Assembly (NCBI GenBank): GCA_018691345.1
Contig: JABGTJ010000112.1
Span: 242-64,241, forward strand
DNA: 64,000 nt
Direction of reading: 5' to 3'
Source of the DNA: Methanobacteriota archaeon
Lineage (GTDB): Archaea > Thermoplasmatota > Poseidoniia > Poseidoniales > Poseidoniaceae
The translations under genes and the position numbers were made by a program. The notes under the pieces were generated by a model, which ran no database searches, was not told the DNA's origin, and was given only the letters and a program-made list of their open reading frames with translations. Below, one piece after another: positions 1 through 64,000 of the stretch (position 1 is its first letter; the number at the start of each line of letters is the position of its first letter).

Positions 1-1733
1 CCAGATGCATCGAGGGTAATGTTGTCAAAGGTGTATTCGCCTTCATCGTAGGTAAACGATGCAGTTGGAGCGCGACCGATGAAAATGTCTACACTTGCAT
101 CGTTGTTTGACCGATTCGCATCTTCAGTTACCAGTTCATCAGGGTCAACAGTAAACGATAGAGATTGGTTACCAATTGCTGCATCTGCGGGTACAGTCCA
201 GTTTACTGTTATGCGTTGTTCACTGTACGAAGCAATTGCTGGAACAGATTCACGTATGTTCGTTCCATCAGGTGTGATGACTTCAATTTCTGTCGCAGGA
301 GAACTAAGTACGCCACGGTTTTGGGCAGGAATCGAAAACATCAGTACATCACCTGGAAGAGCCGCATATCCAATAGCTTGGTTCAGGGTGACAGCATCAG
401 TTCCTCGTGAACGCGTGACAATAATTGAATCGGATTGTGCCACTAAGTCAATGCCAACAACATTGAGGTCGATAACAACAGTAGTAGCACCAATTATTTT
501 GTTTACAGGGTCCCACACGATGACTCCATTGCTTGAATAATCATCGCTTGAAGGTGTTGTATCCATTCCATTGGAGACATTCAGCGTATAATTTACAATT
601 CCAGAGCCATCAGTCATAGGATTCGCTAAAAGATTGGTAGATTCATAACGCACTTGCATGTTTTTATTGGCTTGGGGGGCGAATCCGGGAGACGTCTCAT
701 AGGTTGCGGTAAGCACTTGCTCGGAATCAGGTAACGTGGCAAGGAATTGTAAATCGATGTCGACAGCCACATTCCGTGTACCGGGTGTTGAGGTATCGGT
801 AAAACCGTAGGAATCGGCTGGGTTGTATGTTTTCAATAACCAATCGATTGTAAATCCAGCAGCATTTGAAACCCTCATCCAAGAGTTGTATCGGACGGCG
901 GGGCAATACCAGTTGTACCCTTGGGCAACGCCAGTTTCGTTCCATTCGTTAATTTTGAAAGAATCATCACATCCAGTATATTGAATGTTATTTGTTCCGT
1001 CGGTTGGGACACCCTCAGCAGTAATCTGCCAACTGTTGTTTTCGGGACCGGCAGTGTCAAAGGTATTCGGGTCGAAGTAATCCGAAGTACCGCTCACTGT
1101 TGTGGATGAGAAGAATGGCATGTACCATTGGTCCCCAACATGGAGTGGGAAATCATACTTTTCTTTTGCCGGAGAGTAACTTGTATCGAAAGTAATGACT
1201 CCAATATCCTGTGTGAGGAACCCTGCAGGGAATCCAAATATGCATGGGACAAATTTGACATCGAGGGTGAATTTAGAATTGATGACTCCTAAGTCTCGAA
1301 CACGGATTAAATCATCGCCGCTGTAATCGATATCCAACCTGCCTGTAGTTCCATCAAGACTCGCTCCACACGGATCGCTATTTGTTGAACTTGAGAATTG
1401 ACCCTCGATCAACAACTGGTACGCCAAATTCTGTGTTCCGCTCGTGGAAATGAAGAGTGTATTATTCAACGTGTAGGTTGTGTCACCGGTAAGGGTGTTG
1501 AGGGATGCGGAAACATTGGCTTGTGCAATCAGTTGAGCGACATCAAACTTGGTCTCATAGACCCACTCATCGCCAATACGCCATGTAGGGACGTCGATGT
1601 CTTTGTTCCATCCTTCAGCATGCTGGACATCTTGTTCTGAGAGCGCCAAAGTCTGGTAGGATACCATGCTCGACAACGGAGCGGCAAACATCAGGAATAT
1701 CAATCCAAAGACAACTGGGCCAAAGCGATTCAT
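1..1733 (-). CDS. Secreted adhesin-like surface protein, N-terminal 577 aa (3' end lies beyond the window start); paralog of the adjacent 1793..5374 gene
   Basis: Not in the ORF track because no stop lies in the window. Hand translation of the minus strand from ATG (cat at 1731-1733) gives MNRFGPVVFGLIFLMFAAPLSS (signal peptide), and the frame stays open to position 3. It shares DVPTW(R/K)(I/V)GD(E/K)W, YDFP, GY(N/R)WYCP and a CARDB-like block (AQNRGVLSSPATEIEVITPDG...NRSNND) with the neighbouring gene. Confidence 0.75.
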   Translation of the reverse strand, partial: MNRFGPVVFGLIFLMFAAPLSSMVSYQTLALSEQDVQHAEGWNKDIDVPTWRIGDEWVYETKFDVAQLIAQANVSASLNTLTGDTTYTLNNTLFISTSGTQNLAYQLLIEGQFSSSTNSDPCGASLDGTTGRLDIDYSGDDLIRVRDLGVINSKFTLDVKFVPCIFGFPAGFLTQDIGVITFDTSYSPAKEKYDFPLHVGDQWYMPFFSSTTVSGTSDYFDPNTFDTAGPENNSWQITAEGVPTDGTNNIQYTGCDDSFKINEWNETGVAQGYNWYCPAVRYNSWMRVSNAAGFTIDWLLKTYNPADSYGFTDTSTPGTRNVAVDIDLQFLATLPDSEQVLTATYETSPGFAPQANKNMQVRYESTNLLANPMTDGSGIVNYTLNVSNGMDTTPSSDDYSSNGVIVWDPVNKIIGATTVVIDLNVVGIDLVAQSDSIIVTRSRGTDAVTLNQAIGYAALPGDVLMFSIPAQNRGVLSSPATEIEVITPDGTNIRESVPAIASYSEQRITVNWTVPADAAIGNQSLSFTVDPDELVTEDANRSNNDASVDIFIGRAPTASFTYDEGEYTFDNITLDAS

Positions 1734-1792
1734 ACTACTCCGACAGCGTCCTCCTACTTGAGAGGCTTGATTTCTCGTCCCGTAGGGACGGT

Positions 1793-4700
1793 TCAAGGAT
1801 GGGATGCTTGGGCATCGAGGTATTGTTGGCCGTAATGCGACCATTGTTCAGCAGTCCATCCTTCTGGAATGCCATCCGTAGGAGCCGGTGGGCCTTGTTC
1901 GAGGAGCGGTTCTGAAAACGGTACATCCATTTCAGGGATTGTTGGTCTTGGTGGCGTGATTGTCACGTCATCTCCTTCCGAGGAAAACATTTGATTGGAT
2001 GGAGGAGTTGTTGGCCTTCGAGACTGAACTTGGTCGAGGAGTGCTTGGGTTTCGAATTCACGTTCAGCAGGGTCGACGCTCTCCATGTCGGCATTTTGCC
2101 ACGGATCATCCGACGCCTTTCTTTTCCGTCTTCGAGTCATGAGTGCTAAAATCAAAAGCGCAGATACCAGCAGGCCGAGTTGGGCAAGAGGGTTCGCATC
2201 CTCGCCGATGAAAGCAGCACTCACTTGCTCGATGGATGTCCTTTCAGGTGGCGCCACATCGATGGACATGGTTGATTGTCCTGGGCGTTCAGGGTTCTCA
2301 TCCCACGCCATTGCCTTGACGCGAACGGTGCCTGAGTCGCGGAAAATGTGAGTCACTGAAGAGCCGACTAGGTCTGCATCGTTGTCTTTGATGCCGTCAC
2401 CATTGCTGTCAACGGTGATGTCCAAGTCCCAAACAATGGTGAGCCCTTCAAGGTCATTGAGTGAATCAATGGTCTGCTCTGCGCTGAGGTAACATTCCCT
2501 GTAAGCAACGCATTCTGTGTTTTGTAATCTCACAATTGGTGGCATGTTCAGGACTTCAATGACCAAGACTTCGCTTGTTTGTGCACCGTCATCATCGGTG
2601 ACGTGGTAGATGATGGTATGCGAGCCACTTCTGTTCCAAGCATAGGTGAGTACATCGCCTGCAATGTCGCAATCATCATCCGCACCTCCGATATCATCGC
2701 TGTCGATTCCCGGATCGATGTCCCAACACTTCACAAGTGATTCTATGTCACTTTCTGTATCGGTAGAATTCCCTTCAATCGTCACAGATTGACCTTCCGC
2801 AATTGGAAGGAGTGAGACCAATGGCTGCACGACAGGGGGTACATTTCGGATGTTAATCCATCGCTCTTCAATCATGCTTGCTTCACCGTCAGAATCACGA
2901 ACTTCTAAGCGGATTGTGTGAAGTCCTGCTGTGTTCCACTGCATAGGGAAGGTCGATGTCCGCCCGTTGAATGAGTACATCAAGGATGGTTGTTCCCCAT
3001 CAGGCCACCATGTGTGGGTTAACGTTTCTAAATCATCGATTGAATCGAGCGCTTGACCTTTGACCACGATTTCCTCGTCTTCATCCAGGTGCCAAATCTG
3101 CTGTTCATCACTTTCGAGGAACTGGTTGTTCTTCTGCAAAGCAATTGAGGTGCCGTGCGGTGCGATGTTGGTGAATTGAATTTCGATGGTTGCTGGCGTA
3201 ATGGCGTAATCGTCATCGGTCGCTACGGCAGTAAAGGTATGCAGACCCTCAGTTGGGGCTGTTGTCGTACATACTCGAGTGTAATACCCTTCCTTACACA
3301 GGGTGTCTGGCCAATAAACATCGACAGCTCCGGGCCATACCTCCTCCGAATCAGAATCGTTGGCAAAGGCATAGAGTGTGATGGGATGCTCAACTTTTAC
3401 TTCCGTTCTCGAACTGAGGATTTGAATCTCTGGATTTCGGTTCGCAATGAGAACACTCATGATGGCAGTTTGCTCATCTTTTTCCTCATCAGTCACGGTA
3501 ACTTCAACTGGATAGTTTCCGTCATCCATCCATGTCCAGTTGACGGCACAGGATGGCGAAGGGACCGTTTCCCATGCCCAGTTCCTCGAACCATCATCGT
3601 ACGGAATTTTGAATTCACAGGACACAGTGCCTCCATCTTCGTCAAAACTTTCATTGGCAGAGAGTTGCAAAGGTTCCAGAGTCATTGCTGTTGAGTCGGT
3701 AAAAACCGGGGTCGGTAATCGTCCGACGAACATAGAAAGGAACGCTTGATCGTTGGTTGAATTTGCATCTGCGGTGTTGATTCCTTCGGGGTCTGCTTGC
3801 CAAGAGACTGGGATAATACCAATCGCTTGGTCGCTTGGTACCGTCCAAGTAAAGTTGACTTTGTGAGCCTCATAGGTCGCCAGTGACGGAAGTGGATGAG
3901 AAGATATCTGTCCATCTGGTTGTGTAATCGTCATGGTTGCCGGCGTACTGGCAGAAATTCCTCGGTTTTGAACAGCGACTTCGATAAGTAGCTCATCGTT
4001 CGGTAAGATATTCCAGCCAGAGAGCGAATTGAGTTCAGTAAGTTCTCCGCTTCGGTTTCGCAGAACCTTGCCGAAATCTTCGCTTGCAATCAGGTCCAAG
4101 CCAATCAAATATTCGTCGAGTGTGACGGTAGTTGAACCGACTGAAGTTCCAAACGAAGAACCAGCACTGGGTTGGATTCGTGCCACTATGCCGTGGCTTG
4201 CCCAGTCGAGAGCCGAACCAGAAGGGTCTCTTTCATCCCCGGCATCAATGACGACATAGGCACTTCCGTTGCTTTCTGTCGTCGCCAGTTGAACGTTACC
4301 TGTTGCCTCGTGGCGAATTTCAACTGGAATCCCGCTCGTTGTAGAAAAGCAACTTGAAGAGGCATTGACCCAAACCCCCATCGGTGTATTGAGTGCAGTA
4401 ATTTTACTCTCTAAATCAACCGCTAAACACTCGTCACGGACACCGGGGTTGGTGTATTGGTCAAGGCCAGTTGAATCAAGTGGAATGTATTGTTTAAGTC
4501 GGAAATCGATGACCAGCCCAATGTCGTCTTCGGTGTGCAGCCATGCAAAGTTTCTCGCTTCAGGGCAATACCAACGGTATCCCGTTGGCTCGCCATTGCT
4601 GTTAATCGAAGTCAGTTCGTAAGAAGCGTTGCAACCACCGTAGCCAATGGTTAGCCCGTAGCTGTTGCGTGGTTTTCCAATATTCGTGACCTCCCAAGTG

Positions 4701-5374
4701 GTGCTGTTCGTATCGGTTGTAGGAACGGGGAACGGCGTGATGTAATCGCTTGAACCGGACCATGCGGTGGATGCAGTTGTTGTTGTCGTCCACTGCTCAT
4801 CGGCTCGAATCGGGAAGTCATACACTTCGTTTACAGGGCTGTATGTGTTGGTGATGGTGATGTCACCGAGAATTTGCGCAAGGCTCGAAAGGCCAAATGG
4901 GACGAATCGGATGTATAATTCTAAGTCACTTCTCATCGAGGACAAGTCACTGACGCGCAGATATTCCGTTTGTTCAAAAGTGATGTAGACGTTACCGCTG
5001 TATCCGTCAAGCGAGACGCCTGATTTGTCAAAGTTGGCTGAGGTCCGTAAGGTGTAGGCAAGCACAGACTTGTTGTCAACAGTCCGTTCGGTGATGGCCA
5101 TGACTTCAGCCGTAGAATCGCCGTTAATTTCCCCAACAGTCGCTTGGACTCCTGAATCGGTAACGAGTTTTGTTGGATCGAAAGTCCCTGCATAAATCCA
5201 TTTGTCACCAACTTTCCATGTTGGTACATCACTCGCTCCTGGATTTTCAACTGAAAACTGGGGCGGATGTTGTTCGACTAACAACGGTTGGGTAAGCAGC
5301 GGTTGAGTGGTCGCCAGACACAGCAGAGCTACAAGCATCAAAGGAGATGCCAAGCGGAGCGAGGGTGTGCCCAT
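1793..5374 (-). CDS. Large secreted, C-terminally membrane-anchored adhesin-like protein (CARDB-like plus PKD/cadherin-like modules), 1193 aa
   Basis: ORF track gives 1793..5485. Start trimmed to ATG 5374 (MGTPSLRLASPLMLVALLCLATTQ, a signal peptide) because the longer start would overlap tbp by 56 nt. CARDB-like block VAVQNRGISASTPATMTITQPDG...ANSTND. About 5 modules of ~90 aa are delimited by NRNPEI, NIAPHG, NVPPVV and NMPPIV. C-terminal TM LLVSALLILALMT is followed by RRRKRK and a 113-aa Pro-rich tail. Confidence 0.85.
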   Translation of the reverse strand: MGTPSLRLASPLMLVALLCLATTQPLLTQPLLVEQHPPQFSVENPGASDVPTWKVGDKWIYAGTFDPTKLVTDSGVQATVGEINGDSTAEVMAITERTVDNKSVLAYTLRTSANFDKSGVSLDGYSGNVYITFEQTEYLRVSDLSSMRSDLELYIRFVPFGLSSLAQILGDITITNTYSPVNEVYDFPIRADEQWTTTTTASTAWSGSSDYITPFPVPTTDTNSTTWEVTNIGKPRNSYGLTIGYGGCNASYELTSINSNGEPTGYRWYCPEARNFAWLHTEDDIGLVIDFRLKQYIPLDSTGLDQYTNPGVRDECLAVDLESKITALNTPMGVWVNASSSCFSTTSGIPVEIRHEATGNVQLATTESNGSAYVVIDAGDERDPSGSALDWASHGIVARIQPSAGSSFGTSVGSTTVTLDEYLIGLDLIASEDFGKVLRNRSGELTELNSLSGWNILPNDELLIEVAVQNRGISASTPATMTITQPDGQISSHPLPSLATYEAHKVNFTWTVPSDQAIGIIPVSWQADPEGINTADANSTNDQAFLSMFVGRLPTPVFTDSTAMTLEPLQLSANESFDEDGGTVSCEFKIPYDDGSRNWAWETVPSPSCAVNWTWMDDGNYPVEVTVTDEEKDEQTAIMSVLIANRNPEIQILSSRTEVKVEHPITLYAFANDSDSEEVWPGAVDVYWPDTLCKEGYYTRVCTTTAPTEGLHTFTAVATDDDYAITPATIEIQFTNIAPHGTSIALQKNNQFLESDEQQIWHLDEDEEIVVKGQALDSIDDLETLTHTWWPDGEQPSLMYSFNGRTSTFPMQWNTAGLHTIRLEVRDSDGEASMIEERWINIRNVPPVVQPLVSLLPIAEGQSVTIEGNSTDTESDIESLVKCWDIDPGIDSDDIGGADDDCDIAGDVLTYAWNRSGSHTIIYHVTDDDGAQTSEVLVIEVLNMPPIVRLQNTECVAYRECYLSAEQTIDSLNDLEGLTIVWDLDITVDSNGDGIKDNDADLVGSSVTHIFRDSGTVRVKAMAWDENPERPGQSTMSIDVAPPERTSIEQVSAAFIGEDANPLAQLGLLVSALLILALMTRRRKRKASDDPWQNADMESVDPAEREFETQALLDQVQSRRPTTPPSNQMFSSEGDDVTITPPRPTIPEMDVPFSEPLLEQGPPAPTDGIPEGWTAEQWSHYGQQYLDAQASHP

Positions 5375-5429
5375 GTTGGGCCACACTCGCAATAGGACAT
5401 CAAGACTTCTCTTGACCTCATTGAGAAAT

Positions 5430-6044
5430 TCAAAGAAGGTCTGCCAATTCGTCCTTGATAATTTCGACTGCTTCGAGGATTTCATCCTTGTGACGTGCGC
5501 CGGTAATCACCATCTTTCCGCTTCCGAAAATCAAGCAAACAACCTTTGGGTAGTCGAGTCGGTAAATCAAACCGGGGAATTGTTCTGGTTCGTATTCGAC
5601 CTTGTCAAAGGGCAAGTGGAAGGTGAGGTTGTTGAGGTTGAGTTTACGAGGGACTCCAGCAAGAGGCTCATTGGTGAACTTGTCGTTTCCGTCGTAGTCT
5701 TCAGGATAGTGAAGAGCGTAGGTTGCAACCATGTTTTGTACTTCAATTTCCACTTGGTCCAGGTCCCAAGTTTCTATTCCAGCGTCACGTAGATCTGCAA
5801 TCATTCTCTCGATTCCAGTTTCGATGTTTGCTTCGTCTTTACCACCGGTACAAACTGCACGCCCAGAGCGGAACATGAGGATAGCAAGTTTTGGATCAGT
5901 AACACGGTAAACGACACCAGGGAATTGCTCAGGTTCGTATTCGCAGTTGAGCTGGATTGCAATATCCGGCAAATCGAGTTCTTCGGCGACACGGGTGCTC
6001 GCTACAACATTCACTACAGTTAGACGTTCTTCATCGGTTGTCAT
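5430..6044 (-). CDS. tbp: TATA-box-binding protein
   Basis: Two internal repeats, each with EYEPEQFPG(V/L)(V/I)YR and SG(R/K)xVxTG. Length is 204 aa. The second repeat carries a 23-aa insertion (see findings). Confidence 0.95.
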   Translation of the reverse strand: MTTDEERLTVVNVVASTRVAEELDLPDIAIQLNCEYEPEQFPGVVYRVTDPKLAILMFRSGRAVCTGGKDEANIETGIERMIADLRDAGIETWDLDQVEIEVQNMVATYALHYPEDYDGNDKFTNEPLAGVPRKLNLNNLTFHLPFDKVEYEPEQFPGLIYRLDYPKVVCLIFGSGKMVITGARHKDEILEAVEIIKDELADLL

Positions 6045-6065
6045 GATAGGCCCATATATAACGAC

Positions 6066-6073
6066 TATATAAA
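6066..6073 (-). promoter_or_regulatory. TATA box candidate for tbp (leaderless transcript geometry)
   Basis: The minus strand reads CTTCTTTTTATATAGTCGTTATATATGGGCCTATC-ATG. TTTATATA ends 21 nt upstream of the ATG, so the box centre is ~26 nt from the A of the ATG. No Shine-Dalgarno lies in between. Confidence 0.5.
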
Positions 6074-6130
6074 AAGAAGGCAGGCGCCTTACGAACTTTC
6101 ATGGGGGTAGATGGGGTGCTGCGAGCCATT

Positions 6131-7312
6131 TTATTGTGCATTGTCCCAAAGAGGCATATTTTCGCAAACATCGATGGTTAAGCCAGCATTACCAAACCTC
6201 GAAATGATGCTTCTTCCTCCAGCCAGTTCGATTGCTTCGCTGGTTTGTTTTGGATGCCTTGTGAGGGCAACCATGCACCCGCCTCCTCCAGCACCGGTGA
6301 GTTTGGCTCCAAGAGAAGTCGGTGCTGCGGCTCGAATAAGCGTTTCAAGTTCAGGACAAGAGACGCCAAGTCCTTGAAGCATGATTTGATTTTCAGACAT
6401 CGCCCTTCCGACTGCTTCAAAATCTCCATCCTTGAGGGATTGAATACCGCGGCGAGCAATCATTCCAATGGTTTGAATCTCTTTGATTCTCTCCGGCTTC
6501 GCTTCGATAGCTGCTGCAACTTTAGCGACTTGATTTGATGTGGGGGCATAAACGCCTGTGTTTCCAAGTACCAAATACAGGTCCTCGGCGGATTTAGGCA
6601 AATTGACAGAATGAAGATGCCAAGTTCGCTCTCCATCCTCCATCGTCAGTCGTCGAGTGTACAGATAGTCCACATCCGACTCGATAGAATCGCTCAGCAG
6701 TACTGCCCCGCCATGGGAGCATGTGGAAGCATCCATCGGGGAAGCACGTCCACCTTGAGATACAGCCTCTACAGCATGCCCCAGCAACGCTGATTCGTCG
6801 AGAGAGGCGACTTCTTTGCCGACGATATAGTGGGACCTTGGTAAATCGGCTTGCCGTGCAGAAATTTCACGGTTCTCATTCGTGTACACATCGCTATGTT
6901 CCAGGGTACTGGCATATCCTTCCGCCCATGTTTCAGGATTTTGTAAATCGTCAGTCGATGTGTACCAGCGCCCGCGAGCACAACGCAAAGCAGCGCTTGC
7001 AGCAACAGAAAGAGCGGCTGACGAACCAAGTCCAGAAGCAGGTGGGATATCTCCAGTCACTTGGATTGTAAGGCCGGGTGCACTTTGTGATGTCTGCCAC
7101 AGTCGATTACGAAGAGCCTGAACGTGTGGATGTTTCTTTGGATCAAATTGCATGCCGCCAATTTTCCAAGGCGTTTCTCCGGCTTTGACCGATTCGAACG
7201 TCACGGAAATGCGTTGCTCAATCGCCACAGCAACCGCCGGTTCGCCATAAACTACTGCGTGTTCACCGAACAGAATACACTTCCCAGGTGCGCTTGCTGT
7301 AACTCGACCCAT
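6131..7312 (-). CDS. mvk: Mevalonate kinase (GHMP kinase family)
   Basis: PGKCILFGEHAVVYGEPAVAV (motif I), PPASGLGSSAALSVA (motif II), KLTGAGGGGCMVAL (motif III). At 393 aa it is longer than typical archaeal MVKs because of insertions between motifs II and III. Confidence 0.85.
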   Translation of the reverse strand: MGRVTASAPGKCILFGEHAVVYGEPAVAVAIEQRISVTFESVKAGETPWKIGGMQFDPKKHPHVQALRNRLWQTSQSAPGLTIQVTGDIPPASGLGSSAALSVAASAALRCARGRWYTSTDDLQNPETWAEGYASTLEHSDVYTNENREISARQADLPRSHYIVGKEVASLDESALLGHAVEAVSQGGRASPMDASTCSHGGAVLLSDSIESDVDYLYTRRLTMEDGERTWHLHSVNLPKSAEDLYLVLGNTGVYAPTSNQVAKVAAAIEAKPERIKEIQTIGMIARRGIQSLKDGDFEAVGRAMSENQIMLQGLGVSCPELETLIRAAAPTSLGAKLTGAGGGGCMVALTRHPKQTSEAIELAGGRSIISRFGNAGLTIDVCENMPLWDNAQ

Positions 7313-7443
7313 GCTGTCCCCTTCGTGTTCACGAGGGACCTTCGCTTCATATCCCTTGTTCTCAGTTCACTGTCGATGAACAAGAATTGTCGGTGCATTG
7401 AAGGGATGAACGCGTCTGCCATTCTTTAGGGGAATGCTCCCTT

Positions 7444-7450
7444 GAGGTGA
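7444..7450 (+). promoter_or_regulatory. Shine-Dalgarno site (GAGGTGA)
   Basis: GAGGTGA lies 6 nt upstream of ATG 7457. The same heptamer or a close variant precedes several other starts in the window. Confidence 0.6.
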
Positions 7451-7456
7451 GTTACT

Positions 7457-9496
7457 ATGGAACATCCGTTAACAATGAGCTATGGACCAGTCTCTGGATG
7501 GATTCTCCTTTTGCTTCTTGGAGGTATTTCTGGAGGCTTCTTCCTTTATCAGGTTATCAAGGCTTCCCGTTTGGTCCTCAAAGGGGCACCAGACAACCGC
7601 TTTGACAACTGGGGGGCTCGAGTTTTAGAAGTCCTCACCGGCTGGCTTGGGCAAAAGAAAGTTCTGAAAGATCGAGTTGCTGGAGGTATTCACGTCCTCA
7701 TGTTTTGGGGCTTCCTCATGCTTTCAACAGATATGTTTGACTTGGCAACAGCGAATTGGTTCTCTCACAATGTTCTTCCAGAACTCCTACGAGGCCCTTG
7801 GAACCTTATTGTGGAAACAGGGTACACGATTGCTCTTGTTGGCTGTATGGCAGCGTTGACTCGCCGTGTAGCATTCACTCCAGAGAAACTCAAAGGAAAG
7901 TCGCAACTTGAAGGCAACGCGATTTTGTTGCTCATCATGACCATCACGGTCACGTCTTTCTTTGTGGAAGCCGGCGAATCAACGGTTTCATCAACATGGG
8001 AGCCAATCGGTTACTGGGTTGCATCTACCATTGTTCCAACGACGGCCCTTGTCGTTGGTGCTTACTGGATGCACATGCTTGCCATTTCGACTTTCTTGTT
8101 TTTGATTCCTCTTTCGAAGCACATGCACCTGGTCATGGCTTTCCCGAATGTGTTCTTCCACGACATGCGTCCAATGGGTACAATGGAGCCGCTGGCTCGA
8201 GGCGAGGACGGTAAGGCAGTTTCCCTTGAAGAACTCGACATCGAATCCTTTGGTACGGTCAACTACACGGACTTGACATGGCGCAATCTCATCGACGGTT
8301 GGGCCTGCACCTCATGTGCTCGCTGTCAAGACGTCTGTCCCGCTTATGCATCTGGCAAAGCACTCAATCCAATGCAAATTATCCACGATGTTCGTCACTA
8401 TGCTAACGACAATTCAACAGCACTTCTTGCTGGTGAAACTCCAGCACAGGACATTATTGCCCGGTTCGGTGAAGACGCTATTTGGGCGTGCACCACCTGC
8501 CACGCATGCGTCGAAGCTTGTCCGATTTACATCGACCATGTTCCAAAATTAACCGACGCACGCCGCCACCTCATGATGGAGCGGATGGAGTTTGACGAAT
8601 CCGTAGAGGATACCGTCATGCCACTCATGGCGACCATCGAAAACTTGGAGTCCGACTCGAATCCGTACGGTTTGCCTGCTCACGAGCGTGGTGACTGGGC
8701 TGCTGATTTAGACGTCAAGGTTGCAGAGCCTGCTGAATACATTTACTTCGCCGGATGCGCTGCTTCGTTCGATGAGCGCAACAAAAAGGTGGCAAGAGAT
8801 ACCATCAGCATCATGAAAGAAGCCGGATTGGATGTCGGAATACTCGGCATGCAAGAAGGCTGCAGTGGTGATGCTGCTCGGCGTGCGGGTAACGAATACC
8901 TTTTCCAGATGCTGGCAGAGACCAACCTCGAAACGTTCGAAGAAATCGGCGTCAAAAAGATTGTCGCCTCGTGCCCACACTGTTTCCATACCCTCGGAAA
9001 AGAATACAAAGACTACGGCGGAGAAGATATTGAAGTCATGCACCACTCACAACTCATCAGCCACTTGCAAAATGAAGGAAAGTTACCGCAACCGAAACAC
9101 GACGGTTCAGTGACCTATCACGATCCGTGCTATCTCGGACGTATCGGTGGCGAATTGGACGCACCTCGAGATGCAATCGGTGGCGTTGCTGTCGAAGCTG
9201 AACGGCACGGCAAGGACTCGTTCTGTTGCGGTGCAGGTGGGGCTCAAATGTGGATGGAAGAGCACGTTGATGATGACCACGACCGTGTGAACATCATTCG
9301 TTCAAAGGAACTGGCAAAGACCGGTGCCGAAACCGTTGCAGTCGGTTGTCCATTCTGTTCGACCATGGTCACAGATGGACTCAGCGCTATTGGTTCGGAA
9401 ATGGAAGTCAAGGATATCGCAGAGATTGTCTGGGAACAAATCAAGGCCAACGATGCCGCAATCGAAGCCAAAAAAGCGGAAACCGTTGACGCTTGA
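7457..9496 (+). CDS. Membrane-bound Fe-S oxidoreductase: polytopic N-terminal domain fused to an HdrD/GlpC-like 2x[4Fe-4S] plus CCG-domain module
   Basis: About 5 TM helices in the first ~230 aa. Two ferredoxin motifs CTSCARCQDVCP and CTTCHACVEACP. Cys-rich CCG-type segments (SCPHCFHTLG, DPCYLGR, FCCGAGGAQMW, GCPFCSTM). Confidence 0.8.
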   Translation: MEHPLTMSYGPVSGWILLLLLGGISGGFFLYQVIKASRLVLKGAPDNRFDNWGARVLEVLTGWLGQKKVLKDRVAGGIHVLMFWGFLMLSTDMFDLATANWFSHNVLPELLRGPWNLIVETGYTIALVGCMAALTRRVAFTPEKLKGKSQLEGNAILLLIMTITVTSFFVEAGESTVSSTWEPIGYWVASTIVPTTALVVGAYWMHMLAISTFLFLIPLSKHMHLVMAFPNVFFHDMRPMGTMEPLARGEDGKAVSLEELDIESFGTVNYTDLTWRNLIDGWACTSCARCQDVCPAYASGKALNPMQIIHDVRHYANDNSTALLAGETPAQDIIARFGEDAIWACTTCHACVEACPIYIDHVPKLTDARRHLMMERMEFDESVEDTVMPLMATIENLESDSNPYGLPAHERGDWAADLDVKVAEPAEYIYFAGCAASFDERNKKVARDTISIMKEAGLDVGILGMQEGCSGDAARRAGNEYLFQMLAETNLETFEEIGVKKIVASCPHCFHTLGKEYKDYGGEDIEVMHHSQLISHLQNEGKLPQPKHDGSVTYHDPCYLGRIGGELDAPRDAIGGVAVEAERHGKDSFCCGAGGAQMWMEEHVDDDHDRVNIIRSKELAKTGAETVAVGCPFCSTMVTDGLSAIGSEMEVKDIAEIVWEQIKANDAAIEAKKAETVDA

Positions 9497-9516
9497 GCAA
9501 CCGCTGAGGTGGCACC

Positions 9517-10470
9517 GTGAGTGAGCACCTGTCACACAGCGCTCTTCTTGCTTGGTACGCTGAATCGAAGAGAGACTTACCGTGGCGACACACCGATGAC
9601 CCGTGGAAAATTCTTCTCTCTGAAATCCTCCTGCAACAAACTCAGGTGAGCAGGGGGATACATTACTGGCAGAAATTGGTGGAGCGATTTCCAACACCTC
9701 AATCAATGGCGGATGCTGAAGTTGACGAAGTTTTGCATCTCTGGCAGGGTGCAGGTTACTACAGTCGAGCCCGCCGTCTACACGCTCTTTCCATTCAGGT
9801 GTGCTTGTCAATTACGGAAGGTGGATACGACGGTAGTTTACCGCTGACTGCGCCTGAATTGCTTACCTTGCCCGGAGTTGGACCTTACACCGCTGCAGCC
9901 GTTGCCAGTATTGCCTACGGAGAACCCGTTGCGTGCGTTGATGGAAACATTCGACGTGTCATGGCTCGTCAATCAAAACGCCTTGATCCATCGCTGAAAG
10001 AAGTAGAAGCCTGGGCCAATAAAGTACTCTATCGAGACGATGCAGGTGATTGGAATCAAGCCCTCATGGAACTTGGAGCAACCGTTTGCACACCAAAGCG
10101 TCCACTGTGTGGGCAATGTCCAGTTTCCTCCTCATGTGCGGGAAAAAGTTCGCCTCTTCTCTTCCCTCAACCAAAGAAAACCAAGCGAAAGCGACTTGAC
10201 CTCAAATGCACCCTTCGTTTTGACGCAAACGGGTTGCCCGAATTAGTGCAGCGAGGCGATGATGGTATTCTTGCTGGAATGTGGGGTCCACCAATGGGTG
10301 ATGCCATCGATGTAACTGGTTTGGAATACGTTGGGATTGTGGAACACACGCTTTCTCATCGTGACATTTTTGTTGAAGTGTGGCATGGTTCATGTCCACG
10401 AGGTACAGAACCATCAACGGTGGCACTTTCCTCACTTGACCGAAAAATCCTAGCTTTAGGAGGGGAATAA
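9517..10470 (+). CDS. mutY: A/G-specific adenine DNA glycosylase (MutY family)
   Basis: LLAWYAESKRDLPWR, ILLQQTQV, GAGYYSRARRLH, HhH LPGVGPYTAAAVASIA, Fe-S loop CTPKRPLCGQCPVSSSC. GTG start; no nearby ATG. Confidence 0.85.
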   Translation: MSEHLSHSALLAWYAESKRDLPWRHTDDPWKILLSEILLQQTQVSRGIHYWQKLVERFPTPQSMADAEVDEVLHLWQGAGYYSRARRLHALSIQVCLSITEGGYDGSLPLTAPELLTLPGVGPYTAAAVASIAYGEPVACVDGNIRRVMARQSKRLDPSLKEVEAWANKVLYRDDAGDWNQALMELGATVCTPKRPLCGQCPVSSSCAGKSSPLLFPQPKKTKRKRLDLKCTLRFDANGLPELVQRGDDGILAGMWGPPMGDAIDVTGLEYVGIVEHTLSHRDIFVEVWHGSCPRGTEPSTVALSSLDRKILALGGE

Positions 10471-11127
10471 ATGCATATTCTGGTTGTTGACCTACTCGCT
10501 GAACGCCAAGGATTTGGTCGCGCAGGAGTGGAAGAAATAACATCGTATTTCGACCAGCCACGAATCTCTTTGTGGTCACCGCATACTTCTCAGCGCGTTG
10601 ATTACGGTTTTGGCACTGTAGTGGATTCACCTGTTGAGGCCGACCTCATCGTCATTACTGGTTCGAACCATAATGTTTCGATGTGGGAACCATGGATGGA
10701 CGAAGTCGCACAACTCATTCGAGAGACTCAATCACCGATGATTGGGATTTGCTTCGGCCATCAAATCATTGCTGCAGCACTTGGAGGCAAGGTCATTCGA
10801 GCAGAACATCCATCTTCCTTTGTGGGTGATGTACAGTATACAGACGGGCAAACAGCAAGGGCCCTTTTCACCCATCAAGACCACGTGATTGATGCCGGTG
10901 AAATGGAGATCATCGGTTCCGCAGAACATTGCCCGATTGCAGTCTGCCGTCATGCGAATCGACCGATTCTTTCCGTACAATACCATCCTGAAGCAGTTGC
11001 CCGTGTGTTAGAACAAGCGTTGCACTTCGGCGAGATGTCACCATATGAACGCCAGCAGTATCAAATGGATGATTCATTGATTAACACGGCCGATGCGTTG
11101 CTGCGACCGATTGGAATCGTTGATTAA
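10471..11127 (+). CDS. Class I glutamine amidotransferase-like protein
   Basis: Nucleophile elbow GICFGHQIIAAALGG and the His/Glu region VQYHPEA. The ATG directly follows the mutY stop. Confidence 0.8.
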   Translation: MHILVVDLLAERQGFGRAGVEEITSYFDQPRISLWSPHTSQRVDYGFGTVVDSPVEADLIVITGSNHNVSMWEPWMDEVAQLIRETQSPMIGICFGHQIIAAALGGKVIRAEHPSSFVGDVQYTDGQTARALFTHQDHVIDAGEMEIIGSAEHCPIAVCRHANRPILSVQYHPEAVARVLEQALHFGEMSPYERQQYQMDDSLINTADALLRPIGIVD

Positions 11128-11822
11128 TTCCTTTGGAAATCTCTACCAATCGAAGCAAGCGTGACCATCAAGCCTACGATGAGGAGGTATTCGGCGGGTG
11201 CTGCAATGTTTATGGCAGGTTGAATTTGGTTAAGTATCTCGAATTGGGGGTTTTGAAGACTCAAACTCTCTCTTTTCCAGAAGACATATACTCCCACCGA
11301 GAGGTTCATGACAAGAATTCCAAGGCCGGTCATCCACAATCCAGCTTTGCGTAGTTTTGAGTCGGGGGATGCATCGTTTGAATGCATTTTATGCATTGAT
11401 GCTCCCCAAACAAACCCGCCAAAAAACACGAGAATTGTCGTGATGATGTGGAGCACGAGTGCATCGTATATGCTTGCAAAAGCGAGGACAGACAGCGATA
11501 GGCCCGATAAGATGCCAGAAGAAAGCGATATCCTGTTCCATTTGGAATCTTGTTCTTCAACCATGAGGCTAAATCGGTACGCAAGAATACAAATTACAAG
11601 GCCCGTTATTGCTAAACCAGTGGTGAATACCACGCTCTGAGGTCCCGGATAATCCGATTCCGATACAAAGAAGGGGATTGCTCTGGCATTGCCGCTGAAT
11701 GCGTGAATCGACATGGAGGTCATGACAGTCGTAAGGGGGAGAAGCCATCCAAGTCGAATGAGCATTGAATCGGCTAATTCGATTCCAGCGATTTTAATCC
11801 CGTTTTTCGTATTCAAACTCAC
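11124..11822 (-). CDS. Polytopic membrane protein, unknown function
   Basis: 232-aa ORF with ~6 hydrophobic helices. GTG start overlaps the stop of the upstream SDR gene (GTGA). Its stop shares a TTAA tetranucleotide with the convergent amidotransferase gene. Confidence 0.6.
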   Translation of the reverse strand: MSLNTKNGIKIAGIELADSMLIRLGWLLPLTTVMTSMSIHAFSGNARAIPFFVSESDYPGPQSVVFTTGLAITGLVICILAYRFSLMVEEQDSKWNRISLSSGILSGLSLSVLAFASIYDALVLHIITTILVFFGGFVWGASMHKMHSNDASPDSKLRKAGLWMTGLGILVMNLSVGVYVFWKRESLSLQNPQFEILNQIQPAINIAAPAEYLLIVGLMVTLASIGRDFQRN

Positions 11823-12850
11823 TGTAAGAATTCCTCCACAGTATCTTGAATACAGGTTTCAAATGATTCCCACTCGATTCCGAGGACGTCCGTTGCCTTC
11901 TTTGATGAGAAATCAGCATCGCCTTGGAAATAGCCTTTGACAGCTTTGCGGGTCATGCGGCGTTGTGCTCCAAATAGACCCATCAGCCAATCCTGAAACA
12001 CGACGATGAACATCAGGGAACGGGGAATTGCTCTACGAGATGCCTTGGTATGTGGGTATTGATTTTTAATCGCCTTGCAGACTTCGGCAATGGTTTTATT
12101 TTTGTGCGGTGCTACGATGAATCTCCCTTCTGCTTCTTCGATTTCATAGGCAAGTCGGTGGGCTTTTGCCACATCGCGGACGTGGACAATTGGAATTGGT
12201 ATTTTTGGAACAACAGGGAACTTGCCTGCCATGGCATCGGGGAAGTAGTCGACGCTTGGTGTCGGTTTGACAAATCCGCCTCCCAATACGCCTCCTGGAT
12301 TGATGACTCGTAAATCGAGCCCGAATTGTTCTGCCAACTCCCAAGCCCGCTTTTCGGATTCAGTTTTGGCGATGGTGTAAGGTGAGAAACTTCCGTTTTG
12401 CCAATCTTCTTCGGTCTTTTCACGGCCTTTGGGTGTGCTTCCAATCGCAGCTACACTCGAGGTGTAGATGATGCGAGGAATTTTTGCTTCATGGGCAGCA
12501 TGAAGTAAATGCGTAGTTCCTTTCACGGCCGTATCGATGATGATGTCTGCCTTGTCCGAGTTTGAATAGACTGTGGCGGTATGGAACAGTGCGTCGCAAC
12601 CAGTAATCGCCTCTGTCCATCCATCCGCATCCAGAACATCGGCTTGAATCAATTCCAATTGCGTTTCACAGTTCAAATCAATGGCATGTTGTCGAACATG
12701 GTCGACCTTCGACGGATCATCTAAATCTCGAACGGTTCCGATGACGTGGTATCCATGTTCAAGTAAATCTCGAACAATGTTGTTACCCACGTGGCCGTTA
12801 ACTCCAGTGACAAAAATCTTCTTTGACGGCATTGGCTTGAGTCCAACCAT
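11819..12850 (-). CDS. NAD(P)-dependent epimerase/dehydratase (extended SDR, aldehyde/flavonol-reductase-like)
   Basis: Rossmann motif KIFVTGVNGHVGNNIVRDLLEHGY and catalytic Y-x3-K (PYTIAKTESE). Alternative start ATG 12832. Confidence 0.85.
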   Translation of the reverse strand: MVGLKPMPSKKIFVTGVNGHVGNNIVRDLLEHGYHVIGTVRDLDDPSKVDHVRQHAIDLNCETQLELIQADVLDADGWTEAITGCDALFHTATVYSNSDKADIIIDTAVKGTTHLLHAAHEAKIPRIIYTSSVAAIGSTPKGREKTEEDWQNGSFSPYTIAKTESEKRAWELAEQFGLDLRVINPGGVLGGGFVKPTPSVDYFPDAMAGKFPVVPKIPIPIVHVRDVAKAHRLAYEIEEAEGRFIVAPHKNKTIAEVCKAIKNQYPHTKASRRAIPRSLMFIVVFQDWLMGLFGAQRRMTRKAVKGYFQGDADFSSKKATDVLGIEWESFETCIQDTVEEFLQ

Positions 12851-12916
12851 GTACCTCGGACAAGAGATTTGAACTTAACTTTGAAGTGAGGTTGTTCACA
12901 CCGTAGGTTGAATCAC

Positions 12917-14407
12917 ATGCCAATTCGCTTGCACGACACTCGAAGGAGAGACAAAGTCGAATTCTCGACTATGGAACCAGGGAAAGTTTCGATGTATGTG
13001 TGCGGAGTGACCGTTTATGACCGATGTCACCTCGGGCATGCGCGTTGTTACCTCGCTTTTGATTTGATTCATCGTTGGCTTGAAAAATCAGGATACGATG
13101 TTCATTATGTTCAAAATTTTACCGATATTGATGATAAAATTATTCAAAGAGCCAATGAGACGGGCGGCGATTGGAAAGCGTTGGTGGATGAGAACATTGC
13201 AACCTACTACGAAGATATGGATGCGTTGAATATTCTTCGAGCCGATGATTATCCTCGCTGTACAGATTACGTCGACGACATGATTCGTATCACGCAAGAC
13301 CTCATCGACAAAGGACACGCCTACCAAACCGATGAGGGCGTCTACTTCCATATCGATTCGGCACCTGAGAAATACGGCGCACTCACCGGTCAGAACATCG
13401 AAGCAGTTCGTTCGGGCGCCGGTGGCAGAGTTGGAGCCACTGGTTCAGCAAAGAAAGATCACAAGGACTTCGCTTTGTGGAAGGCGGCCAAACCCGATGA
13501 GCCTACTTGGGATTCTCCATGGGGCCCGGGCCGGCCGGGATGGCACATCGAATGTACCGCCATGTCAATGGATTACTTTGGCGCACAATTTGACATTCAT
13601 GGAGGCGGGCACGATTTACGATTCCCTCACCACGAGGCAGAGATTTTCCAAGGGGAATGTCACACGGGCTGCAGTCCCGTTGTTCACCATTGGTTACACA
13701 ATGGTTTTGTCAACATCGATGGAGAAAAAATGAGTAAATCATTGGGTAATTTCTGGACCATTCGAGATATTTTAGAGAAAGTTGATGCTATGGTACTTCG
13801 ATTCTCACTCATCAACGCTCACTACCGCTCTCCAATCGACATGAACGAGACCATACTCAAAGATGCAGAAAGAAATTACAACCGTTTGTTGGAAACATAC
13901 GTGAGCGTTTTGAAAGTTTCATCGAGTTCCCCAAATCCAGTCGACCTTCCTCATGCTGACATCACGAGCCAGCAACCCCTTTCCCGTTCATTGGGACTTC
14001 TTGAGAAGATGGGTGAAGGTTTTGCTCAAGCCATGGATGATGATTTCAACAGCCGTGATGCCATTGGTAAAGTCCTCGGCGCCGTACGGCAAATGACGAA
14101 AACGATGGACAGCGGTCTAGATCAAACGGACCGACACGCGTTTTCTCACTATGCCGTCGATTGGTTGGAAGAAACTGCAGGAGCAGTGCTCGGTGTGCTC
14201 CCTACACGGGAGATGGCACTCGCAGAACCTGTAGAAGACCCTCGAAGGGCAGAGGTCGCTGACCAGGTTGAACGGTTACTTATCGCCAGAACAGAAGCAC
14301 GTTCGTCCAAAGATTGGGGGAAAGCTGATGAGATTCGAGACCAACTCAAGTCGATGGGCGTAGTTGTCACTGACACACCTGAAGGCCCGTCATGGGCGCT
14401 TGAGTGA
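12917..14407 (+). CDS. cysS: Cysteine--tRNA ligase
   Basis: MYVCGVTVYDRCHLGHAR (HIGH region), GWHIECTAM, KMSKSLGN. The ORF track starts at TTG 12908; ATG 12917 (MPIRLHDT) fits the family N-terminus. Confidence 0.95.
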   Translation: MPIRLHDTRRRDKVEFSTMEPGKVSMYVCGVTVYDRCHLGHARCYLAFDLIHRWLEKSGYDVHYVQNFTDIDDKIIQRANETGGDWKALVDENIATYYEDMDALNILRADDYPRCTDYVDDMIRITQDLIDKGHAYQTDEGVYFHIDSAPEKYGALTGQNIEAVRSGAGGRVGATGSAKKDHKDFALWKAAKPDEPTWDSPWGPGRPGWHIECTAMSMDYFGAQFDIHGGGHDLRFPHHEAEIFQGECHTGCSPVVHHWLHNGFVNIDGEKMSKSLGNFWTIRDILEKVDAMVLRFSLINAHYRSPIDMNETILKDAERNYNRLLETYVSVLKVSSSSPNPVDLPHADITSQQPLSRSLGLLEKMGEGFAQAMDDDFNSRDAIGKVLGAVRQMTKTMDSGLDQTDRHAFSHYAVDWLEETAGAVLGVLPTREMALAEPVEDPRRAEVADQVERLLIARTEARSSKDWGKADEIRDQLKSMGVVVTDTPEGPSWALE

Positions 14408-14410
14408 ACT

Positions 14411-17101
14411 TCACTCTTCTTCGCTTCCAGACCAAAACGGTGCTGCATCTGCAGGCGGTGGTGCTGGTACAAATCCGGTTTCTTTGGTTACAGTCTTGGT
14501 TGCACCGTCGAGTGAATCATCGTCCCACATCTTCTCAATGAGAGCCTCTTGATTCAAATTAAGTTCGTCGCCTCCATTCCGGCTGAGGAAAAATAATCCG
14601 CCTGCTAGAACGGCAAACACCCCGATGAGGAGGTATTTTGCGTTGCTTTCATCTGAATCACCTGAGGTCGAATCAGCTGTCGTATCACCCGAATTATCGG
14701 TAGAGTCTGTGTTGTCAGTTACGTCGGTGTTTCCGGTATTATCGGTGTTGTCGGTTCCGTCGGTGTTTCCGGTATCATCCGTGTTGGCGTCGTTGCCACC
14801 GGTGTTCCCGTTGTTGCCACCGGTGTTTCCGTCGTTGCCGCCGGTGTTTGCCGGGTCGGTTGTCAAATCCACGTTGACACCATTCCGGTCTCCGTCTGCG
14901 TCCATTGAGATGTCGTAGTAAGCGTAGAGTTTGGACAGGTCAATGTGGGTGTTCGCCCATGAGGAGCGGTTGATGACGTCAAAATAACGTTCATCTCCAG
15001 TGGTGAAAATTGGGTCAACGGTGACGCTCTTCAACTGAGAAACTCCAGTGTTAGCTGCGTTCTTTCCGTCAAATTCTGTGTCGAGGTATGCTTGAACATC
15101 AGCATCGGTTTCCCAGGCGACGTTATCGGGCGCAGACCAGTGTTGGCGAATGTCTGAGACATCGTTTCGCATAGCCATGGCCATGCCGGATTCGATGCTT
15201 TCCCATGTTTGAGAGCCGTCGACTTCAGACAATGAAGTGACGTCAATAGCCTTTGAGACACCGCCGCCGTTGATTGGCTCCCAATCGTCTTGGTTGATGG
15301 TGGTCATGATATCGGTGTCTCCAAAGACAGCCTTTCCTTGAACAACGGTCAGTCGTACATCCGCATCAATCGCTTCAATCAAGTTTCGGTAAGGGTCGTC
15401 GTGGAAGGTATCCATGACAACAAGATCAGCGTACATTCCTGCCTTGAGTTGTCCAACAAAGGGATCCCAATTTGCTGCTTTAGCGGGGTTGCTGGTGACC
15501 ATTGCAGCCAGTTCATAGTTTGTGAAATATGAATCCATGACTTCTTGATTCCACAGGTCAGCCACTTTGAGTTCATGCAGGTTGTTCTTCGAACCGCTTG
15601 GACCCCAGTCTGGCGCTAGAGATATGGTGACGCCTGCAGCATCTGCGGCCCGGACATTGGTCGTGTTACCGTAAAGGAGGAGGTTTGAAATTGGCGACCA
15701 TACCAAATCTGCTCCGACGGTTGCCATCTTGTCGAATTGAGGGCGGTCAAGTGCAGTCCCGTGAATGACAACGGTTTCATCCATGATGAGTCCCTTGTTC
15801 CAAAGAGCGTCAAATTCGGACTTACTGCTGCTGTCCACACCTTCCGCCAAATGCACGAACCAAGCGTTCAATGAGCCTGATTGATTTTGAGAAATCAGAT
15901 GGCTTCCAGTGTAGTCGTCATCAGCAGCACCGCACACAGCACAGGTTGAGATGCCATCTTGTCCGAAGTTGTACAATTCGACGTTGCGAGCCAACATGCT
16001 GTCCCATGCGGATGTTCCTGAACCTGGTGAGCCTTGAATTGCAGTCACGCCACCTGCTACGGCTTGTACTTCTGCATACTTCATTTGTTCACTTGCCATT
16101 CCCCAACGGCTGTTTTGTTGAATGTTGTTTTTCATCCAAGTGATACTTGGGCCGTAATCGTAGTTGTTGCCCCATTGGTATCGGTTGGTGTATCCACCTT
16201 CGTCTGAGCGTTGACTTTCACTCAAATGGACATTGAAGTCCCACAGTGGGATGTGGTTGTAGTGGACGTGATTATGCAAGTCAATAAGTCCAGGGTAGAT
16301 TGTGCCGTTGGTTTCGATAATGACTGCGTTGGTAAGGTCTGCATTGACCGGGACAGAGGAACTCGATGACCAAACTGCTTCGATCATACCATCTCGGACC
16401 AAGACATTGCCTTGGTTCATAACGCTGTTTTCACTTTCCATGGTGACGACACGCCCTTTGAGAATGAATGCATCGGAACCTGCTTCTGGAACTCTGTAAC
16501 AATTGACGATGTTCAGTGCAACGGTTGAATCTGGATCGTTTGGACCCCATCCAGGCGATGGGTCAACTTCCACGGCATTGCCAGAGGAATCAATCTCAAT
16601 CGAGTTGCCGTAAAATCCGAATTCTTTTGGAATCGTCATTGAGTTCGCAAGTGTGTTTGAGGTGTCGGTAATCGAAACAGTTTCTTCGTCAAAATAACTC
16701 AGGACGATGTCGGAATCCGCACTGAATACAACGATTCTTTGGTCGGGGTCAATGACGGTATTCCAGGCGAGTTGGCAAGGCGGACTGCCCGAGGTTGAAC
16801 TGAGTACCCAATCCGATACATTCACTGGGGATGAACCGGTGTTCCATATTTCGATAAATTGGTCGGAATACTTGCCATAGTCTCCATCGTTGTTCCAATC
16901 AACAGCGTTGTAGATGTTCGCATTGGTAGCGTTGGATTTCAGTTGGTTTGGGCTTCTGAAGAGTTCAGATACGACAATGTCGGAATTTCGGGCATCAACT
17001 TCGGCGATATTCATCGGTTCAAAGGGTCCCGGAGTCGAAGGAATCAGTGGTGCAAGGAACAGAACGAGAACAAGAAGCGTCGTCAGTTGGGCTAGGCGCA
17101 T
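14411..17101 (-). CDS. Secreted, membrane-anchored amidohydrolase with an N-terminal lamin-tail-like (LTD) domain
   Basis: Start trimmed to ATG 17101 (MRLAQLTTLLVLVLFLAPLIPS signal peptide). LTD-like DQFIEIWNTGSSPVNVSDWVLSS. Metal-hydrolase motif PGLIDLHNHVHYN. D/N/T/G low-complexity stalk, TM YLLIGVFAVLAGGLFFLS, and a 56-aa tail. Confidence 0.8.
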   Translation of the reverse strand: MRLAQLTTLLVLVLFLAPLIPSTPGPFEPMNIAEVDARNSDIVVSELFRSPNQLKSNATNANIYNAVDWNNDGDYGKYSDQFIEIWNTGSSPVNVSDWVLSSTSGSPPCQLAWNTVIDPDQRIVVFSADSDIVLSYFDEETVSITDTSNTLANSMTIPKEFGFYGNSIEIDSSGNAVEVDPSPGWGPNDPDSTVALNIVNCYRVPEAGSDAFILKGRVVTMESENSVMNQGNVLVRDGMIEAVWSSSSSVPVNADLTNAVIIETNGTIYPGLIDLHNHVHYNHIPLWDFNVHLSESQRSDEGGYTNRYQWGNNYDYGPSITWMKNNIQQNSRWGMASEQMKYAEVQAVAGGVTAIQGSPGSGTSAWDSMLARNVELYNFGQDGISTCAVCGAADDDYTGSHLISQNQSGSLNAWFVHLAEGVDSSSKSEFDALWNKGLIMDETVVIHGTALDRPQFDKMATVGADLVWSPISNLLLYGNTTNVRAADAAGVTISLAPDWGPSGSKNNLHELKVADLWNQEVMDSYFTNYELAAMVTSNPAKAANWDPFVGQLKAGMYADLVVMDTFHDDPYRNLIEAIDADVRLTVVQGKAVFGDTDIMTTINQDDWEPINGGGVSKAIDVTSLSEVDGSQTWESIESGMAMAMRNDVSDIRQHWSAPDNVAWETDADVQAYLDTEFDGKNAANTGVSQLKSVTVDPIFTTGDERYFDVINRSSWANTHIDLSKLYAYYDISMDADGDRNGVNVDLTTDPANTGGNDGNTGGNNGNTGGNDANTDDTGNTDGTDNTDNTGNTDVTDNTDSTDNSGDTTADSTSGDSDESNAKYLLIGVFAVLAGGLFFLSRNGGDELNLNQEALIEKMWDDDSLDGATKTVTKETGFVPAPPPADAAPFWSGSEEE
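14789..14851 (-). repeat. Three tandem 21-bp repeats inside the stalk-coding region of the amidohydrolase gene
   Basis: Plus-strand units are gtcgttgccaccggtgttccc / gttgttgccaccggtgtttcc / gtcgttgccgccggtgtttgc. They encode TGGN(D/N)(G/A)N heptads. The flanking region 14640-14880 is similar lower-order D/N/T/G-coding repeat. Confidence 0.8.
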
Positions 17102-17191
17102 ACATTGGCGTTCCGCAGTGAGCACATGAACTCGTCGCTTTGATGGCTTGGAACAAATATGTTGAAATAGCGCCGATTTTAGAAAGATAAT

Positions 17192-17575
17192 ATGGCCACA
17201 GTAGAGATTTTAGAACCAAACTTTTCCGACATCATCGACAATAATTCACTGGTACTGCTCGACTTTTGGGCGGAATGGTGCGGGCCTTGCAAAGCCTATG
17301 GACCGGTTTATGAGCGAGTGTCAGAGGAGTTCCCGGACGTCGTTTTTGGTAAAATCGATACTGAAGCTGAACCCATGCTCGCTCAATCGTTTAACATTCG
17401 TTCGATTCCAACTACGGTTGCTTTCAAAGACGGAATCGGCGTTTTCATGCAACCAGGGGCTCTTCCAGAAGATGCTCTGCGCGACTTGGTGGTCAAACTT
17501 GGAGAATTGGACATGGATGAAGTCCGTGCCGAAATGGAAGCACAAAAATCTGCACAAGATGCAGAATCCGAGTGA
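17192..17575 (+). CDS. trxA: Thioredoxin
   Basis: Active site FWAEWCGPCK; 127 aa with thioredoxin-fold spacing. Confidence 0.95.
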   Translation: MATVEILEPNFSDIIDNNSLVLLDFWAEWCGPCKAYGPVYERVSEEFPDVVFGKIDTEAEPMLAQSFNIRSIPTTVAFKDGIGVFMQPGALPEDALRDLVVKLGELDMDEVRAEMEAQKSAQDAESE

Positions 17576-17632
17576 TTCCAGCCGATTCAAACAGCCGGTG
17601 TGTTCAAGAAACATACCCTGTCCCGTTGTACT

Positions 17633-19441
17633 ATGAACTTCCGACCGTGGCTGATTTTGTTCGTTATGACGACCACCAGTTTGTCCGGATGTTTCGGCGA
17701 ACAGCAGATTGACGAAGGTGGCATAGAGACATCCTACGATGTTTATCCCGAGCCATGGGAACGCACTCAGATGCAGTACGATGATACAGATATTTATTCC
17801 CGTGTAACGCAAAACGGCTCATACTCCATCGATACGGTACAGTCGGTCTACGTTGCAGTTCCAAGCATTACCGCTGCGGACGGTGGCTCAGGCTTGACCG
17901 GCGGCGCTGAAGTACACCTCGGACTTTGGATGCCGGTGATTGAAGGCTGCGATTGGACAGCAGCTAACCTTTCAGCGGAATGTCAAGTCCCAGTGATCGC
18001 TGAAGTTGGACCGTACTACAACGACGGAGATGTTGACGCTCTCACTCCAGCCGACCGACTTGGTAAGTTCCTCATCGAGAACTATGTGCCTCACGGATAC
18101 GGAGTTGCACAAGTTTCAGTGTTCGGCACCGGTGAATCAAACCACTGCATGGACCTCATGGGGACCGATGAGCAACGCGGAATAGATGCTGCTGTGACGT
18201 GGCTTGGAACTCAACCATGGTCCAACGGTAAAGTCGGAATGATTGGAAAATCATACGATGGCTCCACACCTTGGCAGGCCGCTACGTTCGGCAATCCTCA
18301 TCTTGCTACCATCGTCCCTATGTCCGGTCTCATTGGAGTCCACGAACTCATGTGGCGTAACGGAAGTATGGAAGCGCGTGGCATGATTATGCACAACGGC
18401 GTATACGGCTCTTTTGGCGTAGACGGTGATGCAGAAGATCCAGAGAATCTCTGTGAAGGCTATCTTGAAGGCTACGTCAATGGACCAGCAGCATATCTTT
18501 CTGGCGGTATGGTCGACTATGCAGGCAATACCTACTGGACTGAACGTTCGTTCCTTGACCGAGTTGTCGAGAACTATCAAGGTTCGATTTACATCATCCA
18601 AGGCATGCAAGATTGGAACGTCGATCCGCACATGGCTTTCCCGACGCACCAATTGGTCGAAGCAGCCGGAATTGAAACCAAAACGCTCGCAGGACAATGG
18701 GCCCATGATTATCCAGACCGGAAATCGGGGCATGAGGCTCTTCCATCCGGTGAAGGTGCTGAGGCTTACCCATACACATTACGCTGGGATTGGGCCGATG
18801 AAATGCTCTACTGGTTTGACTGGTACCTCAAGGGCGAGGGCCGTGCTCCGACCTTGGGAGTTGAAATGCAAGACAACCGAGGTGGTTGGAGATTTGAAAC
18901 CACTTATCCGGCTGAGGATACATTCTACATGGAAATCGGTGCTGCTGACATGAACCCAAGCGGTGCTTCGATGGTTACGACTACAGAAACCATCACCCTT
19001 TCTTACGGTCCTTTTGAAGAGGATGTTTACATCGCTGGTATGCCAACGTTCCACATTCCAATCACCACACACACAACCAACGGCGCTCATGCTTATCTGG
19101 AAATGAGCGATGAATCTGGAATGCGTCTTGGACATGCAGTCATGGATTTCCGATTCGCTGACGGTGGTCGTGATGGTGATGTTGCACTCGGTGCATTTGT
19201 TTCGGTGACTGGGCTAATGGAATTCATGCCAATGGATATCTTCCTCTCGGCCGGTGAATCCATCCAAATCACCATGTCCCAAACTGGTCAAGACTACGTT
19301 CCTTCGCCAGGCGCGCTTGGTGGTTATTCAGTAAATTGGGCTGGAGCAACGCTCACCTTGCCGTTGGTAAACCGGACATGTGCTGACCTTTTCCAAGCTC
19401 CAATGCACGAGTATTCGATGGATGCAGCGCGTTTGTGCTGA
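17633..19441 (+). CDS. Secreted X-Pro dipeptidyl-peptidase / CocE-NonD family (S15) hydrolase, lipobox-type signal
   Basis: GMIGKSYDGSTPWQAA (GxSYxG nucleophile elbow), HCMDLMG, QGMQDWNVDPHM. N-terminus MNFRPWLILFVMTTTSLSGCFGEQ (ATG 17633; the ORF track starts at GTG 17600). Confidence 0.85.
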   Translation: MNFRPWLILFVMTTTSLSGCFGEQQIDEGGIETSYDVYPEPWERTQMQYDDTDIYSRVTQNGSYSIDTVQSVYVAVPSITAADGGSGLTGGAEVHLGLWMPVIEGCDWTAANLSAECQVPVIAEVGPYYNDGDVDALTPADRLGKFLIENYVPHGYGVAQVSVFGTGESNHCMDLMGTDEQRGIDAAVTWLGTQPWSNGKVGMIGKSYDGSTPWQAATFGNPHLATIVPMSGLIGVHELMWRNGSMEARGMIMHNGVYGSFGVDGDAEDPENLCEGYLEGYVNGPAAYLSGGMVDYAGNTYWTERSFLDRVVENYQGSIYIIQGMQDWNVDPHMAFPTHQLVEAAGIETKTLAGQWAHDYPDRKSGHEALPSGEGAEAYPYTLRWDWADEMLYWFDWYLKGEGRAPTLGVEMQDNRGGWRFETTYPAEDTFYMEIGAADMNPSGASMVTTTETITLSYGPFEEDVYIAGMPTFHIPITTHTTNGAHAYLEMSDESGMRLGHAVMDFRFADGGRDGDVALGAFVSVTGLMEFMPMDIFLSAGESIQITMSQTGQDYVPSPGALGGYSVNWAGATLTLPLVNRTCADLFQAPMHEYSMDAARLC

Positions 19442-21442
19442 TCAATCGAACATAGTTAGAATATCACGGAACAGCGTTTGGGCATGCCCTTCGCTTCGCT
19501 CTACCAATCGCTTGACAATCAATTCAGGCGTCGAACGGGCGAGATGATTCCGCTTCGGTGTTCGGTCGACCATCAGTTCTAAATTGGCATCTAAGCCAGT
19601 AGCCTCTATGCCATCGACTCTCAAATCGTTGCGTCCTGTAGCCTTCAGTATTGCAGGCGCAAGGTGAGTGACCAGCATCATTGTCGTATCGTCTTGGGCC
19701 TCCGCAGCAAGCAGCATGCCTGCAATGATTCGAGCACCAGCGCCTGGCTCAGTGATTGCTTCCAGTTCATCTGCAAGAATCAGTTTTGGCGTTGGGTCAC
19801 TGACTACATTGGCTAATTCGACCAACGTTTGTTCCAGCGCACCAGCGCTTTGAGTACCCCCTGCTTTTGCAAGAATGTGCATGGCATCGACCTGTCCAAC
19901 ACGCGCAGAAAGGCCCGGAACTGGCAATCCCATGTGTGCAAGAATGCACGTGTGTGCAAGCAGTTCGAGAAGTGTAGTTTTACCACCGGAATTGGCACCT
20001 GTGAGGAGGGCAAGTGATTGTTGATCACCGCTCTCACCAGCGTTTCCTATTCCGTAGGTGACCGGGTCAGGCTCACATCCAAGCAACAGATGCCGTCCTT
20101 CTTCAATGTAGATTCCATGTTCTACAAATTCGGGAAGTACACATTCCCTCGCCTTGGCCCATAGGGCGATGCAAACCCATTGGTCAAATCCGATAAGAGC
20201 GCGGACCGCATCTTCACAGCGAGAACGGAGTGGTCCAAGTTTCTGTGCGAGCATGAGCATGTGTTCAGTTTCGCCCGTCTTGAGTTTCTGCTCGAGAGAC
20301 TGGTCGATTTCATCGATGACTTTTCTGTTGATTTTAGCAGGCCACTGGGTGGCAAAGATGTCGTATGGGCACCGGACTCCCGTGCCTTCCAAAGTTTCAA
20401 CCATAGATTGTTTTGCCTTTTGCATGGCTTCAGTGATGACATCACTGGTGGCTTCCTGTAATTTTCTTTGAAAAGCTGCTCCGTCTGAAAGTGCTTCAAG
20501 AAGTTCGGCACCACTCAAGTTCATTTTCGCATCATCCATGGCTTGCGCCACTTCATCGTTGACCTGCCCTTCCAGTCCTTTAGCGACTTTCCACAGCGTG
20601 TCTTTCACTTCTGCAATGGTCTCGAGATCACCTTGGTCATCTATACTTTCGAGTATCTCCGGCAAGTGTTCAAGGCCGGTAACAAGTGAGAACAGTTCAT
20701 CGATGAAAGGATGAGACTCTGTGGATTCACGAGCCATTTTCACGACGTCCGATACAACGGTTAGTGTGCGAAGGTTTTGGCGGAACCAATCGATGGTTCG
20801 CTCAGGTAGAATCAGTTCACTCGAGGCTCCTTTCGGAAGAACAACCCACCCATCCGGTGCTTCATCGGGTGCTCCTGAACCAATCCAAGTTACCGATTTG
20901 AATACGGTATAATCCTTCCAAGTTTCTCCTTCACCAGGCTGCAAGACTCTGCACCACTTCTTGAAACCGTCCAACGGTTCTTTGCTAACAACGACTCGCT
21001 CATAGCGCTCGTTGGCGAATCTGGTTTGTCGTAGGTTGTGGAACAGTCCAGAAAGGGTAACCATTCGTTCATGATGTTGACTTTGAAAGTGCATGGAATG
21101 GCTGACTTTGAGTCGACGTTCCGCAGGGTTTTCAACGGGCATCAACAGTTGCATTCTCTCTCGAGTTGCAGCACATGAAGCAAATGTAACAATGTCCTGC
21201 AGCAGTGCACGATGGAGTTTTTCCGCCTCCTTTGTAGCGAGGAAGGAACCCGATTGTCCAGTGATCATACGTGCAAGATTCAGTGCTCTTTTCGGTGAGA
21301 CTCCATCGATTTCAGCAATTCGGGCGATGTCGCCCGACTTTAACGATGCAATCGCTTCTTCTTCTCCACCGAAATGTTCAGTGATTTTTTGGGCAAGCCG
21401 TTCGCCAACACCCGGCAGTTTACTCAGAACCATGCGTACCAT
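19442..21442 (-). CDS. MutS-family ATPase (domain V) with N-terminal helix-hairpin-helix pair; archaeal MutS-like
   Basis: Walker A LLTGANSGGKTTLLELLAH, Walker B ILADELEAITEPGAG, N-terminal LPGVGERLAQKI...IDGVSPKRALNLAR. No recognisable mismatch-binding domain I or Smr domain. Confidence 0.8.
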   Translation of the reverse strand: MVRMVLSKLPGVGERLAQKITEHFGGEEEAIASLKSGDIARIAEIDGVSPKRALNLARMITGQSGSFLATKEAEKLHRALLQDIVTFASCAATRERMQLLMPVENPAERRLKVSHSMHFQSQHHERMVTLSGLFHNLRQTRFANERYERVVVSKEPLDGFKKWCRVLQPGEGETWKDYTVFKSVTWIGSGAPDEAPDGWVVLPKGASSELILPERTIDWFRQNLRTLTVVSDVVKMARESTESHPFIDELFSLVTGLEHLPEILESIDDQGDLETIAEVKDTLWKVAKGLEGQVNDEVAQAMDDAKMNLSGAELLEALSDGAAFQRKLQEATSDVITEAMQKAKQSMVETLEGTGVRCPYDIFATQWPAKINRKVIDEIDQSLEQKLKTGETEHMLMLAQKLGPLRSRCEDAVRALIGFDQWVCIALWAKARECVLPEFVEHGIYIEEGRHLLLGCEPDPVTYGIGNAGESGDQQSLALLTGANSGGKTTLLELLAHTCILAHMGLPVPGLSARVGQVDAMHILAKAGGTQSAGALEQTLVELANVVSDPTPKLILADELEAITEPGAGARIIAGMLLAAEAQDDTTMMLVTHLAPAILKATGRNDLRVDGIEATGLDANLELMVDRTPKRNHLARSTPELIVKRLVERSEGHAQTLFRDILTMFD

Positions 21443-21610
21443 CGTTTGTCAAAGGCTTTTGAGGATATTGCTCAAACGGCATCTCAATCCTCGAATTTCC
21501 GGGAACGAACTCTACAGGTCAACTGCTCGTTAACCTCAAAAGACAGTGTCCATACGAAGTACTGGTGCACAGGATTGGATCAAGACGGTTCTGACGGTCA
21601 AAAACGCTCG

Positions 21611-23446
21611 ATGCTCGAGTTTAACATCGTGCTGAGTTCAGTTGTTGCCGTTTCTCTCGTCTTCCTTTTTATTTCCGCAGTCTACAGTGGTGCGGTTATC
21701 GAAATCGTTGAAGATGAGGACCAATTATCCACAGTCCGTGTTCCAGTTTGGGAACGCAACACCTTGCCTTATCAGACCGATGGCGAGTTTGGAGTGGCCC
21801 TTGAAGTTGGACCGTATGAGTTGCTACCAACCGAGAACGAGTGGAGTTCAACTCACCATTTTGTCGAGTACGCTCTTCCGATTGAGGAAGGCGGTGCTGC
21901 CCCTGACGATGCCGTCATTAGTCTCGCTGTTTGGAGACCAAATGTTCCTGATGGCGTTCAAGTTCCAGTGATTGCTGAATTTGGACCCTATTTCCAAGAA
22001 GCATCGGTTGAAACGCCGAGCATTGAAGTTCCGGGCACATGGCTTGGTCAGATGATTATTGACCAGATACTTCCGCACGGCTTTGCATTCGCCCAAGTGT
22101 CCGTCTCCGGCACAGGACGTTCGAACCACTGCATGGATTTGATGGGCAACGCTGAGCAACTTGGCAACGATGCAGCTGTACGATGGCTCGCAGAACAGAA
22201 TTGGTCGAACGGCGCTGTTGGGATGATTGGAAAATCATACGACGGCAGCACACCATGGCAAGCAGCCATGTTCGGTGCTGAACACGATTATCTCAAGACC
22301 ATTGTACCTATTTCAGGATTAATTGGGGTCAAGGAATTGATGTGGCGCAACGGTTCTTCCGAAGCGAGAGCCCCCATTATGCACAACGGCGTTTACGGCT
22401 CATATGGACTGGATGGCGACGAAGAGGATTATCAAAACCTCTGTCCGGATTACATCATTGGCCCTGGTACAGGAGTTTCTGCGTACATGTTCGGCTCGGA
22501 AGTTGCCGGTGATTACTGGGCTGAGCGGTACTTCCTTGAACGGGTATTGGACAATTACGAAGGCAGTGTTTACTTGATTCAAGGTATGCATGACTGGAAC
22601 GTCGACCCGCACATGGCGGTCCCGACGATGAATGCTCTCAAAGACGCTGGAATCGATGCGAAGGGATTGTTTGGCCAGTGGGACCACGACTATCCAGACC
22701 GCCCTGTTCAGTTGGATGACCGTTCTGATTTAGGCGGCCGTGGCGGGGAAGCGTTCCCGGAAATGATTCGTTATGATTGGATGCAAGATTTACTCGAGTG
22801 GTTCGACTTCTATCTGCGAGATGTTGGTGAACAACCAGGTCTTTACATCGAGATTCAGTCAAACCAAGGCTCATGGAGACTTGAAGACAGGTATCCTCCA
22901 AGCGACACGGTCGAAATGACCTTTGATTTAGGTGGCTCAATGGACAACATTGGAGGAGGGACAACCGTGTTCCCCGATGCCAATACTGGGCCGGTTTGGC
23001 AATCTGCTCCACTTACAGAAACCATGTATGTTGCAGGAACTCCTCGGCTGCATGTGGACGTCACCACAGCAACCGTTGGTGGGCAATTGTATGCTCTGCT
23101 CGAAGAATGTGATGATTCGAACAATTGCATTCACATCGGACATGCGATTATGGATTTGCGATACCACGCTGGCGGTGATGATATTCAATCATGGACGCCT
23201 GTAGTTGAAACAATCAATGCAAAGATGGAGTTCATGCCTTTGGATGCGGAGATTCCTGAAGGCCATACCTTGCGACTGAGTCTACTTTCAACGGGTGAAG
23301 ATTACTTGCCAGCAAGCACCTCCTCCGCCGTGTTTGTCCAAGAAGGGGAATCCTCGACGCTCCAAATGGATACGTTCATACCTGCCGATCGAATTTATTT
23401 CACGCCACCAGAATGTTTTCACGAGCGTTGCATCACCGGAGAATAA
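21611..23446 (+). CDS. Secreted CocE-NonD family (S15) hydrolase, paralog of 17633..19441
   Basis: Start trimmed to ATG 21611 (MLEFNIVLSSVVAVSLVFLFISAVYSG) to remove the overlap with the MutS-like gene. GMIGKSYDGSTPWQAA, HCMDLMG and QGMHDWNVDPHM are nearly identical to the paralog. Confidence 0.85.
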   Translation: MLEFNIVLSSVVAVSLVFLFISAVYSGAVIEIVEDEDQLSTVRVPVWERNTLPYQTDGEFGVALEVGPYELLPTENEWSSTHHFVEYALPIEEGGAAPDDAVISLAVWRPNVPDGVQVPVIAEFGPYFQEASVETPSIEVPGTWLGQMIIDQILPHGFAFAQVSVSGTGRSNHCMDLMGNAEQLGNDAAVRWLAEQNWSNGAVGMIGKSYDGSTPWQAAMFGAEHDYLKTIVPISGLIGVKELMWRNGSSEARAPIMHNGVYGSYGLDGDEEDYQNLCPDYIIGPGTGVSAYMFGSEVAGDYWAERYFLERVLDNYEGSVYLIQGMHDWNVDPHMAVPTMNALKDAGIDAKGLFGQWDHDYPDRPVQLDDRSDLGGRGGEAFPEMIRYDWMQDLLEWFDFYLRDVGEQPGLYIEIQSNQGSWRLEDRYPPSDTVEMTFDLGGSMDNIGGGTTVFPDANTGPVWQSAPLTETMYVAGTPRLHVDVTTATVGGQLYALLEECDDSNNCIHIGHAIMDLRYHAGGDDIQSWTPVVETINAKMEFMPLDAEIPEGHTLRLSLLSTGEDYLPASTSSAVFVQEGESSTLQMDTFIPADRIYFTPPECFHERCITGE

Positions 23447-23455
23447 ATCCCTCTC

Positions 23456-23764
23456 TCATTTGGTGAAACGCCTGGTAAGGTAAAATCCTGCAAGAGCAGC
23501 TAATCCGAAAGAACCGGTTTCTAAGAGCGCATTCAACATCGAATCAGCTTGTTGAACCAAATTGGTTTCTTCCAATAATCCGAACGTTAGTCGATGCCAG
23601 TCTACGATGACTATTCCTCGTGTTTCAAGCCATTTTAACAGTATGAACTGAATGGCAAACAAGAACTTAATCATGTTACTTGCAATCTTGAAAAGGAAGG
23701 CTGCTAGAACACCCAGCACGAGTCCTTGCAGAGCAGAATTACTGAGTTCAACCGCTTCAATCAT
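23456..23764 (-). CDS. Small membrane protein, FUN14-like
   Basis: 102 aa with 3 hydrophobic segments. The pattern LGVLAAFLFK...ILLKWLETRGIVIVDWHRL resembles the FUN14 family. Recognition by eye only. Confidence 0.5.
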   Translation of the reverse strand: MIEAVELSNSALQGLVLGVLAAFLFKIASNMIKFLFAIQFILLKWLETRGIVIVDWHRLTFGLLEETNLVQQADSMLNALLETGSFGLAALAGFYLTRRFTK

Positions 23765-23813
23765 GAAATTAAATTAATCCGGAGGTTCATGTTGTTTTCG
23801 CATGGTTGTGCTT

Positions 23814-25220
23814 TCACGAAGAATACGGTAATTCAAGTTCGACCGCAAACAACGGGTCGGGGTCGGTCGAATCGTGGTACGCGACTACAACTCCACCGTC
23901 GTTGAGGATACCGAGCGAAGCGAAGTCGAAACGGATATCGTTTCCTGCCCCTGAGGTTGAGTCAAGGTCGCCTTGACCGAGGTAGGTCATTGAATCTGGC
24001 GACATATCTTCTGAGTATCCACGAACGTGATACACCATGTCAATGTCCGGTCCACCAGTGCTTTGGTATCGAATATTCAACACGAACAGGTCCAATTCGC
24101 CGTTGGCTTGGAACTCCCATTCTTCAATAGATGACGATACTGAACTCATGTCATAGGTTTGGTTTTGCCATGTCAACGCTCCGTCTGTCGACATATAATG
24201 TGTGAAAGTCGTACCTGAGTTGGCAACGCAATGCAGTGTTCCCGCAGAGTCAAAATGGCAGTATTCTGAAGGGAATTGTATTTCCAATTCGTTCCAAGAC
24301 AAGGTCGTGTCCATGTATGCTGCGTTTCCGTTGTTGTAGTAACTCGGGAAAATGAGGCCACCGGTTGGCATTGGGAACGCTCGCATTTCCTTGTGGGGCT
24401 TGTTGACGTCGTAGTACGAAGTCAGTCCTTCTTCAGTGAAGTTTAGGTCCAGTTCAATTGTAGGGTCGTTTGAATCTCGGCTCGTGAACTGGAACGGTAC
24501 GTAATTAAGTCCGTCAACGCTTATTTGGCCCCCTGCGTCAAGCGATTGGTGCCAGAAATTAGAGACCACAATACTCGCCCATTCACCGTTTCCGATGGAG
24601 GAAGTAATCGGGCCAACAACCTCAACTTGCCAGGATCGGTCATAGAAAGGTTCAGTTAAGCGGTTGTAGCACCATTTCCATTCATCTTCGGATTCATCAA
24701 AGAGAATGGCATAGAACTTGTCGATTTTTCCGTCAGCACCGACGTAGGGGTACCACGACATTGAGATGATGTCTCCATTGGTGGCTTGAACGATGCTACC
24801 TTCTCCCAGTCCTTCTTGACCTGGGTTTGTTGGGACTGCTGTTACGCATTGCCCTAGAGCAGGAAACACTCCGGGTATGTAGGTGTCCCACGTGTGGCCG
24901 CGGTCTTCACTGAATACGGGATATTCTCCACCGATGTTGAGAATTTGCCCTTCAATTGTAGTGGCAAGGTAGTGTTCGCAGCAGTTGCCGCCTTTTGATG
25001 CATCAAATACCGCCCATGACGTGTTGGTCGTTTCGTTTGTTCGCAGGTCAACGGTAACAAACATGCGAGCATCTTCGTGAGAAACGCTGTCAATCAGTTG
25101 GTATGATTCCCAAATCGAGGTCATATCGGAGTCGTTTTCCATCATCTCTTCACCACCGCCAAAACAGCCTGCTAAGACCATTGAGGCGACTAAAAGAACA
25201 GAGAATAGGACCCTTCGCAT
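23814..25220 (-). CDS. Secreted lipobox protein with BNR/Asp-box motifs (sialidase-fold-like beta-propeller candidate)
   Basis: Start trimmed to ATG 25220 (MRRVLFSVLLVASMVLAGCFGGG). One canonical Asp-box SEDRGHTW and one near-canonical STDGALTW. Confidence 0.65.
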   Translation of the reverse strand: MRRVLFSVLLVASMVLAGCFGGGEEMMENDSDMTSIWESYQLIDSVSHEDARMFVTVDLRTNETTNTSWAVFDASKGGNCCEHYLATTIEGQILNIGGEYPVFSEDRGHTWDTYIPGVFPALGQCVTAVPTNPGQEGLGEGSIVQATNGDIISMSWYPYVGADGKIDKFYAILFDESEDEWKWCYNRLTEPFYDRSWQVEVVGPITSSIGNGEWASIVVSNFWHQSLDAGGQISVDGLNYVPFQFTSRDSNDPTIELDLNFTEEGLTSYYDVNKPHKEMRAFPMPTGGLIFPSYYNNGNAAYMDTTLSWNELEIQFPSEYCHFDSAGTLHCVANSGTTFTHYMSTDGALTWQNQTYDMSSVSSSIEEWEFQANGELDLFVLNIRYQSTGGPDIDMVYHVRGYSEDMSPDSMTYLGQGDLDSTSGAGNDIRFDFASLGILNDGGVVVAYHDSTDPDPLFAVELELPYSS

Positions 25221-25280
25221 GAAGAAGCGTAGCGGCACATTGATTTGAAGCCGTCGCTGTGATGAAAGACGGTTTCAGTC

Positions 25281-28200
25281 TCATTGAACTGTGAACCAAA
25301 CGGTTGTTCCATCAACCTCAAAGTGCTCAGCATCCGTTCCAGCTTCATCCGAATGAGAGTGGAAAATGGCAGCGGCAGCACGCGTTTCTGTGACAATCCA
25401 TTGTCGGTCTCGTTCGAACATTTCTGGTGCATTTTCAGTCCAAATTTCCAAATCAATGGTCGCTTCAATAGCGAGGTTGAGGTCTTTTCGCATGGCTTGA
25501 ATTCGGCGAGTAATGTCCCGAGCAAGTCCCTTTGAAAGCAAGTCTGGCGTATCGTTCATGTCGAGGACCAGGCTAATCTGTTGGGCAGCATCACCTTGAC
25601 CGATGGTAACCGTTGATGCTGCAAACCCTTCTCGCTCGATGCGTCGCACTTCGACATCACTTTCTTCGATGGCGACACCAAGGATTTCACAGGTACCTGC
25701 TTGAATGGAGGCCAGCATTGCCGTTGGGTCGTCAGCGTTCTTAATCTCTCCAGCGACAGCATTGATTTCACTGCGTGCTTTGGGTGCCAAAGCACGGAAA
25801 TTAGGAGCCAGTTCAATCTGTTGGAATCGGTCAAGGTCATTTTCAACTTCGATCGATTCGACGTTGAGTTCTTCGGCTAATATATCATGGAATTCGGCCA
25901 TGTCGGGGCCAGATACAATCCATCCTTGGGCGCATGGAAGGCGTTGGCGCCGGCCAGCCTCAATACGGATGCGTCGGCCAACTTCAGCGAGTTCACGGAC
26001 GAGAGCCATCGTGGCTTCGAGTGAGAGATCTTGAGGGGGCAAGTTGGCGGTCGCAACTGCAGCCTCTTCATCCCACTCGTCAGCTGTAGCACCTTCGAGT
26101 GAGCCCGGAATGCCGAGCGGCCATGCCGCTTGATGCACCGTTTCTCCAGTTAAGTTTCGGTGAATGACATCGACCATGAATGGACTCACAGGGGCTACCA
26201 ATCGGCAAACTGTAGTGAGTATCTCGTGAAGTGTGTGTTGGCAAGCGACTTTGTCACTGGTCTCAGCATCGTCCCATAATCGGCGACGGCTGCGTCGGAC
26301 ATACCAATTCGATACATCGTTGACGATGAATTCTTCGAGGTCACGGCACGCCTTGTGGAAGTTCCACTGTTTGAAGTCAGCATGGTACGTGTTGGCAGTG
26401 GTTGCCAAACGGGAGAGAATCCATCGGTCGAGCGAAGAGCGAGATGCGATGTCTGAGGTTGATTGTTCAGGGTCGAACCCATCGAGTGCTGCGTAATCGG
26501 CGTGGAACTTGTAGACGTTCCATAGCGTCAAGAACATCTTTCCATACGTTTCTCGAACTCCATTCGAGTCGAACTTCAACGGATTCCATGGCGCTCCAGC
26601 TGTGACCATGTACCAGCGTGTTGCATCAGCACCTTCACGGTTGAAGTGGTCCCAAGGGTCAACGATGTTGCCGCGAGACTTCGACATTTTCTTTCCTTCT
26701 GCGTCGAGAATCAATCCGAGGCTCAAGCAACGCTTGTACGCTGGTTGGTCAAACACCGCCGTTGAAACAGCAAGCAGTGTGTAGAACCATCCTCGAGTTT
26801 GGTCGACACCCTCGCAGATGTAGTCGACAGGGAATGAAGCATCGAACGTTTCCTTTCCTTCGAATGGATAATGCCATTGAGCGAAAGGGGCGCATCCCGA
26901 ATCAAACCAACAGTCCATGACAAAAGGTTCTCTATGCATCGGTTTCCCATGTTCTGAAACGAGTGTGTATCCATCGACGACAGGTCGGTGAAGGTCTACA
27001 TCATCTGGACATTCAGGGTTTTCAAATCCTGCAGCAACGGCTTTTGCCACTTCGCTTTGTAATTCAGAAATAGATCCGATGCACTTCATGTTGCCTTCGT
27101 CGTCTCGCCAAACTGGGAGCGGTGTGCCCCAATAGCGTTCACGGGATATGGCCCAATCTTTGACGTTGCGAAGCCATTCACCAAATCGACCTTCACCGAC
27201 CCAGTCAGGTGCCCATTCAACCCCATCGTTGAACTCCAACAGCCGTTCCTTGACAGCAGTCATTCGAACAAACCATGAATCCATTGCGTAGTAGAGCAAT
27301 GGATGGTCGGTTCTCCAACAGTGTGGGTAGTCGTGAAGGTAGGATTTTTCTCGGTAAAGCAGTCCGCTCTCAGGGCCTTTTCCGTTGCTTCCACCTTTGG
27401 CAGAGAGCAATTCAATGACCGTTTGGTCGCATTCTTTGACGTACCGTCCGTCGAGTTGCGGATGCGTTCCAGCGAGGAACGCACCGTCCATGCCAACGGT
27501 GTGGTAAGCGGGAAGACCAGCAGCCATTCCTAGGTTGTAGTCGTCCTCACCGTACATGACTGCGGTGTGCACAACGCCCGTTCCATCGGTCGTGGTGACC
27601 CAATCGGCTTCAAGAACAGTCCATGCTGTTGTGGATTCCCCACGTGGGACGGCGTTTGGGAACAATGGCTCATAGGCTCGACCAACCAAGGAAGAGCCAG
27701 TGAACTCCTCGATAATTTCGACGTTGTGTCGAAGGACATCCTTCATCAATTCTTTTGCAAGAATCACTTCTTCACCGTCGGATGCACCTCCTGCACCAAT
27801 CCAGTTTTCTGCTTGTTCTGTAATTCGTACTCGGACATAGGTGACCTCTGGCCCAACAGCTAATCCGACGTTGCCAGGTAACGTCCATGGCGTGGTCGTC
27901 CATGCGAGGATGCTTGCATCGTCATCGAGGAGTTTGAATTTAACATAAACAGAAGGTTCCTCGACTTCCTTGTACCCTAAAGCCACTTCGTGACTCGAGT
28001 ACGAAGTGCCAGTTTGTGGGCAATACGGCAGAACTTTGTGGCCTCTGTACAACAGGCCTTTATCGAACATTTGCTTCATTGCCCACCAACACGACTCGAC
28101 GTAATTATTGTCAAGCGTGACGTAAGGATTGTCAAGATCGACCCAGTAAGCCATTCGTTCAGTCATTTCTCTCCACGCTGATTCATAGGTCCAAACCGAA

Positions 28201-28574
28201 TCACGGCAGGCCTGGTTGAAGTTATCCATGCCGTAGGCTTGAATCGCTTCATTGGACATCAAATCCATTCGCTTCTGGACTTCGATTTCCACTGGTAATC
28301 CGTGGGTATCCCAGCCTCCTTTTCGTTCAACACGGAAGCCTTCCATTGTCTTCCAGCGGCATACCAGGTCTTTGTAGGCCCGTGCAACCACATGGTGAAT
28401 ACCTGGCTTTCCGTTTGCAGTTGGAGGTCCTTCAAGGAAGATGAATGGGGCACCGCCGCCGTTGGAGTCTATGGATGCACGGAATGCTTGTTCTTGCTTC
28501 CATGTTTCCAATAACGCAGTCTCGAGAGCAACAGCATCGAGTTCACCTGCCGATTGAGGACGTGCCATAGCCAT
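25281..28574 (-). CDS. ileS: Isoleucine--tRNA ligase
   Basis: PPTANGKPGIHHV (HIGH), KMSKSRGN (KMSKS), archaeal/eukaryote-type length. The ORF-track start 28649 is TTG; ATG 28574 (MAMARPQSAGELD) fits the family N-terminus better. Confidence 0.95.
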   Translation of the reverse strand: MAMARPQSAGELDAVALETALLETWKQEQAFRASIDSNGGGAPFIFLEGPPTANGKPGIHHVVARAYKDLVCRWKTMEGFRVERKGGWDTHGLPVEIEVQKRMDLMSNEAIQAYGMDNFNQACRDSVWTYESAWREMTERMAYWVDLDNPYVTLDNNYVESCWWAMKQMFDKGLLYRGHKVLPYCPQTGTSYSSHEVALGYKEVEEPSVYVKFKLLDDDASILAWTTTPWTLPGNVGLAVGPEVTYVRVRITEQAENWIGAGGASDGEEVILAKELMKDVLRHNVEIIEEFTGSSLVGRAYEPLFPNAVPRGESTTAWTVLEADWVTTTDGTGVVHTAVMYGEDDYNLGMAAGLPAYHTVGMDGAFLAGTHPQLDGRYVKECDQTVIELLSAKGGSNGKGPESGLLYREKSYLHDYPHCWRTDHPLLYYAMDSWFVRMTAVKERLLEFNDGVEWAPDWVGEGRFGEWLRNVKDWAISRERYWGTPLPVWRDDEGNMKCIGSISELQSEVAKAVAAGFENPECPDDVDLHRPVVDGYTLVSEHGKPMHREPFVMDCWFDSGCAPFAQWHYPFEGKETFDASFPVDYICEGVDQTRGWFYTLLAVSTAVFDQPAYKRCLSLGLILDAEGKKMSKSRGNIVDPWDHFNREGADATRWYMVTAGAPWNPLKFDSNGVRETYGKMFLTLWNVYKFHADYAALDGFDPEQSTSDIASRSSLDRWILSRLATTANTYHADFKQWNFHKACRDLEEFIVNDVSNWYVRRSRRRLWDDAETSDKVACQHTLHEILTTVCRLVAPVSPFMVDVIHRNLTGETVHQAAWPLGIPGSLEGATADEWDEEAAVATANLPPQDLSLEATMALVRELAEVGRRIRIEAGRRQRLPCAQGWIVSGPDMAEFHDILAEELNVESIEVENDLDRFQQIELAPNFRALAPKARSEINAVAGEIKNADDPTAMLASIQAGTCEILGVAIEESDVEVRRIEREGFAASTVTIGQGDAAQQISLVLDMNDTPDLLSKGLARDITRRIQAMRKDLNLAIEATIDLEIWTENAPEMFERDRQWIVTETRAAAAIFHSHSDEAGTDAEHFEVDGTTVWFTVQ

Positions 28575-28709
28575 GCGAGAAGCGTTTTTGTCTTGAACCT
28601 CACCCCTCTCAGAGGTCGCATCTTGAGTTTCTTTTGACCTCGATTTCAAAGCATGCCGTCGAAAGGCGGTAGGGTATGTTTCAAATCGTTAGACCGCTAC
28701 GGATTGTTG

Positions 28710-31700
28710 ATGTCGGCAGGGTATCGTTCAAAATTGCTCTGTTTTCTCATATTGTTTTTGATGTTAACCGGCCCACTGAGTACGTTCCTTGAATCGACTG
28801 CGACTGAATCGGACGCAGGTGAACTTGGAGACGCCAAACCTTCCTTGGCATCAGGTGGAGATGCTTCATCTCAGTTGTATTTAGACGGTTTAGGTGTTTA
28901 CACAGACGATTTTACACTTGATGTTCCTTCGTCCCAGCCTGTATCGAATGTTCACTTATCCATGTCTCCCGGAATTGAGCCTTCATCGAACGGCTTGACA
29001 TGGAGTGGTCCATCGGCGTGGGGCCACAGTGATGCTGTCAGCGATGGTGCAACGGTTGATGCAGACGGCTTTTTGACCGGTTCCCGTGCAGGTACTGTTT
29101 GGGATTTCAATACCGGTTTGCAGGGATGGACGGTATCCAGTCCTTCATACGTGAGCCGTTACACAATCGCATGCGGTGTCAACGGCACTTCAGGTGGTTC
29201 AATCAAAACGCAAGCACCCGGTGCATCGTCTTCTGAACACGCAACCTCTCCAGCCATTAATTTGGCTGGTGCAAACGCCGTACCTATTCACATCTGGGTT
29301 CGCCAAGGCAGTTCCAGTTGCGGAGAAGAACCTGACAACAATGAAGACCTTCAACTTCGATACAAGACCGTTTCTGGGTCGTGGAATACGCTTCATACAT
29401 GGCTTGGAAGCACCTACAATCAACCGCCACAGCAGTGGACTGGGATGTTACCTGCGGCAGCATTGCATTCAAGCACTCAGATACGCATGTTGCAGACGGG
29501 TGGAACCGGTTCGACGTACGACTATTGGTTCTTCGATGATGTTCGAATCGCTTCTCCACCAGTTTCGAACTGGACCAGCCCGAGCCTGGGTTGGTCTTCC
29601 TCTTCTTCTTTCCAGGTCGCCCAAACGACCTATGCTCCAATGAATATTGACGCTTATCTGCCTACAGGTGCATCCCTCAATTGGAGCGTTCTGGATGCGA
29701 CCGGTTCGGATATTTCTGGATTCAAAGGCTCGAACAGTGATACAATTCCACTCCATCTTCTCGATGAATCGGTTTACGATTCGATACGTATCCGCCTCTC
29801 CCTCTCGGCAGGTTCGAACGGAATCCTCCCGATTGTCTATTCGTTGACCGGTGACGGAACAATGTCGACAAGGTATTCCGATTGGCAAAACCTCGGGAAT
29901 TCGGAGTCGATGTGCGGTACAAACGGCCAATTCACCGCTTATGGCTCGGCAACATTAGTTGACGTACTTGATGACGGGTGGGCTTACATTGCTTCGTCAT
30001 CGGCCGCAACAACCAGTCCATATGGTGCCGGTTTAAGCGTTCAGACCAACCCTTCGCCTTACATTTTGGATGAAGTTGACTTGATTTCTAGCATCACTTC
30101 TGTCGGTTCACTCTACACCAGTTCCAGCAACGGCAGAGCGACCAGCGGAGGTAACGGGACTGGCCTTACCGTAGCCACGGTAGCCACTCCAATCACTTCC
30201 GGAATCATAAGCGGTTCGAACCTTTATCTGGGCGGCACAGGATACACTTCACAAACCATCTCACCAAACGGCGGAAGTGGTTCGGGTCTACAGATTCAAA
30301 CGACAGCTACGCCAATTACTGGTTCTGGCGCTGCATCTCTCTATTCCTCGTTGAACGGTGGTTCAGGATACACTTCATCGAATAACGTCGCATTAAGCGG
30401 TGGCAACGGCACAGGCTTGAAAATCGACTATATCGCCAGTACGATCACCAGTGGGATTCCAACCAGTTATTCACTTCTTAACGGCGGAACGAACTATTCG
30501 ACCACGAGTTTTGCATTCACCAGCGGTGGTTCTGGCTCAGGATTGCGCGTAAGTATTGATTCCGTTTCCGGCGGTTCAGTCACCTCTATCACAATCATTA
30601 GCGGTGGTTCGGGTTACGGTTCTAATGACAAACTCTACATCTCAGGAGGCGACGCAGACGCCTACTTTTACACGACTGGAATCACTCAATCCGGTGGCGG
30701 GATCACATCGATTTCATTCAGCACACCAGGCCTGAATTACAACGTTGGTGATACCTTCAATATTCCAGGAGGGGACAGCAACGCAAATTTCACCGTCCTT
30801 GATACAAACCGCCAAGGTGGCTCAATCACTGGATACACCGTCCTCAATAACGGGTCGGGGTATGCTGTGAACGATCTCATCACTCTCTCAGGTGGAGACT
30901 TTAACGCCCGCCTTGAAGTCGATTCAGTCTACTCAATTGGGGGTAACTTGACCTCTGTATCGCTTATCGGTCGTGGTTCGGGATATTCTGTAGGCGACGA
31001 AATTACTGTGTCCGGAGGAACCGGTGGAATATTTACAGTTTCAGCCGTACGGAATTGGGGTGGCCAACTCCTCGCTCCTCTTGTCCAAAACGGTGGGCAA
31101 TTCTATTCCACCGGAGACGAGGTGACGGTGATTGGTGGAGCACAAAACGCGACCGTTATGGTGGCTGAAATCGATATTGACGGTTATCGCGGTGATTCGA
31201 CTTGCTCAGTGACTATGGATTCTCGCCAGTTGGTTGCACCAGCATCACGAGTAACCGGTAGCGTCACGGGTACCAATGTTGAACTGCAGATGTGGGACGC
31301 TGTTAATGCATCATGGATGATTGTGCCAAACAGAGGTGCTTTCGATTATTCTTCAACGACACCGCTCTACGAACTTCAGTTCCGGTTGGTTCCTTTGAAT
31401 ACAGCACTTGGATATTGGACGGTTGAGTCGTTTGACACCTCTGTTCACTACGGTGAAGTTGCTAGCAATCCACGCATTGACTTCAACGATGATGAAGACT
31501 TTGAATGGGGTGCTGATTTCTCAAGCATCGGCACATGGGGATGGCAAGATGTATTCTCCAACGGTAACAAGAGTATTTTGGAATCTGTAGCCTCGTCGGG
31601 TTATGCAACAACGACTCTTCTCATCCCTCAAGCGGATTTACATTCGTTCTCCTTCGGTGCTTTGACCGATGAATCGTCCATTACGGGCTACACACTTCTC

Positions 31701-34700
31701 TACCAATCACAGATACTCGCATCTGAAACGTTCGATGAGACTTCGCTCTTGCATGTTGAATTGAATCAATCGGTCCGTGACAACATCGAACAATCGGTCG
31801 CTGGCCAAGGTGGTTTGAACCATTTGGGCACTCTGTTCGTAGAGGTTGAACTCGAAGTGGATGCTTCATCATCCGTCGAGTTTGGCGGCCTCTTGGTGAC
31901 GTATGGAGCCCAAGCATCACAAACTTTCACTGCTGATTCGTCCTTTGTTCTCAATCTCAACGATGCTCGCAGGATGCTGCCTCTGGTCGGTGGAATGCAT
32001 GAGATTCCGTTACCATTGACTGCAACTCAAAAGGGAGGGCTTACCGTTGAACTTCTCGGTCTCAATTCCTCATCGACTGTGGTTTTGAACAGCGCAACGA
32101 TTGACCCAGAGGCCGATATTCTCACACCGAGCCAGCGTTGGAGAACCATCAGTATGTCGTATTCGGTCATCGGCGTTGCTCCGAGTTCCATCCGTCTTGA
32201 TGTGCTTGATGAAGACCAGCATGCAACTTGGACTGTTCCTGTCTCGGGAGCTACACCGTTTGGAATCGGCGATTCAGAACTTATTGCCCTGCATCCGACC
32301 GATGCAATATCTTTCAATCAATCTGGCTCAAGCGTTCTTGTCGATTTGAAATTCCGTATCTTGCCGGCATGGGACGATACGGATACAATGAAAATCACTA
32401 CACGATTGCAACTTTCGAATACCGTATACTCCATGCCAAGCACCTTTACCTACGGCAATTTTGGCAACCAAGCCTATGAAAATGATTTGACACTGAATCG
32501 TATGACCTTCACGAACGTTGACGAGAATTCCGTTTTGGATTCTTCAAACTATTATCTCCTCCCGTATACAAAATTGAACATATCAGCCTTTGTCGGTTTT
32601 GAAAACGTCAGTACAATTGATGCTTTCATGGATGGCGAAGGTCTACTTTCGTTGTACAGAGGCGACGTCTTGGTCGCCAATACCACTGCTCTGGACGATA
32701 ACGTTTGGAACTACATGGATACCGTTCCGTTTACCTATGGTCCACTCACATGGCGTTTAGAACTCACTTCAGAGAACGGCTCAGTTCATCCGGATTTCGC
32801 TGTACTCGAGCGAACATTCCACATCGATACCATCACTCCACGGGTACTGGAAGTAAACATGGACCGCTACGACCACCGTATGCCGTCAACCACCCAAACG
32901 GTTCAAATCCAAATTTCAGACCAACCAATCCTTCCAAGCAACGTTCAAGCCATGGTTTGGAGAGAATGGTTTGACGATGCCAATTCAAACCAGTGGCCAG
33001 ATGAAGGTGAATATCAACCCATGTCGCTGTTCACACCGAACGATTTGAGTCCACTTATCGGTCAATACACCTTCATGATGGACGATACCGGTGGTAGCCT
33101 GGGGCAGAAAGTTTCTGTTTACTTAATCGGTGCTGACGATGCAGGACATCCTTTGGAATTCGGAGGTTCGGACATGACTGATGAACATCTCTTCATGTAT
33201 CAACTGGCTGTTGATGGCCCTCCAAGCGTGGCTTCGAATGCCTTCACCTATGTTGACGGAAAGAACCCTTGGCTTCACCCTCAAATGCCTTACACCTTTG
33301 ATGTACAACTCACTGAGCCAAACGGTGGCTCGGACCTTACGACGGTAATCGTGGAACTTGCTTCCAATCAAGGAAGTGACCCATTGCCGATTCGTTGGGA
33401 TTTTGCTACCGGCAATTGCACGACAACCAGTCCCCATGTTTTGATTGATGACTGCCAAATGCTTGGCACCGATGGACCTGCTGACCCTTACGAAACAGAT
33501 TTGACGCTCAATGTAGATTTCAAGCTGGCATGGACAACACCAGATTTAGGTGAAACTCGAAGAGAGCCTGGGATTCATGTGATTGATCGAGCAGGACAGG
33601 AAGTGTTCCGTGCATTCCCTGAACACCGATGGCGATTCTCAGCCGCTCTTGAGGTGCCTGAAGAAAGCGTATCGATTATCCTTTCACAGGGTGCATTGCT
33701 CGACGATGGCGCAAGATTAGCACCGAGTAGCCCATTTGAAATTGCTGGCGGCGTAGTCTTTTCAGAGACTGGAACAGTTCCAGATTTCGATTGCGAAATT
33801 GACCTTCTGTTTTCCGGTTCTTCAACGACTGCAAGTTCACTTGATGGAATTTGGTCTGTAGCTTTACAAGCCCCTTCAACAACCCAAACCATTCCTTTGA
33901 CGTGGAGCGTTGGATGCCTGGAAGGGCAGGGTGTTGATGCCACTGACCAAGTGAATGCTGTGCGGTGGATTATCGTTGATGGTACAGGTCCAGAGCCAGT
34001 AGAAGTTTCTAATCCACGTCCATTCTCGGTTCTCGAGCCAGAATCACACGAAGTTAAGATTTTGATTTCAGAAGCCGGAGGTTTGGATGTCGAATCTCTT
34101 GAACTCGTTTGGTGGGTCGAAGAGAAAGCAACCGGTGACCGACTGCGAAATGGAATTGAACCACTGAATTTGCTTGGCACAGATATCTCAGGGCTAAGGT
34201 TGGAAGTCGTCGGTTCTTTTGACTTGAGTGGAGTCACGGATAACATGCTTGAAAACCGTCTTTCAGCACATATTTACGTCGCAGGTCGCGACCTTGCAGG
34301 AAACGAAGTTCTCGGTCTAGGCGCAACGGAACCCGGTTCTCCGGTTGGGGTTTGGGATATGATTTGGCTTAAGCCTGAATTTGAATTGCAGAGTACTTCC
34401 ACCACCTATTCTCGATACTTGATTGAACTTGGACAAACTTCTATTGTTACAGCCTACGTCGAAAACACAGGTACGCTGGATGGTTCTGTTGAAGTGATTT
34501 TCACTGAAGTTCTTGCAGACGGTACCCGTTCAAATCTACAAAGAATCACCGTTGATGTACCTCAAGGTGGTATTGTTCCTGTAGCAACCGACTGGAACCC
34601 GTCGCAAACTGGCTTGCAATGGGTCGAAGTTCAGATAGAAGGAGAATCCACTTCCATGGGCCCATCGATTGATGTTCGACCTCAGCGCGAAGTATCGTTC

Positions 34701-35090
34701 ACGGAGCAAGTCTTTGGCGATGTTCATCCGCTTTTGGGAAGTTTAGCGGCACTGCTGTTCGTTTCCATCATCGCAACAGGTCTCCTCTGGGCGCGTCGCA
34801 AGACCCTCAACCGGGGTTCCAAGTCTGAATACGACTGGGACGAATACTCCTCTGAACTCGAATACGAAGACGAAGACGAAGATGAAGTCGAAGTTGACGT
34901 GGACACCCTCGCTGAATCAACGGCCGTAACTGCAGCAGCAACCGCCGCAGTGAACCAAGACACACCTTCTTCAAACACCGTGGAAACAGATTGGATAATG
35001 GGCTCTGATGGTTACTGGTGGTACCATGACAAGGAAGCCAACGAATGGTGGTACAAGAACGCTGAAGGCGAGATTGTTCGACACAAGTAA
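28710..35090 (+). CDS. Giant secreted surface protein (2126 aa) with a single C-terminal TM anchor and acidic/Trp-rich cytoplasmic tail
   Basis: Signal peptide MSAGYRSKLLCFLILFLMLTGPLS (ATG 28710; alternative ATG 28653). Long Ser/Thr/Gly-rich ectodomain with an internal repeat array. TM LLGSLAALLFVSIIATGLLWA followed by RRKTLNRGSK and a 98-aa tail. Confidence 0.85.
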   Translation: MSAGYRSKLLCFLILFLMLTGPLSTFLESTATESDAGELGDAKPSLASGGDASSQLYLDGLGVYTDDFTLDVPSSQPVSNVHLSMSPGIEPSSNGLTWSGPSAWGHSDAVSDGATVDADGFLTGSRAGTVWDFNTGLQGWTVSSPSYVSRYTIACGVNGTSGGSIKTQAPGASSSEHATSPAINLAGANAVPIHIWVRQGSSSCGEEPDNNEDLQLRYKTVSGSWNTLHTWLGSTYNQPPQQWTGMLPAAALHSSTQIRMLQTGGTGSTYDYWFFDDVRIASPPVSNWTSPSLGWSSSSSFQVAQTTYAPMNIDAYLPTGASLNWSVLDATGSDISGFKGSNSDTIPLHLLDESVYDSIRIRLSLSAGSNGILPIVYSLTGDGTMSTRYSDWQNLGNSESMCGTNGQFTAYGSATLVDVLDDGWAYIASSSAATTSPYGAGLSVQTNPSPYILDEVDLISSITSVGSLYTSSSNGRATSGGNGTGLTVATVATPITSGIISGSNLYLGGTGYTSQTISPNGGSGSGLQIQTTATPITGSGAASLYSSLNGGSGYTSSNNVALSGGNGTGLKIDYIASTITSGIPTSYSLLNGGTNYSTTSFAFTSGGSGSGLRVSIDSVSGGSVTSITIISGGSGYGSNDKLYISGGDADAYFYTTGITQSGGGITSISFSTPGLNYNVGDTFNIPGGDSNANFTVLDTNRQGGSITGYTVLNNGSGYAVNDLITLSGGDFNARLEVDSVYSIGGNLTSVSLIGRGSGYSVGDEITVSGGTGGIFTVSAVRNWGGQLLAPLVQNGGQFYSTGDEVTVIGGAQNATVMVAEIDIDGYRGDSTCSVTMDSRQLVAPASRVTGSVTGTNVELQMWDAVNASWMIVPNRGAFDYSSTTPLYELQFRLVPLNTALGYWTVESFDTSVHYGEVASNPRIDFNDDEDFEWGADFSSIGTWGWQDVFSNGNKSILESVASSGYATTTLLIPQADLHSFSFGALTDESSITGYTLLYQSQILASETFDETSLLHVELNQSVRDNIEQSVAGQGGLNHLGTLFVEVELEVDASSSVEFGGLLVTYGAQASQTFTADSSFVLNLNDARRMLPLVGGMHEIPLPLTATQKGGLTVELLGLNSSSTVVLNSATIDPEADILTPSQRWRTISMSYSVIGVAPSSIRLDVLDEDQHATWTVPVSGATPFGIGDSELIALHPTDAISFNQSGSSVLVDLKFRILPAWDDTDTMKITTRLQLSNTVYSMPSTFTYGNFGNQAYENDLTLNRMTFTNVDENSVLDSSNYYLLPYTKLNISAFVGFENVSTIDAFMDGEGLLSLYRGDVLVANTTALDDNVWNYMDTVPFTYGPLTWRLELTSENGSVHPDFAVLERTFHIDTITPRVLEVNMDRYDHRMPSTTQTVQIQISDQPILPSNVQAMVWREWFDDANSNQWPDEGEYQPMSLFTPNDLSPLIGQYTFMMDDTGGSLGQKVSVYLIGADDAGHPLEFGGSDMTDEHLFMYQLAVDGPPSVASNAFTYVDGKNPWLHPQMPYTFDVQLTEPNGGSDLTTVIVELASNQGSDPLPIRWDFATGNCTTTSPHVLIDDCQMLGTDGPADPYETDLTLNVDFKLAWTTPDLGETRREPGIHVIDRAGQEVFRAFPEHRWRFSAALEVPEESVSIILSQGALLDDGARLAPSSPFEIAGGVVFSETGTVPDFDCEIDLLFSGSSTTASSLDGIWSVALQAPSTTQTIPLTWSVGCLEGQGVDATDQVNAVRWIIVDGTGPEPVEVSNPRPFSVLEPESHEVKILISEAGGLDVESLELVWWVEEKATGDRLRNGIEPLNLLGTDISGLRLEVVGSFDLSGVTDNMLENRLSAHIYVAGRDLAGNEVLGLGATEPGSPVGVWDMIWLKPEFELQSTSTTYSRYLIELGQTSIVTAYVENTGTLDGSVEVIFTEVLADGTRSNLQRITVDVPQGGIVPVATDWNPSQTGLQWVEVQIEGESTSMGPSIDVRPQREVSFTEQVFGDVHPLLGSLAALLFVSIIATGLLWARRKTLNRGSKSEYDWDEYSSELEYEDEDEDEVEVDVDTLAESTAVTAAATAAVNQDTPSSNTVETDWIMGSDGYWWYHDKEANEWWYKNAEGEIVRHK
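30135..31175 (+). repeat. About 9 tandem degenerate ~41-aa protein repeats within the giant surface protein
   Basis: Units start SGGNGTGLTV, NGGSGSGLQI, SGGNGTGLKI, SGGSGSGLRV, SGGDADAYFY, GGDSNANFTV, SGGDFNARLE, SGGTGGIFTV, IGGAQNATVM. Each continues with GG-x-(I/V/L)T(S/G)-(I/V/Y) and (G/N)GSGY(T/S/A/G). Confidence 0.7.
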
Positions 35091-35106
35091 CGACCGTGGT
35101 GATACG

Positions 35107-36873
35107 ATGAGTCGATGGATTGGTCTTTTGCAAGTTGACCCTACGGTTGGTGATTTGGCAGGGAATGCCATTCGACTTGAACACCTTGCTGCTCTTGCAT
35201 CCAAACACGGTGCCAATGTTGCCGTTACGACCGAACTCGCCATATCCGGATACCCTCCACGGGATTTGTTGCTTCAAGACGAGTTCGTTTCACTGGCACA
35301 AAAAACAGCAAGTTCACTCAGCGTTGACATTCCAGTTCTGGTTGGCACCCCAATTCTTCCGCAAGCGAAGCGTCAACTTCCCGCAAACGGAGTTGTTCGT
35401 GCAGGCTCATCGGGTGCGAATCCGAGCGGTGAAGATAATTCGCATGTTGTAGCGCGCAAGCAGCTTCTACCAACCTATGATGTGTTTGATGAGGCTCGAT
35501 ACTTTCAACCCGATAATCGCTCCGGCATTGCTCGAACAATAGCCGGTCTCAACCTTGGTGTTACGGTTTGTGAAGACGCATGGCAATCCGCTGGGTTGAC
35601 GCCATCGACGTATTCTGCGGACCCCATCGAACATTTGGCTGAATGGGGACGCCAAGGTGTCATTCTGGACGCAACGGTTAACCTGTCTGCTTCTCCATAC
35701 CACGCAGATAAATTGAGCGCTCGTATCCACGTATGCCGGACGGCAGCAACGATTCTCGGTCATCCTTTCTTGTTGGCAAATCAAGTTGGAGGTAACGATG
35801 ATTTGTTGTTCGATGGCAACTCACTTGTTGCTTGGCCTGATGGCCGAGTCGTTGTCGCTCCAGCATGGCAGGAAGGGGTTTTGATGGTTGATATCGACAA
35901 CGCTGAACATTGCCACTGGGTTCCATCTGAATCACCTGATGCACTGAACATTGGCTCTGACGCATTACGCCATCTTACACCAGAAGACAACGGTCACGAA
36001 TACGACAAAGAATTACTTGAAGATGTTACGGATGCAGTGGTGACCGGTCTTTCAGATTATTGCCGGAAGTCCGGAATTAATTCAATCGTACTCGGGCTCT
36101 CAGGTGGAATTGACTCTGCTGTGGCAGCATGCGTTGCTGCTGCCGCAGTTGGCCCGGAGAACGTGACTGGCCTAGCAATGCCAAGCCGCCATTCATCTCA
36201 GCATTCCATTGATGATGCTCGACACACTGCTGAATCACTCGGCCTCGTGTTCGACACCATTGAAATCGATACATTCCATGCTTCGGTTGAAGCCTCGATC
36301 GGAGATATGCTTCGGGATGGACATCCAGTAGCCTCAGAAAACCTCCAGGCTCGTTTGCGAGGATTGGTTGTCATGGCTCACGCCAATGCTCAAGGTCGTA
36401 TGGCCATTGCAACCGGTAATAAATCGGAAATCGCCCAAGGCTATTGCACACTGTATGGTGACATGGCAGGTGGTTATGCGCCTCTTGGTGACTTGTATAA
36501 GATGCAAGTCTACGGCCTTGCGGATGTGTTTAACGCTCGTGCAGAGCAAGCGGGCAAAGCCCCTCCAGTCAATGCATCGACCCGTACTAAACCTCCATCT
36601 GCAGAATTAGCCCCAGATCAAAAAGATGAGGATTCCTTGCCTCCTTACCCGACTCTTGATGCGATTCTACACTGCCATATTGAAGGTGGATTGGATGCGG
36701 AAGCCATCGCTAACAAAGGCTTTGACCGAGCCATGGTTGTGGAAGTACTTTCTCGATTAGAACGCAGTGAACACAAACGATGGCAGATGTCACCCGCTCC
36801 TCGCGTGTCGAACCGTGCGTTCGGCCAAGGATGGCGCCGCCCTCTTGCTTCTCGTCACGATTGGCGATACTGA
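35107..36873 (+). CDS. nadE: Glutamine-dependent NAD+ synthetase (CN-hydrolase domain plus PP-loop synthetase domain)
   Basis: Nitrilase-type triad contexts VTTELAISGYP, KQLLPTYDVFDE and LGVTVCEDAW. PP-loop VLGLSGGIDSAV. Start trimmed to ATG 35107, after the stop of the upstream giant gene. Confidence 0.9.
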   Translation: MSRWIGLLQVDPTVGDLAGNAIRLEHLAALASKHGANVAVTTELAISGYPPRDLLLQDEFVSLAQKTASSLSVDIPVLVGTPILPQAKRQLPANGVVRAGSSGANPSGEDNSHVVARKQLLPTYDVFDEARYFQPDNRSGIARTIAGLNLGVTVCEDAWQSAGLTPSTYSADPIEHLAEWGRQGVILDATVNLSASPYHADKLSARIHVCRTAATILGHPFLLANQVGGNDDLLFDGNSLVAWPDGRVVVAPAWQEGVLMVDIDNAEHCHWVPSESPDALNIGSDALRHLTPEDNGHEYDKELLEDVTDAVVTGLSDYCRKSGINSIVLGLSGGIDSAVAACVAAAAVGPENVTGLAMPSRHSSQHSIDDARHTAESLGLVFDTIEIDTFHASVEASIGDMLRDGHPVASENLQARLRGLVVMAHANAQGRMAIATGNKSEIAQGYCTLYGDMAGGYAPLGDLYKMQVYGLADVFNARAEQAGKAPPVNASTRTKPPSAELAPDQKDEDSLPPYPTLDAILHCHIEGGLDAEAIANKGFDRAMVVEVLSRLERSEHKRWQMSPAPRVSNRAFGQGWRRPLASRHDWRY

Positions 36874-36880
36874 GTTCGGA

Positions 36881-37738
36881 ATGAATCAAAAGGCCGAGGC
36901 AGGTCGTTTCACCATGGCGGAACAGATTTCCAACATTGCGGGATACCGTTTTGTCGACCTGCCCGACCGAGATGACCTCAGGGAGCCTTTCCTTTCACTT
37001 TGTCAAAACGTAGGTTTGCGAGGTACAGTATTACTTTCGCACGAGGGAATCAATTTCTTCCTTGCCGGTCCACAGGACGGTATTGACAAATACCTCGAAT
37101 TCCTTCAGCAAGATTCACGGTTTGCTGATATGGCACTCAAGTACTCGTACACTGAATACCAACCGTTCAACAGGATGAACGTTCGACTCAAAAAAGAAAT
37201 TATTTCGTTGGGCATGGACAACGTCAAACCTGCCGAACGAACAGGCGACGAGATTACCCCCACAGAGTTCAAACAATGGCTTGATGAAGGACGTGAAGTG
37301 GCTATCATCGACACTCGGAACGATTACGAAATTCGTTTAGGAACTTTTCAAAATGCAGTGGATTTGAACATTAAATCGTTCAGAGCGTTTCCTGAAGCGG
37401 TTGAGAAGTTACCAGAGGATATGAAAGACACACCAGTGGTGATGTTCTGTACCGGAGGCATCCGTTGTGAGAAGGCAAGTGTGGTGATGATGGATGCAGG
37501 CTTTTCGAACGTAAAACAACTCAAAGGTGGGATTCTTGGGTACTTCGAAGAGGTTGGTGGTGAGTATTGGGATGGCGATTGTTTCGTTTTTGACCATCGA
37601 GTGGCTCTGAGACCAGACTTGGAACAAAGCGACGTCGTCCAATGTTTTGCTTGTCGACAACCGTTAACGGCTGAAGAGCAAGGTTCTCCCGACTACGTTG
37701 TCGAAGAATCGTGCCCGCACTGCATCCATTTGCGTTGA
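36881..37738 (+). CDS. trhO: Rhodanese-domain protein of the UPF0176/TrhO (tRNA U34 hydroxylase) type
   Basis: N-terminal IAGYRFVDL...GLRGTVLLSHEGINFFLAG, rhodanese active-site loop CTGGIRCEKAS, C-terminal CFACRQP...CPHC. Start trimmed to ATG 36881 (alternative 36914). Confidence 0.8.
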   Translation: MNQKAEAGRFTMAEQISNIAGYRFVDLPDRDDLREPFLSLCQNVGLRGTVLLSHEGINFFLAGPQDGIDKYLEFLQQDSRFADMALKYSYTEYQPFNRMNVRLKKEIISLGMDNVKPAERTGDEITPTEFKQWLDEGREVAIIDTRNDYEIRLGTFQNAVDLNIKSFRAFPEAVEKLPEDMKDTPVVMFCTGGIRCEKASVVMMDAGFSNVKQLKGGILGYFEEVGGEYWDGDCFVFDHRVALRPDLEQSDVVQCFACRQPLTAEEQGSPDYVVEESCPHCIHLR

Positions 37739-39964
37739 TTACCAGATCAGCCAATCATCGGTGACTTGGCCGTGACTCCACGCATGGATTTCATGACCGC
37801 GAACACCATCGTGTGCGGCGAAGAGGAGATGATGCTCAGTCAGTAAAAGCCCTCCATAGGTTCCGGAAGCAGAGTTGTTGTTTAGGCCTGGCCACGGGTC
37901 ATAGGCAAGCGAGATTTCACCGCTTGTGGATTGCCAAAGGGTCGAACCCGTTTCTACTCCATCGATTTTTCCAGATGCAAGGAAGAACAGTGTATCGCCA
38001 TGAGATGCAAAAGAGAGAATGTTTGAGCTTGCCAAGCCCGGCCGTAAGTCGGTCTCGACTCGAGTACCAGAAACCGTTCCATCGGAGGAACAGATTTCAT
38101 GAGCAACTTGCGGAGCCACACAGTCAAACCAAAGTCGATCACCATGAATTATGCCACCTGCCCAATCGCCGGGTGCAGCGATGATGGACGACAGAACTTG
38201 AGTCGTTCCCGTGGCGATTTCATGTCCCCACAACTGGGGGTCAACTCCGGAAGTGAGCGCATCAAATACCAGTTTACCATTCACTAAATGAATTCCAAGG
38301 TGTTCTGCAACGATGGTTGTCGGATTGCCAGTTGCCTGGTTTTGTAGAGTTGTCAGCCAATTGCTGTTTCCATCATCCAAGAGATGAACCAATTGTCGAC
38401 CGAACTGTGCTTCTGCAACCACCACGACGCCTCCTTCGATCACCAACGGCGTTCGAGGATTGCTTGCACCTTGCTCGTTAAGGCTCCACGACATGAATTG
38501 ACCGGTACTTGTGAGCATATAGGGCTCTACATCAGTATTGGTTTCGGCTGAAAACCAAAGCCGTGTATCGTTGGCGTGCAACAATTCTTGCCCTAAATTG
38601 CTCATACCTTCGGTATGCAGAACGAGGGATTGCTGCTGCTCCACTGTAAACATGGAATGTTCAAACAACGGGTAAACTGCAGTTGCATCGCACCAATACA
38701 ATGCTCCTGATGAATCAACCACCACAATTCCATTCATCCAGTGGACCGCTTGAGCAGCACTGGACAGGGCGACACTTTGGCCAGAGTGAACCACACGTTG
38801 CGTTCCCTCTTCGCTTCCGTCACTCACCCATAACTCGCGACCGTGAATCCCATCATCGGCATCGAAGAACAACCGTTCTCCATCAAGTGTCTGAACCGAT
38901 TGTATGCCAAGATACTGGCCTGGCAAGGAATCTCCTGTTGGATTGATGTCAAGCAATAGGTGCGTAGAAGATTCTGTTCCGGCACTTACCCACAGTTCAC
39001 AGCCATCAATGCCGTTAACGCCTGCCATCAGAATCATTTGCTGTTGTTTCATCCACGCTATGGCATCGCAGTTTGTCGTGACTCCATTTGCTGCGCCATT
39101 GGCAAAGTCGGAAATTGGTCCGTACTCCAGAGGTGAATTGCAAATTTTGAGCGATGTTCGAATTTCATCCGCATGGAGTATCCCATCAAAGGCGATTCCG
39201 TTCAAACGCCCATCGTCGATTCCAAAGTCGAGAATGATTCCCGAACTGCATACCGATGTCGGAGGCCTGTACTGTTCCACCAACGCAGGTGCTCCGGCAG
39301 CTCCATCTGCACCGTTCGTTCCAATCGAGCCGTCGTTTCCGTTGCTTCCAACCAGGCCATCGCAAACGGGGACACTTGTTTGTCTCTCGACTTCTTCCAA
39401 CAGCCCGTTGGAATTGACATCCGTGCCGCTGTGAATCATCAGGCCACCTTGCGAACAATAGATACCCCCTGCGCTTAGCACTTCAGTTTCAATCAGCCCA
39501 TTGGTTGTTCCACCAGTGCTTCCAGGCGCACCTTGAGGGCCAGATAACCCTTCTTTACCGTGGCAGACTTTCGTCGATGATGTCACTTCTTCATCGTCCA
39601 AATAGCCGTTTTCATTGAGATCGCTGCCGAGGAATATTTCTGCACCGCCTTCAGTACAAATTGAATCTGCACTGCGTCCTTCGGTTCGCACCAACATTTC
39701 ACTGGCGTTGTTTCCATCGGCTCCTGCTTCCATGTCCATTGAATCCAAAGAGGCGTATGAGTAGGTCGAAAGAGAAAGAGCGAGAACCAACATCAACGTT
39801 TGAACGACGGTCAGTGCCGTTTTACGCTTTGATGGGGATGGCTTTGAGGAAGCGCCTTTTTTCGTTGTTACAGTCTGAAATGACTGTTGCTTTTGGAGAT
39901 TTTTTCCGGGTACAGGTTCTCCTGCAATAGGGGCGTCGATATTCATCGTAGGGGGGGATGACAT
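37739..39964 (-). CDS. Signal-anchored surface protein with collagen-like GXY runs and ELWxxDG(T)-type repeats
   Basis: The ORF-track start 39994 is TTG; ATG 39964 (MSSPPTMNID) is used instead. TM VVQTLMLVLALSLSTY. Three Cys-bounded modules plus GXY runs. Repeats CELWVSAGTESST, RELWVSDGSEEGT, PQLWGHEIATGTT and STLWQSTSGE. Confidence 0.75.
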   Translation of the reverse strand: MSSPPTMNIDAPIAGEPVPGKNLQKQQSFQTVTTKKGASSKPSPSKRKTALTVVQTLMLVLALSLSTYSYASLDSMDMEAGADGNNASEMLVRTEGRSADSICTEGGAEIFLGSDLNENGYLDDEEVTSSTKVCHGKEGLSGPQGAPGSTGGTTNGLIETEVLSAGGIYCSQGGLMIHSGTDVNSNGLLEEVERQTSVPVCDGLVGSNGNDGSIGTNGADGAAGAPALVEQYRPPTSVCSSGIILDFGIDDGRLNGIAFDGILHADEIRTSLKICNSPLEYGPISDFANGAANGVTTNCDAIAWMKQQQMILMAGVNGIDGCELWVSAGTESSTHLLLDINPTGDSLPGQYLGIQSVQTLDGERLFFDADDGIHGRELWVSDGSEEGTQRVVHSGQSVALSSAAQAVHWMNGIVVVDSSGALYWCDATAVYPLFEHSMFTVEQQQSLVLHTEGMSNLGQELLHANDTRLWFSAETNTDVEPYMLTSTGQFMSWSLNEQGASNPRTPLVIEGGVVVVAEAQFGRQLVHLLDDGNSNWLTTLQNQATGNPTTIVAEHLGIHLVNGKLVFDALTSGVDPQLWGHEIATGTTQVLSSIIAAPGDWAGGIIHGDRLWFDCVAPQVAHEICSSDGTVSGTRVETDLRPGLASSNILSFASHGDTLFFLASGKIDGVETGSTLWQSTSGEISLAYDPWPGLNNNSASGTYGGLLLTEHHLLFAAHDGVRGHEIHAWSHGQVTDDWLIW

Positions 39965-40090
39965 GTTTACGGGAAATACCGTCAAAGGTATCAAAACCTT
40001 CGGTCATTGGCTAATTTCCAACACTCTGCTGTGAACGGACGTCGAAATGGAAGGGGTGAGTTCATGGGCGTCCTTCAACTGCACAGGGGT

Positions 40091-41863
40091 ATGGACCTCC
40101 CAGGACGACTCGCATCTCAGTTGGCAGGTGACGAAGGGCCAACCCGCCAAAAAGCAGCTCGTTTGGTTGTCGACCTTGCAGGTACCGCCGGCGCCAGTGG
40201 CTTTGTTGAAGTCGACCATGCTCACGTCTCAGGCGTCTCAGTCATTACCGGTGGTCATGGCCTGCGCCGCTTTTTGTCGGACCTTTCAAGTTCAGGTGAC
40301 GGAAGAGTTACTATTCCTACAACCCTTAATTCTGCAGGTTGCGACAAAGAGAAAATGAAGGAAATGGACATTGATTGGCCGGATTTCCTTGAACAGCAAT
40401 TCGAAATTGTGGAGGCTTATTCGGAACTTGGCATCCAAGCGACGTTGTCATGTACGCCTTACGACCGAGGAGTCGACGACGAAAGTGGCATTGCTTCATG
40501 GGCTGAATCAAATGCAGTATGTTTCTCGAACACGTGGACATCACTCATTACGAACCGTGAGTCCGGACTCTCTGCTCTGGCAACTGCACTCACAGGATAT
40601 GCTCCTCGATGGGGCCTTCACTTGCAAGAAAACCGTGTTCCAAACATTCACGTGCGCGTGGAATGTGAACTTGAGACGCTCTCAGACTGGTCGATTCTTG
40701 GAGATTGGATTGGTAAGCAAGTGCGACCGGATTGGGATGTTCCTTGGGGCCCAATGCCCTTGATTCAAGGTCTTCCAACTCGTGCGAGTTTTGCTCGCAA
40801 GAAGGCACTTACAGCAGCAGCAGCCAATTACGGTACACCGATGTTGTGGGCGGAAGGTCTGTCAGCAGATCCACCGCTCTCGAAAGACGCTCAGGGCAAC
40901 TGGATTGCTCCCGACACTGGATGGCAAGGCGAATTGGTGTTTACACAAACTGAACTTGATGCCCGGTATGCAGACCTCGCTCCGAAGGGACAGGTCGATT
41001 TAGTGGTCATCGGGTGTCCTCAAGCTAGTTTAGAGGAAATCAGAATCACTGCAGCAGCCGTACGTTCTCATGCCGAGATGGGCGCAAAAATACCCGACCA
41101 GCGTTTGTGGGTCTTCACCAGCGGTGAGAATTACGAACTGGCTTTAGCCGATGGAAGCATCGACTTGCTTGAGAGTGCAGGGGCCGTTCTTTTGCAAGAC
41201 ACATGTCCAGAAGTAACACCGTATAACCGAGCTCATTACAACCATTTACTTACCAATTCGCTCAAGGCCGAGCATTACCTGACCAGCGGGCTCAATCGAT
41301 TGCCAACCAGCGTGATGTCGATTCATGACTGCGTCTCACACGCCTTTGATGCATCCCTTTCCGCAGGTCCTCGACCCGTATTGGAAGCGAAATCACAGCC
41401 ACAACATGCCAGTGCAAAAACGGTTCAGACCGGTGAAGCAACTCTCATGGGCGCTCCTCTCGAGAGCCAAGGGGATTTTTGTGTGAAAGGGCCAGCAATG
41501 GTTACAGATGTACCCATCACCTATCTTGGATACGTCCATCGCGATACGGGTGTCATCGAAGAAACCGGCCATCCACTGGACGGACGAGCAATTGAGAACT
41601 CGATTCTCATTTACCCAAAGGGCTCAGGTTCAACGGTTGCCCCGTATGTTTTGATGGGATTATTGTATACCGGTAAAGGACCAACGGCCATCGTCAACCG
41701 AGATGTTTGCCCACTCACATTACCCGCATGTTCACTGTTAGACGTACCCTATGGGCACGGATTCGACTTAGATCCATGTATGGAAATCAACGATGGGGAT
41801 CTCGTTGAATTAAAATCAGAACAAGGCGTAGTGAGCCTTACCGTTCTGGAACGTGTAAAGTGA
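40091..41863 (+). CDS. acnX: Aconitase X (AcnX) with catalytic (DUF521-like) and swivel (DUF126-like) domains fused in one polypeptide
   Basis: N-terminal MDLPGRLASQLAGDEG...VEVDHAHVSG is typical of the AcnX large subunit. C-terminal ITYLGYVHRDTGVIEETGHPLDGRAIENSILIYPKGSGSTVAPYVLMGL is typical of the small/swivel subunit. Start trimmed from TTG 40007 to ATG 40091. Confidence 0.8.
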   Translation: MDLPGRLASQLAGDEGPTRQKAARLVVDLAGTAGASGFVEVDHAHVSGVSVITGGHGLRRFLSDLSSSGDGRVTIPTTLNSAGCDKEKMKEMDIDWPDFLEQQFEIVEAYSELGIQATLSCTPYDRGVDDESGIASWAESNAVCFSNTWTSLITNRESGLSALATALTGYAPRWGLHLQENRVPNIHVRVECELETLSDWSILGDWIGKQVRPDWDVPWGPMPLIQGLPTRASFARKKALTAAAANYGTPMLWAEGLSADPPLSKDAQGNWIAPDTGWQGELVFTQTELDARYADLAPKGQVDLVVIGCPQASLEEIRITAAAVRSHAEMGAKIPDQRLWVFTSGENYELALADGSIDLLESAGAVLLQDTCPEVTPYNRAHYNHLLTNSLKAEHYLTSGLNRLPTSVMSIHDCVSHAFDASLSAGPRPVLEAKSQPQHASAKTVQTGEATLMGAPLESQGDFCVKGPAMVTDVPITYLGYVHRDTGVIEETGHPLDGRAIENSILIYPKGSGSTVAPYVLMGLLYTGKGPTAIVNRDVCPLTLPACSLLDVPYGHGFDLDPCMEINDGDLVELKSEQGVVSLTVLERVK

Positions 41864-41872
41864 GGCGTGTCC

Positions 41873-42871
41873 ATGGCCTCACAACGCATTCTTGTCACCG
41901 GCGGTGCCGGATTTATTGGCTCGTCGTTGTGTGAAAGATTGGTCGCTGAAGGTCATACAGTTCTTGCCTATGATTCGCTTTTTCGTGGGCATAAATCAAA
42001 TCTTGAGTCGCTTGAACACAACGAAAGGTTTCATTTCATGCAAGGTGATGTAAGAGATGTCGACCGCCTTGACGATGCCATTGAAGTCCTAGGGGGCTTG
42101 GATATTGTTTTTCATTTAGCCGCAGTGAACGGTACCAAATGGTTTCATGAGGCAGCACATTCGGTGATTGATGTGAACATTAACGGGACATTGAGAACCT
42201 TGGAACTGGCAATGTCTTGCGATGCAAGGTACGTTCTAGCGTCATCCCCTGAAGCCTTTGGCGAAGCCAAACAGCAACCGATTCAAAATGGAAACGAGAT
42301 GGTTTTTACCGACCCTGCAATGCATCAACGACACTCCTATGGTGCCAGCAAGTACCTTGACGAAATCGCATGTCAACATGCAGCACGTGATGGCCTTGAT
42401 GTTCGTATCGTTCGACCGTTTAACGCCTATGGGCCTCGTTTACTTGGGGATGAATACGGCCAAGTAGTCGCCATGTTTTTCTCTTCAGTTTTGAACAACC
42501 AACCGATTAAAGTTCACAATGGTGGCATGCAAACACGTTCTTTCACATGGATTTCGGATACGGTCGACGGTTTTTATCGGGCAGGTCTCATGGACACTGC
42601 ATTGGATGGGACAGCACTTATTGGTGGTGCTTTCAACATCGGTTCAACAGAGGAGATCTCGATTAAATTACTTCAACAAGCGGTATTTGATGCCGTGTCC
42701 AAAGATACCACTTGGAAAAACGCCTTGCCTGAAGTTCTACACGAGGACGGATACTTTGGCGATGCTTTACGAAGGTTACCGGATTGTTCACAGGCTGAAC
42801 TTCAACTGGGTTGGAAAGCTACTACATCGCTGGAACAAGGCCTAGCGTCGATGTGGTCTTCATTACGATAG
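41873..42871 (+). CDS. NAD-dependent sugar-nucleotide epimerase/dehydratase (extended SDR)
   Basis: ILVTGGAGFIGSSLCERL and catalytic YGASKYLDE. Alternative GTG start 41867. Confidence 0.85.
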   Translation: MASQRILVTGGAGFIGSSLCERLVAEGHTVLAYDSLFRGHKSNLESLEHNERFHFMQGDVRDVDRLDDAIEVLGGLDIVFHLAAVNGTKWFHEAAHSVIDVNINGTLRTLELAMSCDARYVLASSPEAFGEAKQQPIQNGNEMVFTDPAMHQRHSYGASKYLDEIACQHAARDGLDVRIVRPFNAYGPRLLGDEYGQVVAMFFSSVLNNQPIKVHNGGMQTRSFTWISDTVDGFYRAGLMDTALDGTALIGGAFNIGSTEEISIKLLQQAVFDAVSKDTTWKNALPEVLHEDGYFGDALRRLPDCSQAELQLGWKATTSLEQGLASMWSSLR

Positions 42872-43681
42872 TTTTCGCCCAGCGTAGTGCTTGAACACCT
42901 TTTCACCCCAACCGTCCGGAGATGGCGATAGACGGTCATGACCGTGCTGGCACAACACATCCAAACCGTGAGGCGGTATTGAAGATTCACTGGTCCATAT
43001 CCCCGTAACTCGCAAGACGGCGAGCCGAGCGACTGCATCGGGTAAAGGCCGATCTTCGAGGTATTCAACTTCGAGCGCAGCCACTGCTTCGTTAATGAGC
43101 AGCGGGTCATGAGGGCTTTCAGTGAGCCCGGAGAGATTCCATTCGCTCTCACCTTGCGGCAGCGGAGCAGCCGTTTCATCGATTGCTTTCACTGCCTCCA
43201 AAGTGCTTGGCATTAAGTGGAGTATGGCCCGTTTGGTCGTGCGTAGATTATGGAGCGTGTCGCGGTATCGCCCTTCACGGTTGCAACTGAACGAGGCAAT
43301 GAGCAAAGGAGGACCGGTTGACACTGCCATAACCGAAGTGTAGGGTGCTAGATTCTTGTTTCCCTTTTCATCTTGTGTCGATGCGAGTACTAGTGGTCGT
43401 GGAGAAAGTAATCCAGATAACCATCCTGCTCGTTGAGCGTGTTCGATGGAATCAACATCCATGCGTTTAGCATGTTCCATATTGGATGTTGGCATTGGTG
43501 AAAACCAACTGTTAAGGGTGCCGTTTTGTATTTCTTCGATGGCATGATTGTTGAATTCGATGTAGGATTCCCAAGATGAAGTTTGTTCGACTTCACCGCG
43601 GTCCCGCTTTCGTGCAATGGATTTTTCAGCGTAGGCATTGCATTTTCGCAAATAATCCAGAACAATTGCTTTCCTGTCCAT
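42863..43681 (-). CDS. Flavin reductase-like (FMN-binding split-barrel) protein with ~90-aa N-terminal extension
   Basis: The segment RPLVLASTQDEKGNKNLAPYTSVMAVSTGPPLLIASF resembles the flavin-reductase-like domain. Its 3' end overlaps the convergent epimerase gene by 9 nt. Confidence 0.6.
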   Translation of the reverse strand: MDRKAIVLDYLRKCNAYAEKSIARKRDRGEVEQTSSWESYIEFNNHAIEEIQNGTLNSWFSPMPTSNMEHAKRMDVDSIEHAQRAGWLSGLLSPRPLVLASTQDEKGNKNLAPYTSVMAVSTGPPLLIASFSCNREGRYRDTLHNLRTTKRAILHLMPSTLEAVKAIDETAAPLPQGESEWNLSGLTESPHDPLLINEAVAALEVEYLEDRPLPDAVARLAVLRVTGIWTSESSIPPHGLDVLCQHGHDRLSPSPDGWGEKVFKHYAGRKLS

Positions 43682-44191
43682 CTAATCATCTCCCGTTCGT
43701 GTGTTGAGTTTGAGTTGGTGTTGCTTTTCATCGTATGCTTTTCTCGTCATCACGAATACTGCAGGCTGGCCCGCCCAAACTTCGTTTTTAGGCAGCTGTT
43801 TGGTGAGGGTTGAACCAGCGCCGAGCACGCCGCCTTCCCCAATATCGCATCCTGGCAGGACGGTAGACCCTCCGCCGACCACAGCATTCTTGCCGATTCG
43901 GACCGGTTGCCACTGCTCTGAGTTCCGGGACGGGGGATATTTGTCGTTTAGCAGGGTTGCATTTGGGCCGATGAATACACCTTCACCGAGGTGGCAATCA
44001 TCAGCCACATAGGCGCCACCTTGTATTCGGCAACCGTTGCCAAGCGTGACATTACGTCCAATGTGAGCCAACGAGCCGATGGAGCACGAGGCGCCAACAT
44101 GAGTGCCGTTGCCGATGTGGCAAGGTCGCCAAGCAACTGAGCCATTGCCCAACACTGCACAGGTTCCACTCAATGGCGTCTCCTTTGCCAT
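43682..44191 (-). CDS. Left-handed beta-helix (hexapeptide-repeat) sugar N/O-acyltransferase, WbpD/WlbB-like
   Basis: Consecutive hexapeptide repeats (IGNGTHVGASCSIGSLAHIGRNVTLGNGCRIQGGAYV...IGKNAVVGGGSTVLPGCDIGEGGVLGAGS). Start trimmed to ATG 44191, after the bcp stop. Confidence 0.8.
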   Translation of the reverse strand: MAKETPLSGTCAVLGNGSVAWRPCHIGNGTHVGASCSIGSLAHIGRNVTLGNGCRIQGGAYVADDCHLGEGVFIGPNATLLNDKYPPSRNSEQWQPVRIGKNAVVGGGSTVLPGCDIGEGGVLGAGSTLTKQLPKNEVWAGQPAVFVMTRKAYDEKQHQLKLNTRTGDD

Positions 44192-44199
44192 CGAATCCC

Positions 44200-44685
44200 T
44201 CATTCGCCCAGTCCAAGTTCTCTCATGAGCATGCCCACATGGCCTTTCGCTTTGACGTTGTATCGAAGCCAAGAGAAGTTTCCATCGGGGGTGATGACGA
44301 ACGTCGAGCGGGAACATCCCATGTATTCACGGCCATAGTTCATCTTCATGCGCCATGTTCCGAATTTTTCGTGAAGTTCACCGTCACGGTCCATGAGTAA
44401 AGGGAAATTGAGTTCTTGTTTTGATACAAACTTTTCATGCGATCCTTCGGTGTCCTTCGATACGCCAAGAACGATGTATCCTTCAGAAGTCAGTCTTGCC
44501 ATGTTGTCACGGAAGTCACAGGCTTGAGTTGTGCAGCCAGGTGTGGAGTCACGGGGATAAAAATACAAAATCACAGTTTTTCCATCGGTTTGGTATGCGG
44601 TCGAACTGTGAGTTTGGCCGCTGGAATCAAGGCATTCGAATACTGGTGCTGTTTGGCCGACTTCATGTGTAATTGCTTCGCTCAT
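44200..44685 (-). CDS. bcp: Thiol peroxidase / peroxiredoxin Bcp
   Basis: YFYPRDSTPGCTTQACDFRD active-site motif. Start trimmed to ATG 44685 (MSEAITHEVGQTAPVFE). Confidence 0.9.
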   Translation of the reverse strand: MSEAITHEVGQTAPVFECLDSSGQTHSSTAYQTDGKTVILYFYPRDSTPGCTTQACDFRDNMARLTSEGYIVLGVSKDTEGSHEKFVSKQELNFPLLMDRDGELHEKFGTWRMKMNYGREYMGCSRSTFVITPDGNFSWLRYNVKAKGHVGMLMRELGLGE

Positions 44686-44828
44686 ATTACATCGTGATGG
44701 CTCAAAGGACATGAAACATTGCTTTGAGCCATATTCTTATTAATTCGACTTATTTTACCCTTTTTCTGCTACCAATGCGTCTTTAGTATGCCTTTTATGC
44801 ATAATGGGTTATTTCTGTTCCATTTCGG

Positions 44829-45317
44829 GTGAAGGGGCATGAGGCAACCGATTCTTTCAATAACCGGCGGGTCGCAAGCCAAATCATGGTAGCGGCTCGT
44901 ATGTCTCGTAGAAGTCGCCGCTTTTCCAAGCAGATTCAACGCACAAATACTCGCTTTGACCTGCAAACTATTGCCAGTTCAGTGCAAACGCATTTGGACA
45001 AGCGAGACATCACTTATGACGAGGCACTGACCCTCGGCAACCTCATCCAAAACCGAGCAGACCAACTGCCAGGCGACACAATCGTTTACGCAATTTCGGA
45101 CCGTGATGCTTACCGTCGGACCCTTGAATTGTATTTACGTGACGCCCTTCTTACGAAAACCGAACAGATGCTGCTCTGGGAGGAGCGCCGCAGACTCGGC
45201 ATTTCCGACATCGACCACGAACGCCTTCTTGAACAGCTTTTACTTCAATGGCGCCGCCAGGGTAAGAAAGTGACCATCGCTCGTTTCGATTCACCGGGGG
45301 GTGACTCTTCTGCGTGA
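44829..45317 (+). CDS. Hypothetical basic protein (162 aa), first gene of the co-directional cluster leading to the archaellum genes
   Basis: Open frame with an Arg-rich N-terminus (RMSRRSRRFSKQIQR) and helical C-terminus. GTG start lies ~25-30 nt downstream of the TATA-like TTTTATGC (44791-44798). Alternative ATGs at 44886 and 44901. Overlaps the next gene by 17 nt. Confidence 0.4.
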   Translation: MKGHEATDSFNNRRVASQIMVAARMSRRSRRFSKQIQRTNTRFDLQTIASSVQTHLDKRDITYDEALTLGNLIQNRADQLPGDTIVYAISDRDAYRRTLELYLRDALLTKTEQMLLWEERRRLGISDIDHERLLEQLLLQWRRQGKKVTIARFDSPGGDSSA

Positions 45318-48300
45318 ACACGCCAATCGGCAAACGCTGCTCGCAGCGTTATTGGTTGCGCTCTTCGTCCTGCCAATGTATTTGCCTTTGGCAAATGCAG
45401 ACGATACCGAGGACACAAGTACAGCCTCTGGCCGTGCGATTCTCGACTTTTATTTCCGTAACCCCCTCCAACTGAGCAACTCGGGTTCAGCAGTTATCGG
45501 TTCGAGCCTTTTCCTCGAACCCGGGGAGCACATTGTCACGGCAAACATTTCAGCAACCGGCTCTGGAAACGATGAACTTTGGCTCGTCTTGCAACACAAA
45601 GGCTCACCTTCACTCGGCTTCGCAGATGTCAAAAGCATCTCCATGGGCAGCGTCAATGGTGCATCAGGGCAAGTTGATCTCACTCCGATTTCGTTTTCTT
45701 GGAACGCTACCAACGGCGCTGGACAAGAACTCCGCGTTAAAATCGTCTCGACAAAGGAGACCGGTAACGACCTCCTCAACAACATCCAAGACGTCGGTTT
45801 TTCATTCTCAGTCGAGAATAAACATCTTGGAGAACTGATGACAAATACATTCCCTGCTGATTCGCCGATTAACAACCGGATCTCCTTGCCAAACGCAATT
45901 TCCACACTTAACACGACGGTTACAAATTCCGGAGTCAAACCAATATCGGCAACGATGACCATTGTACTGCGAGATAATTCTACGCCTGCGAATGTTGTCA
46001 CTGTTTTATCAAATACGGTATTGCTTCAGCCCGGTTCCCATCCAGTTTCTTCTGCAACACTCCAAGAGTCGGGCGTTCTAAGCGCTAGTGTTGATGCTCA
46101 AGCACTGACTGGAGTTTGGAACATTTCTGCATCGGTGAAATTTGATGGAACTTCATGGACCGAAACCATTGTTTTCCGTGAGTCTTGGGTAAAATTCTCC
46201 GACTACAATGCCATAGTGATTGAGCCTGTGACTTTAGTCGTCGAACCAGGGGATGCTACGGCCATCACATTCGTTGTCAAAAACACGGGTTCAGCGACCG
46301 ACCTGTTCACGATATCGGTTACACAAAACAAACCATGGGCTGATGTCAACTCAGCATCATTTGGCGCAACACTTCCTGCAGGCTCCATACGATTGATTAC
46401 ACTCGATGTCAATGTCCCTGCGAATGCAGTACGTTCTGAGACGGATAAAATCACCATTACTTTCACATCTGTAAACTCTCCTGATAATTATCAGATTTCT
46501 GGTGTCGGACGAGTCATGGTTGGAGATTTCTTCAGAGGCGAGGTCTCTTTGATTGAGGGTGCAACGACCAAAACCATCAATCCTGGTGGCCAAGCACAGT
46601 ACATAGCCCAAATCGAAAACACCGGGAGTGTGACCACAACATACACTCTGGCGACCGGACTTTCAGTATCGACGCTTAATTGGACATGGGAGGTTAGCCC
46701 TTCCATCACACCTCCAGTCTCATCCGGCGACACCACGCAAGTCGTTGTGACGCTCACCGCTCCGGCAATTCAGAATCCCATCGTCACCAGCGAATACAAC
46801 ATGGCTGGAGATGAACTTGACGTATGGATTCAATGCCAGCCTATTGGCGGAGGAGTTCCTTCACAAGACACTGCACCAATCGAAGTGTCACCGGTTATTG
46901 TCGTTGACCCTGGAATCGACCTTGAACCTCAGCACATACCGGTCGAAAAAATTAAGCAGACACTCACTGGAACGCAACTTGTCGAAAACATTGACTTGAA
47001 CATGCGCGTTATTCACAACCTGCCTACAATGCTTACTGAGACACTTAACGCTACGTTAACCACGTCAAAATCGTTCACAGCACTGAACGAAGGCGGATTT
47101 GGAGAGGCAGAGAGATGGTCCGTTTCGGTCTCCAATCCGATTTACACTGGCCTTACTCCGGGGGACAGCATGAATACGACCCTCGATATCATCGGTCCTC
47201 AGGCAAATCAATATCCAGTTGCAGGCACATTTGCTGCCTCATTGACCATTACGCCAACTTTGAGTCAAGCTTTAGTCGGCAGTGGGGTCACCGCTGTCCC
47301 TCTCACGCGAAACTACACGCTGGTTATCCCTCAAGTCATCACGGGGGATTTCCTCGATGCAGGGCCTTATGACATTCCAGTTGGTGTCGATAACATCATC
47401 CCAATGCGATTCGCAAATACTGGGAACGATGTTGGTTCGTACCGGCTAAGAGTGGTCGATAATCTTCCTGATAATTGGACTGCCAATTTCTCTGGTACCG
47501 ACCAAAACATCAGCAATTTAACTGCTGACATTGCCGATGGAACGCTCGACGGCTCAACTGGAAATGCAGCACACATCCAAGTTGTTTCGTTCAACATCCG
47601 CACCGATCCATTGGCGCCAGCAGGTTTGAATCAACCGATTACTGTTCGAATTGAAGATCCGGTTTCTGGCTTGCTGATTGGAAGTGAGCATGTATTCTAT
47701 GTTGTGGTCGGGCAGATCTTCAACGGCAGCCTCACACCCACGAATCAATCGCTTGAACTTGACCTCTCAGAATCAACTTTCACTTCAATAACCATTGTGA
47801 ACACAGGTAACGCTCCTACAGATTACGAGGTTTGGTTGGATAACTCTCTCGCAGGCGATGTGGAGTTCAAAATTGAATCTCCGAGCAGTTCCAGTATTTT
47901 CATTGCCGCTGGCTATGAAGAGACCATTCGAGTGGAGATGAATGCAAATGATGAGGCGGACTCCGATGGATTCTACATGACGACCGTGTGGGTTTCGGCC
48001 AATAACGGCCAAATTCTTCTCTCAGCAAACGTGGTCGCCAACATCACTGAAAACCATTCTATTGGCATCACAGCCCCAGAACAGATGGCTGTTACTCCAG
48101 GGCAGATTGAGCAAGTGGATTTCGACATCATTAACCTGGGTAATCTACAGGAAACGGTCGGAATCAACTTGACGGTTGAAGGTAACATTTCGCTGTCGAT
48201 GTATCAACTCACGCAAACGATTCCAATCGATGGAACCTATTCTGACAGCGTGAATGTAGCAATTCCAAGCCTTGGAGGGACCGATACACTCGTGCAAGGC

Positions 48301-50301
48301 TCAGTGTACAATCTCACAATCACGGCAATCAATGCGACGACTGGAGTTGTGTATAACTTGCACACAGTGCAACTTCTCATTCAACCGCTGTTCATAGTCG
48401 AGTCGTCAGACTGGCCTTCAGTGATGGAGTTCCAACCAAAATCAACGCGCACTTGGGAAGTCACGCTCACCAACACCGGTAACAAGGATGTCACTGTGAA
48501 TGCTGTGTATGCGATTACACGGCCTGGTCTCAGTAATCTGTCGACGGATTGGGAAATGATTACACAACCATCGCTCATTGTTTTACCTCGCAACACACAA
48601 GTCGTTCACACGTTTACCGCAGTTGGGACAATCAACCAACCTCTGCTCTCTTTGACTGCGGATTTGACACTTTTCCTTGACCCAACTGAATCGGAAGTTG
48701 AGGGCAGTGGTGAATTCACAACTCAATTGGTCATGTCGAGGTTCTTTACGACTGGCGATATTGGGATTGAACCAGATATCAACAGTGATTTTGTTAATGT
48801 GTTTTTGCCATACACGAACATTCCAACCGGTAACGGCAGCGAAGTTGCGTACATGGTCGAACTCTGCGACTCAAAACGTTTGTTGAATCTTGAAGCCATG
48901 GGTCTCTCCGAGTTTGAATATTCGTGGAACTTCACGCTCTTCGTCGACAAGTTCGATGGAAGTTCAGATGAATACCCACTCAACCTTGATCAGGAATGTG
49001 GCGCATCGTCTCTCGGACCAACTAATCGATATAACCTCCTCGAACTCGATGCTTGGAATCCATCCAGTATTCGTATTCAAGCAGAAACTCCAACGAAAGG
49101 GTTCATTCTGCCCGGCGACGGATGGGACCTCACATTCCGACTTTATCACCCAGATGAAAACAACGGTTACACCGTTTACGATGAGGAAACTTTTTCCTTG
49201 GTTTTAGCAGTCTTTGCCGACCCAATGATCAAGGCCATGTCCTCAAGTGGGACGTTCAAAGAAGGCACTGAAAGCACCATAACGGTCGTTGTTCAGAACG
49301 TCGGTTCAGCTACTGCACTCGACGTCGTTGTCGACTTGCAGTGTGAAGGGCTGACCATCTCAAACCTTGCGTCCGAACGTCCTGCGCTCTTGAACCGTTC
49401 AGTTTCAAGCGGACTTAACTATTCGATGATTCCATTCTTCTTCGCCACCCAAGAACGAACGTTCACCTGGACCGTAACTGCTGAGTCCATCGATTGGTGG
49501 TCTCAGCGTTCTGAGGCAACTTGTGTAGCGACACTGAATGCTTCATTCATGCAAAACAACGTTGTTGAAAACGACCAGTTGACGTTGAAGGAAGATGTCA
49601 TCTCTTGGTCACCCGGAGTCTCGAGCAGTTTCGTTGCTGCAGTCACTTGTTTACTCGTTTCCATGATTCTGTTCCGGTTAACTTCGCAAAATGACAACTT
49701 CCGCCTCTTGGCCATCTACGCTGGCGTCATTGGCTTCGGTTTCTCATTCCATGTATTCCAGTTCGCATGGTGGGGCTTTGTAGTTTTGACTCTCGCAGCA
49801 TTATGGATTTGGAGAATGACATGGAAGAGCACAGATGAGTTCCGTCTCCTTCACGAGGATTACCAGCGTGCTCGAAGAGGTATCTCCACACTGTATGCTG
49901 ATCATTTCGAAGAGCTTGCAAGCAGTCGCCGACAACTCCGAACAATTCTCGGCATGCCAGTTCTTGGAATGCTAGCCATCATTCTTGGAATCCCTCCAAT
50001 GCTCACTGAAGACCGAACAAACGTCGTCAGTATCGCAGCCTATGTCATTGTCGTCATGGCTGGAGTTTGGTACCTCATCAACCGTGCCAACAACATGTAC
50101 GGTGCGCTTTATGGACGCCTCACAGACATTGAAGTCAAAGCAATTCGTATCGAGCGTGACCTGAGCGACCCTGCTCGATTATTCAACGAACTCGCTGGCG
50201 ATGGATTGAACCTGGAGGATATCTTTGGAGCCGTTGAGGCATCTCAGCCATTAACTCCAGAACATCTTTATTCAACTGAGGAGGTGAATGATGATGCCTG
50301 A
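45301..50301 (+). CDS. Giant envelope protein (1666 aa): signal peptide, at least 8 CARDB/NEW3-like beta-sandwich units, C-terminal 5-TM bundle
   Basis: Signal LLAALLVALFVLPMYLPLANA. Repeated x-N-(T/S/L/V)-G unit starts: VTNSGVKPISATMTIVL, VKNTGSATDLFTISV, IENTGSVTTTYTLAT, FANTGNDVGSYRLRV, IVNTGNAPTDYEVWL, IINLGNLQETVGINL, LTNTGNKDVTVNAVY, VQNVGSATALDVVVD. Five hydrophobic helices are encoded at 49620-50080. Confidence 0.85.
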   Translation: MTLLREHANRQTLLAALLVALFVLPMYLPLANADDTEDTSTASGRAILDFYFRNPLQLSNSGSAVIGSSLFLEPGEHIVTANISATGSGNDELWLVLQHKGSPSLGFADVKSISMGSVNGASGQVDLTPISFSWNATNGAGQELRVKIVSTKETGNDLLNNIQDVGFSFSVENKHLGELMTNTFPADSPINNRISLPNAISTLNTTVTNSGVKPISATMTIVLRDNSTPANVVTVLSNTVLLQPGSHPVSSATLQESGVLSASVDAQALTGVWNISASVKFDGTSWTETIVFRESWVKFSDYNAIVIEPVTLVVEPGDATAITFVVKNTGSATDLFTISVTQNKPWADVNSASFGATLPAGSIRLITLDVNVPANAVRSETDKITITFTSVNSPDNYQISGVGRVMVGDFFRGEVSLIEGATTKTINPGGQAQYIAQIENTGSVTTTYTLATGLSVSTLNWTWEVSPSITPPVSSGDTTQVVVTLTAPAIQNPIVTSEYNMAGDELDVWIQCQPIGGGVPSQDTAPIEVSPVIVVDPGIDLEPQHIPVEKIKQTLTGTQLVENIDLNMRVIHNLPTMLTETLNATLTTSKSFTALNEGGFGEAERWSVSVSNPIYTGLTPGDSMNTTLDIIGPQANQYPVAGTFAASLTITPTLSQALVGSGVTAVPLTRNYTLVIPQVITGDFLDAGPYDIPVGVDNIIPMRFANTGNDVGSYRLRVVDNLPDNWTANFSGTDQNISNLTADIADGTLDGSTGNAAHIQVVSFNIRTDPLAPAGLNQPITVRIEDPVSGLLIGSEHVFYVVVGQIFNGSLTPTNQSLELDLSESTFTSITIVNTGNAPTDYEVWLDNSLAGDVEFKIESPSSSSIFIAAGYEETIRVEMNANDEADSDGFYMTTVWVSANNGQILLSANVVANITENHSIGITAPEQMAVTPGQIEQVDFDIINLGNLQETVGINLTVEGNISLSMYQLTQTIPIDGTYSDSVNVAIPSLGGTDTLVQGSVYNLTITAINATTGVVYNLHTVQLLIQPLFIVESSDWPSVMEFQPKSTRTWEVTLTNTGNKDVTVNAVYAITRPGLSNLSTDWEMITQPSLIVLPRNTQVVHTFTAVGTINQPLLSLTADLTLFLDPTESEVEGSGEFTTQLVMSRFFTTGDIGIEPDINSDFVNVFLPYTNIPTGNGSEVAYMVELCDSKRLLNLEAMGLSEFEYSWNFTLFVDKFDGSSDEYPLNLDQECGASSLGPTNRYNLLELDAWNPSSIRIQAETPTKGFILPGDGWDLTFRLYHPDENNGYTVYDEETFSLVLAVFADPMIKAMSSSGTFKEGTESTITVVVQNVGSATALDVVVDLQCEGLTISNLASERPALLNRSVSSGLNYSMIPFFFATQERTFTWTVTAESIDWWSQRSEATCVATLNASFMQNNVVENDQLTLKEDVISWSPGVSSSFVAAVTCLLVSMILFRLTSQNDNFRLLAIYAGVIGFGFSFHVFQFAWWGFVVLTLAALWIWRMTWKSTDEFRLLHEDYQRARRGISTLYADHFEELASSRRQLRTILGMPVLGMLAIILGIPPMLTEDRTNVVSIAAYVIVVMAGVWYLINRANNMYGALYGRLTDIEVKAIRIERDLSDPARLFNELAGDGLNLEDIFGAVEASQPLTPEHLYSTEEVNDDA
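50278..50287 (+). promoter_or_regulatory. Shine-Dalgarno site (GAGGAGGTGA) for the 362-aa gene, inside the 3' end of the giant gene
   Basis: GAGGAGGTGA lies immediately upstream of ATGATGATG at 50288. The upstream stop (50299-50301) lies inside the new ORF, which is translational-coupling geometry. Confidence 0.65.
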
Positions 50302-51376
50302 TGAAGAAATTGTCGACCCTTCCCTCGAGGAAAAAACTCTGGATGAAATGCCTCAGTTTGAAGAGGAAGAACAGCCGTCCTCGGTTGAAGCCGACAACAC
50401 GGCTGTGAATTCTTCTCTTAGCTCTGGAGTTCAAACAGAAGAGGTAGCCAATGAGGCTCCTCCAATGCCTCCAATGCCCCCTTCTTCATCCCAGCCACAG
50501 CGTCCATTGCCCCGTGATATGGAAACAATGGTTCTCGGTATCGCTCACGATGATACGAATTCTCTTGCAGGCACTGAACTTGAAATCAGTGAAGCAAAAA
50601 GCTTCTTGCAATCTCACAAACTCAGCCGTGCTTTATCAAGCGTCAATAAGGCAGAATCATCGTTAACCGTACTTGAAGAAGATGTTTTGTACCTACGTCG
50701 TAACATTGCAATGCTCCATCGGTTGCTCAATGAAAAGAAAGTCAGCGAGAATGATATTGAAACGATTCTTCTTCGATTGCGAAGTGCAACTGGTGCAGCT
50801 GAAATTGGTGATGTCGGTGGTGCTGCAGGTGAAGTTGAATTCCTTGTTGACGATTTGATTGGTGGAAACACTTCAACCCTCAACCCGTTCTTATTCCGAC
50901 ATTTCTGGATGGGCTTGGAAACACGCTGGCCTGCTGGCGGTGACGAGGGCGTCTTGGTCGTCCGCATCATTAACGACGGTCCTGTGGCAATGCCGCCAAT
51001 GCGCCTCTCTCCGCCGGTGCCTGATGGATGGGCTTCCACGCCTTCATCGGTTGACCTTCCAACAATTGCTCCGGGTGGTAACTTACCTGTCCGGTTTAAC
51101 GTGTCAGCAAATCGCCGTTACGGTGCAGACGAAATACCGTTATCTCGTAAATTAGCAATAACCACCGGATATGAAATCCGTACCGGTGAAGTTTTTGTCA
51201 CCATTCGTGCACAGAACCGTTCAATGGAACCTCTTGCAGACATCCTCCTCTCACCTTGGTTCCCGCCGGGTTACACCGCAGATGCAGTTCCATTCGTGGA
51301 ACGTCTTGCTCCAGACGAAGTGGCAATTATTCGAATTCCACTTCGTATCACAATGAGTTCAGGAGGTTCTTCTTAA
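50288..51376 (+). CDS. Hypothetical acidic protein (362 aa): disordered acidic/Pro N-terminus, coiled-coil-like middle, beta-sandwich-like C-terminal half; no signal peptide
   Basis: Long open frame with a strong SD. Segment VLVVRIINDGPVAMPPMRLSPPVPDGWASTPSSVDLPTIAPGGNLPVRFNVSAN resembles CARDB/NEW3-type units. No TM segment. Confidence 0.7.
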   Translation: MMMPDEEIVDPSLEEKTLDEMPQFEEEEQPSSVEADNTAVNSSLSSGVQTEEVANEAPPMPPMPPSSSQPQRPLPRDMETMVLGIAHDDTNSLAGTELEISEAKSFLQSHKLSRALSSVNKAESSLTVLEEDVLYLRRNIAMLHRLLNEKKVSENDIETILLRLRSATGAAEIGDVGGAAGEVEFLVDDLIGGNTSTLNPFLFRHFWMGLETRWPAGGDEGVLVVRIINDGPVAMPPMRLSPPVPDGWASTPSSVDLPTIAPGGNLPVRFNVSANRRYGADEIPLSRKLAITTGYEIRTGEVFVTIRAQNRSMEPLADILLSPWFPPGYTADAVPFVERLAPDEVAIIRIPLRITMSSGGSS

Positions 51377-51430
51377 CTCAGTCCGTTTCCACCCTTTATG
51401 GGGGATAAAAAATAAAAAATGGTGAAAAAA

Positions 51431-51982
51431 ATGAAAAAAAATACGAACGAAAAAAGCGATAATATCGCTGCAATTGGTATCGGTGCAATGATTGTGTTCA
51501 TTGCCCTGATTTTGGTTGCGGCGGTTGCAGCAGCGGTGATTATTCAAACCGCTGAGAAATTGCAACAAAATGCACAAACAACCGGTGATGAAACAACGTC
51601 TTTGCTGTCCTCGAAAGTGGTCATCAAGAACGTCTTGATTCCATCCGCTGGGGCTTTGTACATTACCTTTGAACTGGCCCCGGGATCTGACCCGATTGAC
51701 CCATCAAACATTGACTGGTCAATTGTGTGCGCTGACGGCGTTGACTACGGCAACTTTGCAACAGCAACAACTGTTGGTGACCAAACTGCAGTCAACCCAC
51801 TCACTCCTGGTGCTACGTTTGACGTGGTTCTTACTGCCGCAGGTGCTGGTGGACTCTTAGACGAGTGCGCTCCAAGTGCTAACGAAGACCACACGCTTGC
51901 AATCCAATCTGGTGCAGGTGGATTCACATACGAAGTTCTGAATTATGGAGCCGATGTTTCTGCGGGGGCGAAAGTCATATGA
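51431..51982 (+). CDS. arlB: Archaellin 1
   Basis: Class III signal peptide plus conserved hydrophobic N-terminus AIGIGAMIVFIALILVAAVAAAVIIQTAEKLQQNAQTTGD. ATG 51431 (MKKNTNEKSDNIA) aligns with the start of archaellin 2 and has GGTGA 5 nt upstream. Alternative ATG 51419. Confidence 0.9.
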   Translation: MKKNTNEKSDNIAAIGIGAMIVFIALILVAAVAAAVIIQTAEKLQQNAQTTGDETTSLLSSKVVIKNVLIPSAGALYITFELAPGSDPIDPSNIDWSIVCADGVDYGNFATATTVGDQTAVNPLTPGATFDVVLTAAGAGGLLDECAPSANEDHTLAIQSGAGGFTYEVLNYGADVSAGAKVI

Positions 51983-52647
51983 AGTCCAACACCCGTAACG
52001 ATATTCAAGAAGACAAAATCGCTGCCATCGGTATCGGTGCAATGATTGTCTTTATCGCTTTGATTTTGGTTGCAGCTGTAGCTGCAGCAGTTATTATTCA
52101 AACTGCTGAAAAACTTCAACAAAACGCACAAACTACCGGTGACGATACTGCTGATAACATGGCAGGTAAACTTCTGGTTCAACAAGGCTTTGTTGCTACT
52201 GGCGGCAATGGAGGTTCTCCAGCCATCATGACTCCGGAAGAAGCGTACATGTTCTTTGTACGTCTCGCACCTGGTAGCGAACCTGCACCAATCAACGAGA
52301 TTACCTTCCAGTTCTTCTGTGACAACGGTGTCCGTGAAGGTACCATCGGCGACCCTGCTGGACCAGCAGTTGCTGCTGGTGCAGTCGCACTGATGGATGT
52401 TGTTGATCCAACAAACGCAGCGCAGTTGCTTGATTCCACTACTGGAATTATGCAACCTTCCACAGGCTATGTCATGTGGATTGATGCGAACGGCGGACAA
52501 GTCGGAGCAGCTAACCTTGGCCTAAACGATTGCAGTCCTGACAGCGGAGATTCCAAAGTCGAGATGTACATCCACGTCGGAAGCGGAGGAACAACCTTCG
52601 CAACCCTCGATATTGGAACGACAACTTCGGGTTCACTGGTTATCTGA
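51979..52647 (+). CDS. arlB: Archaellin 2
   Basis: MKSNTRNDIQEDKIAAIGIGAMIVFIALILVAAVAAAVIIQTAEKLQQNAQTTGD. ATGA overlap with archaellin 1. The C-terminal domain is divergent. Confidence 0.9.
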   Translation: MKSNTRNDIQEDKIAAIGIGAMIVFIALILVAAVAAAVIIQTAEKLQQNAQTTGDDTADNMAGKLLVQQGFVATGGNGGSPAIMTPEEAYMFFVRLAPGSEPAPINEITFQFFCDNGVREGTIGDPAGPAVAAGAVALMDVVDPTNAAQLLDSTTGIMQPSTGYVMWIDANGGQVGAANLGLNDCSPDSGDSKVEMYIHVGSGGTTFATLDIGTTTSGSLVI

Positions 52648-52689
52648 TTACGACTAAGGGTGCCGATGCCGAAAGGCAACACTGCCCTT

Positions 52690-52695
52690 AGGAGG
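52690..52695 (+). promoter_or_regulatory. Shine-Dalgarno site (AGGAGG) for the 282-aa gene
   Basis: AGGAGG lies 7 nt upstream of ATG 52703 and directly abuts the 3' arm of a small hairpin (52655-52690). Confidence 0.6.
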
Positions 52696-52702
52696 TTCTA
52701 TT

Positions 52703-53551
52703 ATGGCATGGCCATTTAGCGGAAACGCAGATAAAAACAGAGATGCAGATGCAGACCTTACGGAGGAACGACTGAAGATTATGGCAAACATTGCCATTGA
52801 ACAAGTCCCTCTTCCAGAAGAAGGAGAGCTCAGCGAAGACGATGCATGGACGATCAGTCCAAGTCCGACACGGGCTCGTATGAACAGCGTTGGAAGTGTT
52901 CCAACAGTAGCGGCAACTCTTGCCCCTTCAACACCTGTTCCTGTGAGTACGACCGTCGACACTTCTGGATTGGAACGTCTTATTAGCAGTCGCCTTGACA
53001 TGGTCGAGGACGTTTTGCGGATGGTTGAAGTCCGATTAGATACTCCTCATTCAGCCCCTGCAATGGACGCTGAAGGAAATCCGGTTATGAATGCTGAATC
53101 TATGGACGGAGGGTCCATGATGGGTGGAGACACCATCGTCACTGCAAGTGGCGAAGTAATCTCCGCCTCCGGAATGGATCGTCTAAAGAGCGTTGATGAA
53201 GCCCCTCTCGTTGAACTTTACGAAGCGCAAGCACTTGCTGCGAATCCTTTCTTGCACGCGCCCTCAACCGGCGCTACAACGAAGGCGAATCAAGTCGGTG
53301 CACCTACCGTTTCAGCTTTACTTCTGGACAGTATGTCTGGGATGGCTGCGGTTAGTTTCGCTCAGAAAGCAATGTCTTCAGGAATGTTATCTGAACAAGA
53401 AGGACGAGCAGTCCTGGCAATTGTTCAACTGGCAGCACCTGGTGAATCCGAAGCGGCTTTAGACGACCATCTATCGCACAAGGAATTGTTGGTTTTCTCT
53501 TCGTTAATCAGTTCATGGCGTGAAGTGCAGTCACTTCGAGGTGAACTCTGA
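52703..53551 (+). CDS. Hypothetical protein (282 aa) in the position normally held by ArlC/D/E or ArlX
   Basis: Open frame with a good SD, no TM segment, acidic N-terminus, Ala/Ser/Met-rich. I recognise no ArlD/E or FlaC motifs. Confidence 0.6.
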   Translation: MAWPFSGNADKNRDADADLTEERLKIMANIAIEQVPLPEEGELSEDDAWTISPSPTRARMNSVGSVPTVAATLAPSTPVPVSTTVDTSGLERLISSRLDMVEDVLRMVEVRLDTPHSAPAMDAEGNPVMNAESMDGGSMMGGDTIVTASGEVISASGMDRLKSVDEAPLVELYEAQALAANPFLHAPSTGATTKANQVGAPTVSALLLDSMSGMAAVSFAQKAMSSGMLSEQEGRAVLAIVQLAAPGESEAALDDHLSHKELLVFSSLISSWREVQSLRGEL

Positions 53552-53552
53552 T

Positions 53553-54257
53553 ATGGGTGCTTCGGCAGGAATTGGCGGTCTCATAATTGGGATTGCAATG
53601 TTGATGGTCTTTACAATGGCCATATCATCATTTGATGCTCAAGTTGCAACCGGATTGGATGCAATAGAGAGCGCTTCAGTTCCTGACCCGAGTTTTACCA
53701 TTGACGATGTTAATCTTGAACAGCATGTCATTCATGAAGTTTCGATAACTGCTGCGAATCGAGGTACAGGTTACGTTGATGGGATTTTGAGAGCGAACGT
53801 TGGTTCGGACGAATGTGGTGGATTTTCCGCTACCTTCTCGACAACAGGTGGAGAAATTGATGTAGGAAACGTGGTTATCACCAACCATGGTTTCTGCCCT
53901 GATTCATCCACACCGACTTGGACGATTTTTGATACGTCACTCGTTGTTCAAACACCCACATCAGTTGCTAATTTCTCATCGCCTGTGTTCCGGCAATACA
54001 TCTATGCAAACATCACAAACCATGGTGAAGACCTTCTAAAGACGGACGACATTTGGGTATTCTATAACGGGGAAGAGCCTGAGACGCTCACGGAATCTCA
54101 AGACTCAACACGGTCTGAGATTTCTGGAGTCGGTACCAATTGGTACTCTGGGCAAACCATCCCGTTGTTTTGGGATGGCGAATCGAGTTTGAATACCGAA
54201 TATGAGCGATTGGCATTCACAGCCGGTCCGACTACATTGGTGCGATCCACATCTTGA
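53553..54257 (+). CDS. arlF: ArlF-like archaellum protein (assignment mainly by position and N-terminal hydrophobic helix)
   Basis: Start trimmed to ATG 53553 (MGASAGIGGLIIGIAMLMVFTMAISSF), 1 nt after the upstream stop. Archaellin-like N-terminal helix followed by a beta-rich domain. Confidence 0.55.
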   Translation: MGASAGIGGLIIGIAMLMVFTMAISSFDAQVATGLDAIESASVPDPSFTIDDVNLEQHVIHEVSITAANRGTGYVDGILRANVGSDECGGFSATFSTTGGEIDVGNVVITNHGFCPDSSTPTWTIFDTSLVVQTPTSVANFSSPVFRQYIYANITNHGEDLLKTDDIWVFYNGEEPETLTESQDSTRSEISGVGTNWYSGQTIPLFWDGESSLNTEYERLAFTAGPTTLVRSTS

Positions 54258-54267
54258 GGTTTTTATC

Positions 54268-54774
54268 ATGGCAGATGGCGGAGTTTCAACTTACATCATG
54301 CTGATTACTGCATTGCTGGTTTCCAGTTCTGTCAGTGCAGTTTTGATACAAGAATGGTCCTCTACATCACGAGTGATTCAACAGCAACAACGCGGAATGC
54401 AGTTCTCAGAAGAGTTAGGTATCGATTTTGCTGGAGACCCCATGAATGTCCACATCGACCGCACTACAACTCCCGATGAAATCACGTTCTATGTACTGAA
54501 CACTGGTGAACATCGAATGGATGAAGATCAAATGGAAATTCTCATCGATGGCCAGGTTATTCCGAATACAGGAGTATCAACATCCTTTGTAGGTACCCCC
54601 GCACCGTTGGCGTGGGATTCGAACGTGCTGATGGAAATCGTCTTGTCGAATACTTCATTTAACTCCCTCACAGACAATACCGATCTCAGTGTTTTTGTAA
54701 CCGTTAATTCCGAGGAAGTAGCAGGAATCACAAGCAGTGCAAGTTTCAACAACGAGGTGCGTTTGAATGGATGA
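54268..54774 (+). CDS. arlG: ArlG-like archaellum protein (assignment mainly by position and N-terminal hydrophobic helix)
   Basis: Start trimmed to ATG 54268 (MADGGVSTYIMLITALLVSSSVSAVLIQEW). Overlaps arlH by 8 nt. Confidence 0.55.
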   Translation: MADGGVSTYIMLITALLVSSSVSAVLIQEWSSTSRVIQQQQRGMQFSEELGIDFAGDPMNVHIDRTTTPDEITFYVLNTGEHRMDEDQMEILIDGQVIPNTGVSTSFVGTPAPLAWDSNVLMEIVLSNTSFNSLTDNTDLSVFVTVNSEEVAGITSSASFNNEVRLNG

Positions 54775-55507
54775 ATACGTTAAGGAAGATCCTTTCATTA
54801 CCGCACACAAACCGAAGGAAGACGGTTTCCCGTACGAACTGGAAACTGATTCACTCGCTGACTCGATGGGGCTGCGAATGCCAAATCGCTCTCTGTATGT
54901 ATTACAGGGGGAAGTCGGTGGTGGAAAGTCACTCCTTTCTCAACGCCTTGCTTTTGGACTTGCTGAAAATGGAGTCAAGGTTTTGGTTATTACCACTGAA
55001 TTAACCACACGAGGATGGATTGAGCAAATGGAATCTCTGGGCTACGGTGTCACTGACTCCATTCGGGAAGGAAAACTCTTGGTGTTCAGTCGATTCGGAA
55101 CCATTGCGGAATCTTTACCAAATGTTGGTCTTGAAGAAGTCTTAGAATCAGAAGCAATTGAACTGGCAGACGTGGTCATTATTGATTCTGCAAGTTCAAT
55201 CATGCCTGAGAATCTTGACGATACGAGTCGATTCCAATTGATGCAAAAGTTGCGTCAAGTTTGTTCCCACGGTCGTTCATTGATGCTTTGCGTTGACCCC
55301 GAAGAAATGGATCACAAGTTAATGCACACCTTACGAGCATCTGCAGAAGTTGTTCTTGATCTGAAAACGGCAATGATTGGCGGTGAAATTAAGCGAAACA
55401 TTGTCATCACCCGTTTCCTGAGAGCAGCAGGACCTATTCAAACATCCATCGGATGGCGTGTGGAACCCGGAATGGGCTTCATCGTAGATATTACGGCGGT
55501 TAGCTGA
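54767..55507 (+). CDS. arlH: ArlH (FlaH), RecA/KaiC-like ATP-binding archaellum protein
   Basis: Walker A LQGEVGGGKSLLSQRLAFGL, Walker B-like VVIIDSAS, 246 aa, located directly upstream of arlI. Confidence 0.85.
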   Translation: MDEYVKEDPFITAHKPKEDGFPYELETDSLADSMGLRMPNRSLYVLQGEVGGGKSLLSQRLAFGLAENGVKVLVITTELTTRGWIEQMESLGYGVTDSIREGKLLVFSRFGTIAESLPNVGLEEVLESEAIELADVVIIDSASSIMPENLDDTSRFQLMQKLRQVCSHGRSLMLCVDPEEMDHKLMHTLRASAEVVLDLKTAMIGGEIKRNIVITRFLRAAGPIQTSIGWRVEPGMGFIVDITAVS

Positions 55508-55516
55508 TGAGGTGTT

Positions 55517-57238
55517 ATGATGGTTGATGATGAGCCCCTATTTGCCAAAGGAGACCTTAACGCGGTCATGAATGCACACCCCCACGTCGCCGACTGGGTT
55601 CGTGATTTCGAATCGAGTCACGGCTCTCGACCGATTTACTACGGTGAATTGGATCGAGGTGCTAAGAAAGAAAGACCTTTCAATCTCATCTACATTACCA
55701 AAGAACCAATCTTTGTTCATATTTACGAACCTCCTGCTGACGAGGAAGGAGGCGGACAGATTCTCTGGTTCGGTCTCGAACCTCAACTCTCCGAAGAAGA
55801 GGAAAACATTCGTCGGGGTCTTATTGAAACTCTACTTCAAGAGGCTCCAACCGCTCCATCGTTTACTACGGATGAGGAATTTGAAAACATTCTCTCACAA
55901 ATGATAGAGAGGTACACACTTCTCGATACAGACGCAATTTCCAACGTTCGCCGACAAGGCCGCTTTTGGGAAATGATGGGTATGGACGACAAGCGGTTGA
56001 TTGTGACTGCCGCTCAGCGAGAACGCTTGCGGTATATCGTTGTCCGAGACTTAATTCGCAACGGCCCATTGGAACCACTACTCTCAGACGAGATGCTGGA
56101 AGATATTCACTCAATTGGTCTAAAGCACGTTCACATGGACCACAAAGTGTTTGGAATGGTCACATCGAACATTCGATTCCGTGACCGCGAAATGCTCTCT
56201 CGTTTCTTGCGAGCCATGTCTGAGCGAATTGGGCGACCAGTTTCAGACAACAAACCGATTATCGACGGCGCACTGCTCGACGGCTCACGTATCAATATCA
56301 TTTTCTCCGATGACGTTTCCATGCTCGGACCGTCGTTTACCATTCGTAAGTTCGCTGAAGAAACGATTTCGATCACGCAACTTATTGCTTGGGGTACAAT
56401 TTCTTCCCAAGTGGCTGCTTACATTTGGATTTGTCTGGAATACGGTATGTCAGTCCTTGTATCCGGTGAAACTGCTTCCGGAAAGACGACCACACTCAAT
56501 GCAATTTTGCCGTTCATCGACCATAACGTCAAGATTTATTCTGCTGAAGATACTCCTGAAGTAAAGGTACGCCACAAGATTTGGCAACGGCTTGTTACTC
56601 GTTCATCGAAGAACGAAGAATCACGAGTCGAAATGTTCGACCTACTCAAGGCTGCTTTACGTAGCCGACCTCGATACATTATCATTGGTGAAATACGTGG
56701 TGTTGAAGGCGCAACCGCTTTCCAAGCAATGCAAACAGGGCACCCGGTTATCGCAACCTTCCACGCATCGTCCATTGTCAAAATGATTCAAAGATTTACA
56801 GGTGACCCAATTAACGTTCCAATTCGGTTTTTCGACAACTTGAACTTCGCTATTTTCCAAGAAGTGGTTGAGGCTCCTGGTGGAGGTATTGCTCGCCGTG
56901 TGACTGGAATCGATGAAGTCATCGGCTACAATAAACACAGCGACGGTGTACTCACCCGTGGTATGTTCGAATGGGACCCGGTCAAGGATAAGCACTATTT
57001 CCGTGGTATGTTCCAGAGCCATCTGTTGGAAAACAAGATTGCTGCAATGGCTGGTTTTTCCAATAAACGAGACATCTATGATGAAATGTTGAAGAGAGCT
57101 GCTGCACTTGACCGTATGGTTGAACGTGAATTGACGCATTACGATGACGTTTTCGATTTATTGGGAGTTTACTATAACAACGGATGGGAACATTTTGACA
57201 AAGCCGTTGATTCATGGACTGGAGTAAACCATACGTGA
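55517..57238 (+). CDS. arlI: ArlI (FlaI), archaellum assembly/motor ATPase (type II/IV secretion ATPase family)
   Basis: Walker A VSGETASGKTTTLNAIL, IIIGEIRGVEGATAFQAMQTGH, His-box ATFHASS. The second ATG at 55520 has better SD spacing (GAGGTG 55509-55514). Confidence 0.95.
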   Translation: MMVDDEPLFAKGDLNAVMNAHPHVADWVRDFESSHGSRPIYYGELDRGAKKERPFNLIYITKEPIFVHIYEPPADEEGGGQILWFGLEPQLSEEEENIRRGLIETLLQEAPTAPSFTTDEEFENILSQMIERYTLLDTDAISNVRRQGRFWEMMGMDDKRLIVTAAQRERLRYIVVRDLIRNGPLEPLLSDEMLEDIHSIGLKHVHMDHKVFGMVTSNIRFRDREMLSRFLRAMSERIGRPVSDNKPIIDGALLDGSRINIIFSDDVSMLGPSFTIRKFAEETISITQLIAWGTISSQVAAYIWICLEYGMSVLVSGETASGKTTTLNAILPFIDHNVKIYSAEDTPEVKVRHKIWQRLVTRSSKNEESRVEMFDLLKAALRSRPRYIIIGEIRGVEGATAFQAMQTGHPVIATFHASSIVKMIQRFTGDPINVPIRFFDNLNFAIFQEVVEAPGGGIARRVTGIDEVIGYNKHSDGVLTRGMFEWDPVKDKHYFRGMFQSHLLENKIAAMAGFSNKRDIYDEMLKRAAALDRMVERELTHYDDVFDLLGVYYNNGWEHFDKAVDSWTGVNHT

Positions 57239-57243
57239 GGTGA
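57237..57243 (+). promoter_or_regulatory. Shine-Dalgarno site (GAGGTGA) for arlJ
   Basis: GAGGTGA lies 6 nt upstream of ATG 57250 and overlaps the arlI stop codon. Confidence 0.6.
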
Positions 57244-57249
57244 TGTCGA

Positions 57250-59052
57250 ATGCAGCGAATGTCTTTCTGGCAAATCGCCCTTCGTCGCGTTGAGATACCT
57301 GTTGCACAATTTCTCCTTTTTTATGTTGGTGGAGCGGCCCTGATTGGGTTTCTGTTTTCCATCGTACTCATATTCTTAACCGGTGGTTTAGCCGAAGGTG
57401 CTCTTTTTTCTGGCGTAGCAGGAATCCTTCTGCTTTTGCTTTTGCCAACTCTTGCCGGAGGAGCAGCAGCCGCATACCCCTTACTCGATGTACAGCGTTC
57501 GGCTACCATGATTGAGAAGGAAATGCACATGTTCATCACTCGAATGGGTATTTTGTCTTTGGGTGAAGTCGGTGCTCAGTCCATTTTCGATATCCTCAAG
57601 CAAATGAGTGATTATGGTGAGTTGGCGAATGAAGTCAAGCGAATTGAAACGCTTGTCGATAAGTGGCACACTTCGTTACCTGAGGCTTCACGAATTGTCG
57701 CTCAGCAAAGTCCAAGTCCATTGTGGGCTGATTTTCTTGACCGAATGGCTTTCTCGATTGAAGCGGGTCAGGCCATTGATGAATTCATGCGTTCTGAGCA
57801 GGAAACTGTTGCAGAACAGTACAAGACGTTGTACGACACACGCCTTGAATCAGTTGATGCCATGAAGGAAATTTACGTTTCTCTGGTTTCTGCAGGATTG
57901 TTCGGACTCGTAGTGGCGGGTATTCACCTTGTCTTGTTTGAAGTCGGTTCAGCGAACGACACACCAATTCTTGTTGCAAGCCGATTGCGGTTCATTCTTT
58001 TGACATCGTTGATTTTCACCATTCTCCAGATAGGAGCGGTCTTTGCTTTCAGAGCGACGATTCCCGAAGACCCTACTTTTGCTCGGGACGATATGGACAC
58101 TCCTTTCAGAATTAATTTCCTCAGAGCGCTCATTGGGGCAAGTATCCTGACCTCATTCTTGGTGGTCATCATGATTTTGTTGCTCGCATCTGCTTGGGAT
58201 TCCGTTACCAACCAATGGGATCGATACGGTCTCATTTTCATCGCTGCCCCACTCTCCCCGATGCTTATTCCTGCTCTCATGATTGGAAGGGAAGAACGTC
58301 AAGTTTTGCGTAGGGATGAAACCTATCCCGATTTCATTCGAGCATTAGGAGGTACGGCCCAAGCTCGTTCGTCTGAACCATCTGCAACAATCAAAGCCTT
58401 GCGAGGCATTGATTTCGGTATGCTTGACCGTTCAATCGATCGCTTGGAGAAGCGTTTGTCGACACGTATTGATTCAGACCGTGCTTGGGATTACTTCAAC
58501 GCGGATACCAATTCAGCGGTTATTTCACGATACACTCGCATCTACATTGAAGGTTCTCAATCATCGGGTAAACCAGCGGACACAGCCGAAATGGTTTCGC
58601 GTTCGGTCGGCAGTTTGCTTTCATTGCGACGACGACGAGCACTCTCTGCAAACACCATGCGTGGTGTCGCTCTTGGTCTACTGATTGCATCTGTAACTAG
58701 TCTTAACGTAACCATCGCAATTGTCTTGAAACTCGGCGACTCAATTGCAGGGGTAGCATCTAATTTTTCGGATACTGATGTCACGGCATTGTCTGACTTC
58801 GGTGCAGGTTTGGCTCTTCCAGTCATGGAAGATGCCTCCGGTGTTGGAGAAAACATCCGCATGTTCAAAATCATCGTATCCATATTGATTCTTTTCCAAG
58901 TCATTGCAGTCTCAATTATTTCGAATAGGTTGCGAGGTGGAATCTGGACAACGGCTATGGGTCAAGGAATTCAACTGCTTTGGATTGCAGGCATCACTTC
59001 ATACATCACTTCGCTGGTGTTAGAGGCCGCATCTTCAGTGTTCGGTGTTTAG
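57250..59052 (+). CDS. arlJ: ArlJ (FlaJ), polytopic archaellum platform protein (two T2SS-F-like domains)
   Basis: 600 aa with ~9 TM helices and two cytoplasmic helical domains. It sits directly downstream of arlI, as in all archaellum operons. Confidence 0.9.
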   Translation: MQRMSFWQIALRRVEIPVAQFLLFYVGGAALIGFLFSIVLIFLTGGLAEGALFSGVAGILLLLLLPTLAGGAAAAYPLLDVQRSATMIEKEMHMFITRMGILSLGEVGAQSIFDILKQMSDYGELANEVKRIETLVDKWHTSLPEASRIVAQQSPSPLWADFLDRMAFSIEAGQAIDEFMRSEQETVAEQYKTLYDTRLESVDAMKEIYVSLVSAGLFGLVVAGIHLVLFEVGSANDTPILVASRLRFILLTSLIFTILQIGAVFAFRATIPEDPTFARDDMDTPFRINFLRALIGASILTSFLVVIMILLLASAWDSVTNQWDRYGLIFIAAPLSPMLIPALMIGREERQVLRRDETYPDFIRALGGTAQARSSEPSATIKALRGIDFGMLDRSIDRLEKRLSTRIDSDRAWDYFNADTNSAVISRYTRIYIEGSQSSGKPADTAEMVSRSVGSLLSLRRRRALSANTMRGVALGLLIASVTSLNVTIAIVLKLGDSIAGVASNFSDTDVTALSDFGAGLALPVMEDASGVGENIRMFKIIVSILILFQVIAVSIISNRLRGGIWTTAMGQGIQLLWIAGITSYITSLVLEAASSVFGV

Positions 59053-59091
59053 TGACCCAACAATCATAATCCCGGTGGATGATTAGCGTTC

Positions 59092-59547
59092 ATGCAAGTC
59101 CCTCCGCCACCACCGGCAGCGCCCGCACCTCAACAAAGCGCTCCAGCACCTTCTCCATATCTCCCAGCAGCAGGCTTCCAGCAATCACCAATGAGTTATT
59201 CTTTTCATCGATGGTTGATGCTCGGTATCATTCTCGTACTGGCATCTGTTGTTTTTGTTGAAGTTGTTGGAATGTTTGGTCCTCCATCTGTGGTTGATTA
59301 CGACCTTGAAGCCGAAGGCGTTTCGGATAAAATTGCGGAAGACACAGAGGCGCATACCGATTTGAATCGGGTCATCGGCTCCGTCGGAACAATACTACAA
59401 TCGTTTGGCCTTGGACTGATCGGCTATGCGCTCCTTCGGGAGTCTTATGATGACAAACATGAACACACAGCCCTCCGAGTGACAGCAGTTCTCATTGGTG
59501 TCCTTGTGGTGTTGAACATTGCCTCGCGCAGTATTTCTATCGTTTGA
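59092..59547 (+). CDS. Small membrane protein with poly-Pro/Ala N-terminus (151 aa), last gene of the arl cluster
   Basis: MQVPPPPPAAPAPQQSAPAPSPYLP, then two TM helices (LMLGIILVLASVVFVEVVGMF; TAVLIGVLVVLNIA). 39 nt downstream of arlJ on the same strand. Confidence 0.55.
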   Translation: MQVPPPPPAAPAPQQSAPAPSPYLPAAGFQQSPMSYSFHRWLMLGIILVLASVVFVEVVGMFGPPSVVDYDLEAEGVSDKIAEDTEAHTDLNRVIGSVGTILQSFGLGLIGYALLRESYDDKHEHTALRVTAVLIGVLVVLNIASRSISIV

Positions 59548-59549
59548 GT

Positions 59550-60200
59550 TCAACGTTTCTTTTCTTGGGCAATTCTCTTTTTCGTTGCCGCCCAAGAACA
59601 GATCGGACATTGTTCAAGATCATGGTTTCGAGCAGGACAGTATTCTCTGCCAAAGAATATGATTTGGAGATGCAATTTATTCCAAATCTTCTTTGGAAAA
59701 ACAGCCTTTAAGTCTCGCTCGGTTCGTACGACTGTTGTGTCGTTGGAAAGCCCCCAGCGTGCTGCAAGGCGATGAATATGCGTGTCGATTGGGAAGGCAG
59801 GGACACCGAAGGCTTGAGCCATCACCACGCCAGCAGTTTTGTGCCCAACTCCGGGTAATGCTTCGAGTTCCTCAAACGTTTGTGGAATCAATCCATCATG
59901 CCGTTCCATAATCAGTTCAGAGAGTCTACGGATGTTCTTTGCTTTCGTTGGAGCTAGCCCAACTTGGCGGATATCATTGAGAATCGTTTCAACGCTCAGT
60001 TTGACCATGGCTTCAGCGATTGGGGCTTTGGCGAAAAGGGATGGTGTGACTTCATTTACCTTGAGGTCGGTGGTTTGAGCACTCATAAGAACTGCAACCA
60101 GTAACTGAAAGTTATTTTCATGGTCAAGCGGCACTGGAGTTTCAGGATAGAATTCTTCAAGCATGGCAGCAATTTTCACCGCTTTTTCACTACGCTTCAT
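59550..60200 (-). CDS. nth: Endonuclease III (HhH-GPD DNA glycosylase/AP lyase)
   Basis: LLVAVLMSAQTTD, HhH LPGVGHKTAGVVM, catalytic Asp context PIDTHIHR. The C-terminal Cys loop is CPARNHDLEQCPIC, with only three Cys visible. Confidence 0.9.
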   Translation of the reverse strand: MKRSEKAVKIAAMLEEFYPETPVPLDHENNFQLLVAVLMSAQTTDLKVNEVTPSLFAKAPIAEAMVKLSVETILNDIRQVGLAPTKAKNIRRLSELIMERHDGLIPQTFEELEALPGVGHKTAGVVMAQAFGVPAFPIDTHIHRLAARWGLSNDTTVVRTERDLKAVFPKKIWNKLHLQIIFFGREYCPARNHDLEQCPICSWAATKKRIAQEKKR

Positions 60201-60512
60201 TCATATGTCCCCTTGAATATTGAGTTGAGGTGGTATTCGATAGGTGTATTGGATCTTCTCACCAGTGAACGTGATTGAATGTGGTTCGGTTTGGAACTGT
60301 ACTTCCTTAACGTTTGATTCGATGCCGTGAAGCGGCATATTCGCCCCGAATGTACCGTCACGAAAAAGTTGGATGCTGGTGTCGACAGTATCTTGAGGTG
60401 AGTTGAAACTGATTCGATTTTCATCGTGAACAACTTCACCGCTGATGGTACTAAAAAACGAGGCAAAAAATGAGCAAATCTCAGCCCATTGCTCGATTTT
60501 GAATCGGGTCAT
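60201..60512 (-). CDS. Hypothetical protein (103 aa) between the small TM protein and nth
   Basis: ATG-initiated ORF whose stop abuts the nth start codon. No motif recognised. Confidence 0.5.
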   Translation of the reverse strand: MTRFKIEQWAEICSFFASFFSTISGEVVHDENRISFNSPQDTVDTSIQLFRDGTFGANMPLHGIESNVKEVQFQTEPHSITFTGEKIQYTYRIPPQLNIQGDI

Positions 60513-60522
60513 AAAATCGCCC

Positions 60523-60732
60523 TCAAGATTCCATTTTAACGGAGTATGCCTCTCCAGTTTTCCAACCGAAAAACAAACCTATGCCGATTGAAAACAGTGG
60601 TATGCCGTTGCATATGAGCGACTCCATGGGTTCGGTTGACGGCTGACCTGCGGTGTACCAGATGATCATCGATAACAACAACCCAGGAATCAACATGACT
60701 CCCCCCATGATGAGGGTACGTAAGAGACGCAT
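60523..60732 (-). CDS. Small two-TM membrane protein (69 aa)
   Basis: MRLLRTLIMGGVMLIPGLLLSMIIWY and GIPLFSIGIGLFFGW helices. Preferred over the overlapping 60536..60907 ORF, which would run 128 nt into polX. Confidence 0.5.
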   Translation of the reverse strand: MRLLRTLIMGGVMLIPGLLLSMIIWYTAGQPSTEPMESLICNGIPLFSIGIGLFFGWKTGEAYSVKMES

Positions 60733-60779
60733 GTTGAGGCCAATCGGGGGAATGCCATGAATGTGTGGTTTCTATCCCA

Positions 60780-62717
60780 TCAAGAAAGACGTAGTGAGAG
60801 TTCTTCTCCACCAAGCGAATTGAGGACATCATGTGGCTCAATCCATCCCTTACGAGCGGCCATGACTCCGTAGCTAATGTCGGCAAGTCCTCGTATTGAA
60901 TGGGCATCAGGATTGATGATTACAGGAACACCCAAACCTTTCGCATGCTTACACAGACGCCAATCAAGATCCAATCGATACGGGCTTGCATTCAATTCGA
61001 CCGCCTTGAGGCGCCCTTCTTCGTTATGTTCTGCCATGTGTTCAAGAACCGCAAACAAGTCAACCTCATATCCGTCTCTACCCTGCAATATCCTTCCAGT
61101 CGGGTGACCTAAGACCGTCGTTGAAGGATGGTCGATGCACTGCATTAATTCCTCCGTATTTTGCAGTTCATCACGTGCTTTCCATTTTGATAACGCGTGA
61201 ACAGATGCAACCGTGTAATCCAATTGAGAGAGGACATCATCGGGGTGGTCGAGTTTTCCGCCTTCAAGGATGTCGGATTCCACTCCGTGGAACAATCGAA
61301 AATCTGTGCCTTCTTCAGCCCATGATGCGTTGTAGCGTCGAATGGTTTCACCTTGTTCCAGTAAATCTTCTGCGCTTGCTCCATTGGCAATTTTCAACGT
61401 TGGTGAATGGTCGGCAATTCCCAACCAGTTCCATCCCATTTTACGGGCTGTGTCTGCCATTTCTTCCAAACTCGCTTCTCCATCTGAAAGTGTTGTGTGG
61501 TTGTGTAAAGCGCCTCGAATGTCCAGTCCGGTCAGTAACTCTGGTAGTGCGGATGATTCAGCAGCAGCGATTTCCCCAGTATCCTCGCGAAGTTCTGGTG
61601 TGACCCAATCAAGTTCTAAATGCCGGTAAATCTCTTCTTCGTTGGATGCTTGAAGAGAGAATTTAGCTGCAGCCATTCCTTTCAAGTCTCCAGCTTTAGC
61701 ATCAGGGATGAGTCCGAACTCGTTTAACTTCAATCCTCGATCAATGGCTCGTTGCCGCATGGCAATGTTGTGTTCTTTGCTTCCGGTGAAGTACGCTAAA
61801 GTGAATGGGAATACCTCTGGAGTGACAAGCCGAACTTGTGCATCAATGGTTCCACCGCTCTCAAGTTGTTCGTAATCTTCTCCACCAATAGCGTCAAGCA
61901 CGTTTGGGTCAATGTGACCTACAGTAAATCCTCCATCAAATATACTGGTGTCAAGAATGAGGCTGATTTTCGAATCACCAGCACCTTTCACATCGGCAAT
62001 TCCAGGGAGTGATAGAATGGCTTCAGCCACGCTTTCATGATGTTCGTCTTCGACAGCAACGACGAGATCGAGGTCACCGATTGTTTCTTTTCGGCGGCGT
62101 GCACTTCCTGCCAATTGTGCTTTGAGTACGCCTTCTATGGATGAAATCTTTGATTGAAAGGCTTCCCCATACATCAAGCCAACATCCAATCTTCGCCGAG
62201 CCCTAAACCGTGCCAACAACTCAATGCCATCGAGCATTCGTTGCTGGGATTTCTTACCGAATCCTTTCATTGGCGCAATCAATCCATCAGTGGCAGCTTC
62301 CTTTAGAGATGCGACTGAATCAACTCCAAGTTCTTCATTCATCAGTTTGATACGCTTTGGTCCGAGTCCTGGGATTCCGAGCATTTCGATGAGTCCTTGG
62401 GGAGTCGAACTGTGCAACTCGACCCAATCACTTGGCCACTTTCCGTCCATTATGGCTTGGGTAAGTGCAGAGCCGAGTCCTTTACCGATACCTTTCATTT
62501 CGAAAAGCCGTCCTGTAGTGACCAGTTCGCCGAGGTCTTCTGTCAAGCCACCGAGCATCCTGCTGGCGTTTTGGTACGAGCGGACTCGAAACACATTGGC
62601 TCCATTGAGTTCCAAGAGTACGGCCACTTGGTGCATAACCGTGGCGATTTGGTTTCGAGAGAAATACGGGGGGCCGCTCGGCCGTGCCTTTGGTAGTGAA
62701 AATCCGCCGCCTGCCAT
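60780..62717 (-). CDS. polX: Family X DNA polymerase with C-terminal PHP phosphoesterase domain
   Basis: VLLELNGANVFRVRSYQNASR, HhH GIGKGLG and IPGLGPKRI, catalytic GSARRRKETIGDLDLVV, PHP LHNHTTLSDG...GIADHSP. Confidence 0.9.
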   Translation of the reverse strand: MAGGGFSLPKARPSGPPYFSRNQIATVMHQVAVLLELNGANVFRVRSYQNASRMLGGLTEDLGELVTTGRLFEMKGIGKGLGSALTQAIMDGKWPSDWVELHSSTPQGLIEMLGIPGLGPKRIKLMNEELGVDSVASLKEAATDGLIAPMKGFGKKSQQRMLDGIELLARFRARRRLDVGLMYGEAFQSKISSIEGVLKAQLAGSARRRKETIGDLDLVVAVEDEHHESVAEAILSLPGIADVKGAGDSKISLILDTSIFDGGFTVGHIDPNVLDAIGGEDYEQLESGGTIDAQVRLVTPEVFPFTLAYFTGSKEHNIAMRQRAIDRGLKLNEFGLIPDAKAGDLKGMAAAKFSLQASNEEEIYRHLELDWVTPELREDTGEIAAAESSALPELLTGLDIRGALHNHTTLSDGEASLEEMADTARKMGWNWLGIADHSPTLKIANGASAEDLLEQGETIRRYNASWAEEGTDFRLFHGVESDILEGGKLDHPDDVLSQLDYTVASVHALSKWKARDELQNTEELMQCIDHPSTTVLGHPTGRILQGRDGYEVDLFAVLEHMAEHNEEGRLKAVELNASPYRLDLDWRLCKHAKGLGVPVIINPDAHSIRGLADISYGVMAARKGWIEPHDVLNSLGGEELSLRLS

Positions 62718-62808
62718 GGTTCGTGTTATCGGCGACCCTTCTCAAACGTTGCTCTCGCCCTTACAGGTCGAACTTCATGTTGAAGAACCACGACCTGTAG
62801 CGCTGTTC

Positions 62809-63135
62809 ATGGTCAGCGTTACTTTCATCGAACATTTGGCCGAAGCCCTGTGCGGCATATCTGCAGTGCTGTTCACTTTCATTGCGACTTTTTCTCGCTC
62901 ACCTCGCGCTGAACACATCGTTCAGAACCTCATTGCTATCACGCTTATTGCCGCTGCAGGAGTGCTTTGGTGGCTTTCACTGTCTGGCGGGGTTTTGTGG
63001 GGTTCCAATTACCTTCCAAAGCCGCTATCGTTGGTATGCGTGGTTATCGCAATTGCTGCACGAATGAACATCAAAGGCGAAAACGTCTCATTTGGAGCCA
63101 ATCCTCATACGATTGGTAAGAATCAAGAAGAATAA
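62809..63135 (+). CDS. Possible small three-TM membrane protein (108 aa)
   Basis: This is the only part of the 62224..63135 ORF that lies outside polX. It fills an otherwise 418-nt gap. Hydrophobic segments ALCGISAVLFTFIATF, LIAITLIAAAGVLWWLSL, LSLVCVVIAIAA. The start choice is uncertain. Confidence 0.4.
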   Translation: MVSVTFIEHLAEALCGISAVLFTFIATFSRSPRAEHIVQNLIAITLIAAAGVLWWLSLSGGVLWGSNYLPKPLSLVCVVIAIAARMNIKGENVSFGANPHTIGKNQEE

Positions 63136-63471
63136 TCAAACGATTTCGCCACGGGGCGTGCTTGTGTCTTCAATTACGCTTGCCGGTTGAGCCGCTTCCT
63201 TCTCCATTTTCTGGTCAATGAACGTACGCATGTATTCAGGAAGTTCACCGTTTACGAAAATGACATCATGAATGTGGTCGAGTTTTTTGAGTGAATAATA
63301 AATCTGCATGGCGGTCATAGGCGTGGAGGAACAGCCGTTGCATCCACCGTCAAGGGACAACATGATGTTGCCATCGGTCGTATCGAGTACATTGACCACA
63401 CCGTCGTGCTCATCCAAAATTTCTTGGACGGGCCCAATTTCTGCCAAGACTTCCTCGGCGGTGATGCTCAT
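63136..63471 (-). CDS. NifU-like (Nfu C-terminal domain) Fe-S cluster scaffold/carrier protein
   Basis: The IMLSLDGGCNGCSSTPMT motif (CxxC in the NifU-C context); 111 aa. Confidence 0.7.
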   Translation of the reverse strand: MSITAEEVLAEIGPVQEILDEHDGVVNVLDTTDGNIMLSLDGGCNGCSSTPMTAMQIYYSLKKLDHIHDVIFVNGELPEYMRTFIDQKMEKEAAQPASVIEDTSTPRGEIV

Positions 63472-63638
63472 GTAACCACCCTGTAAGCCTCTCCTCTTTC
63501 AACAATTGCTTGAAAAAAGCACTCTTGATACCATGCGGCATCAACCTCAGTCCCCCGTAAAGACCGTTTAAAGGTGTTTTTCGAAGGGAACCACTTATCA
63601 AGGGTTCTTAGGTCGCCAAAATAACAAGGTGTTCTATA

Positions 63639-64000
63639 ATGATGGAAAATATACCAATGATTGCCGCAGGTGCAGGTCTTTTCGGGCTTGTGGTTGCGTT
63701 TGTGCTGTACCAACAAGTAAACAAAGTGAAAATTGACAATGAAAAGGTTGCCAATATCACTGAAGAAATTCAGAAAGGTGCCATGGCATTCCTGTTCGCA
63801 GAATACCGAGTCCTCGCTGTTTTCGTGATTGTCGTCGGTGCTGCTCTCACACAACTTAACGACATGAATACCGCAATCGCATTCTTCGCCGGTGCAATTG
63901 CATCCGTTGCTGCGGGATTCTCTGGAATGCGTGCTGCAACTTCGGCCAACGGCCGAACCACCATGGCTGCTAAGAACGACGGTAAGGCCGGCGCTCTTGC
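63639..64000 (+). CDS. hppA: Membrane-bound H+/Na+-translocating pyrophosphatase, N-terminal 120 aa (continues beyond the window end)
   Basis: Not in the ORF track (no stop in the window). Hand translation gives MMENIPMIAAGAGLFGLVVAFVLYQQV...IQKGAMAFLFAEYRVL...AFFAGAIASVAAGFSGMRAATSANGRTTMAA, which matches the conserved V-PPase N-terminus. Confidence 0.85.
   Translation, partial: MMENIPMIAAGAGLFGLVVAFVLYQQVNKVKIDNEKVANITEEIQKGAMAFLFAEYRVLAVFVIVVGAALTQLNDMNTAIAFFAGAIASVAAGFSGMRAATSANGRTTMAAKNDGKAGAL

Follow-up and report, generated by a model that had tools for sequence, protein, structure and literature searches.

Archaellum loci and the Marine Group II motility operon

The archaellum gene cluster of Marine Group II (MGII) archaea has been described before as a "putative MGII motility operon" (Tully 2019, PMC6336850; Rinke 2018, PMC6461757), and the unannotated orthologues of this operon were noted descriptively (Tully 2019, PMC6336850). 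MGII are reported to be without chemotaxis genes (PMC6461757, PMC6864105). Every archaellum is reported to carry one to three highly divergent FlaC/D/E-class genes (PMC4858521), and ArlC and ArlD are present in Thermoplasmatales relatives (PMC12448462). The arl loci of Methanococcales and Thermococcales encode S-layer-like multi-Ig proteins (bioRxiv 10.64898/2026.04.22.720090)—that of Methanococcales being arCOG05057 (bioRxiv 10.64898/2026.04.22.720090; Makarova 2016, PMC4858521). In Pyrococcus and Sulfolobus, operon-internal terminators follow the arlB genes (PMC10665913). Because its genes were noted by Tully 2019 and other archaellum loci encode S-layer-like Ig proteins, the locus treated here is not unprecedented in kind.

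Layout of the cluster

The locus is the archaellum gene cluster of a Ca. Poseidoniaceae (MGIIa, Marine Group II) archaeon and lies in a stretch of 64,000 nucleotides, hereafter the window. The cluster consists of 12 closely spaced genes at 44.8–59.5 kb between divergently oriented housekeeping genes (Table 1). It is of the euryarchaeal type, with arlF before arlG, and its recognizable core has the order arlB1-arlB2-x-arlF-G-H-I-J, x being g282. An earlier sequence-only reading had placed all 12 ORFs on the + strand, which was confirmed, as were its junctions: the overlaps of g162 and g1666 by 17 nt (45301–45317), of g1666 and g362 by 14 nt downstream of the strong Shine-Dalgarno sequence GAGGAGGTGA, and of arlG and arlH by 8 nt; the ATGA overlap of arlB1 and arlB2 (51979–51982); and the gap of 1 nt between g282 and arlF (53551 to 53553). 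Shine-Dalgarno sequences are present ahead of the internal genes. The core that it had named was recovered by profile matches to all members, with the ArlF match weak in the window. It had also called five ORFs unassignable, and none of these has a confident family—g282 showing a sub-threshold FlaC_arch signature—or a confident match to an unrelated characterized family.

Table 1. Genes and cis-elements of the archaellum cluster and its flanks (positions in the window).
Feature	Position	Strand	Basis or remark
Peroxiredoxin gene	44200-44712	-	bounds cluster on upstream side
TATA-like box TTTTATGC, promoter of g162	44793..44800	+	alignment of upstream regions
Near-invariant 21-nt leader element ACCGATTCTTTCAATAACCGG	44847..44867	+	upstream-region comparison
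g162, basic (pI about 10) cytoplasmic protein, 143 aa	44886..45317	+	orphan family
g1666, giant envelope protein, 1666 aa	45301..50301	+	signal peptide, Ig-like ectodomain, C-terminal anchor
g362, acidic (pI 4.5) cytoplasmic protein, 362 aa	50288..51376	+	family alignment
Covarying hairpin g362-arlB1 (UCCACCC-loop-GGGGGA)	51388..51405	+	spacer alignment
arlB1, archaellin	51431..51982	+	PF01917 1.1e-22; alternative ORF start 51419
arlB2, archaellin	51979..52647	+	PF01917 6.1e-21
Strong hairpin after arlB2	52654..52691	+	free energy -20.4 kcal/mol, z-score -3.3
g282, cytoplasmic protein, 282 aa, ArlC/D/E slot	52703..53551	+	between arlB and arlF
arlF, stator component	53553..54257	+	NCBIfam ArlF 0.005 in window
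arlG, stator component	54268..54774	+	NCBIfam ArlG 1.1e-16; PF01917 3.5e-9
arlH, KaiC-like ATP-binding protein	54767..55507	+	PF06745 1.6e-13
arlI, motor and assembly ATPase	55517..57238	+	PF00437 (T2SSE) 3.9e-37
arlJ, membrane platform protein	57250..59052	+	NCBIfam ArlJ/FlaJ 1.2e-117; PF00482
g151, small Pro-rich membrane protein, 151 aa	59092..59547	+	variable, non-core
Endonuclease III gene	59550-60200	-	bounds cluster on downstream side

Conservation and linkage across relatives

The locus was compared with 80 species-level Poseidoniaceae loci retrieved by an ArlH search, and as far as the contigs extend the gene order is invariant in all of them. With presence counted only where the contig reaches the gene position, g162 and g1666 occur in 51/51 loci each, g362 in 58/58 and g282 in 70/70, always linked to arlB/F/G/H/I/J; a linkage of these four to the archaellum genes, as suggested earlier, is supported in the loci examined. 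The start/stop overlaps g162|g1666|g362 are likewise conserved in relatives. The core is found in three different genomic contexts and in deeply divergent lineages: loci found from divergent g282 seeds keep g1666-g362-arlB-g282-arlFGHIJ though their flanks differ, and a look-up seeded with a g162 homologue led to the same arl cluster. In the most divergent lineage, L161, ArlI is 66% and ArlH 45% identical to the window, and g162 (47%), g1666 (23%, over its full length), g362 (38%) and g282 (25%) follow in order. In this sample of archaellum-bearing genomes, nearly all retrieved through arl genes or g282, no copy of an extra gene was found away from arl genes.

An order shared by 80 related species and beyond is far beyond chance, and the comparison shows the eleven-gene core g162-g1666-g362-arlB(1-2)-g282-arlF-G-H-I-J to be inherited as one block across the order; of the 12 genes, only g162 (missing from divergent group B) and g151 are dispensable. 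Because four of the extra genes—all except g151—are co-inherited with the motor genes in the related lineages examined, they are probably unrecognized parts or partners of the motor. A lineage-specific envelope, stator or accessory module, as suggested by the sequence-only reading, is partly supported: the genes are conserved and arl-linked, except for the unstable g151 and for g162 as a constant member.

The first gene, its promoter and its leader

About 50 Poseidoniaceae loci carry (C)TTTTATGC(A/G) or TTTATTCA upstream of g162 at a constant distance to the start codon, and from the usual archaeal TATA-to-start spacing the transcript is predicted to start at about 44820–44830. Of the two TATA-like stretches claimed earlier, the one upstream of 44829 is upheld by this conserved box. 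The 21-nt leader element occurs in exactly one copy per locus, just 5′ of the first gene, in 48 loci (once in the window) and in degenerate versions in divergent lineages. In most relatives it is non-coding because of in-frame stops or frame changes, and a folding test found no significant structure for the element by itself; an operator or RNA-binding site is its candidate role. Since the stretch from GTG 44829 takes in conserved non-coding leader sequence, and 32 of the 48 distinct upstream regions of relatives have no usable in-frame start there, the gene most likely starts at ATG 44886. The length of 162 aa read from GTG 44829 thus gives way to 143 aa.

The protein g162 features an Arg-rich N-terminus (R.SRR.RR..K.IQR) with invariant Arg positions, has no Pfam, NCBIfam or PDB match, and is 66–93% identical across the 51 Poseidoniaceae loci. 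In the lineage with 45% identical ArlH it is still 47% identical. Its absence from group B means that it is not indispensable. The description of the first and third proteins as basic and acidic agrees with their pI values of 10.0 and 4.5.

The giant envelope protein g1666 and its acidic partner g362

The ectodomain of g1666 is Ig-like, spans about 1400 aa with 27 N-glycosylation sequons, and gave weak Ig-like matches to FixG_C, NEW3, CARDB and HYDIN-type families in a profile search. It is fast-evolving, with 35–92% identity in Poseidoniaceae. At the C-terminus lie membrane helices, together with two segments in the cytoplasm and an acidic tail; four membrane segments were called by the hydropathy scan, and five helices are our own reading. 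Mean column identity is about 0.4–0.55 in the ectodomain and 0.56–0.77 in the last ~170 residues, and every lineage keeps the architecture of the C-terminus. No relatives of known function were detected for the anchor. The window encodes three further giant surface proteins, of 2145, 1230 (with PKD domains) and 751 aa, and many others are carried by MGII genomes, given which g1666 could be merely a co-regulated adhesin.

In g362 a variable N-terminus is combined with a coiled coil, with the invariant motif NPF…RWP and, at the C-terminus, with an Ig-like (NEW3-type) domain that NPCBM_assoc/NEW3 matches in 10/11 diverse members. The hydropathy scan called no transmembrane segment, and no relatives of known function were detected.

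Archaellin genes and flanking hairpins

The start of arlB1 is most likely 51431, with GGTGA 5 nt upstream of this ATG. The spacer between g362 and arlB1 carries a hairpin whose 3′ arm resembles a Shine-Dalgarno sequence, with an A-run after it. All 43 distinct Poseidoniaceae spacers have this hairpin, as does L164; 95.7% of cells are paired and 5/8 pairs are changed on both sides—a covariation matched by 0/500 shuffles—and no Rfam family matches it. The second TATA-like stretch claimed earlier (51393–51419) is the loop of this conserved covarying hairpin plus the A-run and was rejected as a conserved TATA box; no conserved promoter or TATA box was seen between g362 and arlB1 in the aligned relatives. 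The hairpin after arlB2 adjoins the Shine-Dalgarno sequence of g282 and recurs at the same place in most Poseidoniaceae loci, with sequences unrelated between clades.

g282 in the ArlC/D/E slot

The N-terminus of g282 is conserved (MAWPF, EDAWTISP); its further features are a coiled coil, an acidic linker, the motif LYEAQAL..NPFL and, at the C-terminus, a domain of five helices. The protein is 55–95% identical in Poseidoniaceae—better conserved than ArlF, ArlG and ArlB—and its family is narrow, with 72 representatives among 1.84 billion proteins. Sub-threshold FlaC_arch matches lie at the YE…NPF motif in 5/15 members, covering this short motif only and scoring about 16 bits versus the Pfam cut-off of 27.8 bits; they are lost on in-silico mutation of YE or NPF. 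The window's own g282 has no FlaC_arch match, and Arch_fla_DE (PF04659, the ArlD/E domain) did not turn up among the matches. The C-terminal domain is modeled by AlphaFold2 with a pLDDT of 80–92 and finds no fold match in the PDB; a transmembrane segment was not called by the hydropathy scan. Judged from these features, the scaffold of the ArlC/D/E class is probably represented in this lineage by g282, in divergent form. The statement of the sequence-only reading that no ArlC/D/E signature is present was too strong, given the slot of g282 and the sub-threshold signature in its family.

Motor genes and the variable g151

The ArlF model is matched by 10/11 diverse arlF orthologues (best 7.8e-8). 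Compared with the canonical size, arlF features an insertion of about 80–100 aa. It has an N-terminal transmembrane helix; the orthologues of group A are only 131 aa long. The start of arlG is most likely 54268 (MADGG), with GAGGT upstream of the ATG. Two hydrophobic segments of g151 were called by the hydropathy scan, a third being our reading by eye, and no family was matched. It is present in 51/62 Poseidoniaceae loci (30–93% identity) and missing in 11/62. The position after arlJ is occupied by a FlaK-type A24 peptidase in group B, by a 913-aa protein in L161, and by neither in group A, so that g151 had to be dropped as a stable member of the module.

Proposed role of the extra genes and alternatives

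The explanation favored here is that Poseidoniales have fixed a euryarchaeal-type arl locus together with lineage-specific partners in the roles set out below, and from the sequences we would put its chance of being right at about even. The scaffold g282 would form a ring or adaptor under ArlH/ArlI, with a C-terminal domain that would replace the CheF-binding ArlD/E domain; a different domain at this place is consistent with reports that the group lacks chemotaxis genes. A stator or envelope role of the extra genes is inferred from architecture and linkage: g1666 would be a glycosylated, fast-evolving Ig-like surface protein, and its polytopic anchor and cytoplasmic segments might, we infer, dock the soluble g162 (basic) and g362 (acidic). 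The three may build an envelope-spanning anchor or collar, which would give the ArlF/G stator an external hold and, on the inner side, link the TM-less cytoplasmic scaffold to the membrane. The g162 promoter could provide the main transcription of the whole block—a weak idea, drawn from no conserved TATA box having been seen before arlB1—and the two flanking hairpins could separate the archaellin messages by processing, stability or attenuation.

The same trio could be a giant adhesin with anchoring or export helpers, outside the motor and stator and expressed together with archaella since both serve particle attachment. Rinke et al. make the case for an adhesive function of the MGII archaellum operon and note that chemotaxis genes are absent (PMC6461757), and the ectodomain of g1666, fast-evolving (35–92%) and rich in sequons, is in this like adhesins or S-layer proteins that are exposed; other giant surface proteins (2145, 1230 and 751 aa) are encoded in the window, and g162 has its own conserved promoter upstream. 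We nevertheless consider this rather unlikely: the linkage to arl genes outlasts very deep divergence and three genomic contexts, which is unusual for mere co-regulation, the best-conserved parts of g1666 are the membrane anchor and cytoplasmic segments and not the exposed part, and the spacer between g362 and arlB1 showed no conserved promoter. A neutral association, in which the extra genes have nothing to do with the archaellum and are adjacent only by shared ancestry in a slowly rearranging genome, is very improbable. The peroxiredoxin and endonuclease III flanks are equally position-conserved in Poseidoniaceae, and synteny within the family alone therefore proves little; however, the flanks change in divergent groups (DNA polymerase II large subunit and hexapeptide transferase, with AhpC on the other side) while the trio remains attached to the arl genes, the stop/start overlaps and Shine-Dalgarno sequences are maintained, and g282 is located within the core itself, flanked by arlB and arlF.

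A further possibility concerns g162 and is compatible with either reading of g1666 and g362: the protein could be a nucleic-acid-binding regulator of the locus instead of a structural partner of g1666, acting on the 21-nt leader element and/or the hairpin before arlB1. The protein has a pI of 10 and invariant Arg positions and is encoded first in the operon, all of which point this way, as do the unique near-invariant non-coding element in its own leader, the covarying hairpin that sequesters a Shine-Dalgarno-like arm, and the dedicated archaellum regulators of other Euryarchaeota, e.g., EarA (PMC10665913). This is improbable, however, as searches with g162 gave neither a helix-turn-helix nor any other nucleic-acid-binding family, and its stop overlaps the g1666 start wherever it is present, suggesting stoichiometric co-production with a structural protein. 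In group B, g162 is missing and the spacer is different, which is simply compatible with a regulator.

Comparison with known systems

The MGII motility operon of Tully and Rinke corresponds to the present locus and comes from the same organisms, without chemotaxis genes and with flanks conserved in MGIIa and variable in MGIIb. In that work the extra genes were left as black boxes, whereas architectures and conservation ranks are now given. New are the identification of ArlF, the correction of the first gene's start, the ArlC-like signature found in g282, and the variability of g151, which one lineage group replaces by a FlaK-type peptidase. Also new are the cis-elements: the g162 promoter, the invariant 21-nt leader and the hairpins bracketing the archaellin genes.

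The protein g282 shares with ArlC/D/E the slot between archaellins and arlF and solubility without a transmembrane segment, and with Pfam FlaC_arch the coiled coil followed by the YE…NPF signature (at the FlaC_arch end). It differs by remaining below the Pfam threshold, by having no ArlD/E domain, by being a single gene instead of two to three, and by its own five-helix C-terminal domain and conserved N-terminal region in a host without CheF and chemotaxis genes. Compared with the crenarchaeal analogue ArlX, it has no N-terminal membrane helix.

Likened by architecture only, g1666 resembles the Methanococcales and Thermococcales multi-Ig proteins in being large, secreted, composed of Ig-like folds and encoded beside arl genes; those proteins were proposed as a local envelope adaptation for the filament or stator. 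In contrast to them, g1666 features a conserved polytopic C-terminal anchor of about five helices with cytoplasmic segments and is always accompanied by two translationally coupled cytoplasmic partners (group B being without g162). As in Pyrococcus and Sulfolobus, a regulatory element lies directly 3′ of the archaellin genes and could raise archaellin messages over those of accessory genes; whereas these systems have poly(T) tracts, here the archaellin genes are flanked on either side by a stable hairpin that lacks T-runs.

Layout of the archaellum cluster

The archaellum (arl) cluster lies at 44829-59547 and features five non-arl genes, named by the amino acid length of their products, in the order g162-g1666-g362-arlB1-arlB2-g282-arlF-G-H-I-J-g151. 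The sequence-only reading had described twelve + strand ORFs with tight junctions, and the ORF listing reproduces both; within this sound layout, three start codons and one "TATA" stretch needed correcting. The G+C content is even along the window (46-52%). The two archaellin genes match PF01917 in the family scan (E = 1e-22 and 6e-21), and both products carry a transmembrane helix near residues 22-42, as judged by hydropathy. Three mutually adjacent genes encode the motor proteins: ArlH of the KaiC-type ATPase family (PF06745, 1.6e-13); ArlI, a T2SSE ATPase (PF00437, 3.9e-37); and ArlJ, which matches PF00482 and its NCBIfam model at 1.2e-117, with 394 bits, under the model's strict 550-bit equivalog cut-off. 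The stator pair is encoded in the order arlF, then arlG, which is the euryarchaeal arl1 layout. ArlG matches its NCBIfam model at 1.1e-16 with a score under the equivalog cut-off. The window ArlF, encoded 5' of arlG, reaches only 0.005 against the ArlF model, which is matched by 10 of 11 diverse orthologues (best 7.8e-8), all with scores under the equivalog cut-offs. ArlF comprises 212-234 aa in close relatives and a similar ~210-235 aa in three of the divergent lineages; one divergent group has a short form of just 131 aa. The insertion of ~80-100 aa in the long form lies N-terminal to the ArlF core. No pre-archaellin peptidase (ArlK/FlaK/PibD) was found in the window, nor within 10 kb in the Poseidoniaceae loci; the gene is frequently located elsewhere in the genome.

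Positions of genes and elements in the window and, where a locus number (L) is given, in divergent loci
Feature	Position	Strand	Remarks
Large ORF, 1230 aa	1793-5485	-	PKD domains
Large ORF, 2145 aa	28653-35090	+	weak Reelin subrepeat match
Large ORF, 751 aa	37739-39994	-	DUF7151
Peroxiredoxin (AhpC/TSA)	44200-44712	-	left flank of arl block
TATA-like box	44793-44800		upstream of g162
21-nt leader element	44847-44867		ACCGATTCTTTCAATAACCGG
g362	50288-51376	+
Hairpin UCCACCC-loop-GGGGGA	51388-51405		between g362 and arlB1; in all Poseidoniaceae spacers, with compensatory changes
Strong hairpin	52654-52691		directly after arlB2, touching the g282 Shine-Dalgarno; -20.4 kcal/mol, z -3.3
g282	52703-53551	+
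arlF	53553-54257	+	long form
Endonuclease III	59550-60200	-	right flank of arl block
arlF, divergent group	L087:10814-11209		131 aa
FlaK-type peptidase gene	L154:16284-17288		after arlJ
Repeated-domain protein	L161:16264-19005		weak PPC-domain match only
Repeated-domain protein	L088:1088-2314	-	weak PPC-domain match only
Repeated-domain protein	L111:1940-3127	-	weak PPC-domain match only

Conservation within and beyond Poseidoniaceae

An ArlH search yielded 80 species-representative loci with 71-95% identity, all from Ca. Poseidoniaceae/Poseidoniales (Marine Group II a) and including the first MG-II genome, CM001443. As judged by tblastn with all window proteins, a single gene order holds across these loci as far as the contigs extend. 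The proteins g162, g362, and g282 are more conserved than ArlB, ArlF, and ArlG (medians 39-56%) and similar to ArlJ (77%).

Occurrence and identity of the five non-arl proteins among covered Poseidoniaceae loci
Protein	Loci present/covered	Identity	Median
g162	51/51	66-93%	76%
g1666	51/51	35-92%	41%
g362	58/58	55-91%	72%
g282	70/70	55-95%	70%
g151	51/62	30-93%	52%

The exhaustive representative search covered g282 alone and found 72 representatives among 1.84 billion proteins, which makes the family a narrow one; the homologues taken from the best 120 matches listed are close relatives, and word-index searches started from the most divergent homologues added almost nothing. Metagenome contigs with divergent loci were fetched using a three-sequence alignment of divergent g282 members. 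Group A features Poseidoniaceae-like flanks and g162-g1666-g362, one arlB, g282, the 131-aa ArlF, and G-H-I-J. Group B has other flanks, lacks g162, and carries g1666-g362, two arlB copies, and g282-F-G-H-I-J. In this group, the gene after arlJ encodes a polytopic protein of 334 aa that contains GGADVK and matches Arc_PepC_II (5.5e-7)—a FlaK-type pre-archaellin peptidase. Such a gene follows arlJ in L088, L111, L154, L160, L101, and L150, in the slot of the window's g151. In L161, whose g282 homologue is the most divergent one (25% identity), the gene order is unchanged and the flanks are different again; identities to the window are 66% for ArlI, 49% for ArlJ, and 45% for ArlH, and, within the trio, 47% for g162, 23% for g1666 across its full length, and 38% for g362. 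The cluster look-up places these divergent groups no finer than Methanobacteriota/Euryarchaeota; an MGIIb label would be a guess.

The 162|1666|362 stop/start overlaps are found again in the divergent lineages. Among these loci, nearly all of which were retrieved via arl genes or g282, the trio and the arl genes keep their order and overlaps while the flanks change, so the linkage is old and outlasts relocation; a look-up seeded with a g162 homologue reached the same arl cluster. The extra genes had been proposed as a lineage-specific envelope, stator, or accessory module of the archaellum. This is partly borne out: a lineage-specific accessory set is co-inherited with the arl genes, and its envelope or stator role is putative, but g282 is better placed in the ArlC/D/E class (see below) and g151 falls outside the core, as it occurs in only 51 of the 62 Poseidoniaceae loci and is absent in group A.

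A repeated domain (…SLMW.N.NDLDLH..TP.G…GGEL..DMN…P.ENI.W…) occurs in proteins that adjoin the arl cluster in two divergent lineages, and in one lineage it is fused into a 913-aa protein overlapping the arlJ stop. No homologue of these proteins was found within the window.

Proteins of the trio and g151

The giant protein g1666 features a signal-peptide-like segment at residues 13-31; an ectodomain of ~1400 aa that holds 27 N-glycosylation sequons; and, toward the C-terminus, hydrophobic helices around 1440, 1549, and 1575 and a helical hairpin at 1483-1503. Its Ig-like matches are weak only: FixG_C (8e-6), NEW3 (8e-4), CARDB, and HYDIN-type. The ectodomain is the least conserved part, and the last ~170 residues—which comprise the membrane helices of the C-terminus together with cytoplasmic segments—are the most conserved, with a mean column identity of 0.56-0.77. 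The motifs HEDYQRARRG and YG.LYGRLTD.E.KA.R are retained in all lineages, and the gene adjoins arl genes in all lineages examined. The window holds three further very large ORFs, and g1666 is therefore not the sole giant of its kind in the neighbourhood; the two ORFs with domain matches resemble surface proteins.

The g362 protein lacks a transmembrane segment and consists of an acidic, variable N-terminus; a coiled coil of ~100 aa; the invariant motif NPF…RWP; and an Ig-like domain of the NEW3 type, found in 10 of 11 family members and matched at threshold in the window protein. Paralogy of g362 with g1666 was dropped after an hhalign comparison that was not significant, and so was paralogy with g282, for which hhalign aligned the NPFL motif only (15 columns, not significant). 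The NPF region of g362 was also considered as a FlaC_arch relative and rejected, as the region alone gives no FlaC_arch match. Both g362 and g282 are soluble and carry an invariant NPF(L) after a coiled coil; this motif could be a shared docking signal.

The g162 protein is basic, rich in Arg at its N-terminus, and built around a strongly conserved helical core with the sequence YAISDRD.YRRTLE.YL.D..LT.TEQ.LLW.ERR.LG; searches of Pfam, NCBIfam, and PDB sequences revealed no relatives. For g151, neither a Pfam or NCBIfam match nor the A24 peptidase family or motif was found. A reading of g151 as an ArlK remnant was rejected, as its profile gives no match to the FlaK-type proteins of group B.

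g282 and the ArlC/D/E class

The g282 protein lies between the archaellins and ArlF in all lineages examined and is soluble, without a transmembrane segment as judged by hydropathy. The diverse alignment shows conservation in the N-terminal part (MAWPF, EDAWTISP); a helix spanning 88-113; a variable acidic linker; the motif LYEAQAL..NPFL, of which E174, N181, P182, F183, and L184 are invariant in the family; and a helical C-terminal domain. An AlphaFold2 model from an alignment at 74-93% identity is not usable (pLDDT 47). With the more diverse alignment, the pLDDT is 62, and the model is confident only in the long coiled-coil helix and the C-terminal domain, which is predicted to form five helices (pLDDT 80-92). 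Foldseek of this model against the PDB gave no solved relative (best E 0.39), and chance-level matches only were obtained from PDB sequences in profile searches with the g282, g362, g162, and ArlF alignments and in searches with single g1666, ArlF, and ArlG sequences.

The five ORFs had been regarded as unassignable and free of any ArlC/D/E or ArlX signature. Family scans of the window proteins give no match for g282 itself. In the family, 5 of 15 members match Pfam FlaC_arch (PF05377) at 12-16 bits (E 0.016-0.27), below the gathering threshold of 27.8 bits, which none of the 15 reaches; the window protein has no match. The matches span at most profile positions 17-54 of 55, and their last 15-38 profile positions always fall on the LYE…NPFL motif. 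With alanines in place of YE or NPF the match is gone, and the likeness therefore lies in the YE…NPF signature, beyond coiled-coil composition. The ArlD/E domain (Arch_fla_DE, PF04659) did not turn up when 15 g282 and 11 g362 members were scanned against Pfam at E up to 10, a scan that may miss very weak similarity, since HMMER filters discard most matches above ~0.1.

One to three highly divergent FlaC/D/E-class genes occur in every archaellum (PMC4858521), and ArlC and ArlD are present in Thermoplasmatales (PMC12448462). ArlCDE and CheF co-occur (bioRxiv 10.64898/2026.04.22.720090), and MGII is without chemotaxis genes (PMC6461757, PMC6864105). The only ArlC/D/E-class candidate in the cluster is g282, which is best read as a divergent scaffold of this class whose chemotaxis-facing domain would have been exchanged. 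The earlier view stands in that none of the five ORFs has a confident family, PF04659 is not seen in g282 or g362, and g282 has no ArlX-type helix; it needs changing for g282, given its YE…NPF signature and ArlC/D/E-class reading.

Leader element and hairpins

The TATA-like box upstream of g162 is common to relatives and is followed after ~45 nt by a 21-nt element that is near-invariant over about 50 species. The element occurs as one copy per locus and in no other place, with degenerate versions in more distant lineages. As it cannot be coding in 32 of 48 distinct relative sequences, the g162 start is assigned to the ATG at 44886, and the element would sit in a leader of ~60 nt. No Shine-Dalgarno-like motif precedes g162; GAGGT/GGAGG is found before g362, g282, arlF (53553), arlG (54268), arlH, arlI, and arlJ.

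Of the two TATA-like stretches proposed from the sequence, the one before g162 contains the conserved box, but the relatives' spacers between g362 and arlB1 carry no conserved TATA box and feature a hairpin instead. Its 3' arm is Shine-Dalgarno-like and its 5' arm anti-Shine-Dalgarno-like, followed by an A-run. The arms were aligned by a small covariance model, as MAFFT with RNAalifold could not register them; in this alignment, 95.7% of cells are paired, five of eight pairs show double changes, and the covariation score is reached by 0 of 500 shuffles with slid controls far lower—figures somewhat favoured by the fitting of the alignment to the structure. Most relatives likewise carry a hairpin after arlB2, of unrelated sequence. 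The window was also scanned for Rfam families and tRNAs, with no match, and the hairpin before arlB1 has no Rfam family; scans for sigma-70 promoters and bacterial terminators, which tell nothing in an archaeon, remained at background level. The hairpins flanking the archaellin genes may act as processing, stability, or attenuation elements, which would uncouple archaellin levels from the rest of the cluster.

A possible anchoring complex

ArlC/D/E-type scaffolds have no membrane anchor of their own. The stator is thought to require an envelope anchor (PMC12448462, PMC8978795). Translational coupling, conservation pattern, and linkage suggest that the trio may form a physical complex linked to the motor. 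A wider model, which with all its steps taken jointly we consider rather unlikely, is that an operon-encoded trans-envelope complex anchors the Poseidoniales archaellum. The giant Ig-like glycoprotein g1666 would provide an external hold for ArlF/G, and its polytopic anchor and cytoplasmic segments would recruit g362, g162, and the ArlC-like g282, with the NPF motifs of g282 and g362 as a common docking signal. Stator and scaffold would thereby be independent of chemotaxis, and the two covarying hairpins, with the near-invariant leader element, would control archaellin output at the post-transcriptional level.

Few archaea of the surface ocean are as abundant as those of Marine Group II, which have yet to be cultured; it is debated whether they swim or stick. 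The fixed extra genes are candidates for the replacement of ArlCDE/ArlX in lineages without chemotaxis, for the stator's hold in the envelope, and for the tie between cytoplasmic scaffold and membrane. The leader element and hairpins are regulatory handles open to test and could mark archaellum expression in metatranscriptomes.

Comparison with known archaellum systems

An outline of the cluster, with its unannotated orthologues, had been given earlier (PMC6336850); the arl cluster itself is known, and it is the functional reading of the extra genes that we infer here. At the post-archaellin site, the arl operons known so far feature poly(T) terminators (PMC10665913), whereas the Poseidoniaceae locus features a strong hairpin. 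Compared with ArlC, g282 carries the C-terminal FlaC_arch signature (…YE……NPF) but does not reach Pfam's own gathering threshold; compared with ArlX, which has an N-terminal transmembrane helix and a coiled coil, it lacks a hydrophobic segment. Methanococcales and Thermococcales encode S-layer-like multi-Ig proteins in their arl loci (bioRxiv 10.64898/2026.04.22.720090). The g1666 protein resembles these Ig-fold proteins (arCOG05057 and others) in being large, secreted, Ig-like, and arl-linked, and they are the nearest precedent.
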